Part shown: in pieces, positions 1 to 64,000 of the stretch
Position numbering within the stretch: position 1 is the stretch's first letter
How the letters are laid out: each line of letters starts with the position of its first letter
Virus record (IMG/VR): IMGVR_UViG_3300005253_000004
Location: 55,471 to 119,470 of that record
DNA: 64,000 bases
Reading direction: 5' to 3' (one strand)
Origin: a virus
The notes under the pieces: generated by a model
The model's input: the letters and a program-made list of their open reading frames with translations, nothing else
What the model was told of the DNA's origin: nothing
The model's database searches: none
Translations under genes and position numbers: made by a program

Positions 1-1
1 T

Positions 2-247
2 CCCCTCAGGGGGGAGATAGCTGGAGTCATGTACCGCAGTACAATTATTCCTATTCCCAACTATCTCAATAGAGAACCACTGTTCTTGTTGTAGTTCTTC
101 ATGTTGTTGTTGTTTATGTTGTTGTTTACCTTTTGGTGTGCCCTCTGGGCGTGTTGGTCTGATTGTTACCCTTTTCGAGCCAGGAGCGTGGATCTCCCAG
201 TCTCTAGGCGAGGGTGCGTCCCGACGCGAAAACCTAAATGCGTTCAT
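2..247 (-). CDS. hypothetical protein, truncated by window edge
   Basis: ATG at 247 after GGAGG; open frame MNAFRFSRRDAPSPRDWEIH... runs to position 2; promoter at 307-335 lies upstream. Confidence 0.55.
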   Translation of the reverse strand, partial: MNAFRFSRRDAPSPRDWEIHAPGSKRVTIRPTRPEGTPKGKQQHKQQQHEELQQEQWFSIEIVGNRNNCTAVHDSSYLPPEG

Positions 248-306
248 ATCCTACCTCCCTTTGTTTGGAGCCTCCCTCCACAGGGACTCTCCCTTTCTTC
301 TACTAC

Positions 307-335
307 ATTATAGCTTATCTTTCAAACTTTTGCAA
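307..335 (-). promoter_or_regulatory. sigma70-type promoter, class A (TTGCAA-17-TATAAT, AAGCTATAATG)
   Basis: minus strand TTGCAA aagtttgaaagataagc TATAAT. Confidence 0.75.
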
Positions 336-336
336 C

Positions 337-1737
337 CTACCCTTTATTAGCCTTCGCTTTCTTCTGCGCTTGCAGCTCAGCAGGGGTGTACTTCCGCTTA
401 CGTGGGCCCTCATCAACCTCGCAAGTGTCTGCTTCTACTTCGTTATTCGTGATACTCATCCTGCTAAGGTCCACCTCAAGGAACACGCTCCGCTTGGAAC
501 GCTTGGCGAACCGCTGCTTGAGGTCAACCAGCTCCATCACGATCTCTTCATCGGATAGTTCTTGTTGCCGCATCCCAATGATGCAGGCTGCCTCTTGCAG
601 ATGCTTGACCGAACCTTGTGCCATCTCCAGGCTGAGAGGATCCCTCTTCTTCGGGTCCCTCCCGAACCCTGAGCGGTTGGTCTGCGCTGCTGTCCATACT
701 AGTATGTTGTGGCGCTTCGCAAAACGGGAGAGATCACGGCTGATCGCACCCAGCCAATCCCATACCCTATCCCTACTGTACCCGGTATCACAAGGCCGCA
801 TCCTCTCGATGAAGTCCAGCACCAGCACGTCAGGCTTCCACCCGAGTAGGTTGACCCACTTCATCATCTCGGATTCGAGATCGTCCACGCTAACCTCTCG
901 GTTTACCTCAGTAATCCGGAGCTTTTCATGTAACCCTTCTCGCCACTTCCGCTCCAGCTCTGGTGTGTACGCCACGCCTGGGTCATCGATGATGTCTTGC
1001 ACCTTGACGCCTGTGATCTTAGACAGCACACGTTCTGTCTGCTCCTCAAGCGACAACTCATTGGTGACCAGCCATACCCTGCGCTCCTCTACTGCGGACA
1101 TCTTGTGCGCCATGTTCACCAGCATGCTGGACTTACCATCCCCCGTGGGGGCCATTATGATACCGAGCTGCTTCGTTCGCAGCCCACCCCCTGTCCACTT
1201 GTCGATGACGTGGATCCCACACGGGATACGCACTAGCTCTGGTGTGAACCCATGGCTATCAATGAGGTTGTCGATGGCCTCGCGCACATCCATCGTCCTG
1301 TCCTCGTTCAGATCCCCATGCTTAGTGAGGAATCTGTACAAAGCTTTAAGCATGTCACCACCCTCAAGCTCCGCCTGCTTCTTCAAGAAACCTTGGTCTG
1401 CGCTCAATTCTTGGAAGTCACGCACCACACCCGTATCCCTCGCCTTACCTAGCGTGTAGAGCTGGGTGGACCGGTCAGGTATGGTTTCTGTGATGCTGTC
1501 GAGTGCAGCTTTGTACCTCAAGTCGTACGCTTCCTTGTCTTTGTCTTCGAACACCTTGTGTAGTGTGTTGATGGACGGCTGCTCTCCGTGCTTTCGGGTG
1601 AAAGCAAAAAGCTCAGCCAGGATAGGTACCAGCTCAGAGGTGTTGAGCCACGAGGGCTTGAATGATGTCGCAAACTTGCGAGCGTCCTCCGGACGTGCGG
1701 TCAAGGCATAGAGGAAGGCCTTCTCATCGAACTTCAT
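337..1737 (-). CDS. DnaB-like (SF4) replicative DNA helicase
   Basis: Walker A APTGDGKS, NELS, LVLDFI, TAAQTNR, KQRF motifs; 466 aa. Confidence 0.9.
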   Translation of the reverse strand: MKFDEKAFLYALTARPEDARKFATSFKPSWLNTSELVPILAELFAFTRKHGEQPSINTLHKVFEDKDKEAYDLRYKAALDSITETIPDRSTQLYTLGKARDTGVVRDFQELSADQGFLKKQAELEGGDMLKALYRFLTKHGDLNEDRTMDVREAIDNLIDSHGFTPELVRIPCGIHVIDKWTGGGLRTKQLGIIMAPTGDGKSSMLVNMAHKMSAVEERRVWLVTNELSLEEQTERVLSKITGVKVQDIIDDPGVAYTPELERKWREGLHEKLRITEVNREVSVDDLESEMMKWVNLLGWKPDVLVLDFIERMRPCDTGYSRDRVWDWLGAISRDLSRFAKRHNILVWTAAQTNRSGFGRDPKKRDPLSLEMAQGSVKHLQEAACIIGMRQQELSDEEIVMELVDLKQRFAKRSKRSVFLEVDLSRMSITNNEVEADTCEVDEGPRKRKYTPAELQAQKKAKANKG

Positions 1738-2012
1738 ACTAGGCTCCCTGCCGCTCTAGCGTAGTACGCTTTACCTACGTCTTTCTCTGAATTAAGGAGC
1801 AGCCAAACTATTACTATGCTCTCTGGCATAGAGAGACCACACTCATTACATTTTAAGTATGCAGGATTCATTGAGTGCCGTTTCCAGCTAGCCTCGCAGG
1901 CTAGGTGTGTAATTCCTGATCCTTGTTTTTTCCAATCTGCCCAACGAGGTTCTAGTATAGCCCACTCCCCTATCCTTATCAATTCTATTACATCTTTACC
2001 ATTAGCTTTCAT
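1734..2012 (-). CDS. small Zn-finger paralog family member
   Basis: IGEWAIL...HLAC...CNECGLSMPESIVIVWLL. Confidence 0.7.
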   Translation of the reverse strand: MKANGKDVIELIRIGEWAILEPRWADWKKQGSGITHLACEASWKRHSMNPAYLKCNECGLSMPESIVIVWLLLNSEKDVGKAYYARAAGSLV

Positions 2013-2072
2013 GCTTCCTCCTTGTACCGGGTCAAATATTTCCCATAGTGGTACACGTTTTCATGCTCGTCA

Positions 2073-2426
2073 ATTCGAGCGAATAAACTGTTTAGGTGTA
2101 GCCTCTGCTTACGGTAGATCTTCTTCGTTGTTCCACATGTACAAGTTATGGAAGCCTACTATCTCATCTGGCTCAGAGGTTTCGCACTGGCCGCACACCC
2201 TATCGTAGTATAAGCAAAACGACCACTCTTCTTCGCTAAACCTAGAGATATCCCCACCACAGCGGTGTTGAATGACTACCCACTTACCATACTTAGGGCC
2301 GCTATCTGGCGCCGTGGCACGCACCATCCGCCAGTCACCCTTTGTAAATAGTATTTCAAATACCAGTCTGGGTTCTACTTTCATTTCTTACCTTTCGATT
2401 CGAGCGGACACACTGTTTAGGTGTAG
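2073..2426. repeat. 29-bp imperfect direct repeat (2073-2101 and 2398-2426) flanking one Zn-finger gene
   Basis: ATTCGAGCGAATAAACTGTTTAGGTGTAG vs ATTCGAGCGGACACACTGTTTAGGTGTAG, 26/29 identical. Confidence 0.8.
2109..2384 (-). CDS. small Zn-finger paralog family member
   Basis: KGDWRM...QHRC...CGQCETSEPDEIVGFHNLYMW. Confidence 0.8.
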   Translation of the reverse strand: MKVEPRLVFEILFTKGDWRMVRATAPDSGPKYGKWVVIQHRCGGDISRFSEEEWSFCLYYDRVCGQCETSEPDEIVGFHNLYMWNNEEDLP

Positions 2427-2432
2427 GTTTAA

Positions 2433-2585
2433 TTAGGATCCTCCGTCGAAGCGCGCTTGACGCTGGTACCTACCACACCTCTTGCAGTACCGTTCTTGCA
2501 CGATCGCCTTCGCATTGCTATCAACCATGTCCACTACAGTTATCTTGCTCCACTTAGCCCAGTCATGCCAGATCCAACACTTCAT
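2433..2585 (-). CDS. 50-aa Cys/His-rich hypothetical protein (not in ORF track)
   Basis: MKCWIWHDWAKW...ERYCKRCGRYQ, starts directly after rtcB stop. Confidence 0.6.
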   Translation of the reverse strand: MKCWIWHDWAKWSKITVVDMVDSNAKAIVQERYCKRCGRYQRQARFDGGS

Positions 2586-2587
2586 GT

Positions 2588-3841
2588 TTACCCCTTTATA
2601 CACACCAAAGCCTTAAGCGTGTGCTTGATCTTCACAAGATCCTTCTGTGCTGCCATGACAGCTTCGATGTCCTTGTAGCAGCCGGGTGTCTCATCTATCA
2701 CATCCTTGTCCTTGCGGCACTCGACACCTTCAGTAGCCTTGATGTGGTCCTCTACTGTGAAGGTTCGCTTGGCTTCCGACCTCGACATAACTCGGCCAGC
2801 GCCGTGACTGCAAGAGTTGAAAGATAGAGGATTACCCAGACCTTCCACAATGTAGCTCCGAGCGCCCATAGAACCAGGGATGATACCGAGATCACCAACC
2901 CTAGCACGAACGGCGCCCTTTCTTGTGACGAATACGTTCTTCCCATAGTGGTTCTCCTTCTGTACATAGTTGTGGTGGCAGTTGATCGCCGTATCTGCTG
3001 TAGTACCCACTTTGTGGGCATCCCAGTCCGCTCGGCGTCCAATCGCCGTGTACAGAGCGATCAGTGCCTGCTCCATCATGATGGCGCGGTTGGTGAGTGC
3101 GTAGTTCTGCGCCCACCCTACCGCCTCAACGTAATCGTCGTGGTACTCTGTACCCTCAGGCAGGTACGCCAGATCCTTATTGGGCAAGTCGATGTTCCAC
3201 GTCTCACACTCACCCTGTGCCAGCTTGATGAAGTGCGTGCCGATCCGATTCCCGATACCCCTGGAGCCTGAGTGGAGCATGCACCACACGTCATCGTTCT
3301 CATCAGCGCACACCTCGATGAAGTGGTTGCCGCCTCCTAGCGTGCCTAGCTGGTACAGTGGGTCACCAAACTGTTGGATACGTGGGTACTTGCACCCTAT
3401 CTTGTCGAACCCACCACTCAACTCATTGTGCCAAAGCAGGCAGGCCGAGTTGGGGATGGTGTCCCGCCACCGCCCCTTGTCGGCGAGCCCGCCGTTGTCT
3501 GTCCTGCCGTGGGGTACAGCCGCCACGATTCCGTCGTAGATCCCCCGTCGGAACTCGTACACCTCGTCCAGCTTGATGGCGGGGATGCGCTGGGCCACCA
3601 TACCACACCCAATGTCCACACCTACCGCAGCGGGGATGATCGCCTTCTTCGTAGCGATGACGCTACCTACAGTGGAACCCGTGCCCCAGTGTGCATCAGG
3701 CATGACAGCCAAGTGCTTGTGAATGAAGGGGAGTTGAGCTGTTTGACGTAGCTGTATCTCAGCCTTGATGTCTAGCTCCACGCCATCCACCCATGCCTTG
3801 ATCGGAACCTTCTGCTTGTTACCAGTTAGCACTCGCATCAT
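2588..3841 (-). CDS. rtcB: RtcB RNA ligase
   Basis: MPDAH, VGVDIGCG, GTLGGGNHFIE, HSGSRG, HHNY, RKGA, PGSMG, SHGAGR, DETPGCYK, C-terminal IKG. Confidence 0.95.
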   Translation of the reverse strand: MMRVLTGNKQKVPIKAWVDGVELDIKAEIQLRQTAQLPFIHKHLAVMPDAHWGTGSTVGSVIATKKAIIPAAVGVDIGCGMVAQRIPAIKLDEVYEFRRGIYDGIVAAVPHGRTDNGGLADKGRWRDTIPNSACLLWHNELSGGFDKIGCKYPRIQQFGDPLYQLGTLGGGNHFIEVCADENDDVWCMLHSGSRGIGNRIGTHFIKLAQGECETWNIDLPNKDLAYLPEGTEYHDDYVEAVGWAQNYALTNRAIMMEQALIALYTAIGRRADWDAHKVGTTADTAINCHHNYVQKENHYGKNVFVTRKGAVRARVGDLGIIPGSMGARSYIVEGLGNPLSFNSCSHGAGRVMSRSEAKRTFTVEDHIKATEGVECRKDKDVIDETPGCYKDIEAVMAAQKDLVKIKHTLKALVCIKG

Positions 3842-3848
3842 ACTCTCC

Positions 3849-4115
3849 TTATACTGTATCTTCTTTGTTGTCCCACATCATTAAGTTGTGGAAGCCTATC
3901 ATCTCTTTAGGCTCAAGCATCTTGCAGCAGCTACATCGCCGATTACTATGATAACAAAGTGACCACCCATTATCACTAAATAGCTTCTCTTCATATACAC
4001 TTGAGTCACAACGATGTTGAACAATGAGCCACTGCCCGTAGCCTCCCGGTCGTGTTACACGGACTAATCGAAAGTCACCTTTATCAACCAGTATGTTAAA
4101 CTTGTAACTCATCAC
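3849..4115 (-). CDS. small Zn-finger paralog family member (close to 2109-2384)
   Basis: KGDFRL...QHRC...CSCCKMLEPKEMIGFHNLMMW. Confidence 0.8.
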   Translation of the reverse strand: MMSYKFNILVDKGDFRLVRVTRPGGYGQWLIVQHRCDSSVYEEKLFSDNGWSLCYHSNRRCSCCKMLEPKEMIGFHNLMMWDNKEDTV

Positions 4116-5071
4116 ATGTCATCCCTTGAACGCCACCCTAACCAAACCGGGAACCGAGGCTTCGCTGTCTCTCCGCTTGGCTGATGCTTGTACTTAGCGA
4201 TGTACCCTATGTAGATCTGCTTGTTATTCCACCATTCTTTGCGTTGCTTTTTCGTCACTCCCTTCATGGTGCCTATAGAGAACTCGATGCCTGTCTTGAG
4301 GTCACGACACAGCCACTTGCCGAGGTGCCCGTTGGGTACCTTGCCTGCCTTGGCGCTGGACCTCTCCGATCTACCATGAGCATTGGTTTTCTTGGGGTTG
4401 GTGTTGGTACACATCTCTTCAAACCCAATGATCTCTGCCTCATCATCTTGGAAATGCTTGTACTTACCCATACCACCATGAGTCATAGTGCTGCGACCGT
4501 GGAGATACACATGTCCTTGCCTTGCGATGACCCCTTCATACCCCTCGTCCACACACTTGTTCCAATACTTCATGAATCCTTCAGAATCAAAGACAAGGGT
4601 TGGTTTTACCAACTTGATGCACGCTGGCTTAGGCCTGGGCAGCTTGTCCAACTGCTTCACTCTCTGGTTATAGAAGTCAGGGTTATCATAGATATCGAAC
4701 ACGTAGTAGATAAAGTCAGGCTCACCCTCTACCTTCATGATAGGACCGGAGGACTCACCGAATGTCTTGGCACCCTTGATGAACAGCTCACCATCCATGC
4801 CCTCTACCCCGTACTCTTCCAGCACCTTGCGGATGTGGAGGTTGGGGATGGGCTTGAGTTTGAAGCTCATAGGTGTCCCGTTTGGGTACGTGACACACCG
4901 GATCCCGTCAATCTTGGGGGTGCATAGCGATGGGTACTGCACGTCTACCTTAGGGTCACGAATGGTAAACGGTTTCATAGGCCTGAAGGGGCCTTGTAGT
5001 TCTGCTTCTGTCTTGTTTACCGGCTTCCTGTACTTGGGCTTGTACTTCTTGAACGTCTTAGACTTTTTCAC
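4112..5071 (-). CDS. ATP-dependent DNA ligase (minimal, PBCV-1-like)
   Basis: KIDGIR adenylation motif, DGEL, YVFD, EGVIAR, KYK, PRFP. Confidence 0.92.
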   Translation of the reverse strand: MKKSKTFKKYKPKYRKPVNKTEAELQGPFRPMKPFTIRDPKVDVQYPSLCTPKIDGIRCVTYPNGTPMSFKLKPIPNLHIRKVLEEYGVEGMDGELFIKGAKTFGESSGPIMKVEGEPDFIYYVFDIYDNPDFYNQRVKQLDKLPRPKPACIKLVKPTLVFDSEGFMKYWNKCVDEGYEGVIARQGHVYLHGRSTMTHGGMGKYKHFQDDEAEIIGFEEMCTNTNPKKTNAHGRSERSSAKAGKVPNGHLGKWLCRDLKTGIEFSIGTMKGVTKKQRKEWWNNKQIYIGYIAKYKHQPSGETAKPRFPVWLGWRSRDDM

Positions 5072-5345
5072 TTTTATCTATCTCCTTCCAATTCATCATA
5101 GCCACCAGCCCTACGATTTCTTTAGGCACGGGTTTTTGACACTCCCAGCATCTATCCTCTTTATTAGGTTCCGCGTCCTGCCACTCCCAACACCAGTGAG
5201 CCTCCTCCCCATCGAATCTAAAGCCACACCCTACTATATGCTCACCATAGATTGTAGCATTATCATCATCATCCCCGCTGTGGTGGTACTTAACTACCGC
5301 CCACCCTTTTATGTCAGGCACTAAAATCTCTCTCGCAGAGCGCAT
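5058..5345 (-). CDS. small Zn-finger paralog family member
   Basis: KGWAVV...HIVGC...CWECQKPVPKEIVGLVAMMNW. Confidence 0.75.
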   Translation of the reverse strand: MRSAREILVPDIKGWAVVKYHHSGDDDDNATIYGEHIVGCGFRFDGEEAHWCWEWQDAEPNKEDRCWECQKPVPKEIVGLVAMMNWKEIDKSEKV

Positions 5346-6040
5346 CAGTCCACCACAAAGCCAGTGCTGTCACCTCTGGCACGGCCCCTTGCGAGTAGTC
5401 CTACGATGGACTCCTTAGGGTCACGGAACCTGAAGTCATGCTCCATACCACTGATTACCTTGTGACCCCAGAACTTCTCAGGGATCTCCTCTCTGAATAC
5501 CACAGCCACGTTGCCGCCGTAGTAGAGGATCCTCCCTACTTGTTGGGGTGTGGTGTGTTCATTGAAGCTGTAGGTGAGGTAGTAGTTGGGTGGGAAGCTG
5601 TTCTCGTTGAGATACTTGAACATCCTCTTGCGCCCCTTGGTGTAGTCGTAGAACTGGATGTTGGGGAGGGCTTCCATGTCGATGTAATCTTCCCATTGGA
5701 TGTCACTTGTACCATTCAGCCTAGCTACTGGGGTGTACCCCTTCTTGATAGCCCGTGCCTCAAGGTTGATGAGTTCCCCAACCAACCTGTCTGTGTACCC
5801 TTGCCTATCCTTGAAGAACTCTCGCGTCTTGCGGATGCGCGCAGCTTGCACCATACGCATGGCGCCCCGGCCAGCGGTGTATAGGCAAGACTCACGGCAC
5901 CCTGGTGTTGAGTGTGGGCACATGGTGTGCTTTCCATCAGCCACCTTGTCGGGCGCGAGGTACTGTATCACTGCTTCGTAGCCGAACTCGTCTAGCATCT
6001 TCACTGTCTTAGCGTTTGATCTACTGTTGCTGAGTAGCAT
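5345..6040 (-). CDS. GP88-like Cys-motif (radical-SAM-like) phage protein
   Basis: CPHSTPGCRESCL, RLNGTSDI, FYDYTK, LTYS, GGNVAVVF, HDFRFRDP. Confidence 0.7.
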   Translation of the reverse strand: MLLSNSRSNAKTVKMLDEFGYEAVIQYLAPDKVADGKHTMCPHSTPGCRESCLYTAGRGAMRMVQAARIRKTREFFKDRQGYTDRLVGELINLEARAIKKGYTPVARLNGTSDIQWEDYIDMEALPNIQFYDYTKGRKRMFKYLNENSFPPNYYLTYSFNEHTTPQQVGRILYYGGNVAVVFREEIPEKFWGHKVISGMEHDFRFRDPKESIVGLLARGRARGDSTGFVVD

Positions 6041-6049
6041 TGGCTGCTC

Positions 6050-6505
6050 CTATATGACGTGCTTCCAAGTTTTGCGTTGTTTGATACGTCCTATTACACC
6101 GTGACTCACTCTATAATCTTTGGCCATTACACGCTGCGATCTAGGATCACAGCGGATAGCCTTTACTTGTGTTTCGGTGAGTTTTGCTCTCCCACTTCGA
6201 ATTCCACGCGCTGGCCGACGACGCCCTTTATTTACCATGTCTGTCATGTTGTCAGCTTGTGTTCCTAAGAACAGATGTGAGGGTCTCACGCAAGGTGGGT
6301 TGTCGCAGGTATGTAAGACACACAGCCCTTCAGGAATATCATAGCTCATTGCGTAAGATACACGGTGAGCCTGATGTTTTCGATCCTTAAGCCAAAACGT
6401 ACCATACCCATTAGGATTATAGTAAGCCTGCCATTCCCAGCATCCTGATCCTTTTTGTACCTTGTTCCAGAATCTTTTCCAATCTTTAGTCCCTCTCTTT
6501 AACAT
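6050..6505 (-). CDS. HNH homing endonuclease
   Basis: CWEW, GYG, AHRVSY, HTCDNPPCVRPSHL, C-terminal AKLTE HTH. Confidence 0.9.
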   Translation of the reverse strand: MLKRGTKDWKRFWNKVQKGSGCWEWQAYYNPNGYGTFWLKDRKHQAHRVSYAMSYDIPEGLCVLHTCDNPPCVRPSHLFLGTQADNMTDMVNKGRRRPARGIRSGRAKLTETQVKAIRCDPRSQRVMAKDYRVSHGVIGRIKQRKTWKHVI

Positions 6506-7955
6506 CGAACCCCTCCTCCTCCCATATTTTCTTCCTTGCGGCCGAGTGTCGCTTCAAGATCGCTCCCGTCTGATCATTAAAGTCTATTACCAAAACCTCA
6601 TGTTTCCCTGCTGCTTTTCTCAAGCCTCGGCCAATCTTCTGAAGCGCTGCCACTTTGGACTTCCCACCTCCAGCCAAGATGAGGGTGCGTAGGTTGGGTA
6701 TATCCACACCCTCTTCGTAAATACCTGTCGCAATTATAGCACTTATTTTCCCAGATTGCAAGTCAGCTATCCCTTTGGTTCTATCCTTGTTCTTTGTAGC
6801 CCCGTTATGAACTGCTGGAACTGGAATCCCCTTATTTATCGCCATTCTTCGGAGGATACTTGCATGTCCTAATCTAGATGTCATCACTAGTGCAGGCTTC
6901 GGACACTTGACCAGCTCCTCTATGATTCTCTTGTTCCTGTTCAAGTTCAGTACGATGGCATGGTCGTAGACATCAGGCCAGCTTTTTGGGCGTCCGATAT
7001 CTGGCATCTTAATTATCACCACCCTAGGCGGCGTAAGGTAGCCAGCTTTGATGAGCCGTTCATTGGTAATATGAGCGAGTCTGTCACCAGTACACCCCAT
7101 GAGGAGCTGGTTGCTGTACTCGTCCTTCAAGAACGGAGTCGCAGTGAGTCCAAATCTATAGTAAGCACGGCGGAATTGCCGAGACACCGAAACAAGCTGA
7201 TTACCCACCGCTATCTTGCTGGCTGCGAGGTGAGCCTCATCGAAGAAGATCTGCTCTGCCCCAAGGAACTGTTTAATTTTCTCGTTGTCACCCTCTTTGA
7301 AGAGCCTATCTAGTGTCTGCACCGTAGCTACAGTAACTCCTGACGTGTTAGGATCAAACACTCCGTCGCCTATCTGCCCTGTGTCTATGCCGTACTTCTT
7401 GAACCTTTCCCTTGCCTGGGTAACGAGGTGCTTACGATGTACTATAAACATGGTGGGTACTGGTATCGCTTGGCATAAGGCTACAGCCAGCTCAGTCTTA
7501 CCGCCTCCCGTAGCTATCTGAAGCACACCTTGAGGCCAGTGGTACCCTGCGGTAGTGCCCATGAATACTTTGTTGTTCACCGCAGCAAGAAAGGCATCGG
7601 CTTGGTAATCTCTTAGAGGTACGCTATACTCATAGCTAGGCATCTGCGGCCTATGCCTTAGGTCGTTGAAGGTGAAGGGCATCGTAGCCAGTGCTGCCAG
7701 CTCTGCGTGGATGTAGGGTAACAACCCTGTAGGAAAGAAGGCACTACCATTGCTAGGGTGTGGCTTACTGAGGATGCTTGTGCGTCCATCCCATCCTTTT
7801 GCTCCCTTGGTCTGGAGCCATAGCTTGTGTTGCCTCATGTACCGGGCACCAGGGGCCATCGTCTTGACAGCCTCCCGTACCTGAGCATACATCTCTAGCT
7901 CACCGTCACCTTCTGGCTTGACCAGGGCTATGGTGTTGTCGAATTCAATCAGCAT
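6486..7955 (-). CDS. superfamily 2 (UvsW/XPB-like) DNA helicase
   Basis: LRDYQ, ATGGGKT, DEAH, TATP, EGVDIP, QKIGRGLR. Confidence 0.92.
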   Translation of the reverse strand: MLIEFDNTIALVKPEGDGELEMYAQVREAVKTMAPGARYMRQHKLWLQTKGAKGWDGRTSILSKPHPSNGSAFFPTGLLPYIHAELAALATMPFTFNDLRHRPQMPSYEYSVPLRDYQADAFLAAVNNKVFMGTTAGYHWPQGVLQIATGGGKTELAVALCQAIPVPTMFIVHRKHLVTQARERFKKYGIDTGQIGDGVFDPNTSGVTVATVQTLDRLFKEGDNEKIKQFLGAEQIFFDEAHLAASKIAVGNQLVSVSRQFRRAYYRFGLTATPFLKDEYSNQLLMGCTGDRLAHITNERLIKAGYLTPPRVVIIKMPDIGRPKSWPDVYDHAIVLNLNRNKRIIEELVKCPKPALVMTSRLGHASILRRMAINKGIPVPAVHNGATKNKDRTKGIADLQSGKISAIIATGIYEEGVDIPNLRTLILAGGGKSKVAALQKIGRGLRKAAGKHEVLVIDFNDQTGAILKRHSAARKKIWEEEGFDVKERD

Positions 7956-8226
7956 CTGTCTCCGATCCCCATCGTTGAAGTTTTAGTAGCCCCACGATCC
8001 CATCGGACGGAGCTGCATTACACACATTACATTGTGGGGAGTTATCTTCTACGTTCACCGCGTTTGTACCTAAAGTACACCGATGTATGATGTGATACCT
8101 ACCACTCATGTCTGCTGGTGTTCTTTTGTAGAGGCACCATAACCCTTCTTCAAACAGGATGGCTCTATCCGCAGATTCCGCACCACTGCGGTGCGGTGGA
8201 CTAAAGATGTCTTTAAGCTTTATCAT
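7945..8226 (-). CDS. small Zn-finger paralog family member
   Basis: EEGLWCL...IHRC...CNVCNAAPSDGIVGLLKLQRW. Confidence 0.8.
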   Translation of the reverse strand: MIKLKDIFSPPHRSGAESADRAILFEEGLWCLYKRTPADMSGRYHIIHRCTLGTNAVNVEDNSPQCNVCNAAPSDGIVGLLKLQRWGSETDAD

Positions 8227-8524
8227 TTAGTGCCCACCTTGCAAGCGTTATGTAACCTTCCATCTCATCAGGCACACGCTCACCGCATCGCCCGCACTTC
8301 CATGTACTTCGGAAAGAGGGTCCGTCAGCAGCGTCAACAACCACACAGTACCATCGCTCGCCATGTTGGTGGTACCTCCTACTTGTTACTATTGCTTTGC
8401 CGGTGTTCAAGACTAGCTGCCAATCTCCTTGGATAACGGGGGTAGACCCGGGCCACAGTATGACGTCTGCTTCGTATAGTTTTCCTAGGTCATCCCTTCT
8501 AGACCACGTATTTCTAGTTGTCAT
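8213..8524 (-). CDS. small Zn-finger paralog family member (HxH variant)
   Basis: QGDWQL...YHQH...CGRCGERVPDEMEGYITLARW. Confidence 0.8.
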   Translation of the reverse strand: MTTRNTWSRRDDLGKLYEADVILWPGSTPVIQGDWQLVLNTGKAIVTSRRYHQHGERWYCVVVDAADGPSFRSTWKCGRCGERVPDEMEGYITLARWALNDKA

Positions 8525-8885
8525 CTACCGCCCACCTTGCGAGGTTGATGTAGCCTTCCATCTCTTCGGGCACTTGCTCGCTGCAATGCCCACACTTCCA
8601 CTTATCCTCCCCTGGATAATCTTCCTTGGGTGATGATGATTTAAAGTAAGAGATTACAGTGTACCATCGCTTACCATGCCTGTGGTATTGCCTGTACCTT
8701 AATCTTTTGCCGGGGTAGACACATAGCTTCCAGTCACCTTGGATTATAGGCGTAGCGTTACTCTGGTGGTACTTCTCCGCCTCATGATCCTCTCTCTTCA
8801 AAGGGTCTTTGCGGTACGCCTTCCTTGACCTCGGGTGCCTGTCATTTGTCGGTGCCACAGACCCTGCGACGGACTTCGTTTTCAT
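8514..8885 (-). CDS. small Zn-finger paralog family member (HxH variant, tandem duplicate of 8213-8524)
   Basis: QGDWKL...YHRH...CGHCSEQVPEEMEGYINLARW. Confidence 0.8.
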   Translation of the reverse strand: MKTKSVAGSVAPTNDRHPRSRKAYRKDPLKREDHEAEKYHQSNATPIIQGDWKLCVYPGKRLRYRQYHRHGKRWYTVISYFKSSSPKEDYPGEDKWKCGHCSEQVPEEMEGYINLARWAVDDN

Positions 8886-9304
8886 GTCTTCTCCAGCTTA
8901 GCCTTGACTGCGATCAGTTCTTTGTTGAGTCTGGTTTGTGTCCGTTGCAGTTTGGTTTTGGCTGTCGCTTTCTTCTTCGCTACGTTGTGTTTGGTGATCT
9001 CCTTCTTGTACTTCACCTGCCATGCTTTATATGATTTGTATTCGATCTTGTACTCTTGTAGTTTCTCTTCGTAGATTTCCCTTGACTGCGGCGGTGCGGT
9101 TAGGCAAAACTCTGAGCCGCTATAGCATCTGTAATCTACCTCAATCTTTATGTCTTTTGAGTCCACCTCTGGGTTCTCGTTCTTGAACTTCTCGACAGCC
9201 ACCAGTAGCTTGGGGAGCGAGATACAATCTTCACCCAAGCCCACGTCTACCTCTGTCGGCTTGGTCGGCTTCTTCGGTCGGTTACGCATCTTGAAACTAC
9301 TCAT
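8882..9304 (-). CDS. hypothetical protein
   Basis: 140-aa ORF overlapping neighbours, Lys-rich coiled-coil C-terminus. Confidence 0.65.
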   Translation of the reverse strand: MSSFKMRNRPKKPTKPTEVDVGLGEDCISLPKLLVAVEKFKNENPEVDSKDIKIEVDYRCYSGSEFCLTAPPQSREIYEEKLQEYKIEYKSYKAWQVKYKKEITKHNVAKKKATAKTKLQRTQTRLNKELIAVKAKLEKT

Positions 9305-9989
9305 CAGTTGGCTCCCTCATAATCCTGTACTGTTTGGTTGTGACTGCTTGCTTCACCTTGTTGGTGATAGCAGCCTTCGTATCCTTGCCTTTGCCCATGC
9401 CCTCCAGTGCCTCGGCCATCGTGTTCTGCCCTTCGACCAGCTTCTCCATACCCTTAGGCACCCAATCATGGGTGATGACATACCTCATACACGTAGCTAC
9501 GTCGGTCAGCCTTGTGTTGAGCCGCTGCTTTAGCATGTCTATCTTGCCTTGAGGTTGCCCGTCCCTTACCGCTACGAACAACTCTTCACAACAGTCAGCG
9601 AAGCTATCAAGCCCGGTGATATCCTGTCGTAGCTTGCGTGTACTTCGGTACTCCTGCTTACAGGGCGCACACACTACGATGAGGTTGTCAGGTCGTGCCT
9701 CACCACCCACCTTGAGTGGTACGTAGAACATCAGCCGTGCTGCGTTCAACGTCGCCCTGCCTAGATAGCTGAGGCGTGTGTCGCAGAACACACACTTGCC
9801 ACGGTACTGGTGGAAGCACGCTTCTGCGTCTGACACCTTGATCTTTTCATACGTCTGCCATAGCTTGTCCTTCCCTGTCACCTTGGAGTACGCCTTCTCT
9901 ATCTCGTTGTTGATCTCCTCTATGCCGTGCTTCAGGAAGGGTGTGTTCAACCTCTTAGGTACACGCCTTGTCCGTTTCTTAGCCTCCAT
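9297..9989 (-). CDS. HNH-fold protein, catalytic His apparently lost
   Basis: CVFC...MFYVPLKVGGEARPDNLIVVCAPC resembles HNH_5 but lacks the DH and C-terminal N. Confidence 0.6.
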   Translation of the reverse strand: MEAKKRTRRVPKRLNTPFLKHGIEEINNEIEKAYSKVTGKDKLWQTYEKIKVSDAEACFHQYRGKCVFCDTRLSYLGRATLNAARLMFYVPLKVGGEARPDNLIVVCAPCKQEYRSTRKLRQDITGLDSFADCCEELFVAVRDGQPQGKIDMLKQRLNTRLTDVATCMRYVITHDWVPKGMEKLVEGQNTMAEALEGMGKGKDTKAAITNKVKQAVTTKQYRIMREPTDE

Positions 9990-10326
9990 ACTGTAGTACC
10001 TCCCAGTTCTGAAACTTCCACACCGCTATCATGCCCTCGGGTATCTCTTTGGTGCAGCGCCAGCAATGTGAGCTGTCGTCGGGGTATACCACTACTTGAT
10101 ACACGTAGTTACCTCTCTTATGTGGGTAAGGTTCCTGCCCCTCGTACCCATTAGGGTAACACACATGCTTGAGCAGCGAGTAGTATTTACTCCGACTTGA
10201 CCTGAAGCTTTGTCCTTCTTCCGGCTGACGTAGCTTTTCGATAGTCCAGTCTCCATCGTTAAGTAGCACTTCCGCATCAGCTTGCGCGTCTCGCGCTGCC
10301 ATGTAGTTAACGAAGGGCTTAATCAT
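9979..10326 (-). CDS. small Zn-finger paralog family member
   Basis: DGDWTI...KHVC...CWRCTKEIPEGMIAVWKFQNW. Confidence 0.8.
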   Translation of the reverse strand: MIKPFVNYMAARDAQADAEVLLNDGDWTIEKLRQPEEGQSFRSSRSKYYSLLKHVCYPNGYEGQEPYPHKRGNYVYQVVVYPDDSSHCWRCTKEIPEGMIAVWKFQNWEVLQYGG

Positions 10327-10328
10327 AC

Positions 10329-10571
10329 CTATACCTTTGCGTCGTGCAACACATCCGTTCCAGCATGGACGACCAGCTCAAGCTGTGTTGCATTGAGGAA
10401 CACACCAGCTTCATCTACGTCCTCGTTCAACTTGGAGTGGATTACTACTAGGTAGTTGCCCAACTTACTTGAGTAATAAATCACTACCTTCTCTGCTCCG
10501 TTGAAGTTCTCCGATGTAGCCTTGTGGTTGTACCCAGGGGGTACTTCGTACTTGTTAATGTCACCCATCAT
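10329..10571 (-). CDS. hypothetical protein
   Basis: 80-aa ORF coupled to upstream gene. Confidence 0.55.
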   Translation of the reverse strand: MMGDINKYEVPPGYNHKATSENFNGAEKVVIYYSSKLGNYLVVIHSKLNEDVDEAGVFLNATQLELVVHAGTDVLHDAKV

Positions 10572-11002
10572 GCACCTCTTTTGAACGGTTTGTGTAATGA
10601 AGTTGAATGAATACCTGCTGGTTTGTTACAATCACACTGATCGAAGTCGGAGTCACCTTCCTCTGGTTCGATTTCTATAGGGCAATGACAATCCTCAACG
10701 ATTGACCCTTTGTCGAACTCCATCGTCCTGTACTTCAGGTCAACGTCACCGTTTTCTTCGATCTTCTCGTCCTCATAAGGCGCAGCCTTCTGTCTGTCGA
10801 ACTCAGCGATAGTACCAAGGAGCACACCTCTGATACTTGCAATGGTATCATAGCACGGGACACTTTTGAACCATCGAGCTACGATCATGTAGATCACATA
10901 GGTAACGTGCCCTGCCGAATACCCGTGCTCATCCAGTACGAGGCATAGATCATCTAGCCTCTCATCATACTCTTGCCTATAATCTTGTGTGATATACGGC
11001 AT
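10568..11002 (-). CDS. conserved phage hypothetical protein (MPYI...PYEDxKIxENGD type)
   Basis: MPYI start, GHVTY, APYEDEKIEENGDV. Confidence 0.7.
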   Translation of the reverse strand: MPYITQDYRQEYDERLDDLCLVLDEHGYSAGHVTYVIYMIVARWFKSVPCYDTIASIRGVLLGTIAEFDRQKAAPYEDEKIEENGDVDLKYRTMEFDKGSIVEDCHCPIEIEPEEGDSDFDQCDCNKPAGIHSTSLHKPFKRGA

Positions 11003-11325
11003 TAGATATAGTTACCTCCTATGTTTGCTTGCTTGGTGTCTGCTGGTGGTGCCGGTGCCGCTGCCCTCGCTGCCATAGCCTGAAGGTCTGTCATGCTGAT
11101 TGGTCTCCCGCCAGCACCAGCGCCACCCATCAGAGCGGACAAGGGTATCCCAAAGGCACCCTCCTCACTGTCATCCTCGCTTACTTTTTCTGTCACCGTC
11201 TTGATGTTGTTGTAGATCACCACCAGCATCACCAGTATGCCGGTAACAATTACACCAGCACCGAAGCCGAGCAGTCCTGCCATGATCCAGGTATTTAGTG
11301 CTACCACAGTCGTTTGACCTCCCAT
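11002..11325 (-). CDS. membrane protein
   Basis: N-terminal hydrophobic helix. Confidence 0.6.
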   Translation of the reverse strand: MGGQTTVVALNTWIMAGLLGFGAGVIVTGILVMLVVIYNNIKTVTEKVSEDDSEEGAFGIPLSALMGGAGAGGRPISMTDLQAMAARAAAPAPPADTKQANIGGNYI

Positions 11326-12563
11326 AGATCCTTGATTTTAGCCAAGGCTGTCTTTTCAATCTTTCGTATGCTTTCTCTGCTGTAATCCTTACCACCGTAC
11401 ACTGACATAAGCAGCGGGCCTATCTCCTTCAGTGCCTTAGGCACCCTGTCCGCTGGATCATGGAAGTATCGAAGTGATATGATCTGGAACTCTATCGTAT
11501 CTAGGTTGTCTTGAAGTAACTCAAGCAGTTGCTCCTTCCTATCCTGTGTTTGGATCAGCTCCGTGACATCGGGGTCATCGTTGCTAAGCATCTCACCGAT
11601 GGTGGTAGGGTTGTTCTTATTACGGTTAAAGGGTTGATCCAAGTGGATGTAGTTGCTCATGAGTATCTTAATGAGTTCGTCTATCTCTTTAACTGTGAAG
11701 GTATTGCTGTCTACCAAGACACCCTTCTCTTTTTGAATCTTGTTCGCCTCGTTGGTCAGTGCATACAAGTTAAGGTTGTCACTCTCCAGCAGCTCATACG
11801 CCTTGACTACGATGAGTATCCTACCCATTTTGTTTCGAGGTACACGCACCAACCTACTGTTGTTCAGTATCCATTCCTGTATCAATCGCTCGCCTCTGCT
11901 GTAGGCGTAGGTACATAGCTTCACTCGCTTCCCTTCAGGTGTTTGGAAGCAAGGATCATACTTGCGTATGGATTCAAGGAAGTACATCTGTACCTCTTGC
12001 ACCGCATCGTTTTCATCAACACTCAAGATGCTAGATGAACTGCTGTTTGCTATCTCATGTGCTGCCATGAGCATGGAGCGGAGCAGCGTGTCCTCTATCT
12101 TCGCTACCTCAGCCTGCATACGGGCTAGGATCTTGGTGGGAGTCACTAGCTTCACCATCTCAGAGTAGCAGTACTCGGAGGGTAGCATATCAAAGATGAA
12201 GTGACTTGCTGCTCGATGCCCAGCAGGGTTACGTGTTCCTAGGCGCTGAAGTATACCCTCCATCTCTGTTTCTAGCTGAGCACTTAGCCCCTTCACTCTG
12301 GTATTGAAGCGAGCACACAGCTTGGCTACTGATCGGCCTTCTGCCTTTGTTTGCCGGTATAGATCTAGGTACCATTGCCTGCACTTTCTCTTGGAGAGGA
12401 TGTACATGCGTAGCTTTTGTCGTGCTATCGTGTACTCGTAGACCAGTCTGATCTCTTCTCCTTCGGTGAGGTATACTTGGTTGCGTCCTACCTCCTGATA
12501 CTGTCGATACTTGTAGTGGTTCTTGTGACTGTCGTACTGCCCTGTATCAGCGTTCACACTCAT
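11301..12563 (-). CDS. phage-encoded sigma70-family RNA polymerase sigma factor
   Basis: region 2 DAVQE...IRKYDP...KLCTYAY...SRLVRVP, region 3 HLDQP, region 4 IISLRY...SRESIRKIEKTALAKI. Confidence 0.85.
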   Translation of the reverse strand: MSVNADTGQYDSHKNHYKYRQYQEVGRNQVYLTEGEEIRLVYEYTIARQKLRMYILSKRKCRQWYLDLYRQTKAEGRSVAKLCARFNTRVKGLSAQLETEMEGILQRLGTRNPAGHRAASHFIFDMLPSEYCYSEMVKLVTPTKILARMQAEVAKIEDTLLRSMLMAAHEIANSSSSSILSVDENDAVQEVQMYFLESIRKYDPCFQTPEGKRVKLCTYAYSRGERLIQEWILNNSRLVRVPRNKMGRILIVVKAYELLESDNLNLYALTNEANKIQKEKGVLVDSNTFTVKEIDELIKILMSNYIHLDQPFNRNKNNPTTIGEMLSNDDPDVTELIQTQDRKEQLLELLQDNLDTIEFQIISLRYFHDPADRVPKALKEIGPLLMSVYGGKDYSRESIRKIEKTALAKIKDLWEVKRLW

Positions 12564-13573
12564 AGTTTAATCCTATTGACTTTGGAGTCAAGTTTGTACC
12601 AGCTATCCAACTTTTGTTTGTTATCCCAATCCTCTTTGTTTGTGATAATGCCTTTTACAAACACACCTTCCGAGGTTCGGAGGATAGCGCCGGTTCTCTC
12701 ATATCTGGTGGCGTTGAGCGAATACCTGTTCTTCTTGATTGTCAATCCTTTGTACTCTGGAGGTACCCTCGTCGTGAGTGCATTACATGTCTCATTCCAG
12801 GTATCCCGAGCATCAAGGTAACCCTTAGCTCGACTGTCGAGCGAACTATCAAGCAGTTCTGGATAAGGAACCAGTGTTTGAATGGTGCAATCCGGACTGC
12901 CACCGGCGTAAATGGAACAATCTTCAAGCTTGTACCCGTGCTCAAGTGGATTAACAGGGCCACTAAGTACCTTGAGGATAGAGTCATCTAACGCAGGTGG
13001 TTGGAACCCAACAGGCTGCTTGTGTGCCCACCAGATACCACACAGTTGTACTGCTCCCGGCGGATCCTTTATCAGTTCTTTAGCTTCGCTGATGGTGGCT
13101 GCCCTTGCTGGGATCGCATCCAACTCACTGAATGTGTTGACACCTTCCCATAGCACTACAGCATCTTTGACCCCCTTCTTTCTGTATAGGAGGTAGGGTT
13201 TGTCTCCTATCTCAATGAGCATTTCATTATCATTGAAATCAATGACACCTGAGGCTAGGAGTTCACCGTCAGCCTCGTTTAGCACTGTAGCAGGTAGCTT
13301 GGGTGAGGGGTAGGTGTCCAGTACTTTATTCATTCTGTATGTAAAGCAACTCGTATTATGCGAATGAAAGAAACTCACACGCTCTTTAGCGGTGTCTAGG
13401 TTGATGGCAATGAGGTCATTGCCACTAGGTCTACCATAATTAGTCGTTGCTCGCACCAGTACCTTACAATGGTCACCATCAAGCACACGGTAGGTACCAT
13501 GCACTCTCTTCCTTCCAAGCTTGCCCTGTAGGAAGGCTTGAATGAAAGTAATCGTTGTCCATTTAGTAGCCAT
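12560..13573 (-). CDS. hypothetical protein
   Basis: long ORF; start set at MATKW after GGAGG. Confidence 0.7.
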   Translation of the reverse strand: MATKWTTITFIQAFLQGKLGRKRVHGTYRVLDGDHCKVLVRATTNYGRPSGNDLIAINLDTAKERVSFFHSHNTSCFTYRMNKVLDTYPSPKLPATVLNEADGELLASGVIDFNDNEMLIEIGDKPYLLYRKKGVKDAVVLWEGVNTFSELDAIPARAATISEAKELIKDPPGAVQLCGIWWAHKQPVGFQPPALDDSILKVLSGPVNPLEHGYKLEDCSIYAGGSPDCTIQTLVPYPELLDSSLDSRAKGYLDARDTWNETCNALTTRVPPEYKGLTIKKNRYSLNATRYERTGAILRTSEGVFVKGIITNKEDWDNKQKLDSWYKLDSKVNRIKL

Positions 13574-13574
13574 T

Positions 13575-13805
13575 CTATCTACCTCCGATTTCAACGGTGG
13601 GCTCATCCGGCTGATGCTCAGCACCACACGCTATGCACACTAGCACCTCGGAATTTTCCTTAGTTTCCGTGGGGTTGAACCATTTGGTCAGCTCTACCTG
13701 TGTCTCTTTCGGCTTGTTGTTTTTCTTCTCGTCCGTTGTACCTCCGCAGAAGTGGGTTACTTTCTCATCCATTGAAAACCAATCACTAAGCACAGCTTCA
13801 CTCAT
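13575..13805 (-). CDS. possible divergent Zn-finger family member
   Basis: THFC...CIACGAEHQP, lacks the C-terminal helix. Confidence 0.55.
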   Translation of the reverse strand: MSEAVLSDWFSMDEKVTHFCGGTTDEKKNNKPKETQVELTKWFNPTETKENSEVLVCIACGAEHQPDEPTVEIGGR

Positions 13806-14206
13806 GTCAACTCCTGTTGTCCTTTCCATTCGGCTATGGCTGCTAGTACCTGCTCTCTGTCAATCGACTCAGGTTCTATCGCTGAGTCGTTCCAGATGTC
13901 TCGGAGATGCCCGTTGTAGACAAAATCTAGGATTTCATTCGAAGGGTCCACGAAGTACTCATCGTCCGTGGCTTTGTTGTAGTTGAGCAAACTAAACCCT
14001 GAGATCATGCTGTTGGGTATACCAGCACCACAACAGCGACACATCGGAAACTCACGGTTCAAGTTTACGATGTAGGCATCACCCTCACGGCCGCTGAAGC
14101 GGCAGTTGTGCAGGATGACGGGTCCCTCGTCCGTGGGGTGGTCCTCAAGCTGCCAGTCTCCATCGACTTGAAGGACTTCACCTGTACCAGGTTCATTTCT
14201 ACTCAT
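13802..14206 (-). CDS. small Zn-finger paralog family member with C-terminal extension
   Basis: DGDWQL...LHNC...CRCCGAGIPNSMISGFSLLNY. Confidence 0.8.
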   Translation of the reverse strand: MSRNEPGTGEVLQVDGDWQLEDHPTDEGPVILHNCRFSGREGDAYIVNLNREFPMCRCCGAGIPNSMISGFSLLNYNKATDDEYFVDPSNEILDFVYNGHLRDIWNDSAIEPESIDREQVLAAIAEWKGQQELT

Positions 14207-14496
14207 TTCATTATGTCCCCATTCTGTAGCTTGAACAACGCCACGATACTAGGTGGCATTCGCTCAGCGCAGTAAGGACACGCTGTCTTATTACTGTGAT
14301 GCTCTATCAGCATCCGACAAGGAGCGCTAGACACTTTACAGTCGTGTGATATGACTGACTGCCATCCCTCTGTGTCAGCCCAAGAGGTGGGGTGGGGCTT
14401 GTGTAGCCCCCACTTTCCTTCCTCGAATAGAACTTCAGTCGCCTTGATGGCTTCCTTGTGACTGTCTGCCTTCAATGAAAGACCAGAGAGGCTCAC
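14203..14496 (-). CDS. small Zn-finger paralog family member
   Basis: EEGKWGL...SHDC...CPYCAERMPPSIVALFKL. Confidence 0.8.
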   Translation of the reverse strand: MSLSGLSLKADSHKEAIKATEVLFEEGKWGLHKPHPTSWADTEGWQSVISHDCKVSSAPCRMLIEHHSNKTACPYCAERMPPSIVALFKLQNGDIMK

Positions 14497-15710
14497 AACG
14501 TCAGGTCCACCTTGACCTTGGTTCCGAACGGCACGCTATGCCCCTCGTATCCAGGTGGGTGAGCCCAGAGTACTGGGAACTCAGGCGGTATCGGAGGGAA
14601 CGATGTCTCTAGGTCAGTGAAGGCGATCACCATACCTACCTTGTCACGGCTTTCTTCCACCTTCTCAAAGACATCAACGTGTGAGGTGCCACCCCGTGTG
14701 GCCTTGATCTTCTTGATGGTGTTGAGGTCATACTCTTCTACGTGGTAGCACTCAACGTCATGGAAGTAGATCTTGAGGAACTGACACCCTGTCTCTCTCA
14801 GGATACCGGAGCATTCCGATACGAACTGAGACAGGTTGTCATCACTGATAGACCCAGAGGTGTCGATCATTATGATGGCACCGTTGGGGCTACGTGTCCT
14901 TGAAGGGAGCTTCATCCCGAATGCACGGGACCGCCTGTTGTCACGATGGTAGCTGTATCTACCACGGAACATCGAGGTAGCCTGCCTTCGGAGGTACTCC
15001 TTCCATGTTACGCTGGGTCTGCGGATATCAGCCAAGAAATCATCAGCAAATCCAGGGCACTTACCCCTGTTCTTTGCATTGATAGCGGCGGCGATAACGT
15101 GTTGCTTCCACTTCTCCACCGTCTCGCTGTCTATCTTCGCACCATGCAAAGCACCCGAGGTACAGCCACGATCACCAACTTGGCTACCGGGTTTGACATC
15201 AGGGCCTTCGCCCCCTTTCCCGTCTTTGTGCGGGCAATCACCAAAGGCTTTCTGATCCTCTGGGTTTTGGATCAGATGGTAATAGATCTGCTCCGTGGTC
15301 TTGCCTTTGTACTTCTCCATGAGTTCATCGGTGATGTTCTTCTTGCTCACCTTGGACTGTGTCATCCCTGCATCAACGAGGATACTATCCACCTTGATAT
15401 CAGCAGCGATATTCCACACCTGATGGTTGCCGCCGTTAGGAAACCGGACGGTGCATCGCTGAACAAGGTGTAGCACTTCGTGCGCGAGTTCAAACATGAC
15501 TTCTTGGGTCGAAGTCATCTTCTTTATCCAGTCAGGATGGTACCACATGTTACCTTTATGATCCACGCAGGTAGTACCCACCCCTGCTGTCTTACTCTCG
15601 TGGAAAACCATTCGCATTACTAATTCTCCGAAGAAAGGAAAGGCCATCAACAATTGCATGCGGGCCTTAGTTAGTTTCTCTCTCGGATCGTCGGTGTCAA
15701 TCTTCTTCAT
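14493..15710 (-). CDS. HExxH metallopeptidase + VWA domain protein (DUF2201-type)
   Basis: AHEVLH, WNIAAD, MIDAS DTSGS, RGGT, FTD. Confidence 0.88.
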   Translation of the reverse strand: MKKIDTDDPREKLTKARMQLLMAFPFFGELVMRMVFHESKTAGVGTTCVDHKGNMWYHPDWIKKMTSTQEVMFELAHEVLHLVQRCTVRFPNGGNHQVWNIAADIKVDSILVDAGMTQSKVSKKNITDELMEKYKGKTTEQIYYHLIQNPEDQKAFGDCPHKDGKGGEGPDVKPGSQVGDRGCTSGALHGAKIDSETVEKWKQHVIAAAINAKNRGKCPGFADDFLADIRRPSVTWKEYLRRQATSMFRGRYSYHRDNRRSRAFGMKLPSRTRSPNGAIIMIDTSGSISDDNLSQFVSECSGILRETGCQFLKIYFHDVECYHVEEYDLNTIKKIKATRGGTSHVDVFEKVEESRDKVGMVIAFTDLETSFPPIPPEFPVLWAHPPGYEGHSVPFGTKVKVDLTL

Positions 15711-15731
15711 ACTTTACCCTTTCCCTTAGGA

Positions 15732-15871
15732 TTAGCTATCAGACCCTAGTTCAGTTAAAACCCTTAAACTTTTGATCTCAGCGAGGGCCTCTTCACACTC
15801 TTGACGTAGTAGTGAGAGCGCTCTTCCGTCGCTTGTTTGATAAGACCCTCTAGCTTTTCTATGATGTCCAT
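15732..15871 (-). pseudogene. small ORF, possibly frameshifted
   Basis: MDIIEKLEGLIKQATEERSHYYVKS continues in another frame as CEEALAEIKSLRVLTELGSDS across a GTGTG run. Confidence 0.35.
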
Positions 15872-15872
15872 G

Positions 15873-16142
15873 TTACTTCTCCCACTCAAGTAGTTTCTCG
15901 AAGCCTTGCATTTCCTTTGGTGCCTCGGCTCTACACCTCGAACACACAGGCATAAGGACTAGCTGTCTAATCCAGGTCTCTTCGTGTTTGTGATACACCC
16001 TGTAGTAGCTATCACGTCCTGTTATTACTGTCCCAACTCTATCATATCCAACTCTATCATATAGCTCATAAAGCCTCCACTGTTCTGTCTCATCCTCAAC
16101 GACTATCTTAGGGACATTGGGTACCTCTTTACCTTGTCTCAT
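15873..16142 (-). CDS. small Zn-finger paralog family member (HxH variant)
   Basis: EQWRL...YHKH...CSRCRAEAPKEMQGFEKLLEW. Confidence 0.8.
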   Translation of the reverse strand: MRQGKEVPNVPKIVVEDETEQWRLYELYDRVGYDRVGTVITGRDSYYRVYHKHEETWIRQLVLMPVCSRCRAEAPKEMQGFEKLLEWEK

Positions 16143-16378
16143 ACCTTTCCTCTATCCCATGACATTAGGTTCATAAAGCCTTGCATCTCCTTTGGTGGTA
16201 GCTCACCACAAGTATTGCATGAACCAGGGTGCCAATCCTCAGCGTAGTCGCGATCACAACGTGACCAAGACCCTCTGTGGCCACCAACTCTACTATGCCA
16301 GTGCATAATATAGAGGAGGCCTGACCCCGATGTTGCTGTGTGTAGCCTCCAATCACCTTGTCGTACCAAGGCAGGCAC
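16139..16378 (-). CDS. small Zn-finger paralog family member (HxH variant)
   Basis: QGDWRL...MHWH...CNTCGELPPKEMQGFMNLMSW. Confidence 0.8.
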   Translation of the reverse strand: MPALVRQGDWRLHTATSGSGLLYIMHWHSRVGGHRGSWSRCDRDYAEDWHPGSCNTCGELPPKEMQGFMNLMSWDRGKV

Positions 16379-16379
16379 G

Positions 16380-16637
16380 TTACCGCTTCCAATTCGTAAG
16401 GTTCAGAAACCCTTGTGTCTCAATAGGGACAGGCTCAGAACAATCCTGACAGTGGGTTGGACCACACCTAGCTAAGTACGGAGGTCCGTTACGACCACCA
16501 CCATACCTATCATCATGCCTATGCCACACGGCATAGTAATCGGTGGGGCTCTTACATATAACCCACTCATCCTTGTCTAGCACCACCTCAGATTGTGACC
16601 AAGGTAGTGTATAGTACAGAGCCACAGTGTTTGCCAT
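16380..16637 (-). CDS. small Zn-finger paralog family member (HxH variant)
   Basis: KDEWVI...WHRH...CQDCSEPVPIETQGFLNLTNW; start set at MANTV. Confidence 0.8.
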   Translation of the reverse strand: MANTVALYYTLPWSQSEVVLDKDEWVICKSPTDYYAVWHRHDDRYGGGRNGPPYLARCGPTHCQDCSEPVPIETQGFLNLTNWKR

Positions 16638-16638
16638 C

Positions 16639-17787
16639 CTATGTTCCACTGTTAGCGAGGTACGAGCCGTACTCAGCATACATTAGTTTGAAGTATTTAT
16701 TCTTAGCTGCCTTCACCCTGTCCGCCTCACTCAATTTACTGAGTGCGATGATGGTTGCCATCTTGGCGATGAGCAACCCGAACTCAGCCTCCAGCTCGGG
16801 GCGCAGCACATACTGGAGTGCCTTGCTCCACTTATTCCAGTTCTCCTCGATGTTGATGTGATGCTCAAGTGCAGAGATCGTAGCGTACAACACATCAACC
16901 TCTGTCTTGGGCGGGATCGGAGCGTTCGCCGGGTCCTTGCAGATAACCTCGGGAGCGATCAGCTTGGTCGTGTTGTTGGCGAAGGCAGAGAACGCAATCC
17001 CGACACCCGAACCGATGCAACCAACGGCTGTCTTGTAGAGCCACTCACCTGCGACACCACCCTTCGGATCCATCTTGTACATGGCCTTGCTCATCATCTC
17101 CCAAGTCCTCGGCGTAGCAAAGGCTTTCTCTGCTGCTGCGAGCTTGACCACCTCGGCAAAGGTGTTCAGACATTGAGGCATTCTCCGAATGAAGGCAGTA
17201 ATCAGGGGGTTGATATGGTTATCAATCGCCCACTCCAACCACGAGTCTACGTCTGTCTTGGCGTAGTAATGCTTCATCCGATTAGCTAGAGCCATCGGCA
17301 TCTCAAATGCCGCTGACTTGTCCTCGACCCTGTTCCCCGCAGCTATGATATAGACGTTATCACGGAGCTGAAGGTTCCCTACTTTCTTCTCACCGAACAC
17401 CTTGAAGCAGGCAGCCTGTGTCTGCTCATGCCCTGTCACGATGTCATCAAAGAAGATAACCATCTTCTTCTTCTGCCATTCGGGAGGTGCCTCGGTGCTG
17501 GCATGGTACGCCCAGATGGGAGCGAGGATCCGAGTAGCCACAGCCTCACCCTTGTGCTTGTACTCAAACGGCACACCACTGATATCGGTGGGCTCCGAGC
17601 ATCCAGCGAGAACCAGCACGATCTCATGCGGATCCTCTTTCCTTGAGAACACAGCCTTGGTTGCCTCGGTCTTGCCAATACCGGGAGGACCCCAGATCAT
17701 AGTGGCAAACTCAGGCCCTAGCCTGTACACGATGTCAAGGATCTCACTCACATTCTGCTGGCAGATTTCCTGTCCTGCTGTTCCCAT
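16639..17787 (-). CDS. MoxR-like AAA+ ATPase
   Basis: GPPGIGKT, EPTDISGVP, IFFDD, AAGN, ALANR, TPRTWE. Confidence 0.9.
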   Translation of the reverse strand: MGTAGQEICQQNVSEILDIVYRLGPEFATMIWGPPGIGKTEATKAVFSRKEDPHEIVLVLAGCSEPTDISGVPFEYKHKGEAVATRILAPIWAYHASTEAPPEWQKKKMVIFFDDIVTGHEQTQAACFKVFGEKKVGNLQLRDNVYIIAAGNRVEDKSAAFEMPMALANRMKHYYAKTDVDSWLEWAIDNHINPLITAFIRRMPQCLNTFAEVVKLAAAEKAFATPRTWEMMSKAMYKMDPKGGVAGEWLYKTAVGCIGSGVGIAFSAFANNTTKLIAPEVICKDPANAPIPPKTEVDVLYATISALEHHINIEENWNKWSKALQYVLRPELEAEFGLLIAKMATIIALSKLSEADRVKAAKNKYFKLMYAEYGSYLANSGT

Positions 17788-17788
17788 T

Positions 17789-18031
17789 TTACTTCTCCTC
17801 TTTGGTGTTGTTGTTGAAGCGTGATTCGTCTGCTGCGTCCATGAAACCTACACCACCTGGGGGCATGTTACCCCATAGGTACTCGGTTATTTCTTCTGCG
17901 GTGTCACCAGGTATACCTATAGAAATCACATACCTTTTTACTTGCTCTGGCTTTCGTTTCATTGCGGCCTTTACGAGGTTACTTAGCATGTCTTTAGTCA
18001 TTGCTTTACCCGATGGTTTAAATCTACTCAT
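17789..18031 (-). CDS. hypothetical protein
   Basis: 80-aa ORF with SD, in operon. Confidence 0.55.
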   Translation of the reverse strand: MSRFKPSGKAMTKDMLSNLVKAAMKRKPEQVKRYVISIGIPGDTAEEITEYLWGNMPPGGVGFMDAADESRFNNNTKEEK

Positions 18032-18324
18032 GTTCCTCCTTCGAGCCCCCAGTTTCTTAAGCGTACAACTGCTTGTATCCCATCAGGTACAGGCGCCTCG
18101 CAATGCAAACAAATTGGATCGCAATCTATCTCCCAACAATACTCACCATAGTAGAATTTAGGGTCGCCGGGTGCAGGCTTATTAGGGTTGTAGCTAAGAG
18201 TACACGCTTCATGCGATCCATAAACGTGCTGTGTTCTGTAATCGGTTCCGCTGTCGTGTATGACAGCCCATCCTTCAGACTCAAGGAGCAACTCTTCTTT
18301 GTCTAACAACTCAATTGCCTTCAT
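18028..18324 (-). CDS. small Zn-finger paralog family member (close to 5058-5345)
   Basis: EGWAVI...HEAC...CLHCEAPVPDGIQAVVRLRNW. Confidence 0.8.
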   Translation of the reverse strand: MKAIELLDKEELLLESEGWAVIHDSGTDYRTQHVYGSHEACTLSYNPNKPAPGDPKFYYGEYCWEIDCDPICLHCEAPVPDGIQAVVRLRNWGLEGGT

Positions 18325-18326
18325 GG

Positions 18327-18677
18327 TTACTTCCCCACATCTGAGAGTAGGACGTAGTGTACCAACTCCTTGAAGGCATCACTCATCTCACTCAGTTCTT
18401 TCTGACAGTCACACAGTTCCTCTCCAGGTTCTTCGCTGGAGTCTTTGGAACACGCTGATACCCCTGCTCTACCGTACCTGTGGGAATCCCAATCCTTTGC
18501 TGACACCACCTTGAGGGTGGTCGTGCTGATGCTGTCACCTTCAAAGACATCGAGAATCTTGAGTACAGTGCCGGGTTCAAGCACATCGTTGGTTGTCACG
18601 ACGGCGGGGTAATAGATATACATGGTGTTCGTACCCGGCCTGATCTTCCTCGGTCGCTGTAGTAACGATAGGTTCAT
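18327..18677 (-). CDS. hypothetical protein
   Basis: 116-aa ORF with GGAG SD. Confidence 0.6.
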   Translation of the reverse strand: MNLSLLQRPRKIRPGTNTMYIYYPAVVTTNDVLEPGTVLKILDVFEGDSISTTTLKVVSAKDWDSHRYGRAGVSACSKDSSEEPGEELCDCQKELSEMSDAFKELVHYVLLSDVGK

Positions 18678-18707
18678 TGGTTTTTCTCCATTCGCTCGAC
18701 ATACAGC

Positions 18708-19058
18708 TTACTTGATTTCGGGCAGGTTGTCAAGTCCACCTCCCTTGGTGTCGTACTGTAGGCTATAGAGTGTAACCCCAAAGAGGTTCGTCTCCTCTTT
18801 GAGTACACCCTTAGCTATGTACTCGTCCTTGATGATGGTGAACTCCTTGCTGGTGCAACCGCAATGCTTTCGTATGTCCTCCTCGTCAAGAGCAGCACCT
18901 CCACCCTTGACAACCACCGCCTCCAAGAACATGTACCTGTTGAACACACCGTGTGTGATAGCCGGAGGCATCGCCTTCATCAGCCCTTCGATTGCCTCAG
19001 TCACCACCGGGTTGAGGGTAGGTCCTTGGCACGCCTCTGCTTCTGCTCGTTCACTCAT
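18708..19058 (-). CDS. hypothetical protein, possible winged helix
   Basis: EDIRKHCGCT...YIAKGVLKE...YSL pattern. Confidence 0.55.
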   Translation of the reverse strand: MSERAEAEACQGPTLNPVVTEAIEGLMKAMPPAITHGVFNRYMFLEAVVVKGGGAALDEEDIRKHCGCTSKEFTIIKDEYIAKGVLKEETNLFGVTLYSLQYDTKGGGLDNLPEIK

Positions 19059-19333
19059 CCCGACACCTCAAGGCAGTACTGGTACAAGGGGCGCTGCCGT
19101 TGGTTGGTATGCATCCTACCCGTGCCGACCTTGCGTGCCTTACGGTCACGGGACTCAGCCCTTGCGTTCTCTTTTTCCAAGAGATTAGAAACAAGCGCAT
19201 GACCTATCGGGATCTCGGTTGCCGGATCCTCCTCTCCGTAGTGGTCGATGTACCTGTGTGTGGGCATCTGATGTATCTTCTTGCACACCCGACACCGCCT
19301 TGTAACATAGACACGGAACTTAACTTTCGTCAT
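19055..19333 (-). CDS. hypothetical protein with CxxC
   Basis: CRVC, SD upstream. Confidence 0.55.
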   Translation of the reverse strand: MTKVKFRVYVTRRCRVCKKIHQMPTHRYIDHYGEEDPATEIPIGHALVSNLLEKENARAESRDRKARKVGTGRMHTNQRQRPLYQYCLEVSG

Positions 19334-19360
19334 GTCGTTCTCCCTTTCTGTGGTTGTACC

Positions 19361-19525
19361 TTACACCTTCTTAGGATAGAAGTGATCTCGTAGATCAAAC
19401 TTATCATCCTCATCGCAATGCTTCTGCCAATGGAAATCACACACACTAACACACCGAGTGCGCTTTTTGAAGGCAGCGTACTCTAAGTAGAAGAATCGTC
19501 TACACCTCTTAACATCACAGTTCAT
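19361..19525 (-). CDS. small Cys-rich protein
   Basis: MNCDVKRC...CDFHW, coupled to upstream gene. Confidence 0.5.
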   Translation of the reverse strand: MNCDVKRCRRFFYLEYAAFKKRTRCVSVCDFHWQKHCDEDDKFDLRDHFYPKKV

Positions 19526-19752
19526 TGTCCCTTCTCTCTGTTCTTCTTGATTAGTTTGTTGGCGTAGTCTTGAAACCACTCAGCCCATTCTTCATCCTCG
19601 ACCCAAGTATGGTCCTCTTCACGTTGGGCAACGTGGAGGCAGAACATATTGAATACTGAGTCCACTTCAGGCTCAGACTCAAGGCAAAACTCCAACAAAT
19701 CCAACACCTTACGCCGGTGCTTGTCCATCAAGGGCTTGCGTGTGATACTCAT
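19522..19752 (-). CDS. hypothetical protein
   Basis: 76-aa ORF in operon. Confidence 0.55.
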   Translation of the reverse strand: MSITRKPLMDKHRRKVLDLLEFCLESEPEVDSVFNMFCLHVAQREEDHTWVEDEEWAEWFQDYANKLIKKNREKGQ

Positions 19753-19843
19753 AGCACTGTACTACACAGCGCACCTGCTATAGCGATGAACGCCAACTCC
19801 CCGAGGAGTATGATCCAACCACTCGCTCGCTGTAGTCTACTCA

Positions 19844-20068
19844 TCACACATCCCCTCTGAATGATGCTGACTTTTCCCACTCAACAGCCACCTCAACGAT
19901 GGACCCTGCATCAATACCACCAGCAAGACGCTGCGCTTCCTTGCAATGCCCATGCCCGCTGAAGATGAGCTTCTTTAGTTGCTGTTCATTGGTACGCTTG
20001 CCCCGCTCAGCTTGTCGTGCCTCTGCTGCTGTGCGTCGTGCCTCCTTAGCAACTCTACCTTTTCTCAT
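19844..20068 (-). CDS. hypothetical basic protein
   Basis: 74-aa ORF in operon. Confidence 0.55.
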   Translation of the reverse strand: MRKGRVAKEARRTAAEARQAERGKRTNEQQLKKLIFSGHGHCKEAQRLAGGIDAGSIVEVAVEWEKSASFRGDV

Positions 20069-20267
20069 CGTCCTCGTCCTTTCTTGTCTCTACGCTGTGA
20101 AGTATCTCTTTCTGTAGGCTATCGGGCTGTGTCACCTTGCGTACCCGGCGTAGCCCTGCCTCATCGGGGCGTCCGATCTTGCGTGCTATCTGCTCGTCAG
20201 TCATCCCTTTCAGTGCCATCTTCTTGATCCGCTCGTCGGTTTGATTGAACATCTTTCTCCTCCGCAA
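20055..20267 (-). CDS. small HTH protein
   Basis: LKGMTDEQIARKIGR HTH pattern. Confidence 0.55.
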   Translation of the reverse strand: MRRRKMFNQTDERIKKMALKGMTDEQIARKIGRPDEAGLRRVRKVTQPDSLQKEILHSVETRKDEDDEKR

Positions 20268-20571
20268 CCCGCATCGCCTGTGTCAGCTCAAGTTCGACCT
20301 CTTTCATGGTAGCATGGAAAGCTTCGGTTGCTTCCTTGATCCTCTGCTCTTGGTCATTGGTGAGCTTCACGCTGACTTTATTGGTGCTTTTGTTTTTGAG
20401 GGCTTTGCGTGCCTTGTACACCCACCACATAACACACGCAGCCATTGCGATAGCCCAGCCTGTGCTTGGGTCCTCGTCGCTCAACTGCAAGACCATAGCC
20501 AGTAGGCACCACACCGCTGCGAACAGCGCACCTTGGAATGTTTCGAACCATGTAAAAAACCTGTGAAACAT
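20197..20571 (-). CDS. membrane protein (2 TM)
   Basis: two hydrophobic helices followed by coiled coil. Confidence 0.6.
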   Translation of the reverse strand: MFHRFFTWFETFQGALFAAVWCLLAMVLQLSDEDPSTGWAIAMAACVMWWVYKARKALKNKSTNKVSVKLTNDQEQRIKEATEAFHATMKEVELELTQAMRVAEEKDVQSNRRADQEDGTERDD

Positions 20572-20849
20572 TACGTCACTCCTCTTTGTCTGTCAAAGCA
20601 AGCACGTCTGTCACGTACCTAAGGCACGATGGGTGGTGATCGTTGATACAACCAACATCATCGCATCCGTTTACTCTGCTCTTGAAGCACGCTATTACAC
20701 CCAAGAGACAGGTTCGTATCGCTTTGTACTTCTCTTTGTCTGTCATATACTTATGCCGCCTGTGATTCGGGTGAACATTGATGTGATCTGCTCTGCGTAA
20801 TGGACATGAGCAAGCCACCCTAGTACTACTCCGACGATCAGTCTTAGCA

Positions 20850-21260
20850 TTACTTATCTCCTTCCTCTTTGAATGTGAACGAGTAGCTCTTGCCATCGAC
20901 AATGCACAGTGCTTCCTTTTCCTTCTTCTTCTGCTCCTTTAGGTGCTTGGCGAGGCTCTTGTCGTATGCCTTCTTGTTCTTGCTGGTCCACTCAACGAGG
21001 TAGTCCACCACATCGAGTGCCGAGTGGCAGCACGCATTACAGACATGGTGTCTTTCCAGATTCCACTGGTTGTTTGGGTGCGTCCACGAGCAGTACCTAG
21101 TGGGTCCGACCTCCCACTGAGCCATGAAGTATGTCTCGTCACGCAACCAATCTTGGCACCGCTCACACTGGACCCAGTATTTCTCTTTCTCCTTCCACTC
21201 CGACTGGTTGATCTCTTTGATCTCGGCCGCTTGGTGATGCCGTGTGTCTAGTCTCATCAC
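20850..21260 (-). CDS. hypothetical Zn-binding protein
   Basis: CERC...HVCNAC. Confidence 0.6.
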   Translation of the reverse strand: MMRLDTRHHQAAEIKEINQSEWKEKEKYWVQCERCQDWLRDETYFMAQWEVGPTRYCSWTHPNNQWNLERHHVCNACCHSALDVVDYLVEWTSKNKKAYDKSLAKHLKEQKKKEKEALCIVDGKSYSFTFKEEGDK

Positions 21261-21403
21261 TTCTCCTCATTGGACAACGAGCCATCGCTCTTGCTCATGT
21301 AACAGTCACCGATGGCCTTCATCGGTGCGTAACACCACGCGCATGGTTGGTTGTTCTTCACGCATTGTGCCTCATGGTGGCATTCAGTGCAATGTATTGT
21401 CAT
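21257..21403 (-). CDS. small Zn-ribbon protein
   Basis: CTECHHE...CAWCYAPM after GGAGG. Confidence 0.6.
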   Translation of the reverse strand: MTIHCTECHHEAQCVKNNQPCAWCYAPMKAIGDCYMSKSDGSLSNEEK

Positions 21404-21482
21404 ACTACCTCCGTGCTGTGACGGTAAAGAACAACCAAGATACCAAAACAATTCCTACAAAATGATACCACTCCATAGCGTA

Positions 21483-21561
21483 CTCCAGTGACTATGATGC
21501 TTCATGCAGCATAGACCAATGGCTACAAGGCCCGGAGACCCCGTGCCATTGAGCTATGCTA
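21483..21561 (-). promoter_or_regulatory. repeated intergenic RNA hairpin element, copy 1
   Basis: GCAUAGCUCAAUGGC/GCCAUUGGUCUAUGC stem followed by CAUGAAGCAUCAUAG..GGAG. Confidence 0.75.
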
Positions 21562-21948
21562 CTAGCTGGCCTTGAAAGTACCGGCCTTGTTCTTCGTGCC
21601 CATCACCACAAAGCTCGGAACGTGCTCAGACTGGATACTCCAAGCACCTTCGCTCTTTGAGAAACGAGCCTTGCCTCGGCCAGATGCACCGAAGCGGATC
21701 TTCTTGATCTCTTTCAGCACGGCCTCGGCCTCCGGGTTACCCCGAGGTGAACCGAGCGGCATGTCATTGGAGTCCACGAACTCCATGAATACGTACTCCG
21801 TGCCGTACTCGTCGCTGTTCTTGTCGTTCCGGTACCCGATGACTCGTCCGAAACTCCCTTTGGACTTCGGGCTTTCGCTCTTCTTGATGAAGGCTTCGAG
21901 GCGAGCGAGTTCCGCTTTCTGCTGCTTGAGTGTCATCTTCTTGGGCAT
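21562..21948 (-). CDS. hypothetical protein, GKAR(W/F)...WS family (paralog of 27835 and 28412)
   Basis: IRFGASGRGKARFSKSEGAWSI. Confidence 0.75.
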   Translation of the reverse strand: MPKKMTLKQQKAELARLEAFIKKSESPKSKGSFGRVIGYRNDKNSDEYGTEYVFMEFVDSNDMPLGSPRGNPEAEAVLKEIKKIRFGASGRGKARFSKSEGAWSIQSEHVPSFVVMGTKNKAGTFKAS

Positions 21949-21959
21949 TTGGATCTCCT

Positions 21960-22073
21960 ATTGAGGGCCTCTAGTGTGGCACTATGCCTCACTAGCTAAC
22001 CCTCAGCGTGCTGGTCCCATTGACCAACACATCCATTGAGGCACACCACCTCAATGAATCTGCCGGTCGATCT
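21960..22073 (-). promoter_or_regulatory. structured 5' leader (three consecutive hairpins)
   Basis: CAUUGAGG/CCUCAAUG; GUGUUGGUC/GACCAGCAC; UGAGGG..CUAGUG/CACUAG..CCCUCA, then AGGAG. Confidence 0.55.
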
Positions 22074-22079
22074 GCCTAC

Positions 22080-22108
22080 ATTTTGACATAACTTGAGCAG
22101 GTTGTCAA
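22080..22108 (-). promoter_or_regulatory. host-type sigma70 promoter
   Basis: TTGACA-17-CAAAAT with TG extension. Confidence 0.6.
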
Positions 22109-22249
22109 CTCACCTCCTTAGCATTACAGTCAGTGCAAGTGTGCTTCCTCCCTGTCCAATGATAGTAGCAGCCAACGGAACAGATAAAATCATACCTTCT
22201 GACCGGATAGAATACCCACGGATACTGAAGGACCTTCATAAACGACACC

Positions 22250-22480
22250 TCAGCCAGTATCATACGCACCCTTCCTTCGTACCACGTTGTGCATCGTCAC
22301 ACCAGACACCTTGTAATGGGTGGCTAGGGCCTTGAGTGTAGTACCCTCGACGAAGAACTCCTTGCGGCACCGAGCCACCTGTGAGGGTGTCAGCTTCTTT
22401 CCCTTGTCTTTGGAACTCATGTTCTTGTTCAGACCAAGCAAGTGCATGGCTTCTCCTATTTCGATGGGCTTGTGTCTCAT
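22250..22480 (-). CDS. small HTH DNA-binding protein
   Basis: KLTPSQV...GTTLKALATHYKVSGVTMHNVV. Confidence 0.65.
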   Translation of the reverse strand: MRHKPIEIGEAMHLLGLNKNMSSKDKGKKLTPSQVARCRKEFFVEGTTLKALATHYKVSGVTMHNVVRRKGAYDTG

Positions 22481-22490
22481 TTCAGCTCCT

Positions 22491-22805
22491 TCAGTCGTCG
22501 TTCATGTTACGGCCACAGAATATACGCAGCCACCAAGGCTTGCGAAGCTTCTTGAACACCGCTCTACCACAAGCGCAGTGCCAATCTACCCAGTGCCAAT
22601 CTACCCACCACCCAGGCCACCGCTCTCTCAAGGATCTGACTATTCTCTCCGCCGGTTCAGCAGTTAGATAATCATAGAACAGTACCTCTCCAGCCATGTA
22701 AACGGAGTTCTTACAAGGTTTGTACTTTTGTGCCTTGTCATAATCATGCGCTGCACACAAGCACTCGACGTTGCAGCTTACATCCTCCGATAGATTGTGT
22801 CTCAT
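22491..22805 (-). CDS. hypothetical Cys/Trp-rich protein
   Basis: start MRHNL after AAGGAG. Confidence 0.55.
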   Translation of the reverse strand: MRHNLSEDVSCNVECLCAAHDYDKAQKYKPCKNSVYMAGEVLFYDYLTAEPAERIVRSLRERWPGWWVDWHWVDWHCACGRAVFKKLRKPWWLRIFCGRNMNDD

Positions 22806-23127
22806 TTCAGCTCCTTTCTTACAGTACACTGAGTAGCAAGCAGGCTAGCACACCTAGTAATGCGGCGCGTAGCCGTAGTATTGTATCTCGGTTCTTGAAT
22901 CTTTCTCCTATGACCTCAAGCAACTGTTCATCGCTCATTTTAGCTCCTTTTACACACTCTGGAGAAGCATAGCTTAGCAGACGAGGACAGTCCTCGTTGC
23001 GTAGAGTCAGTGCAGACCTTGCCTCTCTCATAGGTGATGATGTTGCCTAATCTTTGGTTCTCTTCGATGTCGAGGCAGCAGCCTGAAATCCAAGGCAGCA
23101 GCAGCAGTACAACGATCAGGTATCTCA

Positions 23128-23424
23128 CTATGTCTCCTCGTTCTCGCAACGGTTGCCATACCAAACCAACTCTTGCATTCCTATTACTTGGTCGGGTGCT
23201 GACTCTCCGCACACCTGACAAGACCAGCCCTCCTTGAAATCGTAGTTGCAGTAGGCATACACAGAGTCTACTGAGTTGGCTTCGGTACATCTTGCATCAT
23301 TAATGTGCTTGTGTCTAGCACCAGCATTCCATTGGCGTCCCATGTGCCGATACCTATGGATCACCCAGTTATCTTCCAAATCTAGGTAGGTATCCTCTAT
23401 AAAGCTTTTGAAGTGCCTGCTCAC
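23128..23424 (-). CDS. small Zn-finger paralog family member (HxH variant)
   Basis: DNWVI...RHKH...CQVCGESAPDQVIGMQELVW. Confidence 0.75.
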   Translation of the reverse strand: MSRHFKSFIEDTYLDLEDNWVIHRYRHMGRQWNAGARHKHINDARCTEANSVDSVYAYCNYDFKEGWSCQVCGESAPDQVIGMQELVWYGNRCENEET

Positions 23425-23592
23425 TGTATCTCCAAATCATTCCAATGAAAGTTCGGATGACATGCCAAGATACCAGCACGGTACGCCAACACTATGGCAT
23501 CATCCATGTCACACTCCAAAGCAGCTAGATTCTGTTTTGCTACCTCTGCCTTGAGTTGTTTGATCTTTGCTGCCAGTGTGTCGTTGTCCATG

Positions 23593-23841
23593 TTACTTCT
23601 CCCATGCACACAGGTTGATGAGCCCTTTGAAATGCTCGGGTATCTCAGCCATGCATACACTACATTGGACTTCACGCTTCAAAGCAGCCCCGTAGCACAG
23701 CGTGTCACAGTGGTGTAGATAATACCATGCTTCGTTGGATGGTGGATACTTTGTATCTCGGGTATACTTTATTATACCCCAACCATCAACCAATGGTGTC
23801 TTAGTAAAAACTAAGCCGGTTACGACAAGACCATGAGTCAT
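23593..23841 (-). CDS. small Zn-finger paralog family member
   Basis: DGWGI...LHHC...CSVCMAEIPEHFKGLINLCAW. Confidence 0.8.
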   Translation of the reverse strand: MTHGLVVTGLVFTKTPLVDGWGIIKYTRDTKYPPSNEAWYYLHHCDTLCYGAALKREVQCSVCMAEIPEHFKGLINLCAWEK

Positions 23842-24015
23842 TCAGTCACCTCGATCTTAGCTACACGGTGCCAGAACACAGCACCGTACCTTTGCTTAGC
23901 CCCTTCGGCTAGCCACACATGGGCTTGGCCCTCGTTCTTGAACCCCGACTCGATGATGACCTGAGTACAAGTCACCTCGCCGGTAACATCCTTGTCCTCC
24001 AGAGTGAAGATTACT

Positions 24016-24288
24016 TTAGCCATCACTGACCCCTTTGGCACCTGCCATGAGCAGCACCATCAAGCCTTGTATCTCATCAGGCACGGGCTCTTCGCAGTAG
24101 TAACAAACACACGGATCGTCGGAGGTGAACCATGCGTAGCTTCCAGGTCGAACAGTTGTGTTTTTGGATAGCTTACGTACCTTACTGTAAACTTTGAGGT
24201 CACACTTATGGTTTGCATAGTACTCAAACAGGTGCTCTTCTTCGTTATTTATGATGTTCCAATTACCTAGAGTAAACAAGGCCATCAC
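24016..24288 (-). CDS. small Zn-finger paralog family member
   Basis: LGNWNI...NHKC...CYYCEEPVPDEIQGLMVLL. Confidence 0.8.
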   Translation of the reverse strand: MMALFTLGNWNIINNEEEHLFEYYANHKCDLKVYSKVRKLSKNTTVRPGSYAWFTSDDPCVCYYCEEPVPDEIQGLMVLLMAGAKGVSDG

Positions 24289-24531
24289 CTGTCTCCTACC
24301 CCCTGTTGAGGTACTCGGCCATAGCTAAGGCACCTACCTCATCGTCCCATTTGTCATACACCACCAAGCCACCCGTTGTATCATCTTGAAGCACAACAAG
24401 GTACTTGTTGGCTCCCGTTGCCACCTTGACCGTCAACACGTAGTACTCCATGTTACCTCCTTTGTTGACCTGTATTCTACGAAATTGGCCCGTCTAGTAC
24501 GAATACAGTGGCCTGTCGTACAGGCATGTCA

Positions 24532-24882
24532 TCAAACTTCTCCATGCTGTTCAATCACAGTGTTGATAACCAACAAGTCACCCTCAGCACGGAGCTTGCT
24601 ACCCTCAGCATAGAGCTTTTCACCCTCAGCACGGAGCTTGCTACCCTCAGCATGGAGGTTTTCACCCTCAGCATAGAGCTTGCTCCCCTCAGCATGGAGG
24701 TTTTCACCCTCAGCATAGAGCTTGCTCCCCTCAGCATGGAGGTTTTCACCCTCAGCATAGAGCTTGCTCCCCTCAGCACGGAGCTTGCTACCCTCAGCAT
24801 AGAGCTTGCTCCCCTCAGCATAGAGCTTGCTCCCCTCAGCACGGAGGTTTTCACGTCGTTTCTTTGCTTCTTTGATTGTCAT
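24532..24882 (-). CDS. heptad-repeat (AEGxKLx) protein
   Basis: 12 full AEG(S/E)(K/N)L(Y/R/H) units; AGGAG SD. Confidence 0.75.
   Translation of the reverse strand: MTIKEAKKRRENLRAEGSKLYAEGSKLYAEGSKLRAEGSKLYAEGENLHAEGSKLYAEGENLHAEGSKLYAEGENLHAEGSKLRAEGEKLYAEGSKLRAEGDLLVINTVIEQHGEV
24579..24852. repeat. 21-bp tandem repeat, about 13 units
   Basis: CCCTCAGCA(T/C)(A/G)GAG... recurs every 21 bp. Confidence 0.95.
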
Positions 24883-25316
24883 GTTATCTCCTATGTTGTA
24901 CTACAGCAGCTCGCAAGGGAACACCCCTTACGGCAGAGTGCTACGGTACTCTGAGATGTCGAACGACATCGCAAGGTAGAAAAACCCAGCGACCACAGCT
25001 ATGAACACCGCCATCGCAACCCTCACTACCACCTACCTCTGACCAGCCCTCGGGACAGGCTGTAGTTCGGATGCACCAGTGTCGGGCTCTTGTCGTTCTC
25101 CAAGTACAACCAGATACCCTTGCTACCCTTGGGACCTCTGGTTGCCAGTCTCAGGGCCTTCTTGAACCACATCGCTTCGATTTGTTTCATGTTACCTCCG
25201 TCTTATCCATGAGTCTCTTCAGACTCTTGAGTTTGCGTATTGCTACCTCTATGCAAGCCCACAGTATAGCAGCAGCACCAACAAATACACCAAGACTAAA
25301 ACAAAACCAGTCCATG

Positions 25317-25598
25317 TCAGCTCTGTACTACATGCTTACAATGGCAGCAACCCTCGGCCTTCACCTCGGATGCCGCTGGGTCGCGCAGGAACTTAGCCCT
25401 GGGGCGTTCTATCACGGTGACGTAGTAGGACATTGATCCTTTGCTTCCAATACCAGGATCACCAGGATCACCAGAGTCCTCACGTTCCCTCATGTTCTTG
25501 ACCATGCGGTTCCGGCACTTGTCGGCCGCTTGGTAGTTATCGAACGGTCCGAGTATGTTGACTCCGGTCCACGTTTGACTTACAATTACATGCTTCAT
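25317..25598 (-). CDS. hypothetical protein
   Basis: follows hairpin element and AGGAG. Confidence 0.6.
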   Translation of the reverse strand: MKHVIVSQTWTGVNILGPFDNYQAADKCRNRMVKNMREREDSGDPGDPGIGSKGSMSYYVTVIERPRAKFLRDPAASEVKAEGCCHCKHVVQS

Positions 25599-25604
25599 TG
25601 TGTA

Positions 25605-25668
25605 CTCCTGTGGCTATGATGCCTCATGCACCATAGACCAATGGCCGAAGCCATTGAGCTAGGGTGCA
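25605..25668 (-). promoter_or_regulatory. repeated intergenic RNA hairpin element, copy 2 (cUUCGg loop)
   Basis: UAGCUCAAUGGC-UUCG-GCCAUUGGUCUAUG then GUGCAUGAGGCAUCAUAGCCACAGGAG. Confidence 0.8.
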
Positions 25669-25670
25669 AC

Positions 25671-25928
25671 TCAGCTCCTATATATTGAGTCCAACGTCAC
25701 GTTCACCACCATTTCAATTTTCTCTGCCTTCTCAGGTGTTACCCCCAAGAGCCCTTCAAACTCCGTGAAACCATAGCCTATGCCTGTCCTGAACGATACC
25801 TCTTCATTGAACACGATGCCCAACGCAGACCCGTCGCTCTTCAGCGTCATCATAGCCATATCCAGACCGTCAAGCCACCAGCCATCTGGTAGGCTAGGCT
25901 TACAGGTACGACGTACTCCTTGCTTCAT
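25671..25928 (-). CDS. hypothetical protein
   Basis: 85 aa, AAGGAGG SD. Confidence 0.6.
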   Translation of the reverse strand: MKQGVRRTCKPSLPDGWWLDGLDMAMMTLKSDGSALGIVFNEEVSFRTGIGYGFTEFEGLLGVTPEKAEKIEMVVNVTLDSIYRS

Positions 25929-26001
25929 TGGAGCCTCCTTGCTAGTCTCCTGTCAAAGGAAAGGTAGAAAACTGACCGTAAAAGCCCACTATGAGCCCAA
26001 G

Positions 26002-26208
26002 TCAGCTACCTTCCCTGATGATACGCTTGTTCTCAGCGTCCCACTTGGCAACAGCCGTCTCAGCCTCGTCGAGCGCGTGCTTCACCAATGTGTGTAGCTC
26101 TGTGGGTAGTAGAGTCCAAGGATCCTCAGATACCACCCATTCAGGGTCACAGAACAGCTTTGACTCAGCCTTCATCACTACCAGCTTAAACCTCTGCTTG
26201 GCGGGCAT
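26002..26208 (-). CDS. hypothetical protein
   Basis: 68 aa, AGGAGG SD. Confidence 0.6.
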   Translation of the reverse strand: MPAKQRFKLVVMKAESKLFCDPEWVVSEDPWTLLPTELHTLVKHALDEAETAVAKWDAENKRIIREGS

Positions 26209-26659
26209 GGTACCTCCTCAGGTCCTCATAGAGCCTCACCAAACGTGCCTTCGACGCTATCAGCGCCGCGATCTCAACCTTCAAGGCTTTGATATCCTTA
26301 TCCAACATGGTACCTCCTATGCTTCGTCCACGCCCAGATCTCGGTTATGCCACCCACAACCACAATCAGTGCTAGTACCATCAATCAATCAATCCTCCTG
26401 TCAAAGAAAACGTAACAAACTAACCGTAACAACCCCTACTAGACCCACCCCCTCAATACCCTAAGCTGGGACAAGCACACTTCTCTGTTCCTATAGGCCA
26501 GAGCTAACTGCTGCTCTCTCACCCCAGCGATGCACAGTCGAACGTCCTGCCAGTAATCAATGCCTCTGCTGAACCACTTTACACCCATCAGAAGCTCTCG
26601 GATCAGGCTGTCGTGCATCATGGTGCCTCCTTATCACCTCCCTGAGTCATTGAGCTATG

Positions 26660-27043
26660 TTATAGGAGACCCTTCAACTGTTCCATCAGGAACAATCTCG
26701 GAGCGAGGATGATCTTTGCCACGGTGAACAGACAGACAAGGAACCCAGCAAGCGTAGCCCCACCACCGAAGAGCCCCAGCATGAAGGCAAAGCACGGATC
26801 TTCGCCGTTCTTTGATGTATCGAGGATGCGCCACAGCTTCACAGTTGCGTACATCACACCACCAAACGCCAAGCCCCAGAACACACTCCAGACTCCGTTG
26901 TAGAACAAACTGTAGGTCAGGATCTCTTGGACCAGCAGCGGAGCCTGCTCCACTACGAAGCTCTCCGTTGATTCCACATACTCCATGACCTTGGCGATGG
27001 CCTCGCCGCCTTGTACCAGCAGTTTCTCAGTGACCTCGTTCAT
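26660..27043 (-). CDS. membrane protein (2 TM)
   Basis: EQAPLLVQEIL, two hydrophobic helices, APRLFL. Confidence 0.7.
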   Translation of the reverse strand: MNEVTEKLLVQGGEAIAKVMEYVESTESFVVEQAPLLVQEILTYSLFYNGVWSVFWGLAFGGVMYATVKLWRILDTSKNGEDPCFAFMLGLFGGGATLAGFLVCLFTVAKIILAPRLFLMEQLKGLL

Positions 27044-27112
27044 TTTGTACTCCTATGGCAAAGAAAACCAAAATTACATTAAAAACCCCTAGTACCCACT
27101 AAGAGCCCAATG

Positions 27113-27322
27113 CTACTTCTCGACGAAGATCTGGCCCCGACTGTCAACCAGAAGCCCCGTCACTGTCTCATTGACCCCTGCGACAAGGCGTACTACGTTG
27201 CTGTTGTTCGTGAATGCCAGCACAAGGTACCCATTGACAATCACATTCACACCTAGAGCCGTGTTCTCCAGCTCCACCTTACCCAGAGGCTCTGCTACCT
27301 CTTCCTTCGTTACGAATCTCAT
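27113..27322 (-). CDS. hypothetical protein
   Basis: 69 aa after hairpin element and AGGAG. Confidence 0.6.
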   Translation of the reverse strand: MRFVTKEEVAEPLGKVELENTALGVNVIVNGYLVLAFTNNSNVVRLVAGVNETVTGLLVDSRGQIFVEK

Positions 27323-27328
27323 AATACT

Positions 27329-27464
27329 CTCCTGTGGCTATGATACCTCATGCATCATAGACCAAGAACACAGAGCCAAAGCAAGCATACTCGGAGTCAC
27401 TCAAGCAACAACGCTCCACTTGAGGCTAGCCTTTCGCCCTTCGACCCTGCGCCCTTGGTCTATG
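27329..27464 (-). promoter_or_regulatory. repeated intergenic RNA hairpin element, copy 3 (26-bp stem with G-U pairs)
   Basis: CAUAGACCAAGGGCGCAGGGUCGAAG pairs fully with CUUUGGCUCUGUGUUCUUGGUCUAUG when G-U is allowed. Confidence 0.8.
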
Positions 27465-27684
27465 CTGCTCAGATCAATTGTCGAGCTTCTCCTCTGTGCC
27501 GTGCTCCATGTATAGCTTATACGCTTGGTTATGGACCAAATGGAACGCCCATAAGCCAGCCAAAGGCCCAGGTAACACCGCTGATAACGACTACATTGAT
27601 GAAAGACACCGGATTTCCGAACTCGTACATGTTCAATCTCCTATGGCAAAGGAAAAGCAGAAAACTGACCGTAAATACCCCTAC

Positions 27685-27742
27685 AACATAGACCAAAGGC
27701 TACAGAGCCTCTAGTACCGCCTCTGCGCCCTTGAGCTATGTT
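27685..27742 (-). promoter_or_regulatory. repeated intergenic RNA hairpin element, copy 4
   Basis: AACAUAGCUCAAGGGC/GCCUUUGGUCUAUGUU plus upper stem GCAGAG/CUCUGU. Confidence 0.75.
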
Positions 27743-27834
27743 ACTTCGGGGGTCAGCCTAACCTCCCATGAGGTATTCTAGCCCTCTGATGGCTGTGTAG
27801 ACTATGACTCCGAGGCATATGATCTCGAAGAGAC

Positions 27835-28128
27835 TCAAGACCCGAACACGGTGCCCTTGAGAGCCGATGCCTTGATGCTCCAGAGGCTATCCTCGCGGCA
27901 CCAACGCGCTTTGCCCCGTGACGAAGCGCCGTAGCGGATCGCCTTGAGCTGCTTACGCAGCTTCAGGTCGTCCTTGGGGATGCTGACGAACACGTACCGC
28001 TCACCGTAGGCCTCGGTGTTCTTTGCGTTCTCAGTGATAACGATGCCATTGTCCTTGCCAGCAGCGGCTATGACGGCATTGAGCTTCTTCAGCTCTTTGT
28101 GTGCTGCCTTCAGTTCGGTCTTGGTCAT
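27835..28128 (-). CDS. hypothetical protein, GKARW...WS family
   Basis: MTKTELK...RYGASSRGKARWCREDSLWSI...GTVFG. Confidence 0.75.
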   Translation of the reverse strand: MTKTELKAAHKELKKLNAVIAAAGKDNGIVITENAKNTEAYGERYVFVSIPKDDLKLRKQLKAIRYGASSRGKARWCREDSLWSIKASALKGTVFGS

Positions 28129-28361
28129 TATGTCTCCTTTTTAGTGAACCCCAAGTTGATCTCTCTGTCCCATCGTTGCTTCGTGAGCCTACGATGTTGT
28201 CGCTCTGCTACCGCGACCCTGTGCTGTTGAGCCTCCACCGCAGCTTTCAGAGTCTCCAGCTTGGTGCTTTGTACCTCGATCCTGGCTTCTTGGCGTCTGA
28301 GGTTGTCACACGCTCTGACGTACAAGTCCATAGGGCTTTCTCTCTTGGAGAGTTTATACAT
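28128..28361 (-). CDS. hypothetical coiled-coil protein
   Basis: 77 aa, GGAGG SD. Confidence 0.6.
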   Translation of the reverse strand: MYKLSKRESPMDLYVRACDNLRRQEARIEVQSTKLETLKAAVEAQQHRVAVAERQHRRLTKQRWDREINLGFTKKET

Positions 28362-28411
28362 TTAGGCCTCCTGTGGCCTTGGACAAGGGGGCGAAAGGTC
28401 AATGAATCCGG

Positions 28412-28708
28412 TTACTTGCCGAACACGGTGCCTTCAAGGGCCGAAGTCAAGACGCTCCAGGCAACTTCGTCCTTGTTCCAGCGGGCCTTACCGTGCGCAA
28501 ACCGGCCCCAACGCAGCGCCTTGATCTGCTTACGCAGCTCCGTGGAGGTCTTGGGGATCTTCACGAAGCTATAATCACCGAATTCGGCGTTCTTCGCGTT
28601 GACGTAGACCTCGATCTCCGTGTTGCCTTCGGCAATCTCGTGCTTTGCGATGAAGGCATTGAGTCGTTTGAGGTCAGCCTTAGCCTTGCGCAGTTCTGTC
28701 TTGGTCAT
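28412..28708 (-). CDS. hypothetical protein, GKARW...WS family, first gene after early-type promoter
   Basis: MTKTELR...GKARWNKDEVAWSV...GTVFG; start reset to ATG after AGGAG. Confidence 0.75.
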   Translation of the reverse strand: MTKTELRKAKADLKRLNAFIAKHEIAEGNTEIEVYVNAKNAEFGDYSFVKIPKTSTELRKQIKALRWGRFAHGKARWNKDEVAWSVLTSALEGTVFGK

Positions 28709-28771
28709 TATGTTCTCCTGTCGGGGTATAGTGTTACCGTAGCAGCGGACTGCCCGCCGCTCGACAAAACG

Positions 28772-28800
28772 AGTATCGCACGTCAAGTCGAGAAAGTCAA
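28772..28800 (-). promoter_or_regulatory. host-type sigma70 promoter heading the early-type operon
   Basis: TTGACT-17-GATACT with TG extension; IHF-consensus AATCAACTACTTA at 28812-28824. Confidence 0.65.
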
Positions 28801-29355
28801 ATCCTCAACAAAATCAACTACTTACACGACCGACTTGCCGGTTCATACATGGTAAACCCCCCGCTAAGCTGCTGTTAATAACACTTTTTAGTGATACTGT
28901 TTAGTACTGATAATACCCTAGACAGGACGTGGGGTTACAGCAATAGTGCTTCAATGCCGTGGAGTTACAGCCTTGAGTACCTACTACTGTTTCCAAGGGG
29001 GGGGTGGGTCTATTGGTGTTGCCATCAGCTTAATATATCCAACTAGATCGCGGGGTTAGCCCAATCTGTGTAGTTTTAGACCCTTTTTGCTCTTTATGTG
29101 CTTTAATTAGACCGGTCATTCGCAAGAATGCCTTTATTTACGTGTACTTAGCCTTATTCCTTAGTGTATACCCACAAGAACCCAGAGGACAAGAGGTCTA
29201 GAGAGCCTAAGTAGTGGTTATAACGTACACATGGGGGTTTATGGTGGTAGTAGGGGTGTTTATGGTAAGTGTTCGTTGTTTCTTACGAATCTCTTGACTT
29301 GGTTGAGTCCGGACTCGGGTATCAGACCCCCGAAAAGGGGCCATTTAGGTGTTAT
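28801..29355. other. long non-coding region with short repeats and a G run (possible genome end/pac or origin)
   Basis: no credible ORF; CGYGKRSTTAS motif at 28928, 28958, 29049, 29141; G8 run near 28997. Confidence 0.45.
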
Positions 29356-29670
29356 TTAGGGGGCTTTTTGAGCAATTTGCATTATGGCGTACGCATGTTC
29401 TGATTCGAGCATCAAATACAAACATTCCAGCTCCTCCGGAGGCGATCTCAGACAGCGGGAGCAAGCCCAGCAGGGATCGGGGTGTCTTGCTCTCATGGGG
29501 AACTCGGCGTTCAAGTACAATACTAGTAGGTACTCAAGGCCCCCTTTGAGCACCGGTTGGCACAGGTGGTACATGTGGTGTAACCCCGAAACACTCGAAA
29601 CACTCGATTTCGCTATCACCCAGTCGTTCATTTCGAGCTTGATTTTTAGTCTGGAGCCGTCTTTAGTCAT
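29356..29670 (-). CDS. Zn-finger paralog, array member 15 (last)
   Basis: NDWVI...YHLC...CSRCLRSPPEELECLYLML. Confidence 0.8.
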   Translation of the reverse strand: MTKDGSRLKIKLEMNDWVIAKSSVSSVSGLHHMYHLCQPVLKGGLEYLLVLYLNAEFPMRARHPDPCWACSRCLRSPPEELECLYLMLESEHAYAIMQIAQKAP

Positions 29671-29912
29671 GCTCCCTCCTTCAAGAACCAGAACATGGCC
29701 TGGATGCCCTCCGGAGGAGCCTCCCTACATGCGAAACACGGGATACCCCGGTAGCAAAGACCGTAAACGAACGGATGCCATTCCAAATCGCTTCCGCATT
29801 TATGCCTACTGCAGGAACCACGGCATCTATGCTCGATGCTGATCGCCCGGATGGAGTTCAAATTGCGCCAGGCAAGCCGGAATGCCCCGATAGTGATTAG
29901 AGGCTCAGTCAT
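29667..29912 (-). CDS. Zn-finger paralog, array member 14
   Basis: IGAFRL...EHRC...CFACREAPPEGIQAMFWFL. Confidence 0.8.
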   Translation of the reverse strand: MTEPLITIGAFRLAWRNLNSIRAISIEHRCRGSCSRHKCGSDLEWHPFVYGLCYRGIPCFACREAPPEGIQAMFWFLKEGA

Positions 29913-30183
29913 TTTCCCTCCTAGAGTCCATATCTCCGGTCAGCATGACAAACAGCGCCTGAAGACCCTCAGGGACACGGGAGTGACATTGCGTGCAAGG
30001 ATATTGGAAGTACCGATAGATGTCTCGCCGAGCTGTCCACCACGAATGTTCACAGTTATGCCACAGATAATACAAGTAAGGGGTTCCTTGCTGGTGTTCT
30101 GGCGTTCCTTCTGTTTGCTCGTACAGCCCCCACCCTGCTTCAAAGGCGATGGGGTCAGGTTGCGGTTTCGGTTCAGTATCCAT
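29905..30183 (-). CDS. Zn-finger paralog, array member 13
   Basis: AGWGL...WHNC...CTQCHSRVPEGLQALFVMLTGDM. Confidence 0.8.
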   Translation of the reverse strand: MDTEPKPQPDPIAFEAGWGLYEQTEGTPEHQQGTPYLYYLWHNCEHSWWTARRDIYRYFQYPCTQCHSRVPEGLQALFVMLTGDMDSRREND

Positions 30184-30186
30184 AGT

Positions 30187-30408
30187 CTACTCCTCCTTCA
30201 TGAATAAGAGCATCACTTGGATACTGTCCGGAGCTCTCTCTTGACAATTCCGACAAGGGCGATGACAAAGGCTAGGGGTTCCGCTAAACCCTTCCCATCG
30301 GTCCTTACACCGGTGCTCGATGAACCACCAGTCATATCCGCCCTTGTACCTGTACCGGGATAATCGGAAGTTTCCATATTCAAAGCGGACCGTTTTGTAG
30401 TCAGCCAT
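30187..30408 (-). CDS. Zn-finger paralog, array member 12
   Basis: YGNFRL...EHRC...CRNCQERAPDSIQVMLLFM. Confidence 0.8.
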   Translation of the reverse strand: MADYKTVRFEYGNFRLSRYRYKGGYDWWFIEHRCKDRWEGFSGTPSLCHRPCRNCQERAPDSIQVMLLFMKEE

Positions 30409-30640
30409 TGGGCTCTTCCTTCATAATCCAGAATATCGCTTGAAGGCCGTCTGAGGGACGACTCTTACACCAAGAGCACTTCCACCCCCGCGCCTGGACG
30501 CTGAAGATACGTCCGCGCCAGCAACCTTCATCGTCGTGGCCTTCTGGCACGGGGCACTTGTGCTCTAGGTACGTGTGCCGCATTATTGTCCCCATGTGCC
30601 GGCGGACCAGTCGGTAATCATTGTCAGTTTTGAGAACCAT
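30401..30640 (-). CDS. Zn-finger paralog, array member 11
   Basis: NDYRL...EHKC...CSWCKSRPSDGLQAIFWIM; start reset. Confidence 0.8.
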   Translation of the reverse strand: MVLKTDNDYRLVRRHMGTIMRHTYLEHKCPVPEGHDDEGCWRGRIFSVQARGWKCSWCKSRPSDGLQAIFWIMKEEPNG

Positions 30641-30654
30641 CAAGGTCGCCTCAA

Positions 30655-31080
30655 TCAGTAGGCCCTTCCTAAGGGGAGTAAAACCCCGCCTGACCAAGGC
30701 CCAAATGTACCCGGCGGGTCGTCTTCTTCCACGCGCCTGCGCAGTTCCAGGACTTCGCTTACCTCCAAGGAGGTGTTGTCCGGCTCCAGCAGGCACCAGA
30801 CAGCAACGATGCTTGCGGGTGGAACTGCGAAGCAGTTCTCGCAGTGCCAGTTGGGCTTGATCTTCCGGGTCCCGTTGATAGAGAAGTCAGACCCTATGTC
30901 GGCTCGGTACTCACAGAGGTACATATCCCATTCAGTCTTTTCGCACTGGTGCCAGAGCCCATGCGTGGTGAACCTGTTATGATACTGGAGGATCCTCCAC
31001 CGGCCTCGTTTGAGCTTCTCAGCACCGTACTCTGTTTCGATGTACTCTGCTTGGGACTTCCATACGCCTTTCAGACTCAT
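30655..31080 (-). CDS. Zn-finger paralog, array member 10
   Basis: RGRWRI...WHQC...CENCFAVPPASIVAVWCLL; start reset. Confidence 0.8.
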   Translation of the reverse strand: MSLKGVWKSQAEYIETEYGAEKLKRGRWRILQYHNRFTTHGLWHQCEKTEWDMYLCEYRADIGSDFSINGTRKIKPNWHCENCFAVPPASIVAVWCLLEPDNTSLEVSEVLELRRRVEEDDPPGTFGPWSGGVLLPLGRAY

Positions 31081-31343
31081 GACCCCTCCATCAAGAACCA
31101 GAAACACGCCTGAAGCCCTTCGGCGGGGCGTTCTTTGCATAAGGGGCATTCCGTGCCTCGGTTGCCGGTCGTGTAGATCATCCCACGCCATTGTTCTTCC
31201 CATTTAAGGCCAGCAACAGAGCACTTGTGCTCGATGAGGATTACTGCGGGGAGATACACGGCGCCCATCCCGGTTTGACGGGTGTACTGGCGAATTCGCC
31301 ATCTGTCGATCTGGAGGTGGACTGTCGATCCGAGGTCACTCAT
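31077..31343 (-). CDS. Zn-finger paralog, array member 9
   Basis: IDRWRI...EHKC...CPLCKERPAEGLQACFWFL. Confidence 0.8.
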   Translation of the reverse strand: MSDLGSTVHLQIDRWRIRQYTRQTGMGAVYLPAVILIEHKCSVAGLKWEEQWRGMIYTTGNRGTECPLCKERPAEGLQACFWFLMEGS

Positions 31344-31579
31344 GGCTTCATATCCCCTGTCATCAGGACGAACATTGCTTGGATCCCTTCGGGGACTGCT
31401 TTATGACACCAACCACAAGGGTGGTGTAGCCCTCTATACCTATACCGAGTAGCCACTAAGCCAGTGGTGTCTAGACATACGTGATGAAGAAAGTGACTCA
31501 TTTGCCAGCTAGGGCTCTGGTCTTGTGTGACGCAGAGGTCCCAGGTATCCTCAGACCAGATGACGTCTTTGGTCTTCAT
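31340..31579 (-). CDS. Zn-finger paralog, array member 8
   Basis: DTWDL...HHVC...CGWCHKAVPEGIQAMFVLMTGDM. Confidence 0.8.
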   Translation of the reverse strand: MKTKDVIWSEDTWDLCVTQDQSPSWQMSHFLHHVCLDTTGLVATRYRYRGLHHPCGWCHKAVPEGIQAMFVLMTGDMKP

Positions 31580-31959
31580 GGCTTGTACTCCCAGATCTGT
31601 CCAGGCTGCCCGATCGGTGTGCCACTACCCATGTAGAAGAAACCCCCTGGGACTAGGTAGAGGTAGTTCGAGGAGTAGAAGGGTGAGAGCTCTTCTTGGT
31701 ACTGGGGTTCTTCTAGGAGGTCGAAGTTCTTCAGCTTCCATAATCCCATGATCGAGTCCGGGATATCTGCTCCACAATGCATACAGGTCTGCATCGTCTT
31801 CATTTCCCAGGTGCTGATCGGCTTGTACTGGAGCAGAAAGTTCCACTTCCATTTGCACTTGTGATAAACTGTATCGAACATATCCTCGTACCCAGGGATA
31901 CCCTTGATGATCCAGCCTTGATCCTTAAATAGAACTCCTTCGTCACGCAAGCGACTCAT
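31576..31959 (-). CDS. Zn-finger paralog, array member 7
   Basis: QGWII...YHKC...CMHCGADIPDSIMGLWKL; start reset. Confidence 0.8.
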   Translation of the reverse strand: MSRLRDEGVLFKDQGWIIKGIPGYEDMFDTVYHKCKWKWNFLLQYKPISTWEMKTMQTCMHCGADIPDSIMGLWKLKNFDLLEEPQYQEELSPFYSSNYLYLVPGGFFYMGSGTPIGQPGQIWEYKP

Positions 31960-32231
31960 CCGTGCTCCTGCCCGTATCGCACCAGCTCCCAAAACCCAAC
32001 CAGCTCAGTAGGAACGTCGGCGCAACAGTGGCTACAGCGTGGGTCGCCTTGAGGGTCATGTATCATGTTGGCATCCTTCTTCCACACGCTGGAGCATCGA
32101 TGCCACAATGTGGCAGTCGGTTGCCTCGCTCTGCCCTTCGACGGCGGGCCTAAGTATTCATCGTTGATGATGAAGAACCCATCATCCTCCCACAGGATTT
32201 TCCGATCGAGAAACTTAGGCACGGTAGTCAC
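31956..32231 (-). CDS. Zn-finger paralog, array member 6
   Basis: DGFFI...WHRC...CSHCCADVPTELVGFWEL. Confidence 0.8.
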   Translation of the reverse strand: MTTVPKFLDRKILWEDDGFFIINDEYLGPPSKGRARQPTATLWHRCSSVWKKDANMIHDPQGDPRCSHCCADVPTELVGFWELVRYGQEHG

Positions 32232-32582
32232 TCAAAACGGCATGCCGCGCAGCGAATCGGCCCAAGGATCCGGCTCCGAAGCGTCTGCTATTTCATTTGT
32301 ACTGCGGTCCCAGTCTAGCATGATGTAGGCCCCGGTTAGTCCTTCGGGGCTGAGAGCGTTGCACATCGTGCAGCGCCAGCCCTGCTCATCCGGACTAGAA
32401 TCGAAGCTCCTCCACGCGCCGTACCTGCACTCATAGATGGTACGGTGCTTGACGAGTTCTTCATCGCCGTAGTCATCGCAGTTGTGCCAGATCCGGACGT
32501 CCTTGCTCAATGCACTTTTCAGTAGCCGAAACCGACCTTCTCGCATCAGCATTTGCATGTATGCCCTAGGTTGGTGCGTCAT
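32232..32582 (-). CDS. Zn-finger paralog, array member 5
   Basis: EGRFRL...WHNC...CTMCNALSPEGLTGAYIMLDW; start reset. Confidence 0.8.
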   Translation of the reverse strand: MTHQPRAYMQMLMREGRFRLLKSALSKDVRIWHNCDDYGDEELVKHRTIYECRYGAWRSFDSSPDEQGWRCTMCNALSPEGLTGAYIMLDWDRSTNEIADASEPDPWADSLRGMPF

Positions 32583-32857
32583 CCTAGCATAGCCTCCATA
32601 TGTGTCATCTGCCATAAAGCTTGGATACTCTCGGGGATTTCTTCTTCGCACAACCCACAGCGAGGGGTGTTCTTCATGTTATCAGAGTGGACTACGAGTT
32701 CTTTTCGATCATCCTTAGGGCATTCATGAAGCACGATAGGTGCCTCGGAAAGGTGCTTCCACTTCACACCCCACTTAGTGGGTGCGAGGAGTTTCCACGT
32801 TCCTTCTTGGATTATAGGCGTATCGTTGTACAAGTAGCGATCATCTTCTAGTCCCAT
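32579..32857 (-). CDS. Zn-finger paralog, array member 4
   Basis: EGTWKL...LHEC...CGLCEEEIPESIQALWQM. Confidence 0.8.
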   Translation of the reverse strand: MGLEDDRYLYNDTPIIQEGTWKLLAPTKWGVKWKHLSEAPIVLHECPKDDRKELVVHSDNMKNTPRCGLCEEEIPESIQALWQMTHMEAMLG

Positions 32858-32869
32858 GGGTTCTTCCCT

Positions 32870-33076
32870 TTATCGCTTCTGGGGGCCTTCCGGCACCTTG
32901 AGGATGGTCCTGCTTTTGTCTAGCTTGCAGCCCTCGTCACAGTGGAACTTCATACTTTTTCTGCCGAACAGTTTCACGGCCTTCACAGGCTTATTGTGAT
33001 TCCGACAGTAACGTATTTTCGAAAACCCTGCCGCACTCGGAAGGACTGTTCTCGGATTGCGCATTCGTTTACCCAT
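32870..33076 (-). CDS. small basic Cys-containing protein interrupting the array
   Basis: CRNH...CDEGC. Confidence 0.6.
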   Translation of the reverse strand: MGKRMRNPRTVLPSAAGFSKIRYCRNHNKPVKAVKLFGRKSMKFHCDEGCKLDKSRTILKVPEGPQKR

Positions 33077-33249
33077 TACCCCTCCGTAGGCTCCTTAATT
33101 CTGCGTTGGATCTCTCTGCGAATATCAGCCACTATATACCCGCTACCCGAGTCGTCGTTGAAATAATCCTCATTGTCGTCTATGTATTCTATAAGTTCCT
33201 TCAGCTCGGCTTTGACTGCCATCTCTGCCGCGTATCTATTAATTCCCAT
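33076..33249 (-). CDS. hypothetical protein
   Basis: MGINRY start after AGGAG. Confidence 0.55.
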   Translation of the reverse strand: MGINRYAAEMAVKAELKELIEYIDDNEDYFNDDSGSGYIVADIRREIQRRIKEPTEG

Positions 33250-33257
33250 GGTGTCTC

Positions 33258-33587
33258 CTATGAGATTGGTGCTTCGTAAAGTCTGACTGCCATCGCAATG
33301 CCTTTGTCGAGAACGAACCCACACCCTTCACACCAATACATCGGGCCGTCGTTGTTCTCGCGGAGCGTCATCTCTTTGTAGTCTTCTCGTCCTTCGCAGT
33401 GGTGGACGAGCATTTCGTGCGGAACTGTGTTGTACTTAACGAGGTACACGTTTTCGGCTATTTTCTTCACCGAAGATTCCGTCTTTTGCGTCTCTTCTTT
33501 GGAAGGGACTCGTTGGTAAACGGTGTCACCCTGACCGAAGAACGCGGGGCGAGCACGACGAATGATGCGAGCTATACCTTCCTTCAT
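33258..33587 (-). CDS. Zn-finger paralog (divergent), array member 3
   Basis: VHHC...CEGCGFVLDKGIAMAVRL. Confidence 0.7.
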   Translation of the reverse strand: MKEGIARIIRRARPAFFGQGDTVYQRVPSKEETQKTESSVKKIAENVYLVKYNTVPHEMLVHHCEGREDYKEMTLRENNDGPMYWCEGCGFVLDKGIAMAVRLYEAPIS

Positions 33588-33943
33588 AGCTCCTCCTCCA
33601 TGATGATGATCCCTTTGATCCCATCAGAGAGGGTTTTCTCACAGCGACGGCACTTACCGTAGATGCTGATACCTCCTCCTTTGGTCTTGTAATACTCTAC
33701 CCATGACGGAGCCCTGATCCTATCGTCGTCACAGGCATGTGCCAATCGAGACCCTAGATCGTATTGTAGGGCCCTCCATGACGCGAACGAAAACCAGAGC
33801 GGGGAGTTCCTAGCAACGACGTTCAGCCGAGTGTACTCCTTCTGGACCCTCTCTACGATGACAGGCTTCGGGCACCAGTACCAGTCATCAATCTGAGGCC
33901 ACATCTCTTTGCGGATGAGCGTTTTCCGATGGTAGCTTCTCAA
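33584..33943 (-). CDS. Zn-finger paralog (divergent), array member 2
   Basis: AHAC...CRRCEKTLSDGIKGIIIM; TTG start overlapping upstream stop assumed. Confidence 0.65.
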   Translation of the reverse strand: MRSYHRKTLIRKEMWPQIDDWYWCPKPVIVERVQKEYTRLNVVARNSPLWFSFASWRALQYDLGSRLAHACDDDRIRAPSWVEYYKTKGGGISIYGKCRRCEKTLSDGIKGIIIMEEEL

Positions 33944-34254
33944 GCTAATCCCTCGTCGCCTGTCCCTAAGCCATCGCTCCAGATGGCTCGAAGTCCATTT
34001 TCGTCTTCTGAGTCCCATATTTCTTTGCATCCTGTACAGTAATACCAGCCGTGAGTAAAGTCCCATCGGACCCTTTCAGTCAGGATCACCCATGTTGAGG
34101 GGTCCCCTGTATCTAAATCTTGCTCACAGATATGCAGAAGGGGCTGTACCCCCTCGTTATCATGCAGGTTCGGATCTCTGACAAACCACGCATCCTTAGG
34201 GAGTTCCTTGACTGGAACCTTGTAAACACCAGTACCCTCTATCCATTCTTCCAT
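33940..34254 (-). CDS. Zn-finger paralog (divergent), array member 1, probably leaderless
   Basis: DAWFV...LHIC...CTGCKEIW; ATG lies 7 nt after TATAAT with no SD. Confidence 0.65.
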   Translation of the reverse strand: MEEWIEGTGVYKVPVKELPKDAWFVRDPNLHDNEGVQPLLHICEQDLDTGDPSTWVILTERVRWDFTHGWYYCTGCKEIWDSEDENGLRAIWSDGLGTGDEGLA

Positions 34255-34260
34255 ATCTTC

Positions 34261-34365
34261 ATTATAGCTTTTCTTTCAAACTTTTGCAACCCCCGAAAGC
34301 TTGCAATTTTCTGCGGGATAAGCTATAATGGTATACGTGCAAAGAAAAAGGAGAATTCCTATAAT
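34261..34365. promoter_or_regulatory. divergent promoter cluster: one leftward, two rightward
   Basis: minus TTGCAA(34289-84)-17-TATAAT(34266-61); plus TTGCAA(34301)-17-TATAAT(34324); plus GTGCAA(34337)-17-TATAAT(34360). Confidence 0.8.
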
Positions 34366-34731
34366 TAAGTAGGAGCAACGATATCCACCCAGGAGACTCC
34401 AGTCTCCCTGCTTCGCGAGGACGTGCCAATCTAGAGGTACGGTCATGGGACAGCCCAGCAGAGTTTACCTCGCGCAGCCTTTTAGGAGAATCATGATACT
34501 CTTTTTCAAATACTGGATCGAAGTCCTGAAACTGACCAAGGATCAGGCGTATAGGGTGCTCTACAGGTTCGTCCGGTTTTCGGCAGGTACAAAGGAAGAT
34601 GACGTTGTATAGGAGGCAACTCGTATGCTTAACGAACTTCAACTCAGAAGAAGGAGGTGATCTTTGTTTACGGGCCGTGGTGGCTCCGTGTACAGGTCAC
34701 CATGGTCCGCCCCTCGGGGCACAGGGAGAAT

Positions 34732-35208
34732 ATGAGTGATCAAGTAGTCCGTTATGAGACGGAAGAAGAGTACATCGAATATACAAATCATCGCCGCTGG
34801 CTCGCTACTGGTACACTGGTATCCTTCCCTGATTGGGCCAAGGATCCGGATGCTTACTGGAACGCGCACGCTGCCTACATACAGAAGCACCCCACCGCTG
34901 TCTTAGAGATGTGGACGCTGCTTCATAAAGAGCACATTGACCCCGGCACAGGCGAACTCCTCAGTCAAGACTGCAGTTATACCACTCTTGCGTATGAAAA
35001 TCTTGAGATAGGGAAAGTTTCTAGACAGCTCGTCAGAGACAACGAGCTGTCGGATCCAGGTACCCCTGTGTCTATAGAGTTTAGCGACATCAAAGAAGCA
35101 CAGAAAATGAGAGCGTTTCTGATGCAAGGAACGCCAGGATATTATTACGATATTAAGCATCGGGTGGGTGTGGCTATCATAGACAGGGAGACCAAAAATG
35201 CTGAATAA
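34732..35208 (+). CDS. hypothetical protein
   Basis: MSDQVV start after GGGAG. Confidence 0.65.
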   Translation: MSDQVVRYETEEEYIEYTNHRRWLATGTLVSFPDWAKDPDAYWNAHAAYIQKHPTAVLEMWTLLHKEHIDPGTGELLSQDCSYTTLAYENLEIGKVSRQLVRDNELSDPGTPVSIEFSDIKEAQKMRAFLMQGTPGYYYDIKHRVGVAIIDRETKNAE

Positions 35209-35638
35209 AATGTTGAAGAGGTTTTGGGCTAAGGTTAAACAAGGACCTGGATGCTGGGAGTGGCAGGCTGTCTGTTTTCCCGATGGGTATGGTGCTTTTA
35301 GATTGAAAGGTTCGATGCAAGGTGCTCATCGTGTGTCTTATGCGATGGGGCATGATATTCCCAAAGGTATGTGTGTCTTACATACCTGCGATAACAGACT
35401 ATGCGTAAGGCCCTCACATTTGTTCTTAGGAACAAAAGCCGACAACATGGCTGACAGAGACGCCAAAGGGCGGCAAGCAAGAGGGGTTCATAACGGAAAA
35501 GCAAAGCTTACTGAAGCACAAGTGAGAAGTATCCGCTCTGATCTTAGATCGCTGCGTGTGATAGCCGAAGATTATGAGGTGTTTCATACCACAATAGGAT
35601 GCATTAAACGACGTGAAACCTGGAAGCACGTCAACTGA
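35198..35638 (+). CDS. HNH homing endonuclease (paralog of 6050-6505)
   Basis: CWEW, AHRVSY, HTCDNRLCVRPSHLFLGT, AKLTE. Confidence 0.9.
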   Translation: MLNKMLKRFWAKVKQGPGCWEWQAVCFPDGYGAFRLKGSMQGAHRVSYAMGHDIPKGMCVLHTCDNRLCVRPSHLFLGTKADNMADRDAKGRQARGVHNGKAKLTEAQVRSIRSDLRSLRVIAEDYEVFHTTIGCIKRRETWKHVN

Positions 35639-35668
35639 AAGAGGCTGTTGTTGACAAGGAGATCAAAG

Positions 35669-36415
35669 ATGATGGGTAATTTGTTTAAGAAAGAACTGAC
35701 GAAAATGGCAGAGGACCAAACCTTTAATGTCGCCGCACCCGGTGCCTACTACACCTCCACAGGGAACGACCCGAACAGGAGTCACGGTGCTGTGGTCGCC
35801 AACATCCATACCAAGCACGGAAAAGGCTTCTGGTCTCATATCCAGATCCATGCAGATGATTTCATTCAATATAAGCTGTTTAACGGGGTACGTCTCGGGA
35901 TGCTTCTATACAAACTAAAGCTCCATGAGCCTCGGGATGAAGAAGGTTTACGCCCTGACTGGCACTACATCAAGAATCAAGAGAATGCTAACGCGAAGCT
36001 GGAGGCTACTCTTGGGAAGACCTTCCTAGCAATTGATGAAGATATCTCCGAATGGGCTGCTAAGGAGCAAGAAGGCAAAGGCCATAGAAAATTCATCAAA
36101 AGCATCGCCAAAACGGATCCGGAGAACCTGAAGATGATCGCTGGACTGAAGGACCTCCACGATGGGATGGAGGCCCCGTTGGGGGACCACAACCCGGAGA
36201 ATTCCCAGCCTATGTCGAGCGGCACTGTCCCGACTATTACTGGACCGGTTTCCGCCGGAGTGGTCTATAACTACCAGCCACAGCCCGCTGGGTTATCCGT
36301 GGGATCAGAAACTCTTATCTCGGTAGACCCTGAGAGTAACGTCACGCTCGGCGACGGTATGAAGAAAGCTATCAGGGACGTGCTAGACGAACCTGAGACT
36401 GGCAAGGCTCCATAA
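35669..36415 (+). CDS. hypothetical protein
   Basis: 248-aa ORF after AAGGAG. Confidence 0.7.
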   Translation: MMGNLFKKELTKMAEDQTFNVAAPGAYYTSTGNDPNRSHGAVVANIHTKHGKGFWSHIQIHADDFIQYKLFNGVRLGMLLYKLKLHEPRDEEGLRPDWHYIKNQENANAKLEATLGKTFLAIDEDISEWAAKEQEGKGHRKFIKSIAKTDPENLKMIAGLKDLHDGMEAPLGDHNPENSQPMSSGTVPTITGPVSAGVVYNYQPQPAGLSVGSETLISVDPESNVTLGDGMKKAIRDVLDEPETGKAP

Positions 36416-36525
36416 AGGGGCCCGAAGGGCGCGCCCTGCGTAAAGGGTGCAGTGCGAAGATGGAGTCGCTACCCCATCTTAGGACCGTAAGACCTCCTTG
36501 GCTATTGGTACGCTGGGGAGGTTTC

Positions 36526-36554
36526 TGGCATTTAAGGTAGAAAATTCCTATAAT
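36526..36554 (+). promoter_or_regulatory. class B promoter
   Basis: TGGCAT-17-TATAAT within TTCCTATAATTAGG. Confidence 0.65.
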
Positions 36555-36571
36555 TAGGTAGGAGGGTTGTT

Positions 36572-36919
36572 ATGAGTAAGACCAGTAAAATCGCTGTTTT
36601 AGATGAACGAAATGCCGAAGTGCTTGTAGAGCTTATTTGCGGTCCAAACATTAGCGAGACACTGAGAATTCAAGCTATGTCTAAGTTGACCGAATCTAAT
36701 AAAGACGACACGTTTTTTACCACCATGTTCAAAGAGAAATTGGATTGGGGGAAATGCCCCCACTGCAGCCATGAAAACTTCTGGCTGACGCCCGAAGACC
36801 AAAGCAATCAGATGGGCTGGGTGAGCCACAAAGAAGACAAGCGAGTGCCTGAAAATACGGATGCAAAGTCGTGTCCTCTTTACGAACAAGCTTGCAAAAA
36901 GAAGCGGATAGTAACGTGA
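36572..36919 (+). CDS. hypothetical Zn-binding protein
   Basis: CPHC...CPLYEQAC. Confidence 0.65.
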   Translation: MSKTSKIAVLDERNAEVLVELICGPNISETLRIQAMSKLTESNKDDTFFTTMFKEKLDWGKCPHCSHENFWLTPEDQSNQMGWVSHKEDKRVPENTDAKSCPLYEQACKKKRIVT

Positions 36920-37491
36920 AATCTGCTTCTCAAAAACAGAGAGAGTATGCTGAGCGGCACCCTGAGAGAATAAAAGAGTATCGTAAACAATGGATAGAAT
37001 CAGGTCGTTCTGCGGAATATCAGCGGCGGTGGAAGAAACAGAACCCTGAGAGTCACAAAAAGAACATGGATCGTTATAACGGTTCAGAGAAATCTAAGGC
37101 GTGTCAGAAAAGATACAACGATAATAATAAAGAAAAACGTAGAGCAGTAGGTCGACGCTGGTACCAGAAAAACAAAGAAAAAGCTAAGGCTCGTTCTGCT
37201 ACTTATTTCAAGACACCAAAAGGCAGATTGGTGAAACGGGCATGTGATAACAAACGTAGAGGAGCAGGAGGCACCTTCACAGCCGAGGACATCAAAGATT
37301 TATACGCGACCCAGGGAGGTCGCTGTTACTACTGTAGTGTTGAGATAGAAAGTGGGTACCACATCGAACATATGACTCCTTTGAGCAGAGGGGGAAGAAA
37401 CGATGTGTCTAATATCTGTCTAGCTTGTGCGCCTTGCAACTTGCAGAAGCACACAAAGACGGCAGAAGAGTTCAAAGGAGAACAGAAATGA
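36916..37491 (+). CDS. HNH endonuclease with basic repeat N-terminus
   Basis: CYYC...HIEHMTPLSRGGRNDVSNICLACAPCNLQK. Confidence 0.88.
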   Translation: MKSASQKQREYAERHPERIKEYRKQWIESGRSAEYQRRWKKQNPESHKKNMDRYNGSEKSKACQKRYNDNNKEKRRAVGRRWYQKNKEKAKARSATYFKTPKGRLVKRACDNKRRGAGGTFTAEDIKDLYATQGGRCYYCSVEIESGYHIEHMTPLSRGGRNDVSNICLACAPCNLQKHTKTAEEFKGEQK

Positions 37492-37694
37492 AGAAAGGAT
37501 TTCTCGCAGGATTGGTAGTGCTGGTGTTTGCGCTTGGGGGTTGTGGGACCCTCAGTTTTGGTCAGTTGGGTAGCGCCTTCTCGAAAGTAGGCGATGTGCT
37601 GTCTGATGAGTGCGCAGATGTTCCTACAAGCGAGGTTAAAAACTGCCTTGCGGCCCTCAAGGACAAGGTGACAGAAGACGAAGCGGTAGAGTAA
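37488..37694 (+). CDS. small lipoprotein
   Basis: signal peptide with lipobox LGGC. Confidence 0.7.
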   Translation: MKKGFLAGLVVLVFALGGCGTLSFGQLGSAFSKVGDVLSDECADVPTSEVKNCLAALKDKVTEDEAVE

Positions 37695-37695
37695 C

Positions 37696-38073
37696 ATGCT
37701 CGCAGAGCTAAGTATAGGCATAGCCTTAGGGTGCTTGGTCCATATGCCTAACTTCTGCTTAAAGGATGACGTGCGTATTAATGGTGCTCACCTTGACCCA
37801 GTGATGGTTCGGATCATCGATGTGGCCCGTGAAACAGCACCAATGTTGGAGAAGGGTACTGTCTGGATCACCAGCGCGAACGATAGCGAACATATGGAAG
37901 GTTCATTACATTTTAAGAATCGAGCCTTTGATATTCGGATTAAGAATATTATCGGTGATGTTAAACACGAAGCAAGGTTATGGGCTGAGCGTATGCAGGT
38001 TTTATTGGGTGATAACTACGATGTACTACTGGAAAAGACCCACCTACATATTGAGTGGGACCCCAAGGAGTAA
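37696..38073 (+). CDS. peptidase M15-family (D,D/L,D-peptidase fold) putative endolysin
   Basis: ITS..D, SLH...AFD, HLHIE zinc motifs. Confidence 0.8.
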   Translation: MLAELSIGIALGCLVHMPNFCLKDDVRINGAHLDPVMVRIIDVARETAPMLEKGTVWITSANDSEHMEGSLHFKNRAFDIRIKNIIGDVKHEARLWAERMQVLLGDNYDVLLEKTHLHIEWDPKE

Positions 38074-38075
38074 CA

Positions 38076-38333
38076 ATGGTAAACGGAAATGGGTGGGTAA
38101 AACCGGTATTGATTGGGGTCGCTGTTCTTGTCTTAGCTTCGGCCGTTATTGGTAGTACTACGAATACGATTGCCAACTCGATAGGTCGGCGTGGGTTAGA
38201 AGTCGAAGTCAGCGCCATCAAAGAAGATGTTGACGAACAGAAAGAAGCAGTCAGAAGCATCCCTGTGATGGCTTCGCAGATTAAGGACATTAAAGCTGAC
38301 GTTGGTAAGATCTTGGAGGAGCTAAGAAAATGA
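38076..38333 (+). CDS. single-TM coiled-coil protein (holin/spanin-like)
   Basis: N-terminal TM next to the peptidase gene. Confidence 0.5.
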   Translation: MVNGNGWVKPVLIGVAVLVLASAVIGSTTNTIANSIGRRGLEVEVSAIKEDVDEQKEAVRSIPVMASQIKDIKADVGKILEELRK

Positions 38334-39136
38334 ACGAACTGGAACTCACACAGAAGCTCCGAGAAAAGTACGTAGGAGACCTACCGAAGGCACACAAAGA
38401 GCGGAGTGTTGAGGATGCGCTGCAGGAGGCGCTAGACAACACCACCCCAGAGCGCGCAGGGGCACCGAATCAAAGCCACTATGCGTTTGAAGGTGATGAC
38501 GAACTGGAGTGGATTTAATGATAAAAGAACAAGACGAAGACCGAATCTCAAAAGGATTACTCGGAACGGCTGCGAACGCCTACGAACCCTCGTACAACAC
38601 TCTGTCTAACCCTTACAACACACAAGCTACGCGGGATGTGTCAGCAGGCAAGAGCGGCATCGTAGGGAATGCTAAAGCTGGTGACAAGGTGTACAACCCC
38701 GATACTGCTGTTCGGAAGAAGATCTCGCAGAAGATAAAACAACGTCATAAGAGATTCGTCAAGGAGCAAAAACGTGGCTAACACGAAGGCTAGGGTTAAG
38801 GCGTTGTTGAGAGGGCCTACCGCTATAGGGTCTACTTCTAGCAACCTATTCACGAACGCCACTACAATGCAAGGTACCCTTTTAAGAGGGAGAAGCGCAA
38901 ACACCGGTGGATACTCTAAAAGTAAACAGACTGACCCGTGGAGCCTCGCAGCCCCAAGAAAAAGAGAAACAAGCGGCTATTCTTCTCCATATACAAACGA
39001 ATTCGATTACACAGAGAACCGTGCGCGTGAAGCAGAGCGAATTAAGAATACACCTGCAACTACCACTGAGGAATTTCTGAAACAGAAGAAAAAGAAGACG
39101 GTTTTGAGTAAGCTGAATACGAATACAAAACCGTAG
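38330..39136 (+). CDS. three short hypothetical ORFs (38330-38518, 38509-38781, 38774-39136)
   Basis: overlapping starts/stops in the late operon. Confidence 0.55.
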
Positions 39137-39151
39137 CATGGCGAGGGAGAT

Positions 39152-41305
39152 ATGCCGAACAAGAGTACGACAAAGAACGCTCCGCGTAAGAAGGCGAAGC
39201 TAAAAGCATCTGAGAAGAAGTTCGCGGAGCTGATGGTCCTCGATAAGATGGGGTGCATCGAAGCCGCACGCTTGGCGTTCGGGTGGCCTTGCGAGCCTAA
39301 GTCGTCCACTGCACAGAAAGCCGTTAATCTTAACCGCGCCCAGCGGATCATCAAATACAAATTCCAAATAGCCCAGAAGCTTGACCAAGAAGTCACTGCT
39401 CAGCAGGTGTTGTCTGATACGTCGAATATTGAGTTCGACAGCCTGCGGCAGTTCATTTACCGCCGCCTGGAGGGTATCCGAGACGACCCCAACGCCCATG
39501 GGAACAGCCGCTTCAAGGCTATCGCCGCTCTGGAGAAGATGGTAGACCCTAGTGCAGATGTGAACCTCATCCTCATGTGGGTGGACATGATGTGGCGGGC
39601 TTCCATGGCGCACTGCCCTTGCTGCCACAAGACCTTTCCTTTGCGACATATCAAGAACGAGAAACTCAACAAGTTTCGTGAAGACGTGGACTTGGCTCCA
39701 GACGAAGAGGCGGAGACTCTGCTTGACCGCCGCATGACCATCCTAACTAGAGCTGATAACCGGAAGAAGCCACACCCCGGACAGATTATAGCACTCAACG
39801 CTCCAGAGCGCAACATCGCGGGCCTCGGGCCTGCGAGGTGTGGCAAATCGCTATTGCTCGCTATGTTCGCCTTGTTGGCGTTCTTGATCCCTGGCGTGGA
39901 GGTGTGGATCCTGGCCCGTATCTATGCTGATGCCGCTTCTGAGGTGGAATACCTCGACAAGTTCTTGAACACCCTGTTCTTTCCGTACACAAAACACATT
40001 ATCACCCGCAGGTACGATAGCAAGACCGAGGAGCTGACCCTTGAATCTAAGTGGGGCTCCGTGCTGAAGATCAAATCAGCTAAAGCCAAGGGATCCATCT
40101 CTGGTAGGGAACTGGAGCTAGCGTTGGTCGCTGAGCCCGGTTGGGTACCAGATGACATATATAATCACCTCCGAGCGCGGATGACGTCCCGGTTGGGCAG
40201 GACGCTGCTCTTCGGTACTCCGCAGGGTTTCGGCGGGATCCTTGGCAGGTTCACACAGATGACCGGGAAAGACGGGCAAGGGCGAGCACGGCGGATACCT
40301 ACCAACGAGCGTACTATTGAAGCAGGGTGCCCTTGGAACATCTCTCTTCTCAAGTACAGTATGGATCCTACAGAGAACCCTGAGTACGTCGCTTCTGAGC
40401 TGGCGGCGGCACGGCAGGAATTAACGGAGTCGGAGTTCGCCTCGGAGTTTGAAGGGTTGATGGCGTCTGCGGAAGGTGCGATCTTCGCTCAGCTTCAAGA
40501 ACGCCATATGACAGTGATACCCCGTGACCTTTATGAGAGGTGTGCGTGGGTCCTGGGGATTGATCAAGGCCCGAAGAACTTCGCTGCGTGTCTCTTAGGG
40601 TTTGATGGTCGGACAGTGGTCGCTGCGAACGAGTACTTCGACAACGACCCCCGTACCATGAAGTCGAAGATGGACATCGTCCGTGACCTAGTCCCTAACT
40701 GGATCCGGAAAGCCGGTGGTGACCCCAACCGCTGGGTGTTGACCATCTTCGACTGCGACCCCCCTATCCTGAATGAGCTAGATGAGTTCGAAGAAGATAA
40801 GCGGGAGTGGCCTACAGACGTGACGTTCCGGGTCAAGGACAAGAAGGGCCGTTGGAACCAGGAGAACTGGCGGCGTGAAACCTACGAGTACCTCAATTCT
40901 CTGGCTCAGCCTACACACCCTCACATCTACTTTGATGACTTGAACTGTGACTACCTCCACGACCAGCTTCTACGTGCCCAGACATCTAAGACCGATGAAG
41001 GGAAAGGCTGGGTTATCAAGGATCCAGTGCGTGGAGACCACGTACCTGATGCTTTCATCATGGCGTTGTTCACAATTCTTTCGGGCCAGTTCACGATGCC
41101 AGACAGGAAATTTGACACTGGTGATCCCTATGCTGAAGCGAAGAGAGCATTCGAGTTTTCGCTTAGGGAGGCCGAGAACAAGGAGCTTTCTGGATTTACT
41201 GAAAAAAGGCCTACCTCAGACGAGAACTTCAAAGACGTGTTTGGAAGACCCCGGAAAGGCGGGGGGTCGCGCTCCAAGAAGCATTGGAACTACAAGGATT
41301 ATTGA
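39152..41305 (+). CDS. terL: terminase large subunit with N-terminal TerS-like domain
   Basis: HPGQ, Walker A GPARCGKS, FGTP, ENP, RNase H GIDQG/FDCD/DHVPDA; N-terminal EKKFAE..EAARLA HTH. Confidence 0.85.
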   Translation: MPNKSTTKNAPRKKAKLKASEKKFAELMVLDKMGCIEAARLAFGWPCEPKSSTAQKAVNLNRAQRIIKYKFQIAQKLDQEVTAQQVLSDTSNIEFDSLRQFIYRRLEGIRDDPNAHGNSRFKAIAALEKMVDPSADVNLILMWVDMMWRASMAHCPCCHKTFPLRHIKNEKLNKFREDVDLAPDEEAETLLDRRMTILTRADNRKKPHPGQIIALNAPERNIAGLGPARCGKSLLLAMFALLAFLIPGVEVWILARIYADAASEVEYLDKFLNTLFFPYTKHIITRRYDSKTEELTLESKWGSVLKIKSAKAKGSISGRELELALVAEPGWVPDDIYNHLRARMTSRLGRTLLFGTPQGFGGILGRFTQMTGKDGQGRARRIPTNERTIEAGCPWNISLLKYSMDPTENPEYVASELAAARQELTESEFASEFEGLMASAEGAIFAQLQERHMTVIPRDLYERCAWVLGIDQGPKNFAACLLGFDGRTVVAANEYFDNDPRTMKSKMDIVRDLVPNWIRKAGGDPNRWVLTIFDCDPPILNELDEFEEDKREWPTDVTFRVKDKKGRWNQENWRRETYEYLNSLAQPTHPHIYFDDLNCDYLHDQLLRAQTSKTDEGKGWVIKDPVRGDHVPDAFIMALFTILSGQFTMPDRKFDTGDPYAEAKRAFEFSLREAENKELSGFTEKRPTSDENFKDVFGRPRKGGGSRSKKHWNYKDY

Positions 41306-41829
41306 TGGCGTGGAATAAGAGAAAGGAAGGACGCCCTAAAAGAAGGGAGTTTGGTGGAGGCTCAATCAACCGAACTGTATACGATTACATCTTAGAGGTA
41401 CTCCCTGAAAATAAGACGATATTAGAACTGGGTAGTGGGTGGGGTTCTGGAGAGTTGATGCAGCACTGGAATTTGTACTCCATAGAGCACAAAGAGGCTT
41501 GGTTCAAACTTTACAACCCACAGTCTTTTTTAGTCCCGGTTACACATGAACTAGGATGGTATGATATTGAGATACTGAAGGAAGCGCTATCGGGGTTGAA
41601 GTATGATCTACTTTTGATAGACGGTCCTCATTATGGAAGAGAACACTTCCCTGCTAACCTAGACTTGTTTGATACAACTGTACTTATGATTTTCGATGAT
41701 GTGAATCGTAGTGTAGGACAAAACGTCATAAAGGAAGTATCTGAGTTAGTGTGTAGACCTTATGTGATCCATTATCCGAATACTAAAGAATCGTTTGGAG
41801 TTATAGAAGGGACACAAACATGCCCGTAA
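41305..41829 (+). CDS. class I SAM methyltransferase
   Basis: ILELGSGWGS, SIEH, LLIDGP, IFDD. Confidence 0.85.
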   Translation: MAWNKRKEGRPKRREFGGGSINRTVYDYILEVLPENKTILELGSGWGSGELMQHWNLYSIEHKEAWFKLYNPQSFLVPVTHELGWYDIEILKEALSGLKYDLLLIDGPHYGREHFPANLDLFDTTVLMIFDDVNRSVGQNVIKEVSELVCRPYVIHYPNTKESFGVIEGTQTCP

Positions 41830-42107
41830 CGGCGTTCGAGAAGAATATTGTTAAGTCTTGTGAGATGAGAACTATTTGTGAGGTGCTTCGTGAAATCTAT
41901 TGGCACACAGAGGATTCTGTTGTTCGTGAGAAAGTCTTAGAAGCTACTGTCATGGCTAAGAAGATGGATGGGAGACTAAGGAAGTACAAGAAGCACTGGG
42001 ACAAACAGGGTATGTGGGAACCTAATGAGGGTGCTGAAGGGAAACTGAAGCAAAGACAAGAACAGTATGAAAGGGAGAAACCTGATGGCGAAAAGCGAAT
42101 GCCTTGA
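41820..42107 (+). CDS. hypothetical protein
   Basis: RTICEVLREI...MAKKMDGRLRKYK. Confidence 0.6.
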   Translation: MPVTAFEKNIVKSCEMRTICEVLREIYWHTEDSVVREKVLEATVMAKKMDGRLRKYKKHWDKQGMWEPNEGAEGKLKQRQEQYEREKPDGEKRMP

Positions 42108-42633
42108 AGAGCTAGGTTTTGGAGACTGGTCGATTGACAAAGACCTTTATGATTTCATACGAAAGGTCCTACCAGAAGGCAGCACAATACTAGAGTTGGG
42201 CAGCGGGTTCTCTACAGGGGAATTGTCGAAGTACTACACTATGTTCTCTGTGGAGCACGATGTGGCTTTTCTAGATAAATACGACTCCACGTACCTACAC
42301 GCCCCTTTAAAGGAACACAAGAAGCTCAAGAACCACGATAGCACTGAGTGGTATGACGCTAGTATCCTCCATGACTTGTTGAAGGGGTTGAAGTACGATC
42401 TTCTGTTGGTAGACGGTCCTCCCCAAACAAGGTCAGGGTTTGTTAAGTACATCAACTTGTTCGACACTAGCGCCATCTGGGTTTTCGATGACGCTGGTAG
42501 AAGCATTGATAGAGCTGTAGTCAACTCAGCCGCTAGTGTACTAGGGGTTCCGTGGGTGAACTACCGCAGCGAGGCAGGCGGGAAGGTGTATTCAGTGCTC
42601 AACAACCCGCTACTTAGGAGTACTGATGAATAA
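42085..42633 (+). CDS. class I SAM methyltransferase (paralog of 41305)
   Basis: ILELGSGFST, SVEH, LLVDGP, VFDD. Confidence 0.85.
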   Translation: MAKSECLEELGFGDWSIDKDLYDFIRKVLPEGSTILELGSGFSTGELSKYYTMFSVEHDVAFLDKYDSTYLHAPLKEHKKLKNHDSTEWYDASILHDLLKGLKYDLLLVDGPPQTRSGFVKYINLFDTSAIWVFDDAGRSIDRAVVNSAASVLGVPWVNYRSEAGGKVYSVLNNPLLRSTDE

Positions 42634-43366
42634 CTGGATTACGTTTATAGGGGAGGGGAGAAGTGGGCACACAATTGTTTCTGCTATATTGGATTCGCAC
42701 CCTAATGTCCGTTTGGCAGAGGAGCAGAAGCTCATCACTAAGTGGACACGGGATGGGTGGTCACGGGAGAAAATCATCGACGCCGTCAAGAACTGCGGGC
42801 ATGGGAAAGAGCGTAAACCGAAGGCTCTACCAGGGTCGCTGACGTGGGAAGAACCGCTGCTGGCGATAGGAGACAAGTGCGGCTGGGACGCTGTGAACCT
42901 CACTAGAAAGCACGGAGAGAGTATTGACGTTTTAGATAGGTTCAGCGAACACATGTTGATGCCAGTTAAGTTGATCCACACGATCCGGAATCCGTATGAC
43001 AACATCACCGCTTACCTCGACAGCCCCAAGTCCAACCGGATTTGGCGGGATGAGGATACGCTGCATCGTATGTGCATTCGGCGATACGCGAGGTTCTACA
43101 GCACAGCGATTAAGCTATTGGAAATTTACCCCAGGTTTGATCTCTACAACGAGGAGTTGATCAAGAATCCAGAGCGTACGTTGACAAAACTGTGTGCGTT
43201 TCTTGACCTCCCTGTTGTGGAGCCTTGGCTGACCAACGCAGCGAATGCTGTGTACAAGAAGCCGAATGAAAGATCTAAGCGTCGAGTATGGCCTGCTGCA
43301 TGGGAAGAGCAGATGCCATGGCGCATCATAGGGAAGTATGCTTTCTTTGAGAGGTACACAAAATGA
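42626..43366 (+). CDS. sulfotransferase
   Basis: GEGRSGHT 5'-PSB loop, LDSHP, IRNPYD, LCAFL. Confidence 0.85.
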   Translation: MNNWITFIGEGRSGHTIVSAILDSHPNVRLAEEQKLITKWTRDGWSREKIIDAVKNCGHGKERKPKALPGSLTWEEPLLAIGDKCGWDAVNLTRKHGESIDVLDRFSEHMLMPVKLIHTIRNPYDNITAYLDSPKSNRIWRDEDTLHRMCIRRYARFYSTAIKLLEIYPRFDLYNEELIKNPERTLTKLCAFLDLPVVEPWLTNAANAVYKKPNERSKRRVWPAAWEEQMPWRIIGKYAFFERYTK

Positions 43367-43983
43367 TTAGAGTGCGGGACGACGACGTGCTGCTGAGTTC
43401 TAGCAGCAAGGGAGACGAGTTTACGAAGTTTCAAATGGTGCATAATTGGATCTGTGAGGTGCCTGACCGTCTCATTCATGTACCTACCATTCTAGTGACA
43501 GAGATTCAGGAGTTCCCGAAGTGCATTGAGTACATCCGCGAAGAGGCAGCAGAAGGGCGTATGGCCCCTGAGATACATGGACTGAAGCACCATGACTACG
43601 CGGCTCTCACTTCAGCAGAGATCGTTCTAGAGTTGGATGAGTGCCAGGAGTGGATCTATAAGAACCTTGGTTGCACCCCCCACAAGTTTTACTCACCTTG
43701 GGGCGCTGGAGCGGATGAACGAGGCGCACACATCAAAGGAGCCGCGAAGTCACTGGGTCTTGAGTTAGTGACATGTGAGAGCATCCACAAGATGGACGGA
43801 CGGTATGGGGTAGTCCAGGCTTTGTTGGATGGCAAAGACATTAGCTACCTTGAAGATGATGAGATCTTTCTACATTGGTGGCAGAACGTGACTCGCCTCA
43901 AGAGGATCATAGAGGTCATCAAATTTGGTTCTTGGGAGTCGGCCAGGGCAGCGAACAAGAAGTTGTTCAAGGAGGAGAAATGA
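43363..43983 (+). CDS. polysaccharide deacetylase (CE4/NodB-like)
   Basis: RDDD, HGLKH, PW, LHWW. Confidence 0.75.
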   Translation: MIRVRDDDVLLSSSSKGDEFTKFQMVHNWICEVPDRLIHVPTILVTEIQEFPKCIEYIREEAAEGRMAPEIHGLKHHDYAALTSAEIVLELDECQEWIYKNLGCTPHKFYSPWGAGADERGAHIKGAAKSLGLELVTCESIHKMDGRYGVVQALLDGKDISYLEDDEIFLHWWQNVTRLKRIIEVIKFGSWESARAANKKLFKEEK

Positions 43984-44555
43984 GTTACGAAGAGTATATT
44001 AGAGATTTATTGAATCGAAGGGTCAAATCCTGGCAAGACCGCGCTGCCTACATAAATGCAAAGTGGGGACCGAAGCGCCTAGGTGTTGACAACCCGGGCA
44101 ATAGAGCAGACCGTGCGTTCCTAGAAGAATACGCCGTAGGCTTAGGTGTTGACATTTGCTGTGGTGACTTTCTTTTAGGTGACGAATCCATTGGCGTTGA
44201 CATCCGAAGAACGGTGCTCGGTGCTGACTATCACTACAGCGGGGATGACCTGGCTTTCTCTAAGACAAACGAGTTGGACTACGTTCTTACCAATTACATT
44301 GAGGCTATGCCCAATGTGATTAAAGCACTCAATGAATGGTTCCGTGCTTTGAGAGCAGGTGGTACAATGGCTATCGTTTGTAGAAATGCAGATGTATACC
44401 CAGGACCTGAAGGTGCTCTAAAGAACCGACATAGAGTACACACTTTCAGTAAGGTGACGTTGTCTCATTATTTAGGCCGGGTTGGGTTCGAAGATATTAA
44501 CATAAAGGAGACAGAACACCAAACGCTGCATGTGACAGCAAAGAAGCCAACATGA
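43980..44555 (+). CDS. class I SAM methyltransferase
   Basis: VDICCG, GVD, EWFRALRAGG. Confidence 0.8.
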   Translation: MSYEEYIRDLLNRRVKSWQDRAAYINAKWGPKRLGVDNPGNRADRAFLEEYAVGLGVDICCGDFLLGDESIGVDIRRTVLGADYHYSGDDLAFSKTNELDYVLTNYIEAMPNVIKALNEWFRALRAGGTMAIVCRNADVYPGPEGALKNRHRVHTFSKVTLSHYLGRVGFEDINIKETEHQTLHVTAKKPT

Positions 44556-45676
44556 TTAAGATTGTAGAATCAGAGGTCACATCATTCGATACCAGCAAAT
44601 GGGCTGATATGGTAATAGGGCCTGCCCGGAGGAGGTTCTTGACTCCAACAGGTGAGCATTACCGTCTTCTGATTCACCTCGCGCATAAGATCTCAGATGG
44701 TGTATTTTACGACGTAGGAACGCTTGATGGGGCGTCTGCGATAGCGTTGGGGTCGAACCTTAGTAATCTTGTTACATCTTGGGACATCAGCGAGGTTTCT
44801 AGAAAGACCGCAGGGTATGCTTACCCTAACGTACCTGGGATGGACAACATCGAGTTTCGTACCAAGAGTATCTTCGATGAGCCTGCGTGGATTTATGACG
44901 TAGCAGACATCATCTGTTTGGATATAGCTCCACATGATGGGATTAAAGAACGTCTGTTCATGGAAGTATTAGAGAAATCGAATTTTAAAGGACTTCTGAT
45001 TTGTGACGATATACGTAACCGACGCTTCCCTAATTTGTCAAAGTGGTGGGATGAGATTGACCATCCTAAATGGATTATCCCGTATGCTCACTGTAGTGGT
45101 ACTGGTATAGTTTCATATGGAGATGAGACCATCGTCAAAGGGTACCCAACTGTTTCTCACGGCATCAAAGGTCACTTGTCTAGAGTCGAAGCAAACTGGC
45201 TTAACGAGATGCCAGCACGGATTGGAGACGGATTATATGGTGAGTTAGGCACCTACAGAGGAAGGTCTGCGGCCTGTATAGCAGGCGGCATACAGACCAG
45301 TGGTATAAAAGCACACCTCATCACAGTAGACTCTTACGATGGTAGGAGTATGACTTCAGGAAGACCACACTCAATGGAGGATACAGTTGCCTGTTTCAAG
45401 GAAAAGGGGATCAGCGAGTATGTCACTTTCATGAAAGGGCTGACGGTCCCTATGGCTGATAAGTGTAGATCTCAAAGATTTGACTTCCTCTTCATAGATG
45501 CCGACCACTCATACGAAGGGTGTAAGGCTGACTTTGTGGCGTGGAGCCCTTTGGTTAGGTCTGGCGGGGAGATCGCATTCCACGATGCCAACTTAGATTC
45601 AGTACTCCAGGTAGTGAAAGAGAGCGGGTGGGAGTGGCATATGGTAGACACGATGGCGGTGGTAACAAAGCCATGA
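44552..45676 (+). CDS. tandem two-domain methyltransferase (Methyltransf_24-like)
   Basis: DVGTLDGAS...DIAPH...DD, then ELGTYRGRS...FIDADHSY...GGEIAFHD. Confidence 0.85.
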   Translation: MIKIVESEVTSFDTSKWADMVIGPARRRFLTPTGEHYRLLIHLAHKISDGVFYDVGTLDGASAIALGSNLSNLVTSWDISEVSRKTAGYAYPNVPGMDNIEFRTKSIFDEPAWIYDVADIICLDIAPHDGIKERLFMEVLEKSNFKGLLICDDIRNRRFPNLSKWWDEIDHPKWIIPYAHCSGTGIVSYGDETIVKGYPTVSHGIKGHLSRVEANWLNEMPARIGDGLYGELGTYRGRSAACIAGGIQTSGIKAHLITVDSYDGRSMTSGRPHSMEDTVACFKEKGISEYVTFMKGLTVPMADKCRSQRFDFLFIDADHSYEGCKADFVAWSPLVRSGGEIAFHDANLDSVLQVVKESGWEWHMVDTMAVVTKP

Positions 45677-46344
45677 ATCGAACAATCGTCTCGTACCCGG
45701 GGAGTGGTAGAACTTGGCTTCGTGTTGTCATAGGAAAGCTGTGTTCCCTTCAGAACGGCACTTCAGATAAAGACTTGTTCAGGACCCCAGGATACAACTT
45801 CTTTCACATACTACCCCCGGAAGGACTCATGGGAAGGAACTTGTTTCTTCTGAGGGACCCTAAGGACGTTTTGAAGTCTAGCTACTATGAGTACAAATAC
45901 CGCCTGAAGAGAGGCGCAGATGATATTGGAACGTTTTCTGAGTTCCTTAGGGGCCCGGCGGGTGCTTCTCAGATAACGCGACGTTATAACAACTGGCACG
46001 ATGTGTGGGAAAAGGATAGTATCTCCGGGGTGGAGTTTTATGAAGACATAGTCGCAGACCCAATAGGTGAGTTCTCTGACCTACTTGATTGGTTCGGGCA
46101 GGAGTATAAACCAATGGATCTAGCCGAAGCTGTCAAGTTTGCAGAGTTTGAAAACCTACGTAGGCTTTCTAAAGAGCAGTACTTCAACTCAACGTATCTA
46201 AACGCTGAAAACCCTAACGATGCTAGAACCTATAAGTTTAGAGTAGGTAGGGTCGGGGAAGGTAACGCGTTCATACCAGAAGAAGACATGGAGTATGTTG
46301 AGAAGACGTTTAGCAAGATCAAATGGAGTAGGTACCGTGGGTGA
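45673..46344 (+). CDS. sulfotransferase
   Basis: SYPGSGRTW, RDPKDVLKS, YEDI, KFRVG. Confidence 0.85.
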   Translation: MNRTIVSYPGSGRTWLRVVIGKLCSLQNGTSDKDLFRTPGYNFFHILPPEGLMGRNLFLLRDPKDVLKSSYYEYKYRLKRGADDIGTFSEFLRGPAGASQITRRYNNWHDVWEKDSISGVEFYEDIVADPIGEFSDLLDWFGQEYKPMDLAEAVKFAEFENLRRLSKEQYFNSTYLNAENPNDARTYKFRVGRVGEGNAFIPEEDMEYVEKTFSKIKWSRYRG

Positions 46345-46909
46345 CGGGAAGATCCTAATTATGGGTGTTGGGGGTTGTGGGTCTGGTTTCCTGTGGAAGC
46401 TACTTGATGATTGTGGTCTTGAGACTCTTGGTATCAATGAGTGGATGCGGCACAGCGGCATCAGGCAGGCAGTAAAGGAAGGCGTTCATGCTGAATTTAA
46501 GTCCCCCAAAGTCATCAAACATCTTGGAGGGTTTCTTACCAATTTGAACTATCATATTGACCAACACAATTGGGAAGTCGAACACATTTTCTTTGCCGTG
46601 GCGTCTCTAGGTATGCAGATGCAGAGCTTTAGGGAGCGTACCCGCCGAGGGCCTTTTGATTACGATACCTATCTGGATAAGTACAGGTATCAGCTAGGCA
46701 CGGGCCTGATCCAACTAATCGAAAGAGACCATCCCTTCAGCCTTATTGAGTGCCCCCGTTCTTTATCAGATTCTAAGTACTGCTACAACAAATTGAAGAT
46801 CGTCCTACCAGATACATCGTATGAAGAGTTCGCTGAAATCCATAAAGCTAGAGTGAACCCTGTGCGGTTGAAGAATAGGCTAAAGGGTTTGGAGGAACAG
46901 AATGACTAA
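46337..46909 (+). CDS. sulfotransferase-like P-loop protein
   Basis: IMGVGGCGSGFL; context. Confidence 0.55.
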   Translation: MGDGKILIMGVGGCGSGFLWKLLDDCGLETLGINEWMRHSGIRQAVKEGVHAEFKSPKVIKHLGGFLTNLNYHIDQHNWEVEHIFFAVASLGMQMQSFRERTRRGPFDYDTYLDKYRYQLGTGLIQLIERDHPFSLIECPRSLSDSKYCYNKLKIVLPDTSYEEFAEIHKARVNPVRLKNRLKGLEEQND

Positions 46910-47795
46910 GCTGATCGGGGTAATGTGTGTACGAGATGAAGCGGATTTACTTCCTGAGGTCTACCCTCATATTAAGGAACTGGTGGATGAAATTTACGTC
47001 TATGATGATGGCTCTACGGACGACACCTGGGGGCTGGTGAAGGACGCAGACTACGCCATTCGGCGGGAGGACGACATTAACCGCCTTAGTATTCCGCGAC
47101 CCAACTATCATCACCTCCTAGAGAAGATCAAGGAGAATCACAACATAGAGGAAGAGGATGTTTGGGCGATCATCACGATGGGTGATCGGTTTTTCCTGAA
47201 CAAGACACCGCGCCAGATTGTGAAGGAGGCAGGAGATTACGTGTCGGTACAGGGGATCCAGTTGGATTTCTTGCGGCACCGCAGGGACCCTTGGACGGAA
47301 GAGAATGATGGGTTCCCAAACTACTCACAGAGCCTACGTGAGCTTTGTCGAGCGGTGCGGGTAGATGAACGATGCACGGTGGCCTATAAGGTGACGAACG
47401 AGACCACCTATCAGCGGGCCAGATACCCCTGGCCTAAAGGAGCAGGCACGCCACAGTATTCAGATCTCGGGGATAAGATCTCATTGGACATGCCTTATCT
47501 CGAACACCAAGGAAGACGTTCACCTAAAGCAGCCCAGTGGCGATACAACACAGGGAGCCGCCCTATTGGGAGGAAGTATCAGCATTGGGACTTCAGCACG
47601 TTTGAATCTTCTATGAAGAGTATGCGCCGGTTTTATGAACCTTATCGGGTCTACCCTTGGGCGGGGTCTGAGTCGTTGGAGTTGATCATCAAGTGGTACA
47701 ACACTGAAGAACTGATGAATACTTCAAGTAGGCGATGGTTCTTCAAAGGTATGGAAGCGGTGTGGCCCGAACTGCCTCCGAGGACTGACATATGA
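46902..47795 (+). CDS. GT-A fold family 2-like glycosyltransferase
   Basis: [18 protein letters not shown], late EH. Confidence 0.8.
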
Positions 47796-48331
47796 GCACC
47801 AAGCATTGTAGCTTGACAGGGGTTCATGAAGTAGGTCGCGGAACTTATGGAGAACCTGTTGTGAGGCACTGGAAAGAGAAGCCTCCTGCTAAGCTACGTG
47901 TGGGCGCATACTGTTCCTTCGCAACAGGAGTAACCATTTTCCTGGGTGGGGAACACAACACACACTGGATCTCTACCTATCCGTTCTGTTCTATGCTGCA
48001 CGCTAAAAGCAAAGGCCACCCTAAGACCAAAGGCGATGTCGTTATCGGGAATGACGTGTGGATTGGTAGCGGTGCAACCATCATGTCAGGGGTTACGATT
48101 GGAGATGGTGCTGTAATTGGGGCTGAGGCTGTTGTAGCTAAGGACGTGGCTCCTTACGCCATAGTGGTCGGCAACCCTGCGTGTGAGATACGTAAACGGT
48201 TTAATGATGATACTATTGTGTATCTCCTAGACCTGAAGTGGTGGGACTGGGACGAGGAAAAGGTGCTGGGGGCTGCTGATATATTCATGTCAGGTGACTT
48301 CGATAAGTTGAAGGAGTACGCAAATGGGTAA
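47792..48331 (+). CDS. hexapeptide-repeat O-acetyltransferase (CatB/Vat-like fold)
   Basis: [35 protein letters not shown]. Confidence 0.88.
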
Positions 48332-48923
48332 GATCTTCGGCATAGGCTTGTCCCGCACAGCGACCAAAGGACTATCTACGGCTCTCAACAGCCTTGGAAT
48401 CAAAACGATCCACTATCCTGAAGAATACGATACGCTCAAGTTGTTGTCGAACGGGGTCTTCAAGCTGCCTATATTAGAAGAGTATGATGCCATCACAGAC
48501 ATCCAGACGGTTCCGTTCTACCCCCAGCTAGACGAGGAATACCCAAATAGTAAGTTCATCTTCACTGTGCGTGACATTGACTCGTGGCTGGAATCTACTA
48601 AGAAACATTTCAAAGGGGTAGAGCGCGAGGAACGCTTGGTGAGGGACATTAAGTACTCTGAGGTTTACTGGATGCGGTCTGCGGTGTACGGGACGTTGGT
48701 ATGGGATCGTAGTGTGTTCCGGCAACGTTATTACACTCACCATACAGCGGTCATGGACTACTTCGAAGGCAGAGACAATTTGTTGGTGCTGGATATCTGT
48801 GCTGGGGACGGGTGGAATAAGCTGTGCCCCTTCCTTGGTGTGGATACTCCTAATAGTAGGTTCCCGGATAACATAACCGCCGAGCGCCTCGTCAAGAGAG
48901 CTTGGAGAAACAGAAGCAAATGA
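48324..48923 (+). CDS. sulfotransferase (Sulfotransfer_4-like)
   Basis: [36 protein letters not shown]. Confidence 0.88.
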
Positions 48924-49657
48924 AACACTATCTTATCACACCGTGGAATGCTGACAATCTCGACCCGGAGTGGTTGGACGAGAGGCATATCCTGTATGAG
49001 AAGTACTGTCTTCCATCTGTTCTCTCACAAGATAACGAGGACTTTGAGTGGCTCTTGATAGTAGACTCCCGAACTCCAAAGCAATACAAGAGTAGATTGG
49101 AATCCTATCCAGCTACGATAATCTATCATGACTTCGGGACTACTGAGTGGAAGTTCGACTTGGAAGGCAAGGGTAGGGGGCACCGTGCTGTCAACCTCGA
49201 ACACAGCGTGGCTGAGCCTCTACGAAACTACATAGGTACACCAGACACAGACTACGTGATTACGTCTAGGCTGGATAGTGATGACGCCATTAGCGTTGAC
49301 CACATTGCCAAAATACAGAGACATGCCAAACAGCGTGGTATAAGAAAAGAAAGGTTCTGGCTAAACATTGTCAGAGGTATGAAGCTGCACGAAGGAAACG
49401 TGTACCCGATCAACCGACAGAGTAACCCTTTCATCTCGTTTGTGGAGCCGCCGTACGATTTGTTGACTACCTATCAAGTCTCACACGTCGAGGCGGTGTG
49501 TACAGGACATCATATCGAGCAAGTACGAGAAGGAAGCCCTACTTGGTTACAAGTAATACACGGCGGAAACCTGTGCAACAGGCTGATGAGGTTTCGTGGT
49601 GAAAGACCTTTCTCAACGGTGAGCGACTGCTTCAAAGTAAAAGGCCCCGGATCGTAA
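48920..49657 (+). CDS. putative rhamnosyltransferase-like glycosyltransferase
   Basis: CLPSVLSQ..DFEW, SRLDSDD, WLQVIHGGN. Confidence 0.8.
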   Translation: MKHYLITPWNADNLDPEWLDERHILYEKYCLPSVLSQDNEDFEWLLIVDSRTPKQYKSRLESYPATIIYHDFGTTEWKFDLEGKGRGHRAVNLEHSVAEPLRNYIGTPDTDYVITSRLDSDDAISVDHIAKIQRHAKQRGIRKERFWLNIVRGMKLHEGNVYPINRQSNPFISFVEPPYDLLTTYQVSHVEAVCTGHHIEQVREGSPTWLQVIHGGNLCNRLMRFRGERPFSTVSDCFKVKGPGS

Positions 49658-49666
49658 CCCGAGGCC
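49638..49666 (-). terminator. intrinsic terminator between convergent blocks
   Basis: GGCCTCGG-loop-CCGGGGCC-TTTT on minus strand. Confidence 0.55.
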
Positions 49667-49695
49667 CTTCCCTCCTTACACCGCTCTGACGAACC

Positions 49696-50061
49696 TTAGT
49701 CGATCTCCCCCTCCGACAAGAACCCTGGGTCGCCTACAGCTCTAGGCGACGGCCGAAGTCGTTTCGCGTCAACGGATATCCCAAGCGCTGACGTAATCGT
49801 CACCACCAGTTGATCCACTGTATTGAAAGCGAACTTGATCGATCCGCCTGGACCGTTCGACCTACTCACGATCAGCGAACCATCCTCAAAGAACTGAACC
49901 ACAAACTGCTCGTAGTCGATCTGAGGTGGTAGCTGAGGGATATCCTGCATAGCGCCAGCAAAACTGACAGCGCTCCTCAGGTTTTCCGCTTCAGCAGGTG
50001 CAATCGTGAGGCCCTCAATGGTGATGACCTCCGAGTCTGCTACTACCTTGAAGTCAGCCAT
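49696..50061 (-). CDS. hypothetical protein
   Basis: MADFKV after GGAGGAG. Confidence 0.6.
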   Translation of the reverse strand: MADFKVVADSEVITIEGLTIAPAEAENLRSAVSFAGAMQDIPQLPPQIDYEQFVVQFFEDGSLIVSRSNGPGGSIKFAFNTVDQLVVTITSALGISVDAKRLRPSPRAVGDPGFLSEGEID

Positions 50062-50371
50062 TACTCTCCTCCTTTTCCTTAGTAAGTATCTCTGGAAGCT
50101 CCCCGCCCACTTCAAGACTGTTTTCTTCATTGTATGAGTCAACCACTGTTTGCGCCATTGCCTGAAACCCTTCGGGGTTTTCACGGAACTCATGCGCCAT
50201 GATGACCTTCGTATCGTGCTTCTTCCCAGCAGTTACTTTATCGTAATGTTTATCTTCTTGATGCACCCCATCTACAGGTGGGTTAGGAATGCGGTTATCG
50301 TCAGAACTTTTCCAACAACCCTCATTCGTCACCCTAGGGTCTTTCAGTGCTTGACGTTGCTTATTCCTCAT
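50054..50371 (-). CDS. hypothetical protein
   Basis: 105 aa, coupled. Confidence 0.6.
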   Translation of the reverse strand: MRNKQRQALKDPRVTNEGCWKSSDDNRIPNPPVDGVHQEDKHYDKVTAGKKHDTKVIMAHEFRENPEGFQAMAQTVVDSYNEENSLEVGGELPEILTKEKEESNG

Positions 50372-50985
50372 TAGATGCTCTCCGTACTTTCAGCCGGTGC
50401 GGCCAACGCGTCGTGTTTCTCCTTGATCTCCGGATGCTCAGAAAGGAACATATTCAGAGCCGTCTTGGAAGGAAACTGCCGAGGCGGGTTGGTCACGAAG
50501 CAGCTTCTCTCCGGATCCAGTGTACGACTGATAGACCCCTTGGCTTTGTCTGTGCTTACCAGCTGCTCAAGGATCGCGATACGAGCCTGCACCTTGTCTA
50601 CCTTCTTCTGCATGTTGCCGTACCCAGCTTGATCCAACAGTTCCTGCATCACATCATCGTCAACGCTGACGCCTTGCTGCGAGCGGGAGCCCTTGGTTCT
50701 ATCAAGGAAGGTACGAATACGATCCTTGTGCTCTGCCACGTACGCCCTCAGGGTCTCAAGAGCTTGGAAGTCGTAGCTCAGATTCGAGTCCTGAAGGAAC
50801 ACGCCTTCAAAGTCCAGAATCTTCTTGGTCTCTTCTGACCCTGGCTTGCCGGGGCGGAAATCGTCCAACTGCTGCATGGTGATGTTCACCTCGCCATCGG
50901 CGGGGACATCAATGAAGATGCCCTGTTGATAGTCAATGCTCACGTCAAACGGGGTCGGGTTGATCAGATTTGCAACTACTGCCAT
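50371..50985 (-). CDS. hypothetical protein
   Basis: 204 aa, AAGGAG SD. Confidence 0.7.
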   Translation of the reverse strand: MAVVANLINPTPFDVSIDYQQGIFIDVPADGEVNITMQQLDDFRPGKPGSEETKKILDFEGVFLQDSNLSYDFQALETLRAYVAEHKDRIRTFLDRTKGSRSQQGVSVDDDVMQELLDQAGYGNMQKKVDKVQARIAILEQLVSTDKAKGSISRTLDPERSCFVTNPPRQFPSKTALNMFLSEHPEIKEKHDALAAPAESTESI

Positions 50986-50986
50986 T

Positions 50987-51181
50987 TCATTTCTCCTTCT
51001 TTTGTCTACCTTGTGATCTCAGCTTTATGCCCTCCTCCACCAGCAATATCCTGATGGTGCTCGCTGAGGTATCGAACCATTCTGCTACTTCCTTCAGAGA
51101 CCCACCTCCTTGGTAGGCCCCGATGATATTGTCCTTGAGCTGTAGCAACTGTCGCTTCTTGTTGCTGATGCGTCTACTCAT
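50987..51181 (-). CDS. small HTH DNA-binding protein
   Basis: YQGGGSLKEVAEWFDTSASTIRILL. Confidence 0.7.
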   Translation of the reverse strand: MSRRISNKKRQLLQLKDNIIGAYQGGGSLKEVAEWFDTSASTIRILLVEEGIKLRSQGRQKKEK

Positions 51182-51204
51182 TTCCTCCTCCTGCTCTCTT
51201 CTTA

Positions 51205-51233
51205 ATTATAGGAACTTTTAACTTTAATTGCAA
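51205..51233 (-). promoter_or_regulatory. class B promoter
   Basis: TTGCAA-17-TATAAT within TTCCTATAATTAAG. Confidence 0.75.
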
Positions 51234-51241
51234 CTTAATGT

Positions 51242-51958
51242 TTAATGTTTAATCTCTTCCGTCACGACAGGCGGCTCTGCTGCTTGTGCTTCTTCAAGCT
51301 CCGCTTCTGCCGTTTGCACCGCATCTACAAAACTATTTGCGGCGCTCCGCAGCTCCACATTTTCCTTTTCTAGCTCTGTAACCCGCTTCTTAGCTTCGGC
51401 CGTGGCTTTCTCCTCCTTGAGGGAAGGCACCGGCTCCGTGGCGCCATCGGCCCGCAGCGCCCCAAAGCCGAGCTGCTCTCTCACCGTATTACCTACCGCA
51501 AATCCTACTGCAGTAGCGATTTTCGACTCAATGACACCAGCCAGATTCAGGGAAATGGCCTCGATCCGCTCTACCTGCTTGGGCTCCATGGCGATCCGAG
51601 CGGTCCGGAACATGTCGTAAAAAGCGTCCTTGATAGCCACGTCGAATGCCTTAGGTACTGGCTTTGCTGCTTTCGAAGGGTCTGGTGTGAAGATGGCCTG
51701 AGATTGGCCTCTGAAGAAGTCCGCGGTTGCGGCCCCGAAATCCTGAGCAGCCAGCTCTAGGAACTGATCGAGGTTCTTCTGGGTAGGTGCCTCTTTGAGA
51801 ATTTCCAGCCGATTCATCACCGGAGCTGAGTTCTTTCCTAATTCAAAATGCAGAGTCCCCGGGCGGTGTTGCCCTTCCCCACTGCACATATTTGCTATTT
51901 CTTGATCGACGTTCGCGAGAAACTGCACCAGCCTCTCCCTGTTGACTTCTTCGCTCAT
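51242..51958 (-). CDS. hypothetical protein with C-terminal coiled coil
   Basis: 238 aa. Confidence 0.7.
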   Translation of the reverse strand: MSEEVNRERLVQFLANVDQEIANMCSGEGQHRPGTLHFELGKNSAPVMNRLEILKEAPTQKNLDQFLELAAQDFGAATADFFRGQSQAIFTPDPSKAAKPVPKAFDVAIKDAFYDMFRTARIAMEPKQVERIEAISLNLAGVIESKIATAVGFAVGNTVREQLGFGALRADGATEPVPSLKEEKATAEAKKRVTELEKENVELRSAANSFVDAVQTAEAELEEAQAAEPPVVTEEIKH

Positions 51959-52074
51959 CTTGTCTCTCCCTTTGTTTGATTTCTTTCTTCAGTTTGCGGC
52001 TGCATCTCTGACAGACTAGCCGATTGTCTACGACCTTGATACCATCGATGACTTTGCATCGGTCACAGAGGTCG

Positions 52075-52695
52075 TTATCCTTGTGGTTGTGCATCTTGCT
52101 TCCTTGCGTTGGGTGAATTGTGTGTTTTGTGTTGCCTTAGGATGTGTGTCCTCACTCTGTGGCAGTTAGAACACACTAAATCACAAACTTTGATCTCTTC
52201 TTCTACGACTCTGATATTCTCCAAGGTTCTTTTGTATGAGTTGTGCTTTGATAGGGTAAATCCTTTCGATTCGTTTGGTCTGTGGTCGAAGTCCATTACA
52301 ACCCAATCGTAAGTATCTCCGCAGTCTAGACAAGGGGTTCTGGTGTACTTGTCTTCTAGATAGTGTTGGATCTTGTTTCTGTTCTTCTCATGTTTTCTGT
52401 GCCACGGCATACCATACTTCCTATTCTCAGTCTTAGTTCTTTCTGGATTGTCTTTTCGCCATTGCCGTTTTCGTGCTACAGCAGCTTTTCGTACGGCTGG
52501 GTCTGCTCTTCGCCTCGCAGTATCCCTGGCATCGGCACGGGCTCTGTTCTTCAAATACCAAGCAGAAGAACTTTCTGTATTACAAGCCTTACACCACGCC
52601 CTACGCTTTCCAGGTTTCTTTTTCTGCCACTGCCATGCGAAATAACCTAGAGGGTGCTCACATTTGCATTTCGTACAGATTTTGGTATCACTCAT
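52075..52695 (-). CDS. HNH-family endonuclease
   Basis: CTKC..CKAC, CLDC, DFDH, EIKVCDLVCSNCHR. Confidence 0.8.
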   Translation of the reverse strand: MSDTKICTKCKCEHPLGYFAWQWQKKKPGKRRAWCKACNTESSSAWYLKNRARADARDTARRRADPAVRKAAVARKRQWRKDNPERTKTENRKYGMPWHRKHEKNRNKIQHYLEDKYTRTPCLDCGDTYDWVVMDFDHRPNESKGFTLSKHNSYKRTLENIRVVEEEIKVCDLVCSNCHRVRTHILRQHKTHNSPNARKQDAQPQG

Positions 52696-53482
52696 CCAAG
52701 AAGCCCATGTCGAGAGTTTCGGAGCTGGTATTCCAGTAAATATCCAAGGTTGTTGACACCGAAGAGTGTCCTAGTACCTTGGAGACAAGGAGCGGCGAAC
52801 TTCCTGCGTCCAATGCGAGGGTTGCGAACGAATGGCGTAATCCGTGGTACGTTATGGTTTTGATACCTGCCTCTTTACAGTACCTTTTGAGGTACGGGTT
52901 CGGATCGAAGATCGAAGGAATAACGTTTGACTTTCGTTTCTTCTTACAGCTATTATAGGTAATAAATGCTGGCTGTGCCACTATGATTTTCTCAAGAGCG
53001 GAACTTATTGGAACATAACGGCTTTTTCCACTTTTGGTTTCGCCTTCGTAGGACCGCTGCACCAAAATGCGGTTGCGCAACATGTCTAGATCCCCCCACC
53101 TGAGTCCGAAAGCTTCCCCTCTTCGGATGCCGGTGTTGATCCCGAGATGATACGCCAAGTACAAGGGACTGGAGGTTGGTATAACGGCGCTGAGAGCGAC
53201 GATCTCAGGACGAGTGAGGGCTTTGGGTGGGAGCTGTTGTTTCGAACGTCCTACGCGCTTTACGTGATCCCTGATATCCAGCTCTATTCCGGTTTCATCC
53301 CGGACGTGCTCTTTTGCTATATATAGCAAGCATTTCACAGTACCGGGCTGCAGATCGACCTCCCATAGATCGACGACCTCATCGAGATTGGACCCGTCGT
53401 CTGCGAGGTTGGGGCCTACCCAGTTACGGAATAAAGACTCTTTCGCTCTGATTGTACTCGGCCTGCCTCTTAGGTTTTTCAT
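52688..53482 (-). CDS. tyrosine recombinase/integrase
   Basis: TGIRRGE, TKSGK, HGLRHS, LGHS, catalytic Y in TTLDIY. Confidence 0.92.
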   Translation of the reverse strand: MKNLRGRPSTIRAKESLFRNWVGPNLADDGSNLDEVVDLWEVDLQPGTVKCLLYIAKEHVRDETGIELDIRDHVKRVGRSKQQLPPKALTRPEIVALSAVIPTSSPLYLAYHLGINTGIRRGEAFGLRWGDLDMLRNRILVQRSYEGETKSGKSRYVPISSALEKIIVAQPAFITYNSCKKKRKSNVIPSIFDPNPYLKRYCKEAGIKTITYHGLRHSFATLALDAGSSPLLVSKVLGHSSVSTTLDIYWNTSSETLDMGFLDE

Positions 53483-53515
53483 TGGTCTCCAAAGAATTAC
53501 ATTATCTCATGCTCC

Positions 53516-53567
53516 ATTATAGCTTATCTCTCAAAAGATTGCAACTCTTAGAGGGATTTCCTATAAT
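53516..53567. promoter_or_regulatory. bidirectional promoter sharing one palindromic TTGCAA -35
   Basis: ATTATA(53516-21)-17-TTGCAA(53539-44)-17-TATAAT(53562-67). Confidence 0.8.
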
Positions 53568-53603
53568 TAAGAGAGAGAACAGCAGGTTACGGAGGGAGCT
53601 GCA

Positions 53604-53882
53604 TTGGACGAAAACAAGGAAGTTGAAGAAAGAACTCCAGGGCTGGTTCTGACCGGATTCGGGAAGCACAAGCTGAAAAACATGTTGGAGTGGATAGGTA
53701 CCGACAAAGAGATAGACCTCCTCACAGCCTTCCGGAAGTGGCCTGCCGTGTACCGAGAGGAACGGATAGCCGACGAAGAGGACCTAGAGTACGCTTGTCG
53801 GTTTCTAGCCTTCCTTCAGGATGCCGTTTTAGAGTACGAACTACAGAGCCCCCCAGAAGGGGGCAAGGAGAACACCGAATGA
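53604..53882 (+). CDS. hypothetical protein
   Basis: 92 aa, TTG start after GGAGG. Confidence 0.6.
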   Translation: MDENKEVEERTPGLVLTGFGKHKLKNMLEWIGTDKEIDLLTAFRKWPAVYREERIADEEDLEYACRFLAFLQDAVLEYELQSPPEGGKENTE

Positions 53883-54181
53883 GTTTAGGACAAACTGCTG
53901 CGCGAAGAACTGACAGTCAATACGCTGCTTCTGGGACTATGACCGTGGCGACTGGAGCGCCCGTCAAGGTCTACTGTGTAGAGCTGGCTGCTGATATTAG
54001 TAATGCCACGGTCTTCACGATCTATGACGGTGACGGAACTACAGTAAGAGGAAAGGTACATCTCGCTGCCAACACCAGCCTCAGTTGGGGCTGCTGTCAC
54101 ATCGCTGACAAAGGAATCGCTGTTAATTCTGACAAAGCTGCTGCCTCCTGTACGGTATTCCACGACAGTCCCGGTAATTGA
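53879..54181 (+). CDS. small beta-rich putative virion protein
   Basis: FTIYDG.., beta-strand pattern; start reset to MSLGQ. Confidence 0.55.
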   Translation: MSLGQTAARRTDSQYAASGTMTVATGAPVKVYCVELAADISNATVFTIYDGDGTTVRGKVHLAANTSLSWGCCHIADKGIAVNSDKAAASCTVFHDSPGN

Positions 54182-54196
54182 TCGAGAGCACAATGA

Positions 54197-54715
54197 ATGG
54201 CCTTCTACGTTGGCTCCTACCTGATCCTACAGGATTCGATAGATCTAAAACACGACTCTGATAATTGGGAGTTGCCGGATACGACCGCCCATCAAGGGCA
54301 CATGGGCCAGACATCCAACGTTGAAGAGCTGCTGATCAAACCAGAAGACATGGATCTACTCCCGACCCAGATCCAATTCGGGATAGATGAATGGAGCGCA
54401 GATGAGGGGTTTTCACCTGACCATGAGGCATTCAGACAATTCTATGTGCGAGACGAGGCATTCTACGTTCGAGGTTTTGTGCCGCGTGATTACTGGACGC
54501 CGACGTTTTACCCAGCCGGAAACTTCTACGTCAGAGGATTCACTCCTATCGACTACTGGACACCCATGTTCTACCCAGCAGGGAATTTCTACGTACGAAA
54601 CTTCGTTCCTACTGACCACTGGGTGCCAATGTTCTACCAAACCGGAAACTTCTACGTGAGAAACTTCACCCCTACAGATTTGTGGTCTGAGTTCTACCCG
54701 GCGGATTACTCGTAA
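54197..54715 (+). CDS. FY-rich repeat protein
   Basis: four 21-aa repeats FYVR(G/N)FxPxDxWxPxFYxxGN. Confidence 0.7.
   Translation: MAFYVGSYLILQDSIDLKHDSDNWELPDTTAHQGHMGQTSNVEELLIKPEDMDLLPTQIQFGIDEWSADEGFSPDHEAFRQFYVRDEAFYVRGFVPRDYWTPTFYPAGNFYVRGFTPIDYWTPMFYPAGNFYVRNFVPTDHWVPMFYQTGNFYVRNFTPTDLWSEFYPADYS
54461..54712 (+). repeat. 63-bp tandem repeat x4
   Basis: TTCTACGT at 54461, 54524, 54587, 54650. Confidence 0.85.
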
Positions 54716-57700
54716 TGGCAGGTAACGACACAACGACTTCTGTAGAATTCTACGCCCCTTGGCCCGACTTCGGTAGGGCACTTAACCAGCAATGGGGGGA
54801 GATACGCCACGACATGGCTGCGCTCGCTCCGCTCGTTCGGGGCGCAGGCCTTGACTCGGACGGCGACTTCTCTACTCTGGACGACGTAGAGAAGACAGCG
54901 TTACAGGCGTGGGAGCTGGGTGAAGACGGCTTCCATAACAAGATCCGGCACTTCTGGAACAAAGCCACCGACACCCTTGAGATCCAAGCCAACATCCCGC
55001 CTGGAACCGAGCAGGCCCCAAACTGGTACACTGTGTGGTCGGTTGGCGACGACGGACAAGTCACTCAGCAAACCACCCCCACTACTGCAAGCAACGTAGG
55101 CACCGGAGCAGACGTCTTCAAACAGAAGACTGGCGTGGACCTACAGTTTAGAACCATTAAGGCTACCGGCGTCCTGTCTGTAGCGGAGAACAGCCTCGAC
55201 CTCACCCTAACCAGTACTGCGGAAGCCAACACAGCTAGCAGCCTTGGGGGTGCTTCGCTGGTTGGTACGAAGGTTGGCGTGGATCTCCCGTTCAAGGGCC
55301 TCACGGCTGGGGACAACATGGAGCTTACAATCGGGGCTAACTCGATCACGTTGAAGTCCACGTCCCAGATCGTTGAGTTCTACGGCATTGTGGTTGCTCA
55401 TTCTGATGACAGTTACACAGCCCGGGGCACACACGTCCTTAAGGTCAATGTAGACCACTTCTACCTGACAGGTAGCGGGCGCTCTAACGAAACCCTCCTC
55501 AACCTCAGAGGAGAGATCTTCAACTCTGATCTCTACGTTGCTGTGGCAGGAGACACCATGACAGGTGCTCTCCTCCATCCTGACGGTTCTGCTGGTGCTC
55601 CTGCCGTATCCTTCTCAGGGGACACAAATACTGGTATTACTCGCCTAGCTTCTGACGATCTGGCGCTGGTGTCTGGTGGTGCTGCTGTCTTGCGTGCTCT
55701 CACTGACCGCGTGTACCTCCCTAAGAACCTCCAGATCCTGGCCGATGGTACCGCTGCTGCTCCTGACTTATTCTTCTTCCCTGATACTGATAGCGGTATC
55801 TATCAGGAAGGCGTGGATAGTGTCGCTTTTACTACAGGCGGTAAACAAGCCGGGTACTTCGACTCCTCTCAAAACCTACATGTATTTAATGATCTTAGGT
55901 CTAGTAGAGTAGAAGCGGGGGTTGGTAACTTTTATACATCGTTGATTGTAGGTAGCACTGCTACTCTGAAGTACGATGGTAATCTTCTTATAGATCCGCA
56001 GGGCTTAGGAGGCAGCGGTTACACTGATTTCACGGGTGGGATCTTTGTAGCCGAGGATGAAACCTCATTCAGTAGGTTCGGCGGCGATCCGACGGGCCTC
56101 AACCCAAGCGACACGCAAGACACACTGGCCGCACGCATGGTTCGGTCTACTACGGGTAGTGGTTCGAGACGCGCTGGACTATTCGTTATGGATCTCGACT
56201 GGACCGGGACCAATGCTGGCGGTCTAAACATGGGTGTGAATGGTCTGGTCTATACCGACGTAACCACCGACGCTGGTAACACAAAGACAACCGCATTCGG
56301 CGGCGGCGTTGGCGGCAGATACGCTTTTCGACATCTGAGTTCTGGTTTGTTCTCGATGGCGGGTGGAATCTCATCGATGGCAGCAATCACTGGTGCCGAT
56401 GAAGAGGGGACAATCACAGACGCCTACGCCTTTCTCAGTGAGGGTGGGGATGGCGGTGCCGCCTCTGGCGAAATTACCAACTACTATGGATTCTGGCACA
56501 AGGGGTCCGGTGGGAATGTTGTCAATGAGTTCGCCATCTACATCGAGGATATGGGTAACGCGAACCTAGGCGACGCTGCCCCCATCAAGATTGACCAACA
56601 AACCGGGCCGGGTGGCGCGGCGATCTGGTTGTCGGCAGATAATGCGACCCCGAGCGGAGTAGCAAACGGCATCGCGTGGGGAAGCAATCAGCAGATTAAT
56701 ATCTATCCCAGCAGCGGCGATCTGACTACGGACGGCAACTTCTTACTGACCTCTGCCTCAGAGCTGCGGTTCAGGCAAGCCACTACCGGCATCTATTCCC
56801 AGGCCAGCGACTTCCTAGACCTCTTTGCTTCCGGGGCCGTCCGAATCGGCAACAGCGACGGACAAGCGCCGACCACCTATTTATCTGTCGAACCTGACGG
56901 TGACGTTATCTGGACCACCGCTGCTGGAACTAGCAAGATATCCCTCCGGTCGGACAAGTTCTTGCTTATGGATGGCGTCTTGGGCTTAGACGGGGGGGTA
57001 CTCTACTTCACCGAAACCACCACCCCGACGCCCATCGGCAACGCGGGTGCCATTTACACCAAGGCCAACAATGAACTCTTCTTCCAAGACGGCGCGGGCG
57101 CGGAGCACAGCGTCGCCCTCCTCGACTCAATCTCGCAGTTTTATGCTGTGACGTTTAGAGAGTCGGGCCCTGGGCGTGTGTTGCAGTCGGATACTGTCAC
57201 GTTCGATACTGCTGGCTTCTACGTTTCTATAGGCGGTGATGGTAAACCTTTGGTTTCCCCACAGGGTACTATCATCCGGACTGATACACATGAGGGTATT
57301 TATAATCTGATACATCTAAATGATGGTGGGTTGGGGGACGATGAAGCATTAGGAATGACCGTATCTTCGGATGGCGCTACAATCACACTTACTATCACAA
57401 ACACAGCCCCAGGTAAAGCGGCAACCGATCCGCTAGAACTTCAGTTTGAAGGACAGAACTACACATATACTCCTAGCGGTGGTGCAGAGACTCTTACTCT
57501 GAGTGCTGGTTCCGCTACAGTTCCGGTTGAGAACTTTGTTGTTTTTGAACTTAGCGGCGGGGTGCCTTTTCTTGCTACTTCTGCCACAGACTGGCCTAGT
57601 GACACCTTGGGCGAACACCACGGTAGAGTCTGCTCGGTTGTTGTTCAAGACGCGGCGAGCGTTCAGACCCACGGTGCTCTAAAGATACATGCGTGGACAG

Positions 57701-59394
57701 ACCATATTGAAGAAGTACACGGAGCCGGTTCCGGAGAACGAGGGGAGCGGGGGCACCTCCACTCAATCGCTGAACGCCTTCGAAACGAGCCTGCGGTTTG
57801 GCGTAGTGGCTCTGCTATTACCGTTGACAACAGCGGTACAACCAACCCACTGTACGTGCATATCACCAGCGGAACCGGGTACCAAATGCACCGGCACTCT
57901 AGCCCTGCGCTAGACACAGACGCCTCTGATAGCATCTGGGTAGTAAACGACGACACCACCCCGTATCGCAAGATTGATAGTCTAGATGATGTAACTCGAT
58001 ATGCTACTGGTGGAGACGGAGCAATTGGAGTTTCAGCGAAGCTAACTGTTGTTCTTTGGATGGTTGTCAATGAGAACTCAAGCGATACAAAGCTCTTCCT
58101 TAATGTCCCAACCGGAGGTTACAACACAGTATCAGCAGCCCAAACGGACTCTTCTAATAAAAGAGTACACAATATTCCTCAGGCGTATGTTGGAACGTCT
58201 ATTCTTTTGTATGAGCTTGTGCTTAGTAGATCTGGTGGCGGTAGTACTTGGACTGTTGAAGATACTATTGACTTGCGCGGCGTCCCTGGCGTAGCTGTTG
58301 GCGGTGGTGGGGCAGCCACTACTGGTGAGGTTAATACAGCCAGCAACGTGGGTGCTGGTGCTGGGGTGTTCGCCCAGAAGAACTCCATTGACTTAGAATT
58401 CAAATCCCTCAAGAGCCAGGACTCTACTATCTCTGTGACCAACGACGCCGATGAGATCTTTATTGGAGCTACGGGGTCGTTCTACACTAACGTCACTGTA
58501 GAAGGTACCGGGAAGGTTGGGATTGGTACAAATAATCCACAAAGTAAATTACATATTATCGACGCAACTGAAGCTAGTATTTCTTTACTGGAAGATGAAT
58601 CTTCAGGAGCAGACGTTTGGTACGACGGTGCAAATAACCTATTTAAGATTAGCACAGGTACTGGCGGTGCTGGAAACCAAACGGATCGTTTCTCAATACA
58701 AAGAGATACGGGTAACGTCGGGATTGGAACGACTACTCCTCAAAGAGGTTTTCATTACGAAGGGATATTTCTAAAGGTTGATAGGATAAATAGTGACCCA
58801 CATTTTGAGATAGGATTCCAAGGAAACCCAGGAACAAATACTATACTGGGAAGAATGAAGTTTGGTGAATCTGTTAGTGGCGCAACAACTTTTAACGTAA
58901 GAGCGACAATGGAGGCAATAACAAGTCCCACTAATTCAGATTTAGGAGAATTGTTATTTAAGACTGGATCCGGTCCACTCGAAGCGGGGCGCTTCGACGC
59001 AGATCGAAACCTCCACGTCCTCAACGACGTCAAGGCTAGTAGGGTAGAAGCAGGCCACGGTAGCTTTTACACTGCGTTGAACGTGGACGGACCAATTACT
59101 GTTGACGGAGGTGCTGCGAAGTTAACTGTTGGTGATAGTGAAACCGGAAACGATAGTATTATCTCTTACTATGATGATGGTGCCCTCGCTTGGACTGTTG
59201 GGTTCGATAATACTGCTACTGAATTTGTCATCACCAGTGGTGCTATGGATGGAACTAATAATGAGATCAATCTTGCACCGGATAAGATTGGATTCTTTAA
59301 TACCGCGCCGATAGCTAAACAAACAGGTGTTGGTGTGGATGCAGCTTCCATACATGCTGCGCTTGTAGCTTTGGGGTTAATAAGTGGACCGTAA
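54715..59394 (+). CDS. large tail fibre / virion appendage protein
   Basis: 1559 aa, Gly/Thr-rich; TASNVG..VF.QK..DL.F modules, DGxAxAP repeats, GNVGIGT motifs. Confidence 0.75.
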   Translation: MAGNDTTTSVEFYAPWPDFGRALNQQWGEIRHDMAALAPLVRGAGLDSDGDFSTLDDVEKTALQAWELGEDGFHNKIRHFWNKATDTLEIQANIPPGTEQAPNWYTVWSVGDDGQVTQQTTPTTASNVGTGADVFKQKTGVDLQFRTIKATGVLSVAENSLDLTLTSTAEANTASSLGGASLVGTKVGVDLPFKGLTAGDNMELTIGANSITLKSTSQIVEFYGIVVAHSDDSYTARGTHVLKVNVDHFYLTGSGRSNETLLNLRGEIFNSDLYVAVAGDTMTGALLHPDGSAGAPAVSFSGDTNTGITRLASDDLALVSGGAAVLRALTDRVYLPKNLQILADGTAAAPDLFFFPDTDSGIYQEGVDSVAFTTGGKQAGYFDSSQNLHVFNDLRSSRVEAGVGNFYTSLIVGSTATLKYDGNLLIDPQGLGGSGYTDFTGGIFVAEDETSFSRFGGDPTGLNPSDTQDTLAARMVRSTTGSGSRRAGLFVMDLDWTGTNAGGLNMGVNGLVYTDVTTDAGNTKTTAFGGGVGGRYAFRHLSSGLFSMAGGISSMAAITGADEEGTITDAYAFLSEGGDGGAASGEITNYYGFWHKGSGGNVVNEFAIYIEDMGNANLGDAAPIKIDQQTGPGGAAIWLSADNATPSGVANGIAWGSNQQINIYPSSGDLTTDGNFLLTSASELRFRQATTGIYSQASDFLDLFASGAVRIGNSDGQAPTTYLSVEPDGDVIWTTAAGTSKISLRSDKFLLMDGVLGLDGGVLYFTETTTPTPIGNAGAIYTKANNELFFQDGAGAEHSVALLDSISQFYAVTFRESGPGRVLQSDTVTFDTAGFYVSIGGDGKPLVSPQGTIIRTDTHEGIYNLIHLNDGGLGDDEALGMTVSSDGATITLTITNTAPGKAATDPLELQFEGQNYTYTPSGGAETLTLSAGSATVPVENFVVFELSGGVPFLATSATDWPSDTLGEHHGRVCSVVVQDAASVQTHGALKIHAWTDHIEEVHGAGSGERGERGHLHSIAERLRNEPAVWRSGSAITVDNSGTTNPLYVHITSGTGYQMHRHSSPALDTDASDSIWVVNDDTTPYRKIDSLDDVTRYATGGDGAIGVSAKLTVVLWMVVNENSSDTKLFLNVPTGGYNTVSAAQTDSSNKRVHNIPQAYVGTSILLYELVLSRSGGGSTWTVEDTIDLRGVPGVAVGGGGAATTGEVNTASNVGAGAGVFAQKNSIDLEFKSLKSQDSTISVTNDADEIFIGATGSFYTNVTVEGTGKVGIGTNNPQSKLHIIDATEASISLLEDESSGADVWYDGANNLFKISTGTGGAGNQTDRFSIQRDTGNVGIGTTTPQRGFHYEGIFLKVDRINSDPHFEIGFQGNPGTNTILGRMKFGESVSGATTFNVRATMEAITSPTNSDLGELLFKTGSGPLEAGRFDADRNLHVLNDVKASRVEAGHGSFYTALNVDGPITVDGGAAKLTVGDSETGNDSIISYYDDGALAWTVGFDNTATEFVITSGAMDGTNNEINLAPDKIGFFNTAPIAKQTGVGVDAASIHAALVALGLISGP

Positions 59395-59403
59395 GGAGAG
59401 GCT

Positions 59404-59814
59404 ATGCCTAGAATAACAGACATAATCAATAAAGCAAACCCATTAATAACATGGAAGATTTATTATCACGACCCAAATTCTAAAGATTACTACTCCACGT
59501 TTTCTAATTTAGACGGAACAGCAGAGCAAGCTCCGGTTAACGGCGTGATCGTGATTCAACAACCCATAGAAAACGGCAGGGGTATTGATCAAGTTACAAA
59601 TGGGGACTACTACGCATTAGACGAAGAGAATAAGTGGATTGGTATGGATGTGTTGGGGCTACAAGATCGTATAGATAATAACATTCCGTTTACTGCACTC
59701 AAAGAAGGGCGGTGGATAAATCTTGAACGCTTTTGGGATATTTTGTATTTGGCGGGCGATGACAAAGATTTTGTAAGTGAGCCAGAAGGAAGAATATCTA
59801 GGATTCCTAAATAG
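59404..59814 (+). CDS. hypothetical protein
   Basis: WKIYY...GDYY, AAGGAG SD. Confidence 0.65.
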   Translation: MPRITDIINKANPLITWKIYYHDPNSKDYYSTFSNLDGTAEQAPVNGVIVIQQPIENGRGIDQVTNGDYYALDEENKWIGMDVLGLQDRIDNNIPFTALKEGRWINLERFWDILYLAGDDKDFVSEPEGRISRIPK

Positions 59815-59826
59815 GAGTAATTAGTT

Positions 59827-60450
59827 ATGGCTGGTGGTGGTCCTGGGATACAAGGTCAAATTGGATTTAGAGGAAGAGAAGATACTGTTGTAGAGGGCTC
59901 GGATACTACTTGGTTTGCACCGACCAATACTAATTGGACGGCCCCTGCTCTTGATACAAACTTTAGAGTAAGGTTTGAGATAGAAGTACAGTCACTTACT
60001 AACAATTGGGACACTGGGCAATTTACATTGTGGTATTCACATAATAGTGGTTCATTTACACAAGTTACAACTACTACTTCTTCTGTAATCAAAAGTGTGT
60101 CTTCTAGTGTAGCGGGTTATGATGATGACGATGATACAACTCAATTAATAGGAAGCGGGTTCTTTAAAATAGATAATAATCAGGTTAATGAAGGTGATAA
60201 CTTTACTTCTTCTTTTACATGGCTGATAGCAGACGGCACCCCTCAGTATACAGAAACAGAATGGGTGTTACAGTTTATTAGCGCCGACCTTAAGAGTGGC
60301 GATACCGTTGAGTTAAGAATACGAAGGTTTGGGGGAGCTGTTTTCGGCGGTGGCTACGCACAGTTCCCAGTCATCTCTATACAAGACCCGCAAGTAGAAA
60401 TAAGAGGAAAAGAAGTAATAATCAACGGGAAAGAAATAGCTATCAAATGA
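59827..60450 (+). CDS. putative virion structural protein
   Basis: beta-rich, NTNW..DTNFRVRF, TETEW. Confidence 0.6.
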   Translation: MAGGGPGIQGQIGFRGREDTVVEGSDTTWFAPTNTNWTAPALDTNFRVRFEIEVQSLTNNWDTGQFTLWYSHNSGSFTQVTTTTSSVIKSVSSSVAGYDDDDDTTQLIGSGFFKIDNNQVNEGDNFTSSFTWLIADGTPQYTETEWVLQFISADLKSGDTVELRIRRFGGAVFGGGYAQFPVISIQDPQVEIRGKEVIINGKEIAIK

Positions 60451-60460
60451 GGAGAGAAGC

Positions 60461-61098
60461 ATGGCAAGAACAGAAACATACAGAAAAGACGCGAATGGGG
60501 ACGTCTTAGTCAGGCGTGTGCATACACAAGAAGATATTCATGGGGTTACTTTCACTGTACGGGACACAGAAGAACCAATTAATAAAAAAGCATTACGCCG
60601 TCTTAAGGAAGCACTCAAGACTATTCGTGAAGAGCTACAAGAACTACAAGAAGAAAAAACAATACTTGTAGACAACATAGCAAAAATAGAAACCGCAAGA
60701 GACAGCTAAGGAGGGAGTCATGGTAACAAATGAAGAGCTAGGTAAAGCAATGCGATGGGTTATCCGAGGGTTGACCGAAGACAAGGTTGATACCAACAAC
60801 GTCCAAGCAGTAGTGACGTGGATGATCGAAAACCCAATGCCAGTGAAAGAGGTGTGGTTGGCGGAAACCGAAGAGAAAGACGAGCAGGATAGGCTTGCTC
60901 ATATCGAAGCACTCAAAGCAGAAATCGTTAAACTAGAGGGAGGTCTCGTCAATGTTTGATTTGAAGGAACTACAGCAACTGAGCTATTTCCTCACCAGGG
61001 CACAGCTCAACGGCAACGAGAGCATCGCTCACGCCACGCTCCTCGTCAAGCTTCAACGGCTGATCGAGAAGGCAGCCTCCCCGGAGGAGCAAGAGTAG
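60461..61098 (+). CDS. three short coiled-coil ORFs (60461-60709, 60720-60959, 60952-61098), possible fibre chaperones
   Basis: SD-led short ORFs downstream of fibre genes. Confidence 0.5.
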
Positions 61099-61107
61099 CC
61101 CCAACGC

Positions 61108-61136
61108 GTGCAAAAGATTGAGGAAATTCCTATAAT
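61108..61136 (+). promoter_or_regulatory. class B promoter upstream of portal operon
   Basis: GTGCAA-17-TATAAT within TTCCTATAATTAAG. Confidence 0.75.
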
Positions 61137-61161
61137 TAAGTAGACTACAAGGAGGACAACT

Positions 61162-61419
61162 ATGTCTGACGGACAAGCGACCATGGATAAGTGGGGCCGT
61201 AAGATGGAACGTCGAGAAGACGAGGGCCGAAAAGCCAAGCAGAGTCTGAAAGCAGCTATCTCTGCGGCTATGAAGGATCCTGACACTCACACCAATATCA
61301 CAAATCAACTCAAGAAAGCCCGCCTAGGCGGCGAGCCAATGAAACAGCGCGCAGGGTTCGGGGATGACGGTGAGATCATCACCGGGAAGCCTGAGGACAG
61401 CCCCTGGCTGAGAGACTAA
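61162..61419 (+). CDS. hypothetical protein
   Basis: 85 aa, AAGGAGG SD. Confidence 0.65.
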   Translation: MSDGQATMDKWGRKMERREDEGRKAKQSLKAAISAAMKDPDTHTNITNQLKKARLGGEPMKQRAGFGDDGEIITGKPEDSPWLRD

Positions 61420-61422
61420 TCA

Positions 61423-61800
61423 GTGCGAGGTAAACGGGATATTGAGAGGGAGCTGATACACGCGGAGGCGAAGATAGAGTCTCTACAAACTCTACTGGAA
61501 TCGGCACAGACCGATAGACAAGAGTTGAAGTCTCAAGTCACCAAACTTCAGGATGCCCTGGTTGCAGCCAGGGCCCCTGAGGCGTACCGTGACCAACAGA
61601 TAGCGAAGGAAGAAGAGAACCGTACCCCTAGGGATCAAGCGCAGATTGATAAAAATCGACTGATTCAGAAGACTACAGAAGGGTACATGCATGCGCTGGA
61701 GAGGCCTATGGATGTGGATGATCTAGATGCTCTCCTAGCTAGGAGTTCGATGCACGATATAAAAGGACCTCCTAGTCTACACGGGAACGATGAAAGCTAA
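61423..61800 (+). CDS. coiled-coil hypothetical protein
   Basis: 125 aa, stop overlaps portal start. Confidence 0.6.
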   Translation: MRGKRDIERELIHAEAKIESLQTLLESAQTDRQELKSQVTKLQDALVAARAPEAYRDQQIAKEEENRTPRDQAQIDKNRLIQKTTEGYMHALERPMDVDDLDALLARSSMHDIKGPPSLHGNDES

Positions 61801-64000
61801 TGGCTGATTCAAAAGCTACAGGCGCTGCTAATTCACAATGGATAAAAGGCAAGCTCCATACCCTAGACGCGATCCCTCAGGGGGATCCGAAGGTAGGGCT
61901 CGCCATAGCGGCCTACGCAGACGCAGTGAATACCAACCGGAATAGCCACCTCTGGGTGCGAGCTGTCCAATGGGTAGAGAACTTTCTCTTTTCTCTAGGG
62001 CGTCACTACATGGATGATATCCTCGTATCTCGACTAACCAATGACGCAGACTCAGGCCAACAGTCTGTAGTGCGGGAAGCGGCAAATAGCATCCCGAAGC
62101 CCGTCAACGATCTGTTGGGACGTTACGTCGAAACGAATATAGCCCTGCTGACAGAGAACAAGCCGATACCTCGGATTGACTCAAAATCAGGGAGAGCCGA
62201 GGATGAGGACGCAGCGCAGCTATCAGAACTGACCATGGAGTATATGTGGGAAGCCCTGGATCTGCCTGAGAAGCACAGAGAGATAGCCAGGATCATCCTC
62301 CACTGCGGTGTTTGCTGGCTGGAGGTGATCTACGACGAGACTCATGTCAGGCGGATGACGGTTCCGGAGACTGAAACCTCTGAATCCTCAACCGTACCGG
62401 GAGTGGGGGCCGGTCCTATCCAGCTACCCGTACCCAGAGAGACAGAGATCCATGACGAGCGCGGGAGACCCATCTACACGGATAAGGTAGAGTATGGGGA
62501 CATCGTTGCTACTATCGTGAGTCCTTTCGAGATGCACCTTCCTCAAGTCCATTGGTGGAACGGGGAAGATATGGGCTGGGTGATGCGCGAGTATTACACA
62601 GACATGGACATGTTAGAGGATCGATTCAAGGCACCGGGTCTGAAGCTGCACAAGAAAGATGGCTGGTACCTTGATCGATTGAAGAAAGCACAGACGGCCA
62701 ACACTCAGAACCTCCCGATCTGGTGGTGGGAGCGGATCGCTAACATGGTCGAAGGATCAGGCCCCTCGCTGTATGTAGGCACCTCTGAGACCTGGGACGG
62801 CTACACAACAGTCCGGATCTTCGATAGGAAGCCGAACGCGAAGTGGCCTCGTGGCAGGACAATAATGACGGCTGGAGATCAGGTGATCTATGATTCTCCA
62901 AAGAAGCGAGGAGCACGCGCATATGACCCTCGCTGGCCTGACCGATGGCATCCTTATGTCCGGTATCGCTGGGAGGCGATGGCTGGTAGTATCAATGGTA
63001 GATCGCTGGTGTGTAAGCTCCTTCCGAAGTTGAAGAGGGTGAACGCGATTGACACCACGATGATCATGTGGCGGCGTACAGTTCCGATGTCTGCGTGGGT
63101 TATTCCGAAGGGGTCTCAACCCGTCGAGGACCAGTGGCTTGGAGTCCCTGGTCAGATCTGGGAGTACGACCCACGGAGAACTGCGGGTGCTGCACCCGAA
63201 CCTATTTATCCGCCGCCCTACCCGGCTGCGGCTGAGCAAGAGCGCCAGCAACAGATTCAGGAGATGGAAGCTATCGCTGGTACGGAAGAGATTTTGAGAG
63301 GTCAACGCCCCACCGGTGTCAACTCGGCCGCAATGATCGATATCCTGCGGAAACAGGCACTGGCTGGGCGTTCCTCTATTCTACAAGAGTGGGATGAAGC
63401 CTTGCAGAAGGAAGGCTCGATCATACTCCAAGAAGTGATCAAGCACATTCGGAACGACGATAGGTACGCAGAGAGACTAAGGATTCTGGCGCGTGACAAG
63501 TCCAGCACTCTAGCTATCCGTAGCTTCAGTGGAGCGGACCTCACGGACAACGTCATTGTCCACATCGACACGGCCTCCATGGCGCTGTCGAGCAAGGAAG
63601 CGAAGCAGGCTAAGGCTATCGAATTGATCCAGTACTCAGCCGGTCTACAAGGGCTGCCACCTGGATTGCAGGCGAAGATCCTTGAGGAGATGGGCTACGA
63701 AGACGCTTTCATCCCGCAGGGTGCAGACGTGTCACGCGGTAAACGCATCATGGCCTGGATCCGACAGGAGGCATACGAGATGATCGTCCCGATGCCTGAG
63801 GACGACCCGTTCATCTTGTACGGTATGTTCGTCGAGGAAATGAAGTCAGATGGTTTCCATAACCTCAACGAGGAGCAGCAGTTGATACTCTTGTCGTTGG
63901 TGGACCTATACAAGCAAATGGCTGAAGAACGACAGCAAGAAATCATGCAGATACAGATGATGCAAGCAGAAATGGCTAGAGGCGGCGGTGGTGGCGGAGG
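61800..64000 (+). CDS. portal protein (P22-like), truncated by window edge; absent from ORF track
   Basis: ATG 61800, in frame with the end; N.L..YVE..IA, EDEDAAQL, VSPFEMH, G.SL..KL, GQRPTGVNSAAMI, Q-rich tail. Confidence 0.8.
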   Translation, partial: MADSKATGAANSQWIKGKLHTLDAIPQGDPKVGLAIAAYADAVNTNRNSHLWVRAVQWVENFLFSLGRHYMDDILVSRLTNDADSGQQSVVREAANSIPKPVNDLLGRYVETNIALLTENKPIPRIDSKSGRAEDEDAAQLSELTMEYMWEALDLPEKHREIARIILHCGVCWLEVIYDETHVRRMTVPETETSESSTVPGVGAGPIQLPVPRETEIHDERGRPIYTDKVEYGDIVATIVSPFEMHLPQVHWWNGEDMGWVMREYYTDMDMLEDRFKAPGLKLHKKDGWYLDRLKKAQTANTQNLPIWWWERIANMVEGSGPSLYVGTSETWDGYTTVRIFDRKPNAKWPRGRTIMTAGDQVIYDSPKKRGARAYDPRWPDRWHPYVRYRWEAMAGSINGRSLVCKLLPKLKRVNAIDTTMIMWRRTVPMSAWVIPKGSQPVEDQWLGVPGQIWEYDPRRTAGAAPEPIYPPPYPAAAEQERQQQIQEMEAIAGTEEILRGQRPTGVNSAAMIDILRKQALAGRSSILQEWDEALQKEGSIILQEVIKHIRNDDRYAERLRILARDKSSTLAIRSFSGADLTDNVIVHIDTASMALSSKEAKQAKAIELIQYSAGLQGLPPGLQAKILEEMGYEDAFIPQGADVSRGKRIMAWIRQEAYEMIVPMPEDDPFILYGMFVEEMKSDGFHNLNEEQQLILLSLVDLYKQMAEERQQEIMQIQMMQAEMARGGGGGG

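What the first reader, a model, noticed from the sequence alone, without database searches (positions are those of the whole stretch)
1734..34254. About 32-member expansion of one small Zn-finger scaffold with hypervariable loops
Seen directly: 32 minus-strand ORFs of about 70-140 aa share one architecture. It is an N-terminal [DEQ]GxW-hydrophobic strand, a variable loop, hydrophobic-x-H-x-C (or HxH, HxxC), a second variable loop of about 10-35 aa, then CxxC-x4-P-[DEK]-[EGS]-[ILM]-x-[GA]-[LF]-xx-[LM]-xx-W. The outer three array members are more divergent. Dispersed copies (left coordinates): 1734, 2109, 3849, 5058, 7945, 8213, 8514, 9979, 13802, 14203, 15873, 16139, 16380, 18028, 23128, 23593, 24016. 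Another 15 sit in the 29356-34254 array, and 13575 is a possible 33rd. I do not recognise a named family. Paralog families this large are very unusual in phages. Inference: a fixed metal-stapled fold displaying diversified loops resembles a binder repertoire (anti-defence or host-takeover effectors, or adaptors that all dock through the conserved C-terminal helix onto one partner).
Basis: partly seen in the sequence, partly recalled or inferred. Interest (0 to 1): 0.9.

Follow-up and report, generated by a model that had tools for sequence, protein, structure and literature searches.

The report
Expanded zinc mini-protein family in phage
An uncultured 119-kb marine-sediment phage gives about 8% of its DNA to more than 30 old, diverged copies of one small, undescribed zinc-binding protein with a fixed core and variable loops, and its function is still untested.

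Summary
A profile built only from the 17 dispersed ORFs finds 12 array ORFs. After iteration, 30 of 516 window ORFs match (E <= 1e-11); the next ORF scores E 0.27. Of the other listed ORFs, 33258 is probable, 33940 is unproven and 13575 is not supported. Two to three further copies lie upstream of the window.

The family has no Pfam, PHROG, NCBIfam, PADLOC or PDB relative. No match was found in 50,697 deposited phages, yet 1,058 metagenomic clusters match.

Two AlphaFold models (pLDDT 82 and 91) give the same order of elements: four strands, a CxxC knuckle and a C-terminal helix. No structural match rises above background.

The expansion is older than the split from a sister phage, which has 29 copies. 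The core is under strong purifying selection (dN/dS 0.14). The loops evolve faster (0.43), but positive selection is not shown.

The tandem array sits directly behind a conserved sigma-70-like promoter.

The most likely role is a set of early intracellular binding proteins, but this is inferred only.

The scan's other notes on this family are untested first readings of the same genome. It has also reported different zinc mini-protein arrays in two other uncultured phages.

The parts
1734..2012 (-). family member (92 aa); its stop overlaps the DnaB start
   Evidence: HMM E 6e-17
2109..2384 (-). family member (91 aa); modelled, pLDDT 82.4
   Evidence: HMM E 2e-22; model
3849..4115 (-). family member (88 aa), between the ligase and RtcB genes
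   Evidence: HMM E 7e-21
5058..5345 (-). family member (95 aa), between the GP88 and ligase genes
   Evidence: HMM E 3e-19
7945..8226 (-). family member (93 aa)
   Evidence: HMM E 3e-18
8213..8524 (-). family member (103 aa), HxH variant
   Evidence: HMM E 5e-17
8514..8885 (-). family member (123 aa), HxH variant
   Evidence: HMM E 8e-18
9979..10326 (-). family member (115 aa)
   Evidence: HMM E 5e-21
13802..14206 (-). family member (134 aa) with an acidic C-terminal extension
   Evidence: HMM E 2e-19; pI 4.3
14203..14496 (-). family member (97 aa), just downstream of the VWA-metallopeptidase gene
   Evidence: HMM E 2e-17
15873..16142 (-). family member (89 aa), HxH variant
   Evidence: HMM E 3e-14
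16139..16378 (-). family member (79 aa)
   Evidence: HMM E 8e-18
16380..16679 (-). family member (99 aa), HxH variant; overlaps the 3' end of the MoxR-type AAA gene
   Evidence: HMM E 3e-13
18028..18324 (-). family member (98 aa)
   Evidence: HMM E 2e-16
23128..23424 (-). family member (98 aa)
   Evidence: HMM E 2e-17
23593..23841 (-). family member (82 aa)
   Evidence: HMM E 3e-13
24016..24288 (-). family member (90 aa)
   Evidence: HMM E 5e-16
29356..29670 (-). array member (104 aa), last gene of the array
   Evidence: HMM E 2e-15
29667..29912 (-). array member (81 aa)
   Evidence: HMM E 5e-17
29905..30183 (-). array member (92 aa)
   Evidence: HMM E 3e-19
30187..30408 (-). array member (73 aa), the smallest; modelled, pLDDT 91.2
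   Evidence: HMM E 2e-18; model
30401..30796 (-). array member; the longest ORF is 131 aa, and the true start is probably further in (the domain lies in 30407-30655)
   Evidence: HMM E 7e-20
30655..31203 (-). array member; the longest ORF is 182 aa, and the true start is probably near 31083
   Evidence: HMM E 2e-22
31077..31343 (-). array member (88 aa)
   Evidence: HMM E 4e-19
31340..31579 (-). array member (79 aa)
   Evidence: HMM E 6e-17
31576..31992 (-). array member (138 aa at the longest start)
   Evidence: HMM E 1e-24
31956..32231 (-). array member (91 aa)
   Evidence: HMM E 8e-19
32232..32651 (-). array member (139 aa at the longest start)
   Evidence: HMM E 1e-24
32579..32857 (-). array member (92 aa)
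   Evidence: HMM E 2e-17
33584..34066 (-). divergent array member (160 aa; the domain is in the C-terminal half)
   Evidence: HMM E 1e-11; homologue L021_220_585 on a metagenome array contig
33258..33587 (-). probable very divergent member (109 aa)
   Evidence: HMM E 0.79; hhalign P 4e-4 over 52 columns in register; homologue at the head of metagenome array L017
33940..34254 (-). possible member (104 aa), first gene behind the promoter; membership not shown
   Evidence: HMM E 0.54; hhalign P 0.017, no better than controls
34261..34289 (-). TTGCAA-N17-TATAAT promoter-like site; the -10 hexamer ends 6 nt before the ATG at 34254
   Evidence: 7 exact sites in the window against 0 expected; sequence; an identical 29-mer sits 6 nt before the first array ORF of the sister phage
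29318..29345 (-). G+C-rich stem-loop just after the last array gene, followed by about 560 nt without ORFs
   Evidence: read from the sequence; not scored by the terminator scan

Best explanation
SHOWN:
- This is a lineage-specific, old expansion of one undescribed small protein domain of about 65-90 residues.
- There are 30 significant copies in the window. A further 2-3 lie just upstream in the same 119-kb phage genome.
- The predicted order of elements is strand 1, strand 2 (a hairpin carrying the G-x-W motif), strand 3 ending in H-x-C (or H-x-H), strand 4 carrying a conserved Trp, a CxxC knuckle, and then a C-terminal amphipathic helix.

INFERRED:
- The invariant His and three Cys (or His) hold one structural zinc ion, which ties strand 3 to the knuckle before the helix.
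- The conserved hydrophobic face of the helix packs on the sheet.
- The three variable segments (between strands 2 and 3, after HxC, and before CxxC), together with the N- and C-terminal tails, form the differing surfaces.

MOST LIKELY FUNCTION (inferred, not shown):
- The proteins are a repertoire of small cytoplasmic binding proteins made early in infection.
- The 13-15-gene array is the first thing transcribed from a host-type promoter.
- The dispersed copies are co-translated with replication and repair genes.
- Each copy would bind a different protein target, either a host protein (takeover or anti-defence) or a phage enzyme.
For: Family and scaffold:
- Profile searches establish one family.
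- Two AlphaFold2 models give the same element order. The dispersed member 2109 has pLDDT 82.4 and pTM 0.74. The array member 30187 has pLDDT 91.2 and pTM 0.77.

Genes are real and maintained:
- Pooled over 21 ortholog pairs with the sister phage, dN/dS is 0.14 in the 31 scaffold columns and 0.43 elsewhere.
- Gene order is collinear with the sister phage.

The expansion is old and shared:
- The sister phage G001 (DnaB 93% identical) has 29 copies.
- Most copies pair as orthologs across deep paralog branches.
- Fragments of other relatives carry 9 copies in 16.6 kb and 6 in 7.6 kb.
- Three unrelated metagenome contigs of 3.0-4.5 kb carry 11-12 copies back to back.

Turnover:
- 10 of 31 copies lack a reciprocal best hit in the 50 kb of G001 that I examined.

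Early expression (inferred):
- The array starts 6 nt after a TTGCAA-N17-TATAAT site. The window has 7 exact sites against 0 expected.
- The same 29-mer heads the array in G001.

No sign of an enzyme or of uniform nucleic-acid binding:
- Only the four metal ligands are invariant or nearly so.
- pI ranges from 4.3 to 9.1, with a median of 6.25.
- No fused forms were found among longer proteins (weak evidence).
Against: - No partner, binding event or expression datum exists.
- Loop dN/dS of 0.43 shows relaxed constraint, not positive selection.
- dS is about 0.8, close to saturation. The scaffold columns were chosen for their conservation, which is partly circular.
- Family orthologs are less conserved than all other genes (median identity 62% against 77%, p 0.002). 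Against other ORFs of <= 160 aa the difference is only marginal (72%, p 0.053). The comparison rows include some alternative-frame ORFs that I did not remove.
- Zinc binding and the clustering of loops on one face are inferred. I could not inspect model coordinates.
- The host is unknown.
Confidence: 0.4

Rival explanations
1. The domain binds nucleic acid. On this reading the copies are DNA- or RNA-binding regulators, or accessory factors of replication and recombination. That would explain why dispersed copies sit among the DnaB, ligase, RtcB, helicase, RecA, SSB and polymerase genes.
For: - The best structural rows include DNA-binding folds with the same sheet-plus-helix arrangement. These are an MBD domain (6acv: Z 5.4, rmsd 3.6 A, 66 of 73 residues aligned) and PC4-like proteins (4bg7: Z 3.9).
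- Zinc-stabilised small domains often bind nucleic acids (general knowledge).
- The copies are interleaved with replication genes.
- In a distant relative whose DnaB is 47% identical, the one copy found lies about 1.5 kb from DnaB.
Against: - All structural Z-scores are below the tool's stated background of 7-8.
- 16 of 30 members are acidic and only 6 are basic.
- No conserved basic positions occur outside the metal ligands.
- More than 30 regulators in a 119-kb phage would have no precedent that I know of.
Confidence: 0.2
2. The copies are adaptors or cofactors of the phage's own machines. The constant scaffold would dock on one phage-encoded machine: the MoxR-type AAA with its VWA-metallopeptidase partner, or the classical AAA ATPase and ClpP encoded upstream. 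The variable loops would choose the client protein to be remodelled or degraded.
For: - Six copies flank or separate the AAA_5-like ATPase (16639-17787) and the DUF2201 metallopeptidase-VWA gene (14493-15710).
- The genome also encodes ClpP and a PF00004 AAA ATPase.
- A constant core with variable loops fits adaptor logic (inference).
Against: - In the sister phage I counted only one copy between the AAA and VWA genes, so the local arrangement is not fixed (my reading of the family coordinates).
- Most copies lie elsewhere in the arm.
- No interaction was tested.
- The conserved helix positions look like a buried face.
Confidence: 0.15
3. The copies are selfish or nearly neutral accessory genes. 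On this reading the family spreads by duplication and recombination within hyperplastic regions of the phage genome, without a coordinated function.
For: - 10 of 31 copies lack a reciprocal best hit in the examined part of the sister phage.
- The tree shows lineage-specific duplicates in both phages.
- One upstream copy carries an in-frame TAG.
- The family's overall dN/dS is similar to that of other small genes.
Against: - The scaffold is under purifying selection as strong as in core genes (0.14 against 0.15).
- 21 of 31 copies keep position and orthology across a divergence with dS of about 0.8.
- The array and its promoter are conserved.
- About 8% of a size-limited genome is kept for the family.
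Confidence: 0.1
4. Loop diversity is produced by a diversity-generating retroelement or another targeted mutator.
For: Only the appearance of hypervariable loops on a fixed scaffold.
Against: - No reverse transcriptase (PF00078) is present in the complete genome, while the same search found it in 3 of 14 control genomes.
- The direct-repeat scan of 20000-36000 reported only one short family of paralog junction repeats of 45 nt at 60-76% identity.
- The paralogs are old and share only 14-48% identity with the first member of the alignment.
Confidence: 0.01

Closest known systems
Multigene families of small interaction scaffolds in large DNA viruses, such as the ankyrin, BTB/kelch, F-box and Bcl-2-like families of poxviruses and giant viruses (recalled from general knowledge, not from a call)
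   Same: One fold is copied tens of times in one viral genome. The core is constant and the surfaces vary. Copies turn over between related viruses. Copies occur both in arrays and dispersed.
   Different: - The host is a bacterium or archaeon and the virus is a 119-kb tailed phage.
- The scaffold is a single-zinc domain of about 70 residues with no detectable relation to those folds.
- No target or partner is known.
Sheet-plus-C-terminal-helix domains, the nearest structural arrangement: MBD (6acv_A) and the PH-like superfold (RanBP3 Ran-binding domain 2y8f_A; EVH1 domains)
   Same: A four-stranded antiparallel sheet is crossed by a C-terminal helix. 66-68 of 73 residues align (6acv: Z 5.4, rmsd 3.6 A; 2y8f: Z 5.1, rmsd 3.6 A).
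   Different: - Z-scores are under the tool's background of 7-8.
- Sequence identity is 4-6%.
- As far as I recall, those domains have no zinc site at this place.
- Foldseek finds nothing at E <= 0.001 in PDB or BFVD.
Classical zinc ribbons and treble-clef fingers (for example Pfam Zn_Ribbon_1)
   Same: One structural zinc ion. One ligand pair comes from a CxxC knuckle that precedes a helix.
   Different: - The first ligand pair is H-x-C or H-x-H at the end of a long strand, not a second CxxC knuckle.
- The spacer is 13-36 residues and includes a conserved Trp strand.
- Only 1 of 145 members touches Zn_Ribbon_1, at E 0.0016.
Other large arrays of small zinc proteins that this scan reported in uncultured phages (e1-5881951: 58 copies, likened to the DnaJ cysteine-rich domain; e1-5374981: 31 copies, eight cysteines)
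   Same: Tens of old, diverged copies of one unnamed small zinc protein sit in one large uncultured phage, and the function is untested (AI notes I did not check).
   Different: - As described, the metal motifs differ (DnaJ-like CxxCxG repeats and eight cysteines, against one H-C-C-C site here).
- A look-up by sequence found look-alikes only in this genome. That index sees only fairly close sequences.

Membership tests
Any Pfam-A, PHROG, NCBIfam or PADLOC family | A significant match to a curated profile | tested here: not met
   - Pfam: 0 families for 10 ORFs at E <= 1, apart from one match at E 0.2.
- Pfam on 145 members: six different families hit one member each, best E 0.0016.
- PHROGs: 0 of 30 members at E <= 0.01.
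- NCBIfam: nothing below E 0.04.
- PADLOC: 0 of 30 members.
Zinc ribbon (two CxxC knuckles) | Two CxxC or CxxH knuckles, each on a beta-hairpin | tested here: not met
   Only one CxxC is conserved. The other ligand pair is HxC or HxH at a strand end.
HNH / beta-beta-alpha-Me nucleases | A catalytic His at the end of strand 1, plus a conserved Asn and a His or Asn in the helix | tested here: not met
   The invariant or nearly invariant columns are H, C, C, C and P only. The helix has no conserved Asn or His. No HNH Pfam model matched.
Zinc-binding anti-sigma (ZAS) domain | A contiguous H-x3-C-x2-C motif | tested here: not met
   The His motif and CxxC are 13-36 residues apart. The ZAS motif itself is recalled from general knowledge.
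Lar-like restriction alleviation protein (phrog_6795) | A profile match | tested here: not met
   Only the doubtful ORF 33258 touches it, at E 0.21. None of the other 9 ORFs scanned does, and 0 of 30 members match at E <= 0.01.
MBD (methyl-CpG-binding domain) fold | Structural superposition well above background | tested here: inconclusive
   6acv_A: Z 5.4, rmsd 3.6 A, 66 residues aligned, 4% identity. This is below the stated background of Z 7-8.
PH-like superfold (Ran-binding, EVH1, PH domains) | A seven-stranded sandwich capped by a C-terminal helix, with superposition above background | tested here: inconclusive
   2y8f_A scores Z 5.1 and Z 4.0. The models have four main strands, not seven.
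WRKY-GCM1 zinc fingers | A four-stranded sheet with a C-x(4-7)-C ... H-x-H/C ligand order | tested here: not met
   The ligand order here is the reverse, with HxC/H first and CxxC last. No WRKY, GCM or FLYWCH Pfam match was found. I saw the paper PMC1702500 only as a search listing and abstract.
Targets of diversity-generating retroelements | A reverse transcriptase and a template repeat in the same element | tested here: not met
   PF00078 is absent from the complete genome.

The most novel reading that the evidence does not exclude
The family may be a phage-encoded repertoire of target-selecting adaptors. The zinc-stapled core would dock on a phage machine, either the AAA ATPase with ClpP or the MoxR-VWA-metallopeptidase pair. 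Each copy's loops would pick a different host protein for unfolding, degradation or inactivation in the first minutes of infection. That would be a bacterial-virus counterpart of the substrate-adaptor expansions of poxviruses and giant viruses. Together with the other zinc mini-protein arrays this scan reported, it would point to a general strategy of large uncultured phages.
Probability: 0.07. Interest if true: 0.9.

Novelty: new variant of a known kind. Interest (0 to 1): 0.62.

Why it matters
Phage genomes are limited in size by the capsid, and they rarely keep many paralogs (general knowledge). Here about 8% of a complete 119-kb genome is spent on more than 30 copies of one undescribed domain. 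The copies are kept under purifying selection and shared with relatives.

The family has over a thousand 50%-identity clusters in metagenomes. It has no entry in Pfam or PHROGs and no match in deposited phages. It is therefore a sizeable, unannotated piece of viral protein space with a confident predicted structure.

If the copies are specific binders, three things would follow:
- They would be a natural library of very small, zinc-stabilised binding scaffolds.
- They would be a catalogue of what this phage clade needs to neutralise in its unknown marine-sediment host.
- They would give a handle on early host takeover in uncultured phages.

If they are not binders, the family still needs an explanation for its scale.

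Tried and rejected
Sequence searches that found nothing:
- Single-member tblastn against 50,697 GenBank phage records gave no match for three queries.
- A profile search of PDB sequences gave only repeat artefacts in de novo TIM barrels.
- The search for longer, fused forms found none. The tool states this is weak evidence.
- The 'near' search gave 17 unnamed hypothetical proteins.
- Cluster look-up of 10 hits gave no names.

ESM Atlas: two calls gave only scores of 0.79-0.86, with generic zinc-finger or unnamed clusters. All are below the tool's 0.9 threshold.

Fold searches: no Foldseek match at E <= 0.001 in PDB or BFVD. This does not show that the fold is new.

Self-association: complex prediction on two copies of the 73-aa member with zinc returned 'no answer' (score 0.00, mark 0.42). 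This is evidence neither for nor against dimerisation.

Expression: no RNA holder was listed. The three runs that hold the stretch are DNA runs of one marine-sediment study, and they may be the source of the record.

Wider context:
- Pattern scans with subfamily alignments found nothing in IMG/VR for A3 and nothing in GTDB genomes. A5 found only the sister phage.

Candidate member 13575-13829 is rejected as a member.

Literature: four full-text searches listed no paper describing this family or a comparable zinc-finger expansion in a phage. I saw only listings and abstracts and read no paper. I requested no supplements.

The terminator scan did not call the stem-loop after the array.

The tree was built with FastTree on 82 columns from 60 sequences. 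I did not examine support values, so only the ortholog pairs that agree are used.

Full report
**Setting.** The window is bases 55,471-119,470 of a 119,470-bp IMG/VR virus record with direct terminal repeats, rated complete.
- The phage has no close cultured relative. Its DnaB-like helicase is at most 27% identical to any of 50,697 deposited phage records. Its terminase matches one record at 28% identity over 27% of its length.
- The only public runs that hold the stretch are DNA runs labelled marine sediment metagenome.
- The minus-strand arm carrying the finding encodes DnaB, RtcB, an ATP-dependent ligase (recognised by eye), GP88, an SF2 helicase, a sigma-like protein with no Pfam match, a DUF2201 metallopeptidase-VWA protein and an AAA_5-like ATPase.
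- Just upstream of the window lie a primase-like gene, family A polymerase, gp32-like SSB, RecA, SbcCD, ClpP and a classical AAA ATPase.

- All listed ORFs exist.
- An HMM built from the 17 dispersed ORFs alone found 12 array ORFs at E < 1e-3.
- After iteration the profile matched 30 of 516 ORFs in the window, all on the minus strand, at E <= 1.2e-11. The next ORF scored E 0.27 and the best of 2,580 shuffled ORFs scored E 0.011.
- The 30 are the 17 dispersed ORFs and 13 of the 15 array ORFs.
- ORF 33258-33587 is a probable very divergent member: hhalign P 4e-4 over 52 columns in register, against P 0.009-0.52 for seven control ORFs.
- ORF 33940-34254 has the motifs in register but scores no better than the controls (P 0.017).
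- ORF 13575-13829 is not supported.
- A six-frame search of the whole genome adds one clear copy at genome 44,977-45,321. It also adds a copy at about 54,218-54,508 that is cut by an in-frame TAG just before its CxxC, and a C-terminal partial match in the ORF at 54,831-55,295.
- The family therefore has 31 intact significant copies, one interrupted copy and two or three doubtful ones.
- The 30 window copies cover 9,438 nt, which is 7.9% of the genome.

**Anatomy.**
- In the 30-member alignment the invariant columns are one His and the two Cys of CxxC. The Cys two residues after the His is present in at least 90%.
- The same holds in a 145-sequence alignment with metagenomic relatives, which adds a nearly invariant Pro after the CxxC.
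- Other informative columns are the G-x-W turn of the first hairpin, a Trp or Tyr in the fourth strand, and helix positions with an i, i+3, i+4, i+7 hydrophobic spacing.
- The His motif and CxxC are 13-36 residues apart.
- Two AlphaFold2 models, one of a dispersed member and one of the smallest array member, give the same order of elements: strands 8-15, 18-24, 35-41 and 54-58 with helix 73-83 in the first, and strands 4-11, 14-20, 26-34 and 37-42 with helix 61-72 in the second. Mean pLDDT is 82.4 and 91.2.
- I infer a single structural zinc site formed by H, C/H, C and C. I also infer that the conserved helix face is buried. I could not inspect coordinates.

**What it is not.**
- No Pfam, PHROG, NCBIfam or PADLOC profile matches.
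- No PDB sequence is related.
- Foldseek finds nothing at E <= 0.001 in PDB or BFVD.
- The exhaustive structural search peaks at Z 5.4 (an MBD domain) and Z 5.1 (a Ran-binding domain). The tool states that Z 7-8 is the usual best score for models without a true match.
- The arrangement of a four-stranded sheet crossed by a C-terminal helix is common, so I do not file the family under any of these folds.
- There is no reverse transcriptase in the genome, so a diversity-generating retroelement is excluded.

**Distribution.**
- The profile matches 1,058 representatives of 50%-identity clusters among 1.84 billion proteins at E <= 0.001.
- Of the 163 proteins I held, 126 were under 50% identical (or only partly aligned) to any copy of this phage or its fetched relatives.
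- Those looked up are unnamed and mostly on short contigs.
- Three family queries found nothing in deposited phages.
- IMG/VR holds eight relatives by DnaB. The complete sister phage G001 (119,599 bp, DnaB 93% identical) has 29 copies.
- Fragments carry 9 copies in 16.6 kb, 6 in 7.6 kb, 3 in 12.3 kb, 3 in 20 kb and 2 in 6.3 kb. One copy each was found in two more distant pieces.
- Six short metagenome contigs found with a subfamily pattern are almost pure arrays: 12, 11 and 12 family ORFs on 4.5, 3.0 and 4.3 kb, and 4 each on three 1-kb contigs. Two of these contigs, L017 and L021, also carry homologues of the non-canonical genes at the head of this window's array: 33258 and 32870 on L017, and 33584 and 32870 on L021.
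- The array is therefore a conserved operon of the clade.

**Evolution.**
- Against the 50 kb of G001 that I examined, 21 of 31 copies have a reciprocal best hit in collinear order. Median identity is 62% (range 42-82%). Median identity is 77% for 56 non-family pairs (p 0.002) and 72% for the 41 pairs of <= 160 aa (p 0.053). The non-family rows include a few alternative-frame ORFs that I did not remove.
- A tree of the 60 copies shows mostly ortholog pairs joined by long paralog branches. A few lineage-specific duplicates occur in each phage, and one clade is confined to the array. I did not examine support values.
- Nei-Gojobori estimates pooled over the 21 pairs give dN/dS of 0.14 for the 31 most conserved columns and 0.43 for the rest, with dS about 0.8.
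- Fourteen large core genes give 0.15, and sixteen hand-picked small non-family genes give 0.32.
- So the genes are real and maintained. The core is as constrained as replication enzymes and the loops are relaxed. Positive selection is not shown, and choosing the conserved columns is partly circular.

**Expression context.**
- The pattern TTGCAA-N16-18-TATAAT occurs seven times in the window against none expected, and nine times with one mismatch allowed.
- Only three of these sites are on the minus strand within the arm. One ends 6 nt before the ATG of ORF 33940-34254, the first gene of the array. This suggests a leaderless first gene.
- A divergent twin site faces the plus-strand genes.
- The sister phage has the identical 29-mer 6 nt before its first array ORF.
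- The array genes overlap or nearly abut and end at a G+C-rich stem-loop followed by about 560 nt without ORFs.
- I infer that the array is the promoter-proximal, host-polymerase-dependent early operon. No RNA data exist.

**Mechanism.** What is shown is a constant, probably zinc-stapled mini-domain with variable segments. It is kept in more than 30 copies, the array is at the head of the early arm, and the rest are tightly packed between replication and repair genes.
- I rate a repertoire of early cytoplasmic binding proteins with different targets as the most likely reading (about 0.4). The reasons are that no catalytic signature is conserved, charges range from pI 4.3 to 9.1, no fusions to enzymes were found, and copies turn over between relatives.
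- Nucleic-acid binding (0.2) is kept alive by the fold arrangement and the genomic company. It is weakened by the mostly acidic members.
- An adaptor role for the phage's AAA, ClpP or MoxR-VWA machines (0.15) is attractive but untested. The local arrangement around the MoxR pair differs in the sister phage.
- A largely selfish or neutral expansion (0.1) fits the turnover but not the strong constraint on the core or the conserved operon.

**Comparison and novelty.**
- The closest known kind is the multigene family of interaction scaffolds in large DNA viruses (recalled knowledge). The scaffold itself matches no described family.
- Four literature searches listed nothing comparable.
- The scan's other notes on this family come from overlapping windows of this same genome and are untested first readings.
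- Follow-up notes report large arrays of different small zinc proteins in two other uncultured phages. I did not check them. They suggest a recurring theme, which lowers the surprise of any one case and raises the interest of the class.
- I rate this a new variant of a known kind.

Noticed in passing
window 34261-34329: Two divergent TTGCAA-N17-TATAAT sites lie back to back. The minus-strand site ends 6 nt before the ATG at 34254, so the first array gene may be translated from a leaderless mRNA. The same 29-mer and spacing occur in the sister phage (L009 3309-3337).
   Followed up: partly
genome 54218-54508, about 960-1250 bases before the window start (L023 18218-18508): A family copy is interrupted by a single in-frame TAG immediately before its CxxC motif. 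It could be a pseudogene, a sequence variant or a read-through.
   Followed up: partly
window 24532-24896: A 21-nt tandem repeat (12 registers found) encodes a heptad-like seven-residue repeat in a 116-aa minus-strand ORF.
   Followed up: no
window 21562-21948, 27835-28128, 28412-28786: Three minus-strand ORFs of 97-128 aa look like a second small paralog family, with shared C-terminal motifs seen by eye. Direct repeat D6 links two of them at the DNA level.
   Followed up: no
window 21471-27745: Three further families of 28-53-nt direct repeats (D3, D4, D5; 3 copies each, 70-87% identical) lie between small minus-strand genes.
   Followed up: no
window 6050-6505 (-) and 35198-35638 (+): Two paralogous HNH-type homing-endonuclease-like ORFs have nearly the same N-terminal half (seen by eye). 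One lies inside the replication arm and one at the start of the plus-strand arm.
   Followed up: no
window 32870-33076: A 68-aa ORF inside the array has its own Cys/His pattern but is not a family member. Homologues sit at the same place in metagenome arrays L017 and L021.
   Followed up: partly
It is 87% identical in the sister phage.
   Followed up: no

Follow-up and report, generated by a model that had tools for sequence, protein, structure and literature searches.

Repeated stem-loop elements between the early genes of a marine-sediment phage, candidate sites of RNA processing

The mRNA leader of the phage lambda cIII gene exists as an equilibrium of two folds, one of which hides the ribosome-binding site, and RNase III acts on this leader, with an effect on expression. 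In phage T7, the early RNase III sites R0.3, R0.5, R1, R1.1 and R1.3 are similar hairpins repeated between the genes of an early operon transcribed by host polymerase, and their cleavage leaves a protective 3' hairpin; substrates of the Escherichia coli enzyme usually extend over two turns of the helix, and single-strand cuts caused by loops or bulges leave such 3' hairpins (PMC1540722). Promoter-early stem-loops (PeSLs) of the T4-type phages RB49 and phi1 are described as terminating between small early genes (PMC2839356). The start-associated sequences (SAS) of Cluster K mycobacteriophages are 13 bp long and, in their extended form (ESAS), stand beside 17-bp imperfect inverted repeats with a 4–13 bp spacer, with the function of ESAS given as unknown (PMC3203893).

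Here we describe a repeated element in a 64,000-nucleotide stretch (the window) of a little-known phage from marine sediment, whose 119-kb genome (119,470 bp, here G000) has terminal repeats. The surrounding genes are small, early and leftward, with the minus strand as coding strand, and every stem copy is positioned between minus-strand open reading frames (ORFs), with promoter-like sites upstream at 34289 and 22108. A preliminary description, made from the sequence alone, had placed four full copies and a half copy here on the minus strand, and all of its coordinates hold (Table 1).

Table 1. Positions of the elements and associated features in the window; z, folding z score; bits, covariance-model score.
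Feature	Position	Strand	z	Bits	Details
GGAG and start after copy 1	21474..21486	-			GGAG 21483-21486; ATG 21474-21476 opens a 23-codon hydrophobic ORF (21405-21476)
hp2, copy 1	21492..21514	-			CUAUGCUGC-AUGAA-GCAUCAUAG; CUAUG(CUGC) shared with the 3' arm of stem 1
Stem 1, copy 1	21505..21563	-	-3.97	72.3 (antisense 28.6)	Core 21510-21558 plus 5-nt paired flanks; starts directly after tandem TAG TAG stops of 128-aa gene 21562-21948
Second promoter-like site	22080..22108	-			TTGACA-17-CAAAAT, with TG; precedes the 128-aa gene and copy 1; conserved in G002
hp2, copy 2	25614..25636	-			Followed by CCACA-GGAG (GGAG 25605-25608) and ATG 25596-25598 of a 93-aa gene
Stem 1, copy 2	25627..25668	-	-1.74	45.8	Minimal form, core 25632-25663, gaining 5 flank pairs beyond it; starts 7 nt past TGA of 85-aa gene 25671-25928
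Half copy	26646..26659	-	-1.10		5' arm only; directly after TAA of 127-aa gene 26660-27043
hp2, copy 3	27338..27360	-			Followed by GGAG 27329-27332 and ATG 27320-27322 of 69-aa gene 27113-27322
Stem 1, copy 3	27351..27469	-	-3.70	53.3	Core 27356-27464; long branched top; base fully paired (ACC/GGU); 44 bp
D9 motif after copy 4	27637..27684	-			GUAGGGGUAUUUAC, U-rich tract, CAUAGGAG; ATG 27628-27630 after it opens a 33-codon ORF
Stem 1, copy 4	27682..27745	-	-3.34	75.8	Core 27687-27740; no hp2; D9 motif follows
Promoter-like site, sigma-70 type	34261..34289	-			TTGCAA-17-TATAAT (D12); heads the leftward block holding copies 2-4

Each full copy contains a long stem (stem 1), a helix of roughly 17–45 bp closed by segment 1, (GUAn)CAUAG..., and segment 2, ...CUAUG(nUGC). 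Its arms measure 14–19 nt, its base sequence is conserved and its variable top is anywhere between 4 and about 108 nt long; the stem-1 subfamily retains a C.U mismatch beside a U-G pair, plus a bulged A. The CAUAG/CUAUG stem of the preliminary description is confirmed, as is its cUUCGg tetraloop, which caps copy 2 (GGC-UUCG-GCC); the actual stem is longer than it had drawn, extending 3–5 bp past the clamp (GUAn/nUGC). Scanning the window for the arm pattern with up to two mismatches gave nine matches (1.64 expected; none of 100 shuffles reached nine), seven of which are arms of the four stem-1 copies. No further copies appeared in the whole genome by pattern scan or covariance model. Rfam release 15 gave no match in the window at the families' gathering score, and in E-value mode the sole match across 21300–28200 was a chance microRNA (24.7 bits with 82 needed, E 0.43). 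The stem pattern had no match in 596 billion bases of genome sequence from bacteria and archaea, so the stem is not a host repeat. Related contigs supplied eight further stem copies, and in more distant relatives this CAUAG/CUAUG clamp again closes hairpins; no other feature is preserved throughout the family.

Covariation was assessed on 12 stem-1 copies from five contigs. In this alignment 95.2% of cells pair and six of 23 pairs change on both sides, a result matched by none of 500 shuffles, and slid registers gave only 27–52% pairing; the covariation in homologs on which the preliminary description had made its RNA-level structure depend is present. In the second hairpin (hp2), which lies next to the stem, 70 of 72 cells pair: all five positions of its 3' arm where a transition keeps a wobble pair vary, and the four where a transition breaks the pair show a single uncompensated change, which falls at the end of the helix in the terminal pair. 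Sense folds are better than antisense folds in 20 of 22 elements (by 24.7 kcal/mol in copy 3), with 78 G-U pairs against 24, an excess that the G-rich coding strand of this phage would to some extent favour by itself. The coding strand carries every one of the 22 elements. Covariation, the wobble-only variation in hp2, the sense/antisense asymmetry and the recurrence of hp2 in unrelated sequence versions show a genuine structure that works at the level of the coding-strand transcript, as had been proposed.

The second hairpin has the form CUAUGnUGC-AUGAr-GnAUCAUAG in copies 1–3, where it ends 5 nt before GGAG, itself followed after 6 nt (copies 1 and 2) or 7 nt (copy 3) by AUG. Its 8 bp in copy 1 were matched by 33 of 1,000 shuffles, and its 9 bp in copies 2 and 3 by six and seven of 1,000, respectively; copy 4 has no such hairpin (975 of 1,000 shuffles do as well). 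Across the family, hp2 joins segment 2 to segment 3 (...CAUAG, which precedes the Shine-Dalgarno sequence by a few nucleotides) through 7–9 bp in about half of the elements, ending 0–8 nt ahead of the Shine-Dalgarno sequence in all cases. Of the 22 elements, 14 have a helix of this type, at least 7 bp long and starting exactly at the terminal CUAUG, that no more than 10% of shuffles equalled; the other eight have no hp2. The inner pairs occur in unrelated versions (nUGC/GnAU, GC/GC, GCG/CGC and GUGA/UCAC).

These hairpins were earlier described as mutually exclusive, and the three instances of hp2 do lie where that description had them; competition with hp2 is confined to the base of the long stem, whose upper part, at least 8 bp, persists in both folds. 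Because the stem is longer than described, it overlaps hp2 by up to 9 nt. The hp2 fold lies 9.0, 3.2 and 5.2 kcal/mol above the full-stem fold in copies 1, 2 and 3, respectively; among nine elements the two folds differ by no more than 1.5 kcal/mol in five, and in the other four the hp2 fold is 3.2–9.0 kcal/mol higher. Removing the 5' arm in silico made hp2 the fold of lowest energy at the resulting 5' end in each of the six hp2 copies tested.

Transcription appears to pass through these junctions. No sigma-70-like promoter was found at 21470–21565, 25590–25670 or 27315–27470, and no stem-plus-U-tract terminator at hp2-type junctions, so the downstream genes must be read through from upstream. 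The stems do not have the form of intrinsic (Rho-independent) terminators, G+C-rich hairpins running straight into a U-tract; what follows them is GnUGCAUGA....

The T7 sites resemble these elements in being repeated, similar hairpins between genes of an early operon, here predicted to be transcribed by host polymerase, and in having no U-tract and an irregularity inside the helix. By eye, both also contain CUCAAGG...GCCUUU...UAUGAU. The T7 sites, however, have an open internal loop where the phage stems have one mismatch and one bulge, and they have no counterpart of hp2 as a second, overlapping hairpin by the ribosome-binding site. Comparisons used assumed T7 site coordinates, which the T7 records consulted do not annotate. 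Searched against 8.6 kb of T7, the stem model picked up only the R1.3 region (12.4 bits, E 0.089, rank 2 of 9), and a model built from four T7 sites at these coordinates recovered none of the four stems among its five hits at E up to 10; profile similarity was not significant in either direction.

PeSLs have several features of layout in common with these elements: each is a recurring composite motif that occupies the stop-to-start gap in a variable region rich in small genes of unknown function, includes a stem-loop in which G-U pairs occur, carries the Shine-Dalgarno sequence at its 3' end, and sits at breakpoints of insertion, deletion or replacement between close relatives (PMC2839356). 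PeSLs are, however, defined by a strong sigma-70-like early promoter, which the hp2-type junctions of this phage lack, and their stems are short G/C-tract terminators, in contrast to helices of 17–45 bp with no U-tract and with an alternative hairpin. ESAS resemble these elements in layout alone. In both, a conserved stretch takes in the ribosome-binding site (CAUAG...GGAG in this phage), imperfect inverted repeats flank a variable spacer just upstream of it in about half of cases, and all lie in a single orientation (PMC3203893). The ESAS consensus is unrelated, no alternative pairing is described for ESAS, phage group and host differ, and the arm and top lengths found here place the elements outside that family.

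We infer, as a tentative best fit, that the elements are T7-style sites of double-strand RNase processing and mRNA stability. This reading fits because the helices are mostly at least 20 bp long, have no U-tract or promoter and lie inside a long operon. In minimum-energy folds, 17 of 22 elements pair at least 20 bp and thereby span about two helical turns (about 20 bp or more), the size given for RNase III substrates (PMC1540722); the others pair 11, 15, 17 or 18 bp within the core. Their position is intercistronic in the polycistronic transcripts predicted from the promoter-like sites. As structured segments of the early leftward mRNA, they would be cut in the long helix by a host double-strand-specific RNase of the RNase III type, as at the T7 early intergenic sites; the 29 large phage ORFs that were scanned include no RNase III. 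What remains of the stem on the upstream mRNA would shield its 3' end, and the freed 3' strand would pair with segment 3 to form hp2, placing it directly at the newly made 5' end of the downstream mRNA or close to it, immediately before the ribosome-binding site, and so giving each small early gene separate stability. The preliminary description had suggested this refolding after cleavage, and the anatomy agrees with it; the two folds are near-equal in five of nine elements, so cleavage is not needed for hp2 to form, and the proposed T7 likeness is not significant. Such strong conservation of the base sequence goes beyond what RNase III is known to require, and might result from a sequence-specific factor or from copies recombining with one another.

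One such factor would be a phage endoribonuclease or regulator that recognizes the CAUAG/CUAUG clamp and not double-stranded RNA generally. Beyond the clamp being the sole family-wide constant, it recurs in tandem 8-nt units in some hairpins of L022, L021 and G001, CATAG is the most enriched 5-mer of the coding strand at 21.0–28.2 kb (22 occurrences, 5.5 expected), and it abuts GGAG at several ribosome-binding sites; yet no candidate protein was found, and clamp conservation could instead stem from recombination between copies or a need for interchangeable arms. We consider such a factor unlikely. The idea that a translation switch is at work, raised in the preliminary description as a protein-controlled alternative, has the three-segment layout (1:2 or 2:3) of classical RNA switches in its favour. 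A ribosome ending the upstream gene, or a phage protein, would open the stem base, and 2:3 pairing would alter downstream translation. The near-equal energies of the two folds and the invariable place of hp2 before the Shine-Dalgarno sequence suit such a device, as does the upstream stop codon, which lies between overlap with the 5' arm and 16 nt before it in seven of 12 stem-1 copies and the half copy, inside the footprint of a terminating ribosome; in five copies, however, that stop is 47–94 nt away, and one copy follows a tRNA. GGAG and AUG are covered by neither fold, in contrast to lambda cIII, and the family of proteins whose genes directly precede several stems offers no RNA-binding lead. 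Predicted accessibility of the ribosome-binding site with and without the 5' arm (0.39/0.28, 0.50/0.51, 0.58/0.48, 0.39/0.53, 0.37/0.32 and 0.67/0.66) shifts in no consistent direction, so the modelling does not support a switch, which we regard as unlikely.

An attenuator or insulator would act on transcription itself, the stem pausing or stopping RNA polymerase between cassettes and the D9 motif serving as a restart promoter where present. PeSL stem-loops, which act as terminators between small early genes (PMC2839356), offer a parallel; a conserved D9 motif, GGGGUAUUUAC, follows three stems (copy 4, G002_B and L023_1), and a simple terminator scan lists only a sub-stem of copy 4 as terminator-like. 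Against this, an efficient stop would silence the downstream genes, hp2-type junctions having neither a U-tract nor a promoter-like site; no sigma-70-type hexamers could be placed in D9, and hp2 would be left unexplained. We consider attenuation unlikely. A DNA-level element with no RNA role, either a single-stranded recombination site comparable to integron attC or a spreading repeat (a miniature mobile element), would account for the coincidence of elements with cassette breakpoints. The combination of conserved base, variable top and conserved unpaired bases may recall attC hairpins, recombination proteins of RecA-like, gp32-like and SbcCD-like type are among the products of the phage, and the strand asymmetry is compatible with such an element since G-T pairs are tolerated in single-stranded DNA too. 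We nonetheless consider it unlikely: hp2 occurs in several unrelated versions at a fixed position next to the Shine-Dalgarno sequence and start codon, a placement not expected of a DNA site, the elements all share the coding strand, no integrase, transposase or recombinase was seen among the 29 large ORFs scanned, and the lack of matches in bacterial and archaeal genomes argues against a host repeat.

Gene order at 21.4–28.1 kb is mosaic relative to G002 and L023, with elements at the junctions; the elements thus sit at breakpoints of cassette shuffling. This position had gone unremarked in the preliminary description. Under the processing reading, the base sequence common to every copy would let any 5' half pair with any 3' half, and because the arms are interchangeable in this way the repeats could also serve as crossover points for the gain, loss and reordering of gene cassettes. 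Two stems flank a cassette of D9 plus the 33-codon ORF in G000 where G002 has one stem, and the gene homologous to that preceding the half copy is followed in contig L021 by a full stem 1 and hp2.

Minus-strand analysis placed the four long stems (stem 1), the half copy (a 5' arm alone) and the three second hairpins exactly where the preliminary description had put them (table). The arm pattern matched nine times in the window against 1.64 expected, a count reached in 0 of 100 shuffles, and seven of the nine matches are arms of the four copies. Neither a pattern scan nor a covariance model built from 12 copies found an additional copy in the 119-kb genome (G000). With this model, the coding-strand scores of the four window copies were 45.8-75.8 bits, versus 27.1-30.5 bits for the opposite strand. 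Folding z-scores against shuffled controls were -3.97, -1.74, -3.70 and -3.34 for copies 1-4, and that of the half copy (-1.10) was not well below its controls.

Related contigs broaden the family. A 119,599-bp IMG/VR record (G002; terminase 90% identical) has four copies in a collinear early region, and the metagenome contigs L021, L022 and L023 hold four more in total. The same CAUAG/CUAUG clamp also closes other hairpins in L022 and in a 49-kb fragment of more distant relationship (G001; terminase 73% identical), in some of which the clamp is repeated in tandem 8-nt units. Seven clamped hairpins lie within 9.2 kb of L022, and the longest in related contigs span up to 216 nt, clamp to clamp. 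Altogether, there are 22 clamped hairpins from five sets of contigs. No Rfam family matches the element, and two pattern scans of bacterial and archaeal genomes were empty, the one with the stem pattern covering 596 billion bases. Among viral contigs, the stem pattern matched nine stretches, with G002 the sole related one; the other eight look like chance and have no proteins in common with the phage except one weak helicase match. The second-hairpin pattern had no match in viral contigs, and a 15-nt pattern proved too loose as a search probe, with at least 119 chance matches.

Covariation, the check named in the preliminary description, is present in the long stem. An alignment of 12 sequences and 23 pairs has 95.2% of its cells paired and two-sided changes in 6 pairs (at column 16-105, for instance, UA, AU, GU and GC all occur); in one copy, a double change turns GGC/GCC into GGA/UCC. 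The observed values were reached in 0 of 500 shuffles, pairing falls to 27-52% in slid registers, and the helix extends 3-5 bp below CAUAG/CUAUG. In 20 of the 22 elements, folding is better on the coding strand than on the complementary one, with 78 versus 24 G-U pairs, an advantage due in part to the G-rich coding strand.

The second hairpin pairs in 70 of 72 cells across eight sequences, and its shuffle control was not significant (182 of 500 shuffles). Its 5' arm also serves the long stem and is thereby held fixed, so variation is one-sided. In the 3' arm, all five positions where a transition preserves a wobble pair do vary, and the four where a transition would break the pair show one uncompensated change, confined to the most divergent copy and its terminal pair; this pattern is informative. 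Across the wider family, 14 of the 22 elements have a helix of at least 7 bp starting exactly at the terminal CUAUG that no more than 10% of shuffles matched, and the inner pairs of such helices are unrelated from version to version (a clear example in G001 is GCCAUAG...CUAUGGC-AUGGU-GCCAUAG). These helices lend independent support to the second hairpin. A small ORF from the AUG in its loop was considered and rejected; its end overlaps the gene start in 5 of 12 elements, near chance by a rough estimate. We take the two overlapping helices to be real features of one strand with coding polarity, most simply mRNA.

The hairpins had been described as mutually exclusive, which holds for the stem base, which competes with the second hairpin; the upper stem is present in both folds. 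The energy of the upper stem plus second hairpin minus that of the full stem was +9.0, +3.2, +5.2, +0.2, -1.0, -1.4, -1.5, +0.5 and +7.4 kcal/mol in nine elements, so that the element is predicted to be often bistable, with the full stem favoured elsewhere. Both folds leave the GGAG and the AUG uncovered. In silico removal of the 5' arm made the second hairpin the fold of lowest energy at the new 5' end in six of six cases. Predicted accessibility of the ribosome-binding site with and without the 5' arm was 0.39/0.28, 0.50/0.51, 0.58/0.48, 0.39/0.53, 0.37/0.32 and 0.67/0.66. The translation switch proposed earlier thus finds no consistent direction of change in these six cases, and we dropped a switch that masks the ribosome-binding site.

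Coordinates of the elements and neighbouring features (window positions unless a contig is named)
Feature	Position	Strand	Remark
Long stems, copies 1-4 (cores)	21510-21558, 25632-25663, 27356-27464, 27687-27740	minus	
Second hairpins, copies 1-3	21492-21514, 25614-25636, 27338-27360	minus	before GGAG
Half copy	26646-26659	minus	after 127-aa gene 26660-27043
Promoter-like site	34289-34261	minus	head of leftward small-gene block containing the elements
Promoter-like site	22108-22080	minus	upstream of 128-aa gene that precedes copy 1
Near-consensus sigma-70-type motifs	303-337, 34257-34369, 36525-36561, 53512-53571, 61107-61143		conserved as repeat families
D9 repeats	27637-27684, 27050-27092, 26395-26439, 25947-25993	minus	GGTACTAGGGGTATTTAC, U-rich tract, CATAGGAG; just ahead of start codons
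Inverted D9 copy	29250-29263	plus	conserved in G002
Paralogues of basic 97-128-aa protein	21562-21948, 27835-28128, 28412-28708	minus	
G002 tRNA genes (tRNA-His, tRNA-Thr)	L010 (stretch of G002) 11487-11562 and 1140-1213		
Related-contig intergenic hairpins	L022 940-1155, 1381-1486, 2770-2877, 4277-4340; L021 26-99; L148 464-551	minus	tandem 8-nt arm units, CAUAGCYU with RGGCUAUG
Related-contig intergenic hairpins	L022 4625-4680, 5920-5978	minus	

In 7 of the 12 stem-1 copies and at the half copy, the upstream stop codon and the 5' arm overlap or are separated by no more than 16 nt; the gap is 47-94 nt in five copies. Several of the long hairpins in related contigs have their own short hairpin ahead of the ribosome-binding site. 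Junctions of the second-hairpin type have no promoter-like site and no hairpin-plus-U-tract, so the downstream genes must be transcribed through the stems. After three stems, the place of the second hairpin is taken by D9, which consists of GGGGUAUUUAC, a U-rich tract of 21-36 nt and CAUAGGAG, and which also occurs in G002 and L023. No hexamers could be placed to make D9 a sigma-70 promoter; candidate roles for it are phage-factor promoter, terminator tail and leader. G002 has a tRNA-His gene as an insertion 6 nt ahead of stem copy D and a tRNA-Thr gene near the divergent promoters; the window of G000 has no tRNA gene. A 12-nt segment of the stem 5' arm (AUAGCUCAAUGG) is identical to the D-arm region in this tRNA-Thr, a likeness that is probably incidental, and no sign of a tRNA origin, since the segment is absent from the wider family.

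Gene order is mosaic from about 21.4 to 28.1 kb relative to G002 and L023, with the genomes collinear on either side, and the elements sit at the junctions of the mosaic region. In G000, copies 4 and 3 flank a cassette of D9 plus 33 codons; in G002, a single stem separates the same neighbouring gene families. In G000, the gene that follows copy D in G002 is found three genes downstream of copy 2. In L021, the homologue of the 127-aa gene is followed by a complete element, the counterpart of the half copy in G000. The second hairpin and ribosome-binding site move with the downstream gene, and gene families F7 and F10 keep both in both genomes. Promoter-terminator elements of T4-type phages (PeSLs) show the same pattern at the junctions of shuffled genes (PMC2839356).

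We infer, tentatively and at somewhat less than an even chance, that the element is a processing and stability site for a double-strand RNase of the RNase III type. The helix would be cut, and the second hairpin would then cap the 5' end of the downstream mRNA; a cut is predicted in or next to UUGGUCUAUG, with no more than about 5 nt between the resulting 5' end and the second hairpin. Such processing is favoured by helix length (at least 20 bp in 17 of the 22 elements), by the conserved mismatch and bulge in the stem, by the lack of terminator or promoter features and by the T7 precedent, where internal irregularities lead to single cuts that leave protective 3' hairpins (PMC1540722). If processing and capping hold, dozens of small, freely shuffled genes would gain individual mRNA stability without individual promoters, and the element would offer a compact natural insulator for multi-gene constructs.

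Four other readings, each less likely, compete with this one. A switch driven by a ribosome or protein may exploit the near-equal energies of the two folds in five of nine elements; GGAG and AUG stay uncovered in both. The long stem may instead act as an attenuator. The position of the elements at mosaic junctions may reflect a recombination site acting at the DNA level. A sequence-specific factor may recognize the CAUAG clamp, which all 22 hairpins share. As a candidate trans-acting factor, we considered the basic 97-128-aa proteins, two of whose three paralogues lie directly upstream of stem copies, likewise in G002 and L023. The 128-aa family has 28 unnamed homologues (45-100% identity, including the window's own protein), encoded on roughly 25 further contigs up to 121 kb long. 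It gave no Pfam family and no atlas lead, and a model of the 128-aa protein (mean pLDDT 75) had no PDB fold match at E up to 0.001; with no lead from any of these, the candidate was rejected.

Joining both levels, the element could be a portable cassette joint, a reading that we hold to be rather unlikely. Any two cassettes would recombine in register through the universal base sequence, and each new junction would immediately adopt either the long stem or the short hairpin by the ribosome-binding site, as a working three-segment RNA device. Genes would be separated post-transcriptionally, with the transcript cut, both new ends capped and the ribosome-binding site insulated. If true, the promoter-terminator PeSL would have a counterpart based on RNA, and arm conservation far above pairing needs would be accounted for.

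T7 and T4-type phages also have repeated hairpins between early genes, known as processing sites in the former and as promoter-terminator cassettes in the latter. The positions we used are what we take to be the T7 RNase III sites; two T7 records examined carry no annotation of them. By eye, T7 R0.3, R0.5 and R1.1 have CUCAAGG...GCCUUU...UAUGAU in common with the stems, but both model tests were weak or negative: the stem model found only the R1.3 region of T7 (E 0.089), and a model of four T7 sites matched none of the stems, so that homology is not established. The promoter that defines PeSLs is absent here, and the ESAS of Cluster K mycobacteriophages (PMC3203893) resemble the present elements in layout and design only. 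We rate the element as a hairpin cassette lying between cistrons in the early region of a phage, set apart by the universal CAUAG/CUAUG clamp and a conserved alternative hairpin beside the ribosome-binding site. What is new is a family in no RNA library, with a conserved, often nearly iso-energetic second fold always abutting the ribosome-binding site. With 22 instances and clear covariation, the family is ready for a covariance-model entry, and the element is testable in E. coli without phage culture.

The source record is a 119,470-bp virus with direct terminal repeats, of which the window is bases 55,471-119,470, and the stretch is present in three DNA runs, all from one marine-sediment study, with no RNA run listed for it. 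Megablast found no match among deposited phage genomes, and the terminase matched deposited phages only partially, at 28% identity; by these comparisons, no deposited phage genome is closely related to this phage clade. Among the products encoded by the phage are a family-A DNA polymerase, RecA-like, gp32-like and SbcCD-like proteins, a DnaB-type helicase, ligase, RtcB and a sigma-like protein. Sigma-70-type sites (TTGCAA-17-TATAAT) are repeated on both strands, with divergent pairs among the near-consensus motifs at 34.3 kb and 53.5 kb; the phage apparently uses host RNA polymerase on both arms.

At 21949-22108 (minus strand), the promoter-like site precedes the 128-aa gene with a leader of some 130 nt between them, and the block including this stretch (22114-21554) is 82% identical to G002. 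Within this leader, CAUUGAGG could pair with CCUCAAUG or with CCUCAAUAGGAG at the ribosome-binding site, which makes it another possible three-segment switch. A 116-aa ORF at 24532-24882 (minus strand) consists nearly entirely of twelve 21-nt repeats encoding AEGSKLY-like heptads. Repeat family D3 (8256, 8554, 16179, 16411, 18071 and 24065) comprises small paralogous genes with a conserved Cys-rich end and a ...VPDEIQ... motif, dispersed across the leftward block and also found in G002 and L023. On the plus strand, three tandem 63-nt repeats (54461-54685) lie within a 172-aa ORF (54197-54715) just upstream of a 1559-aa gene.
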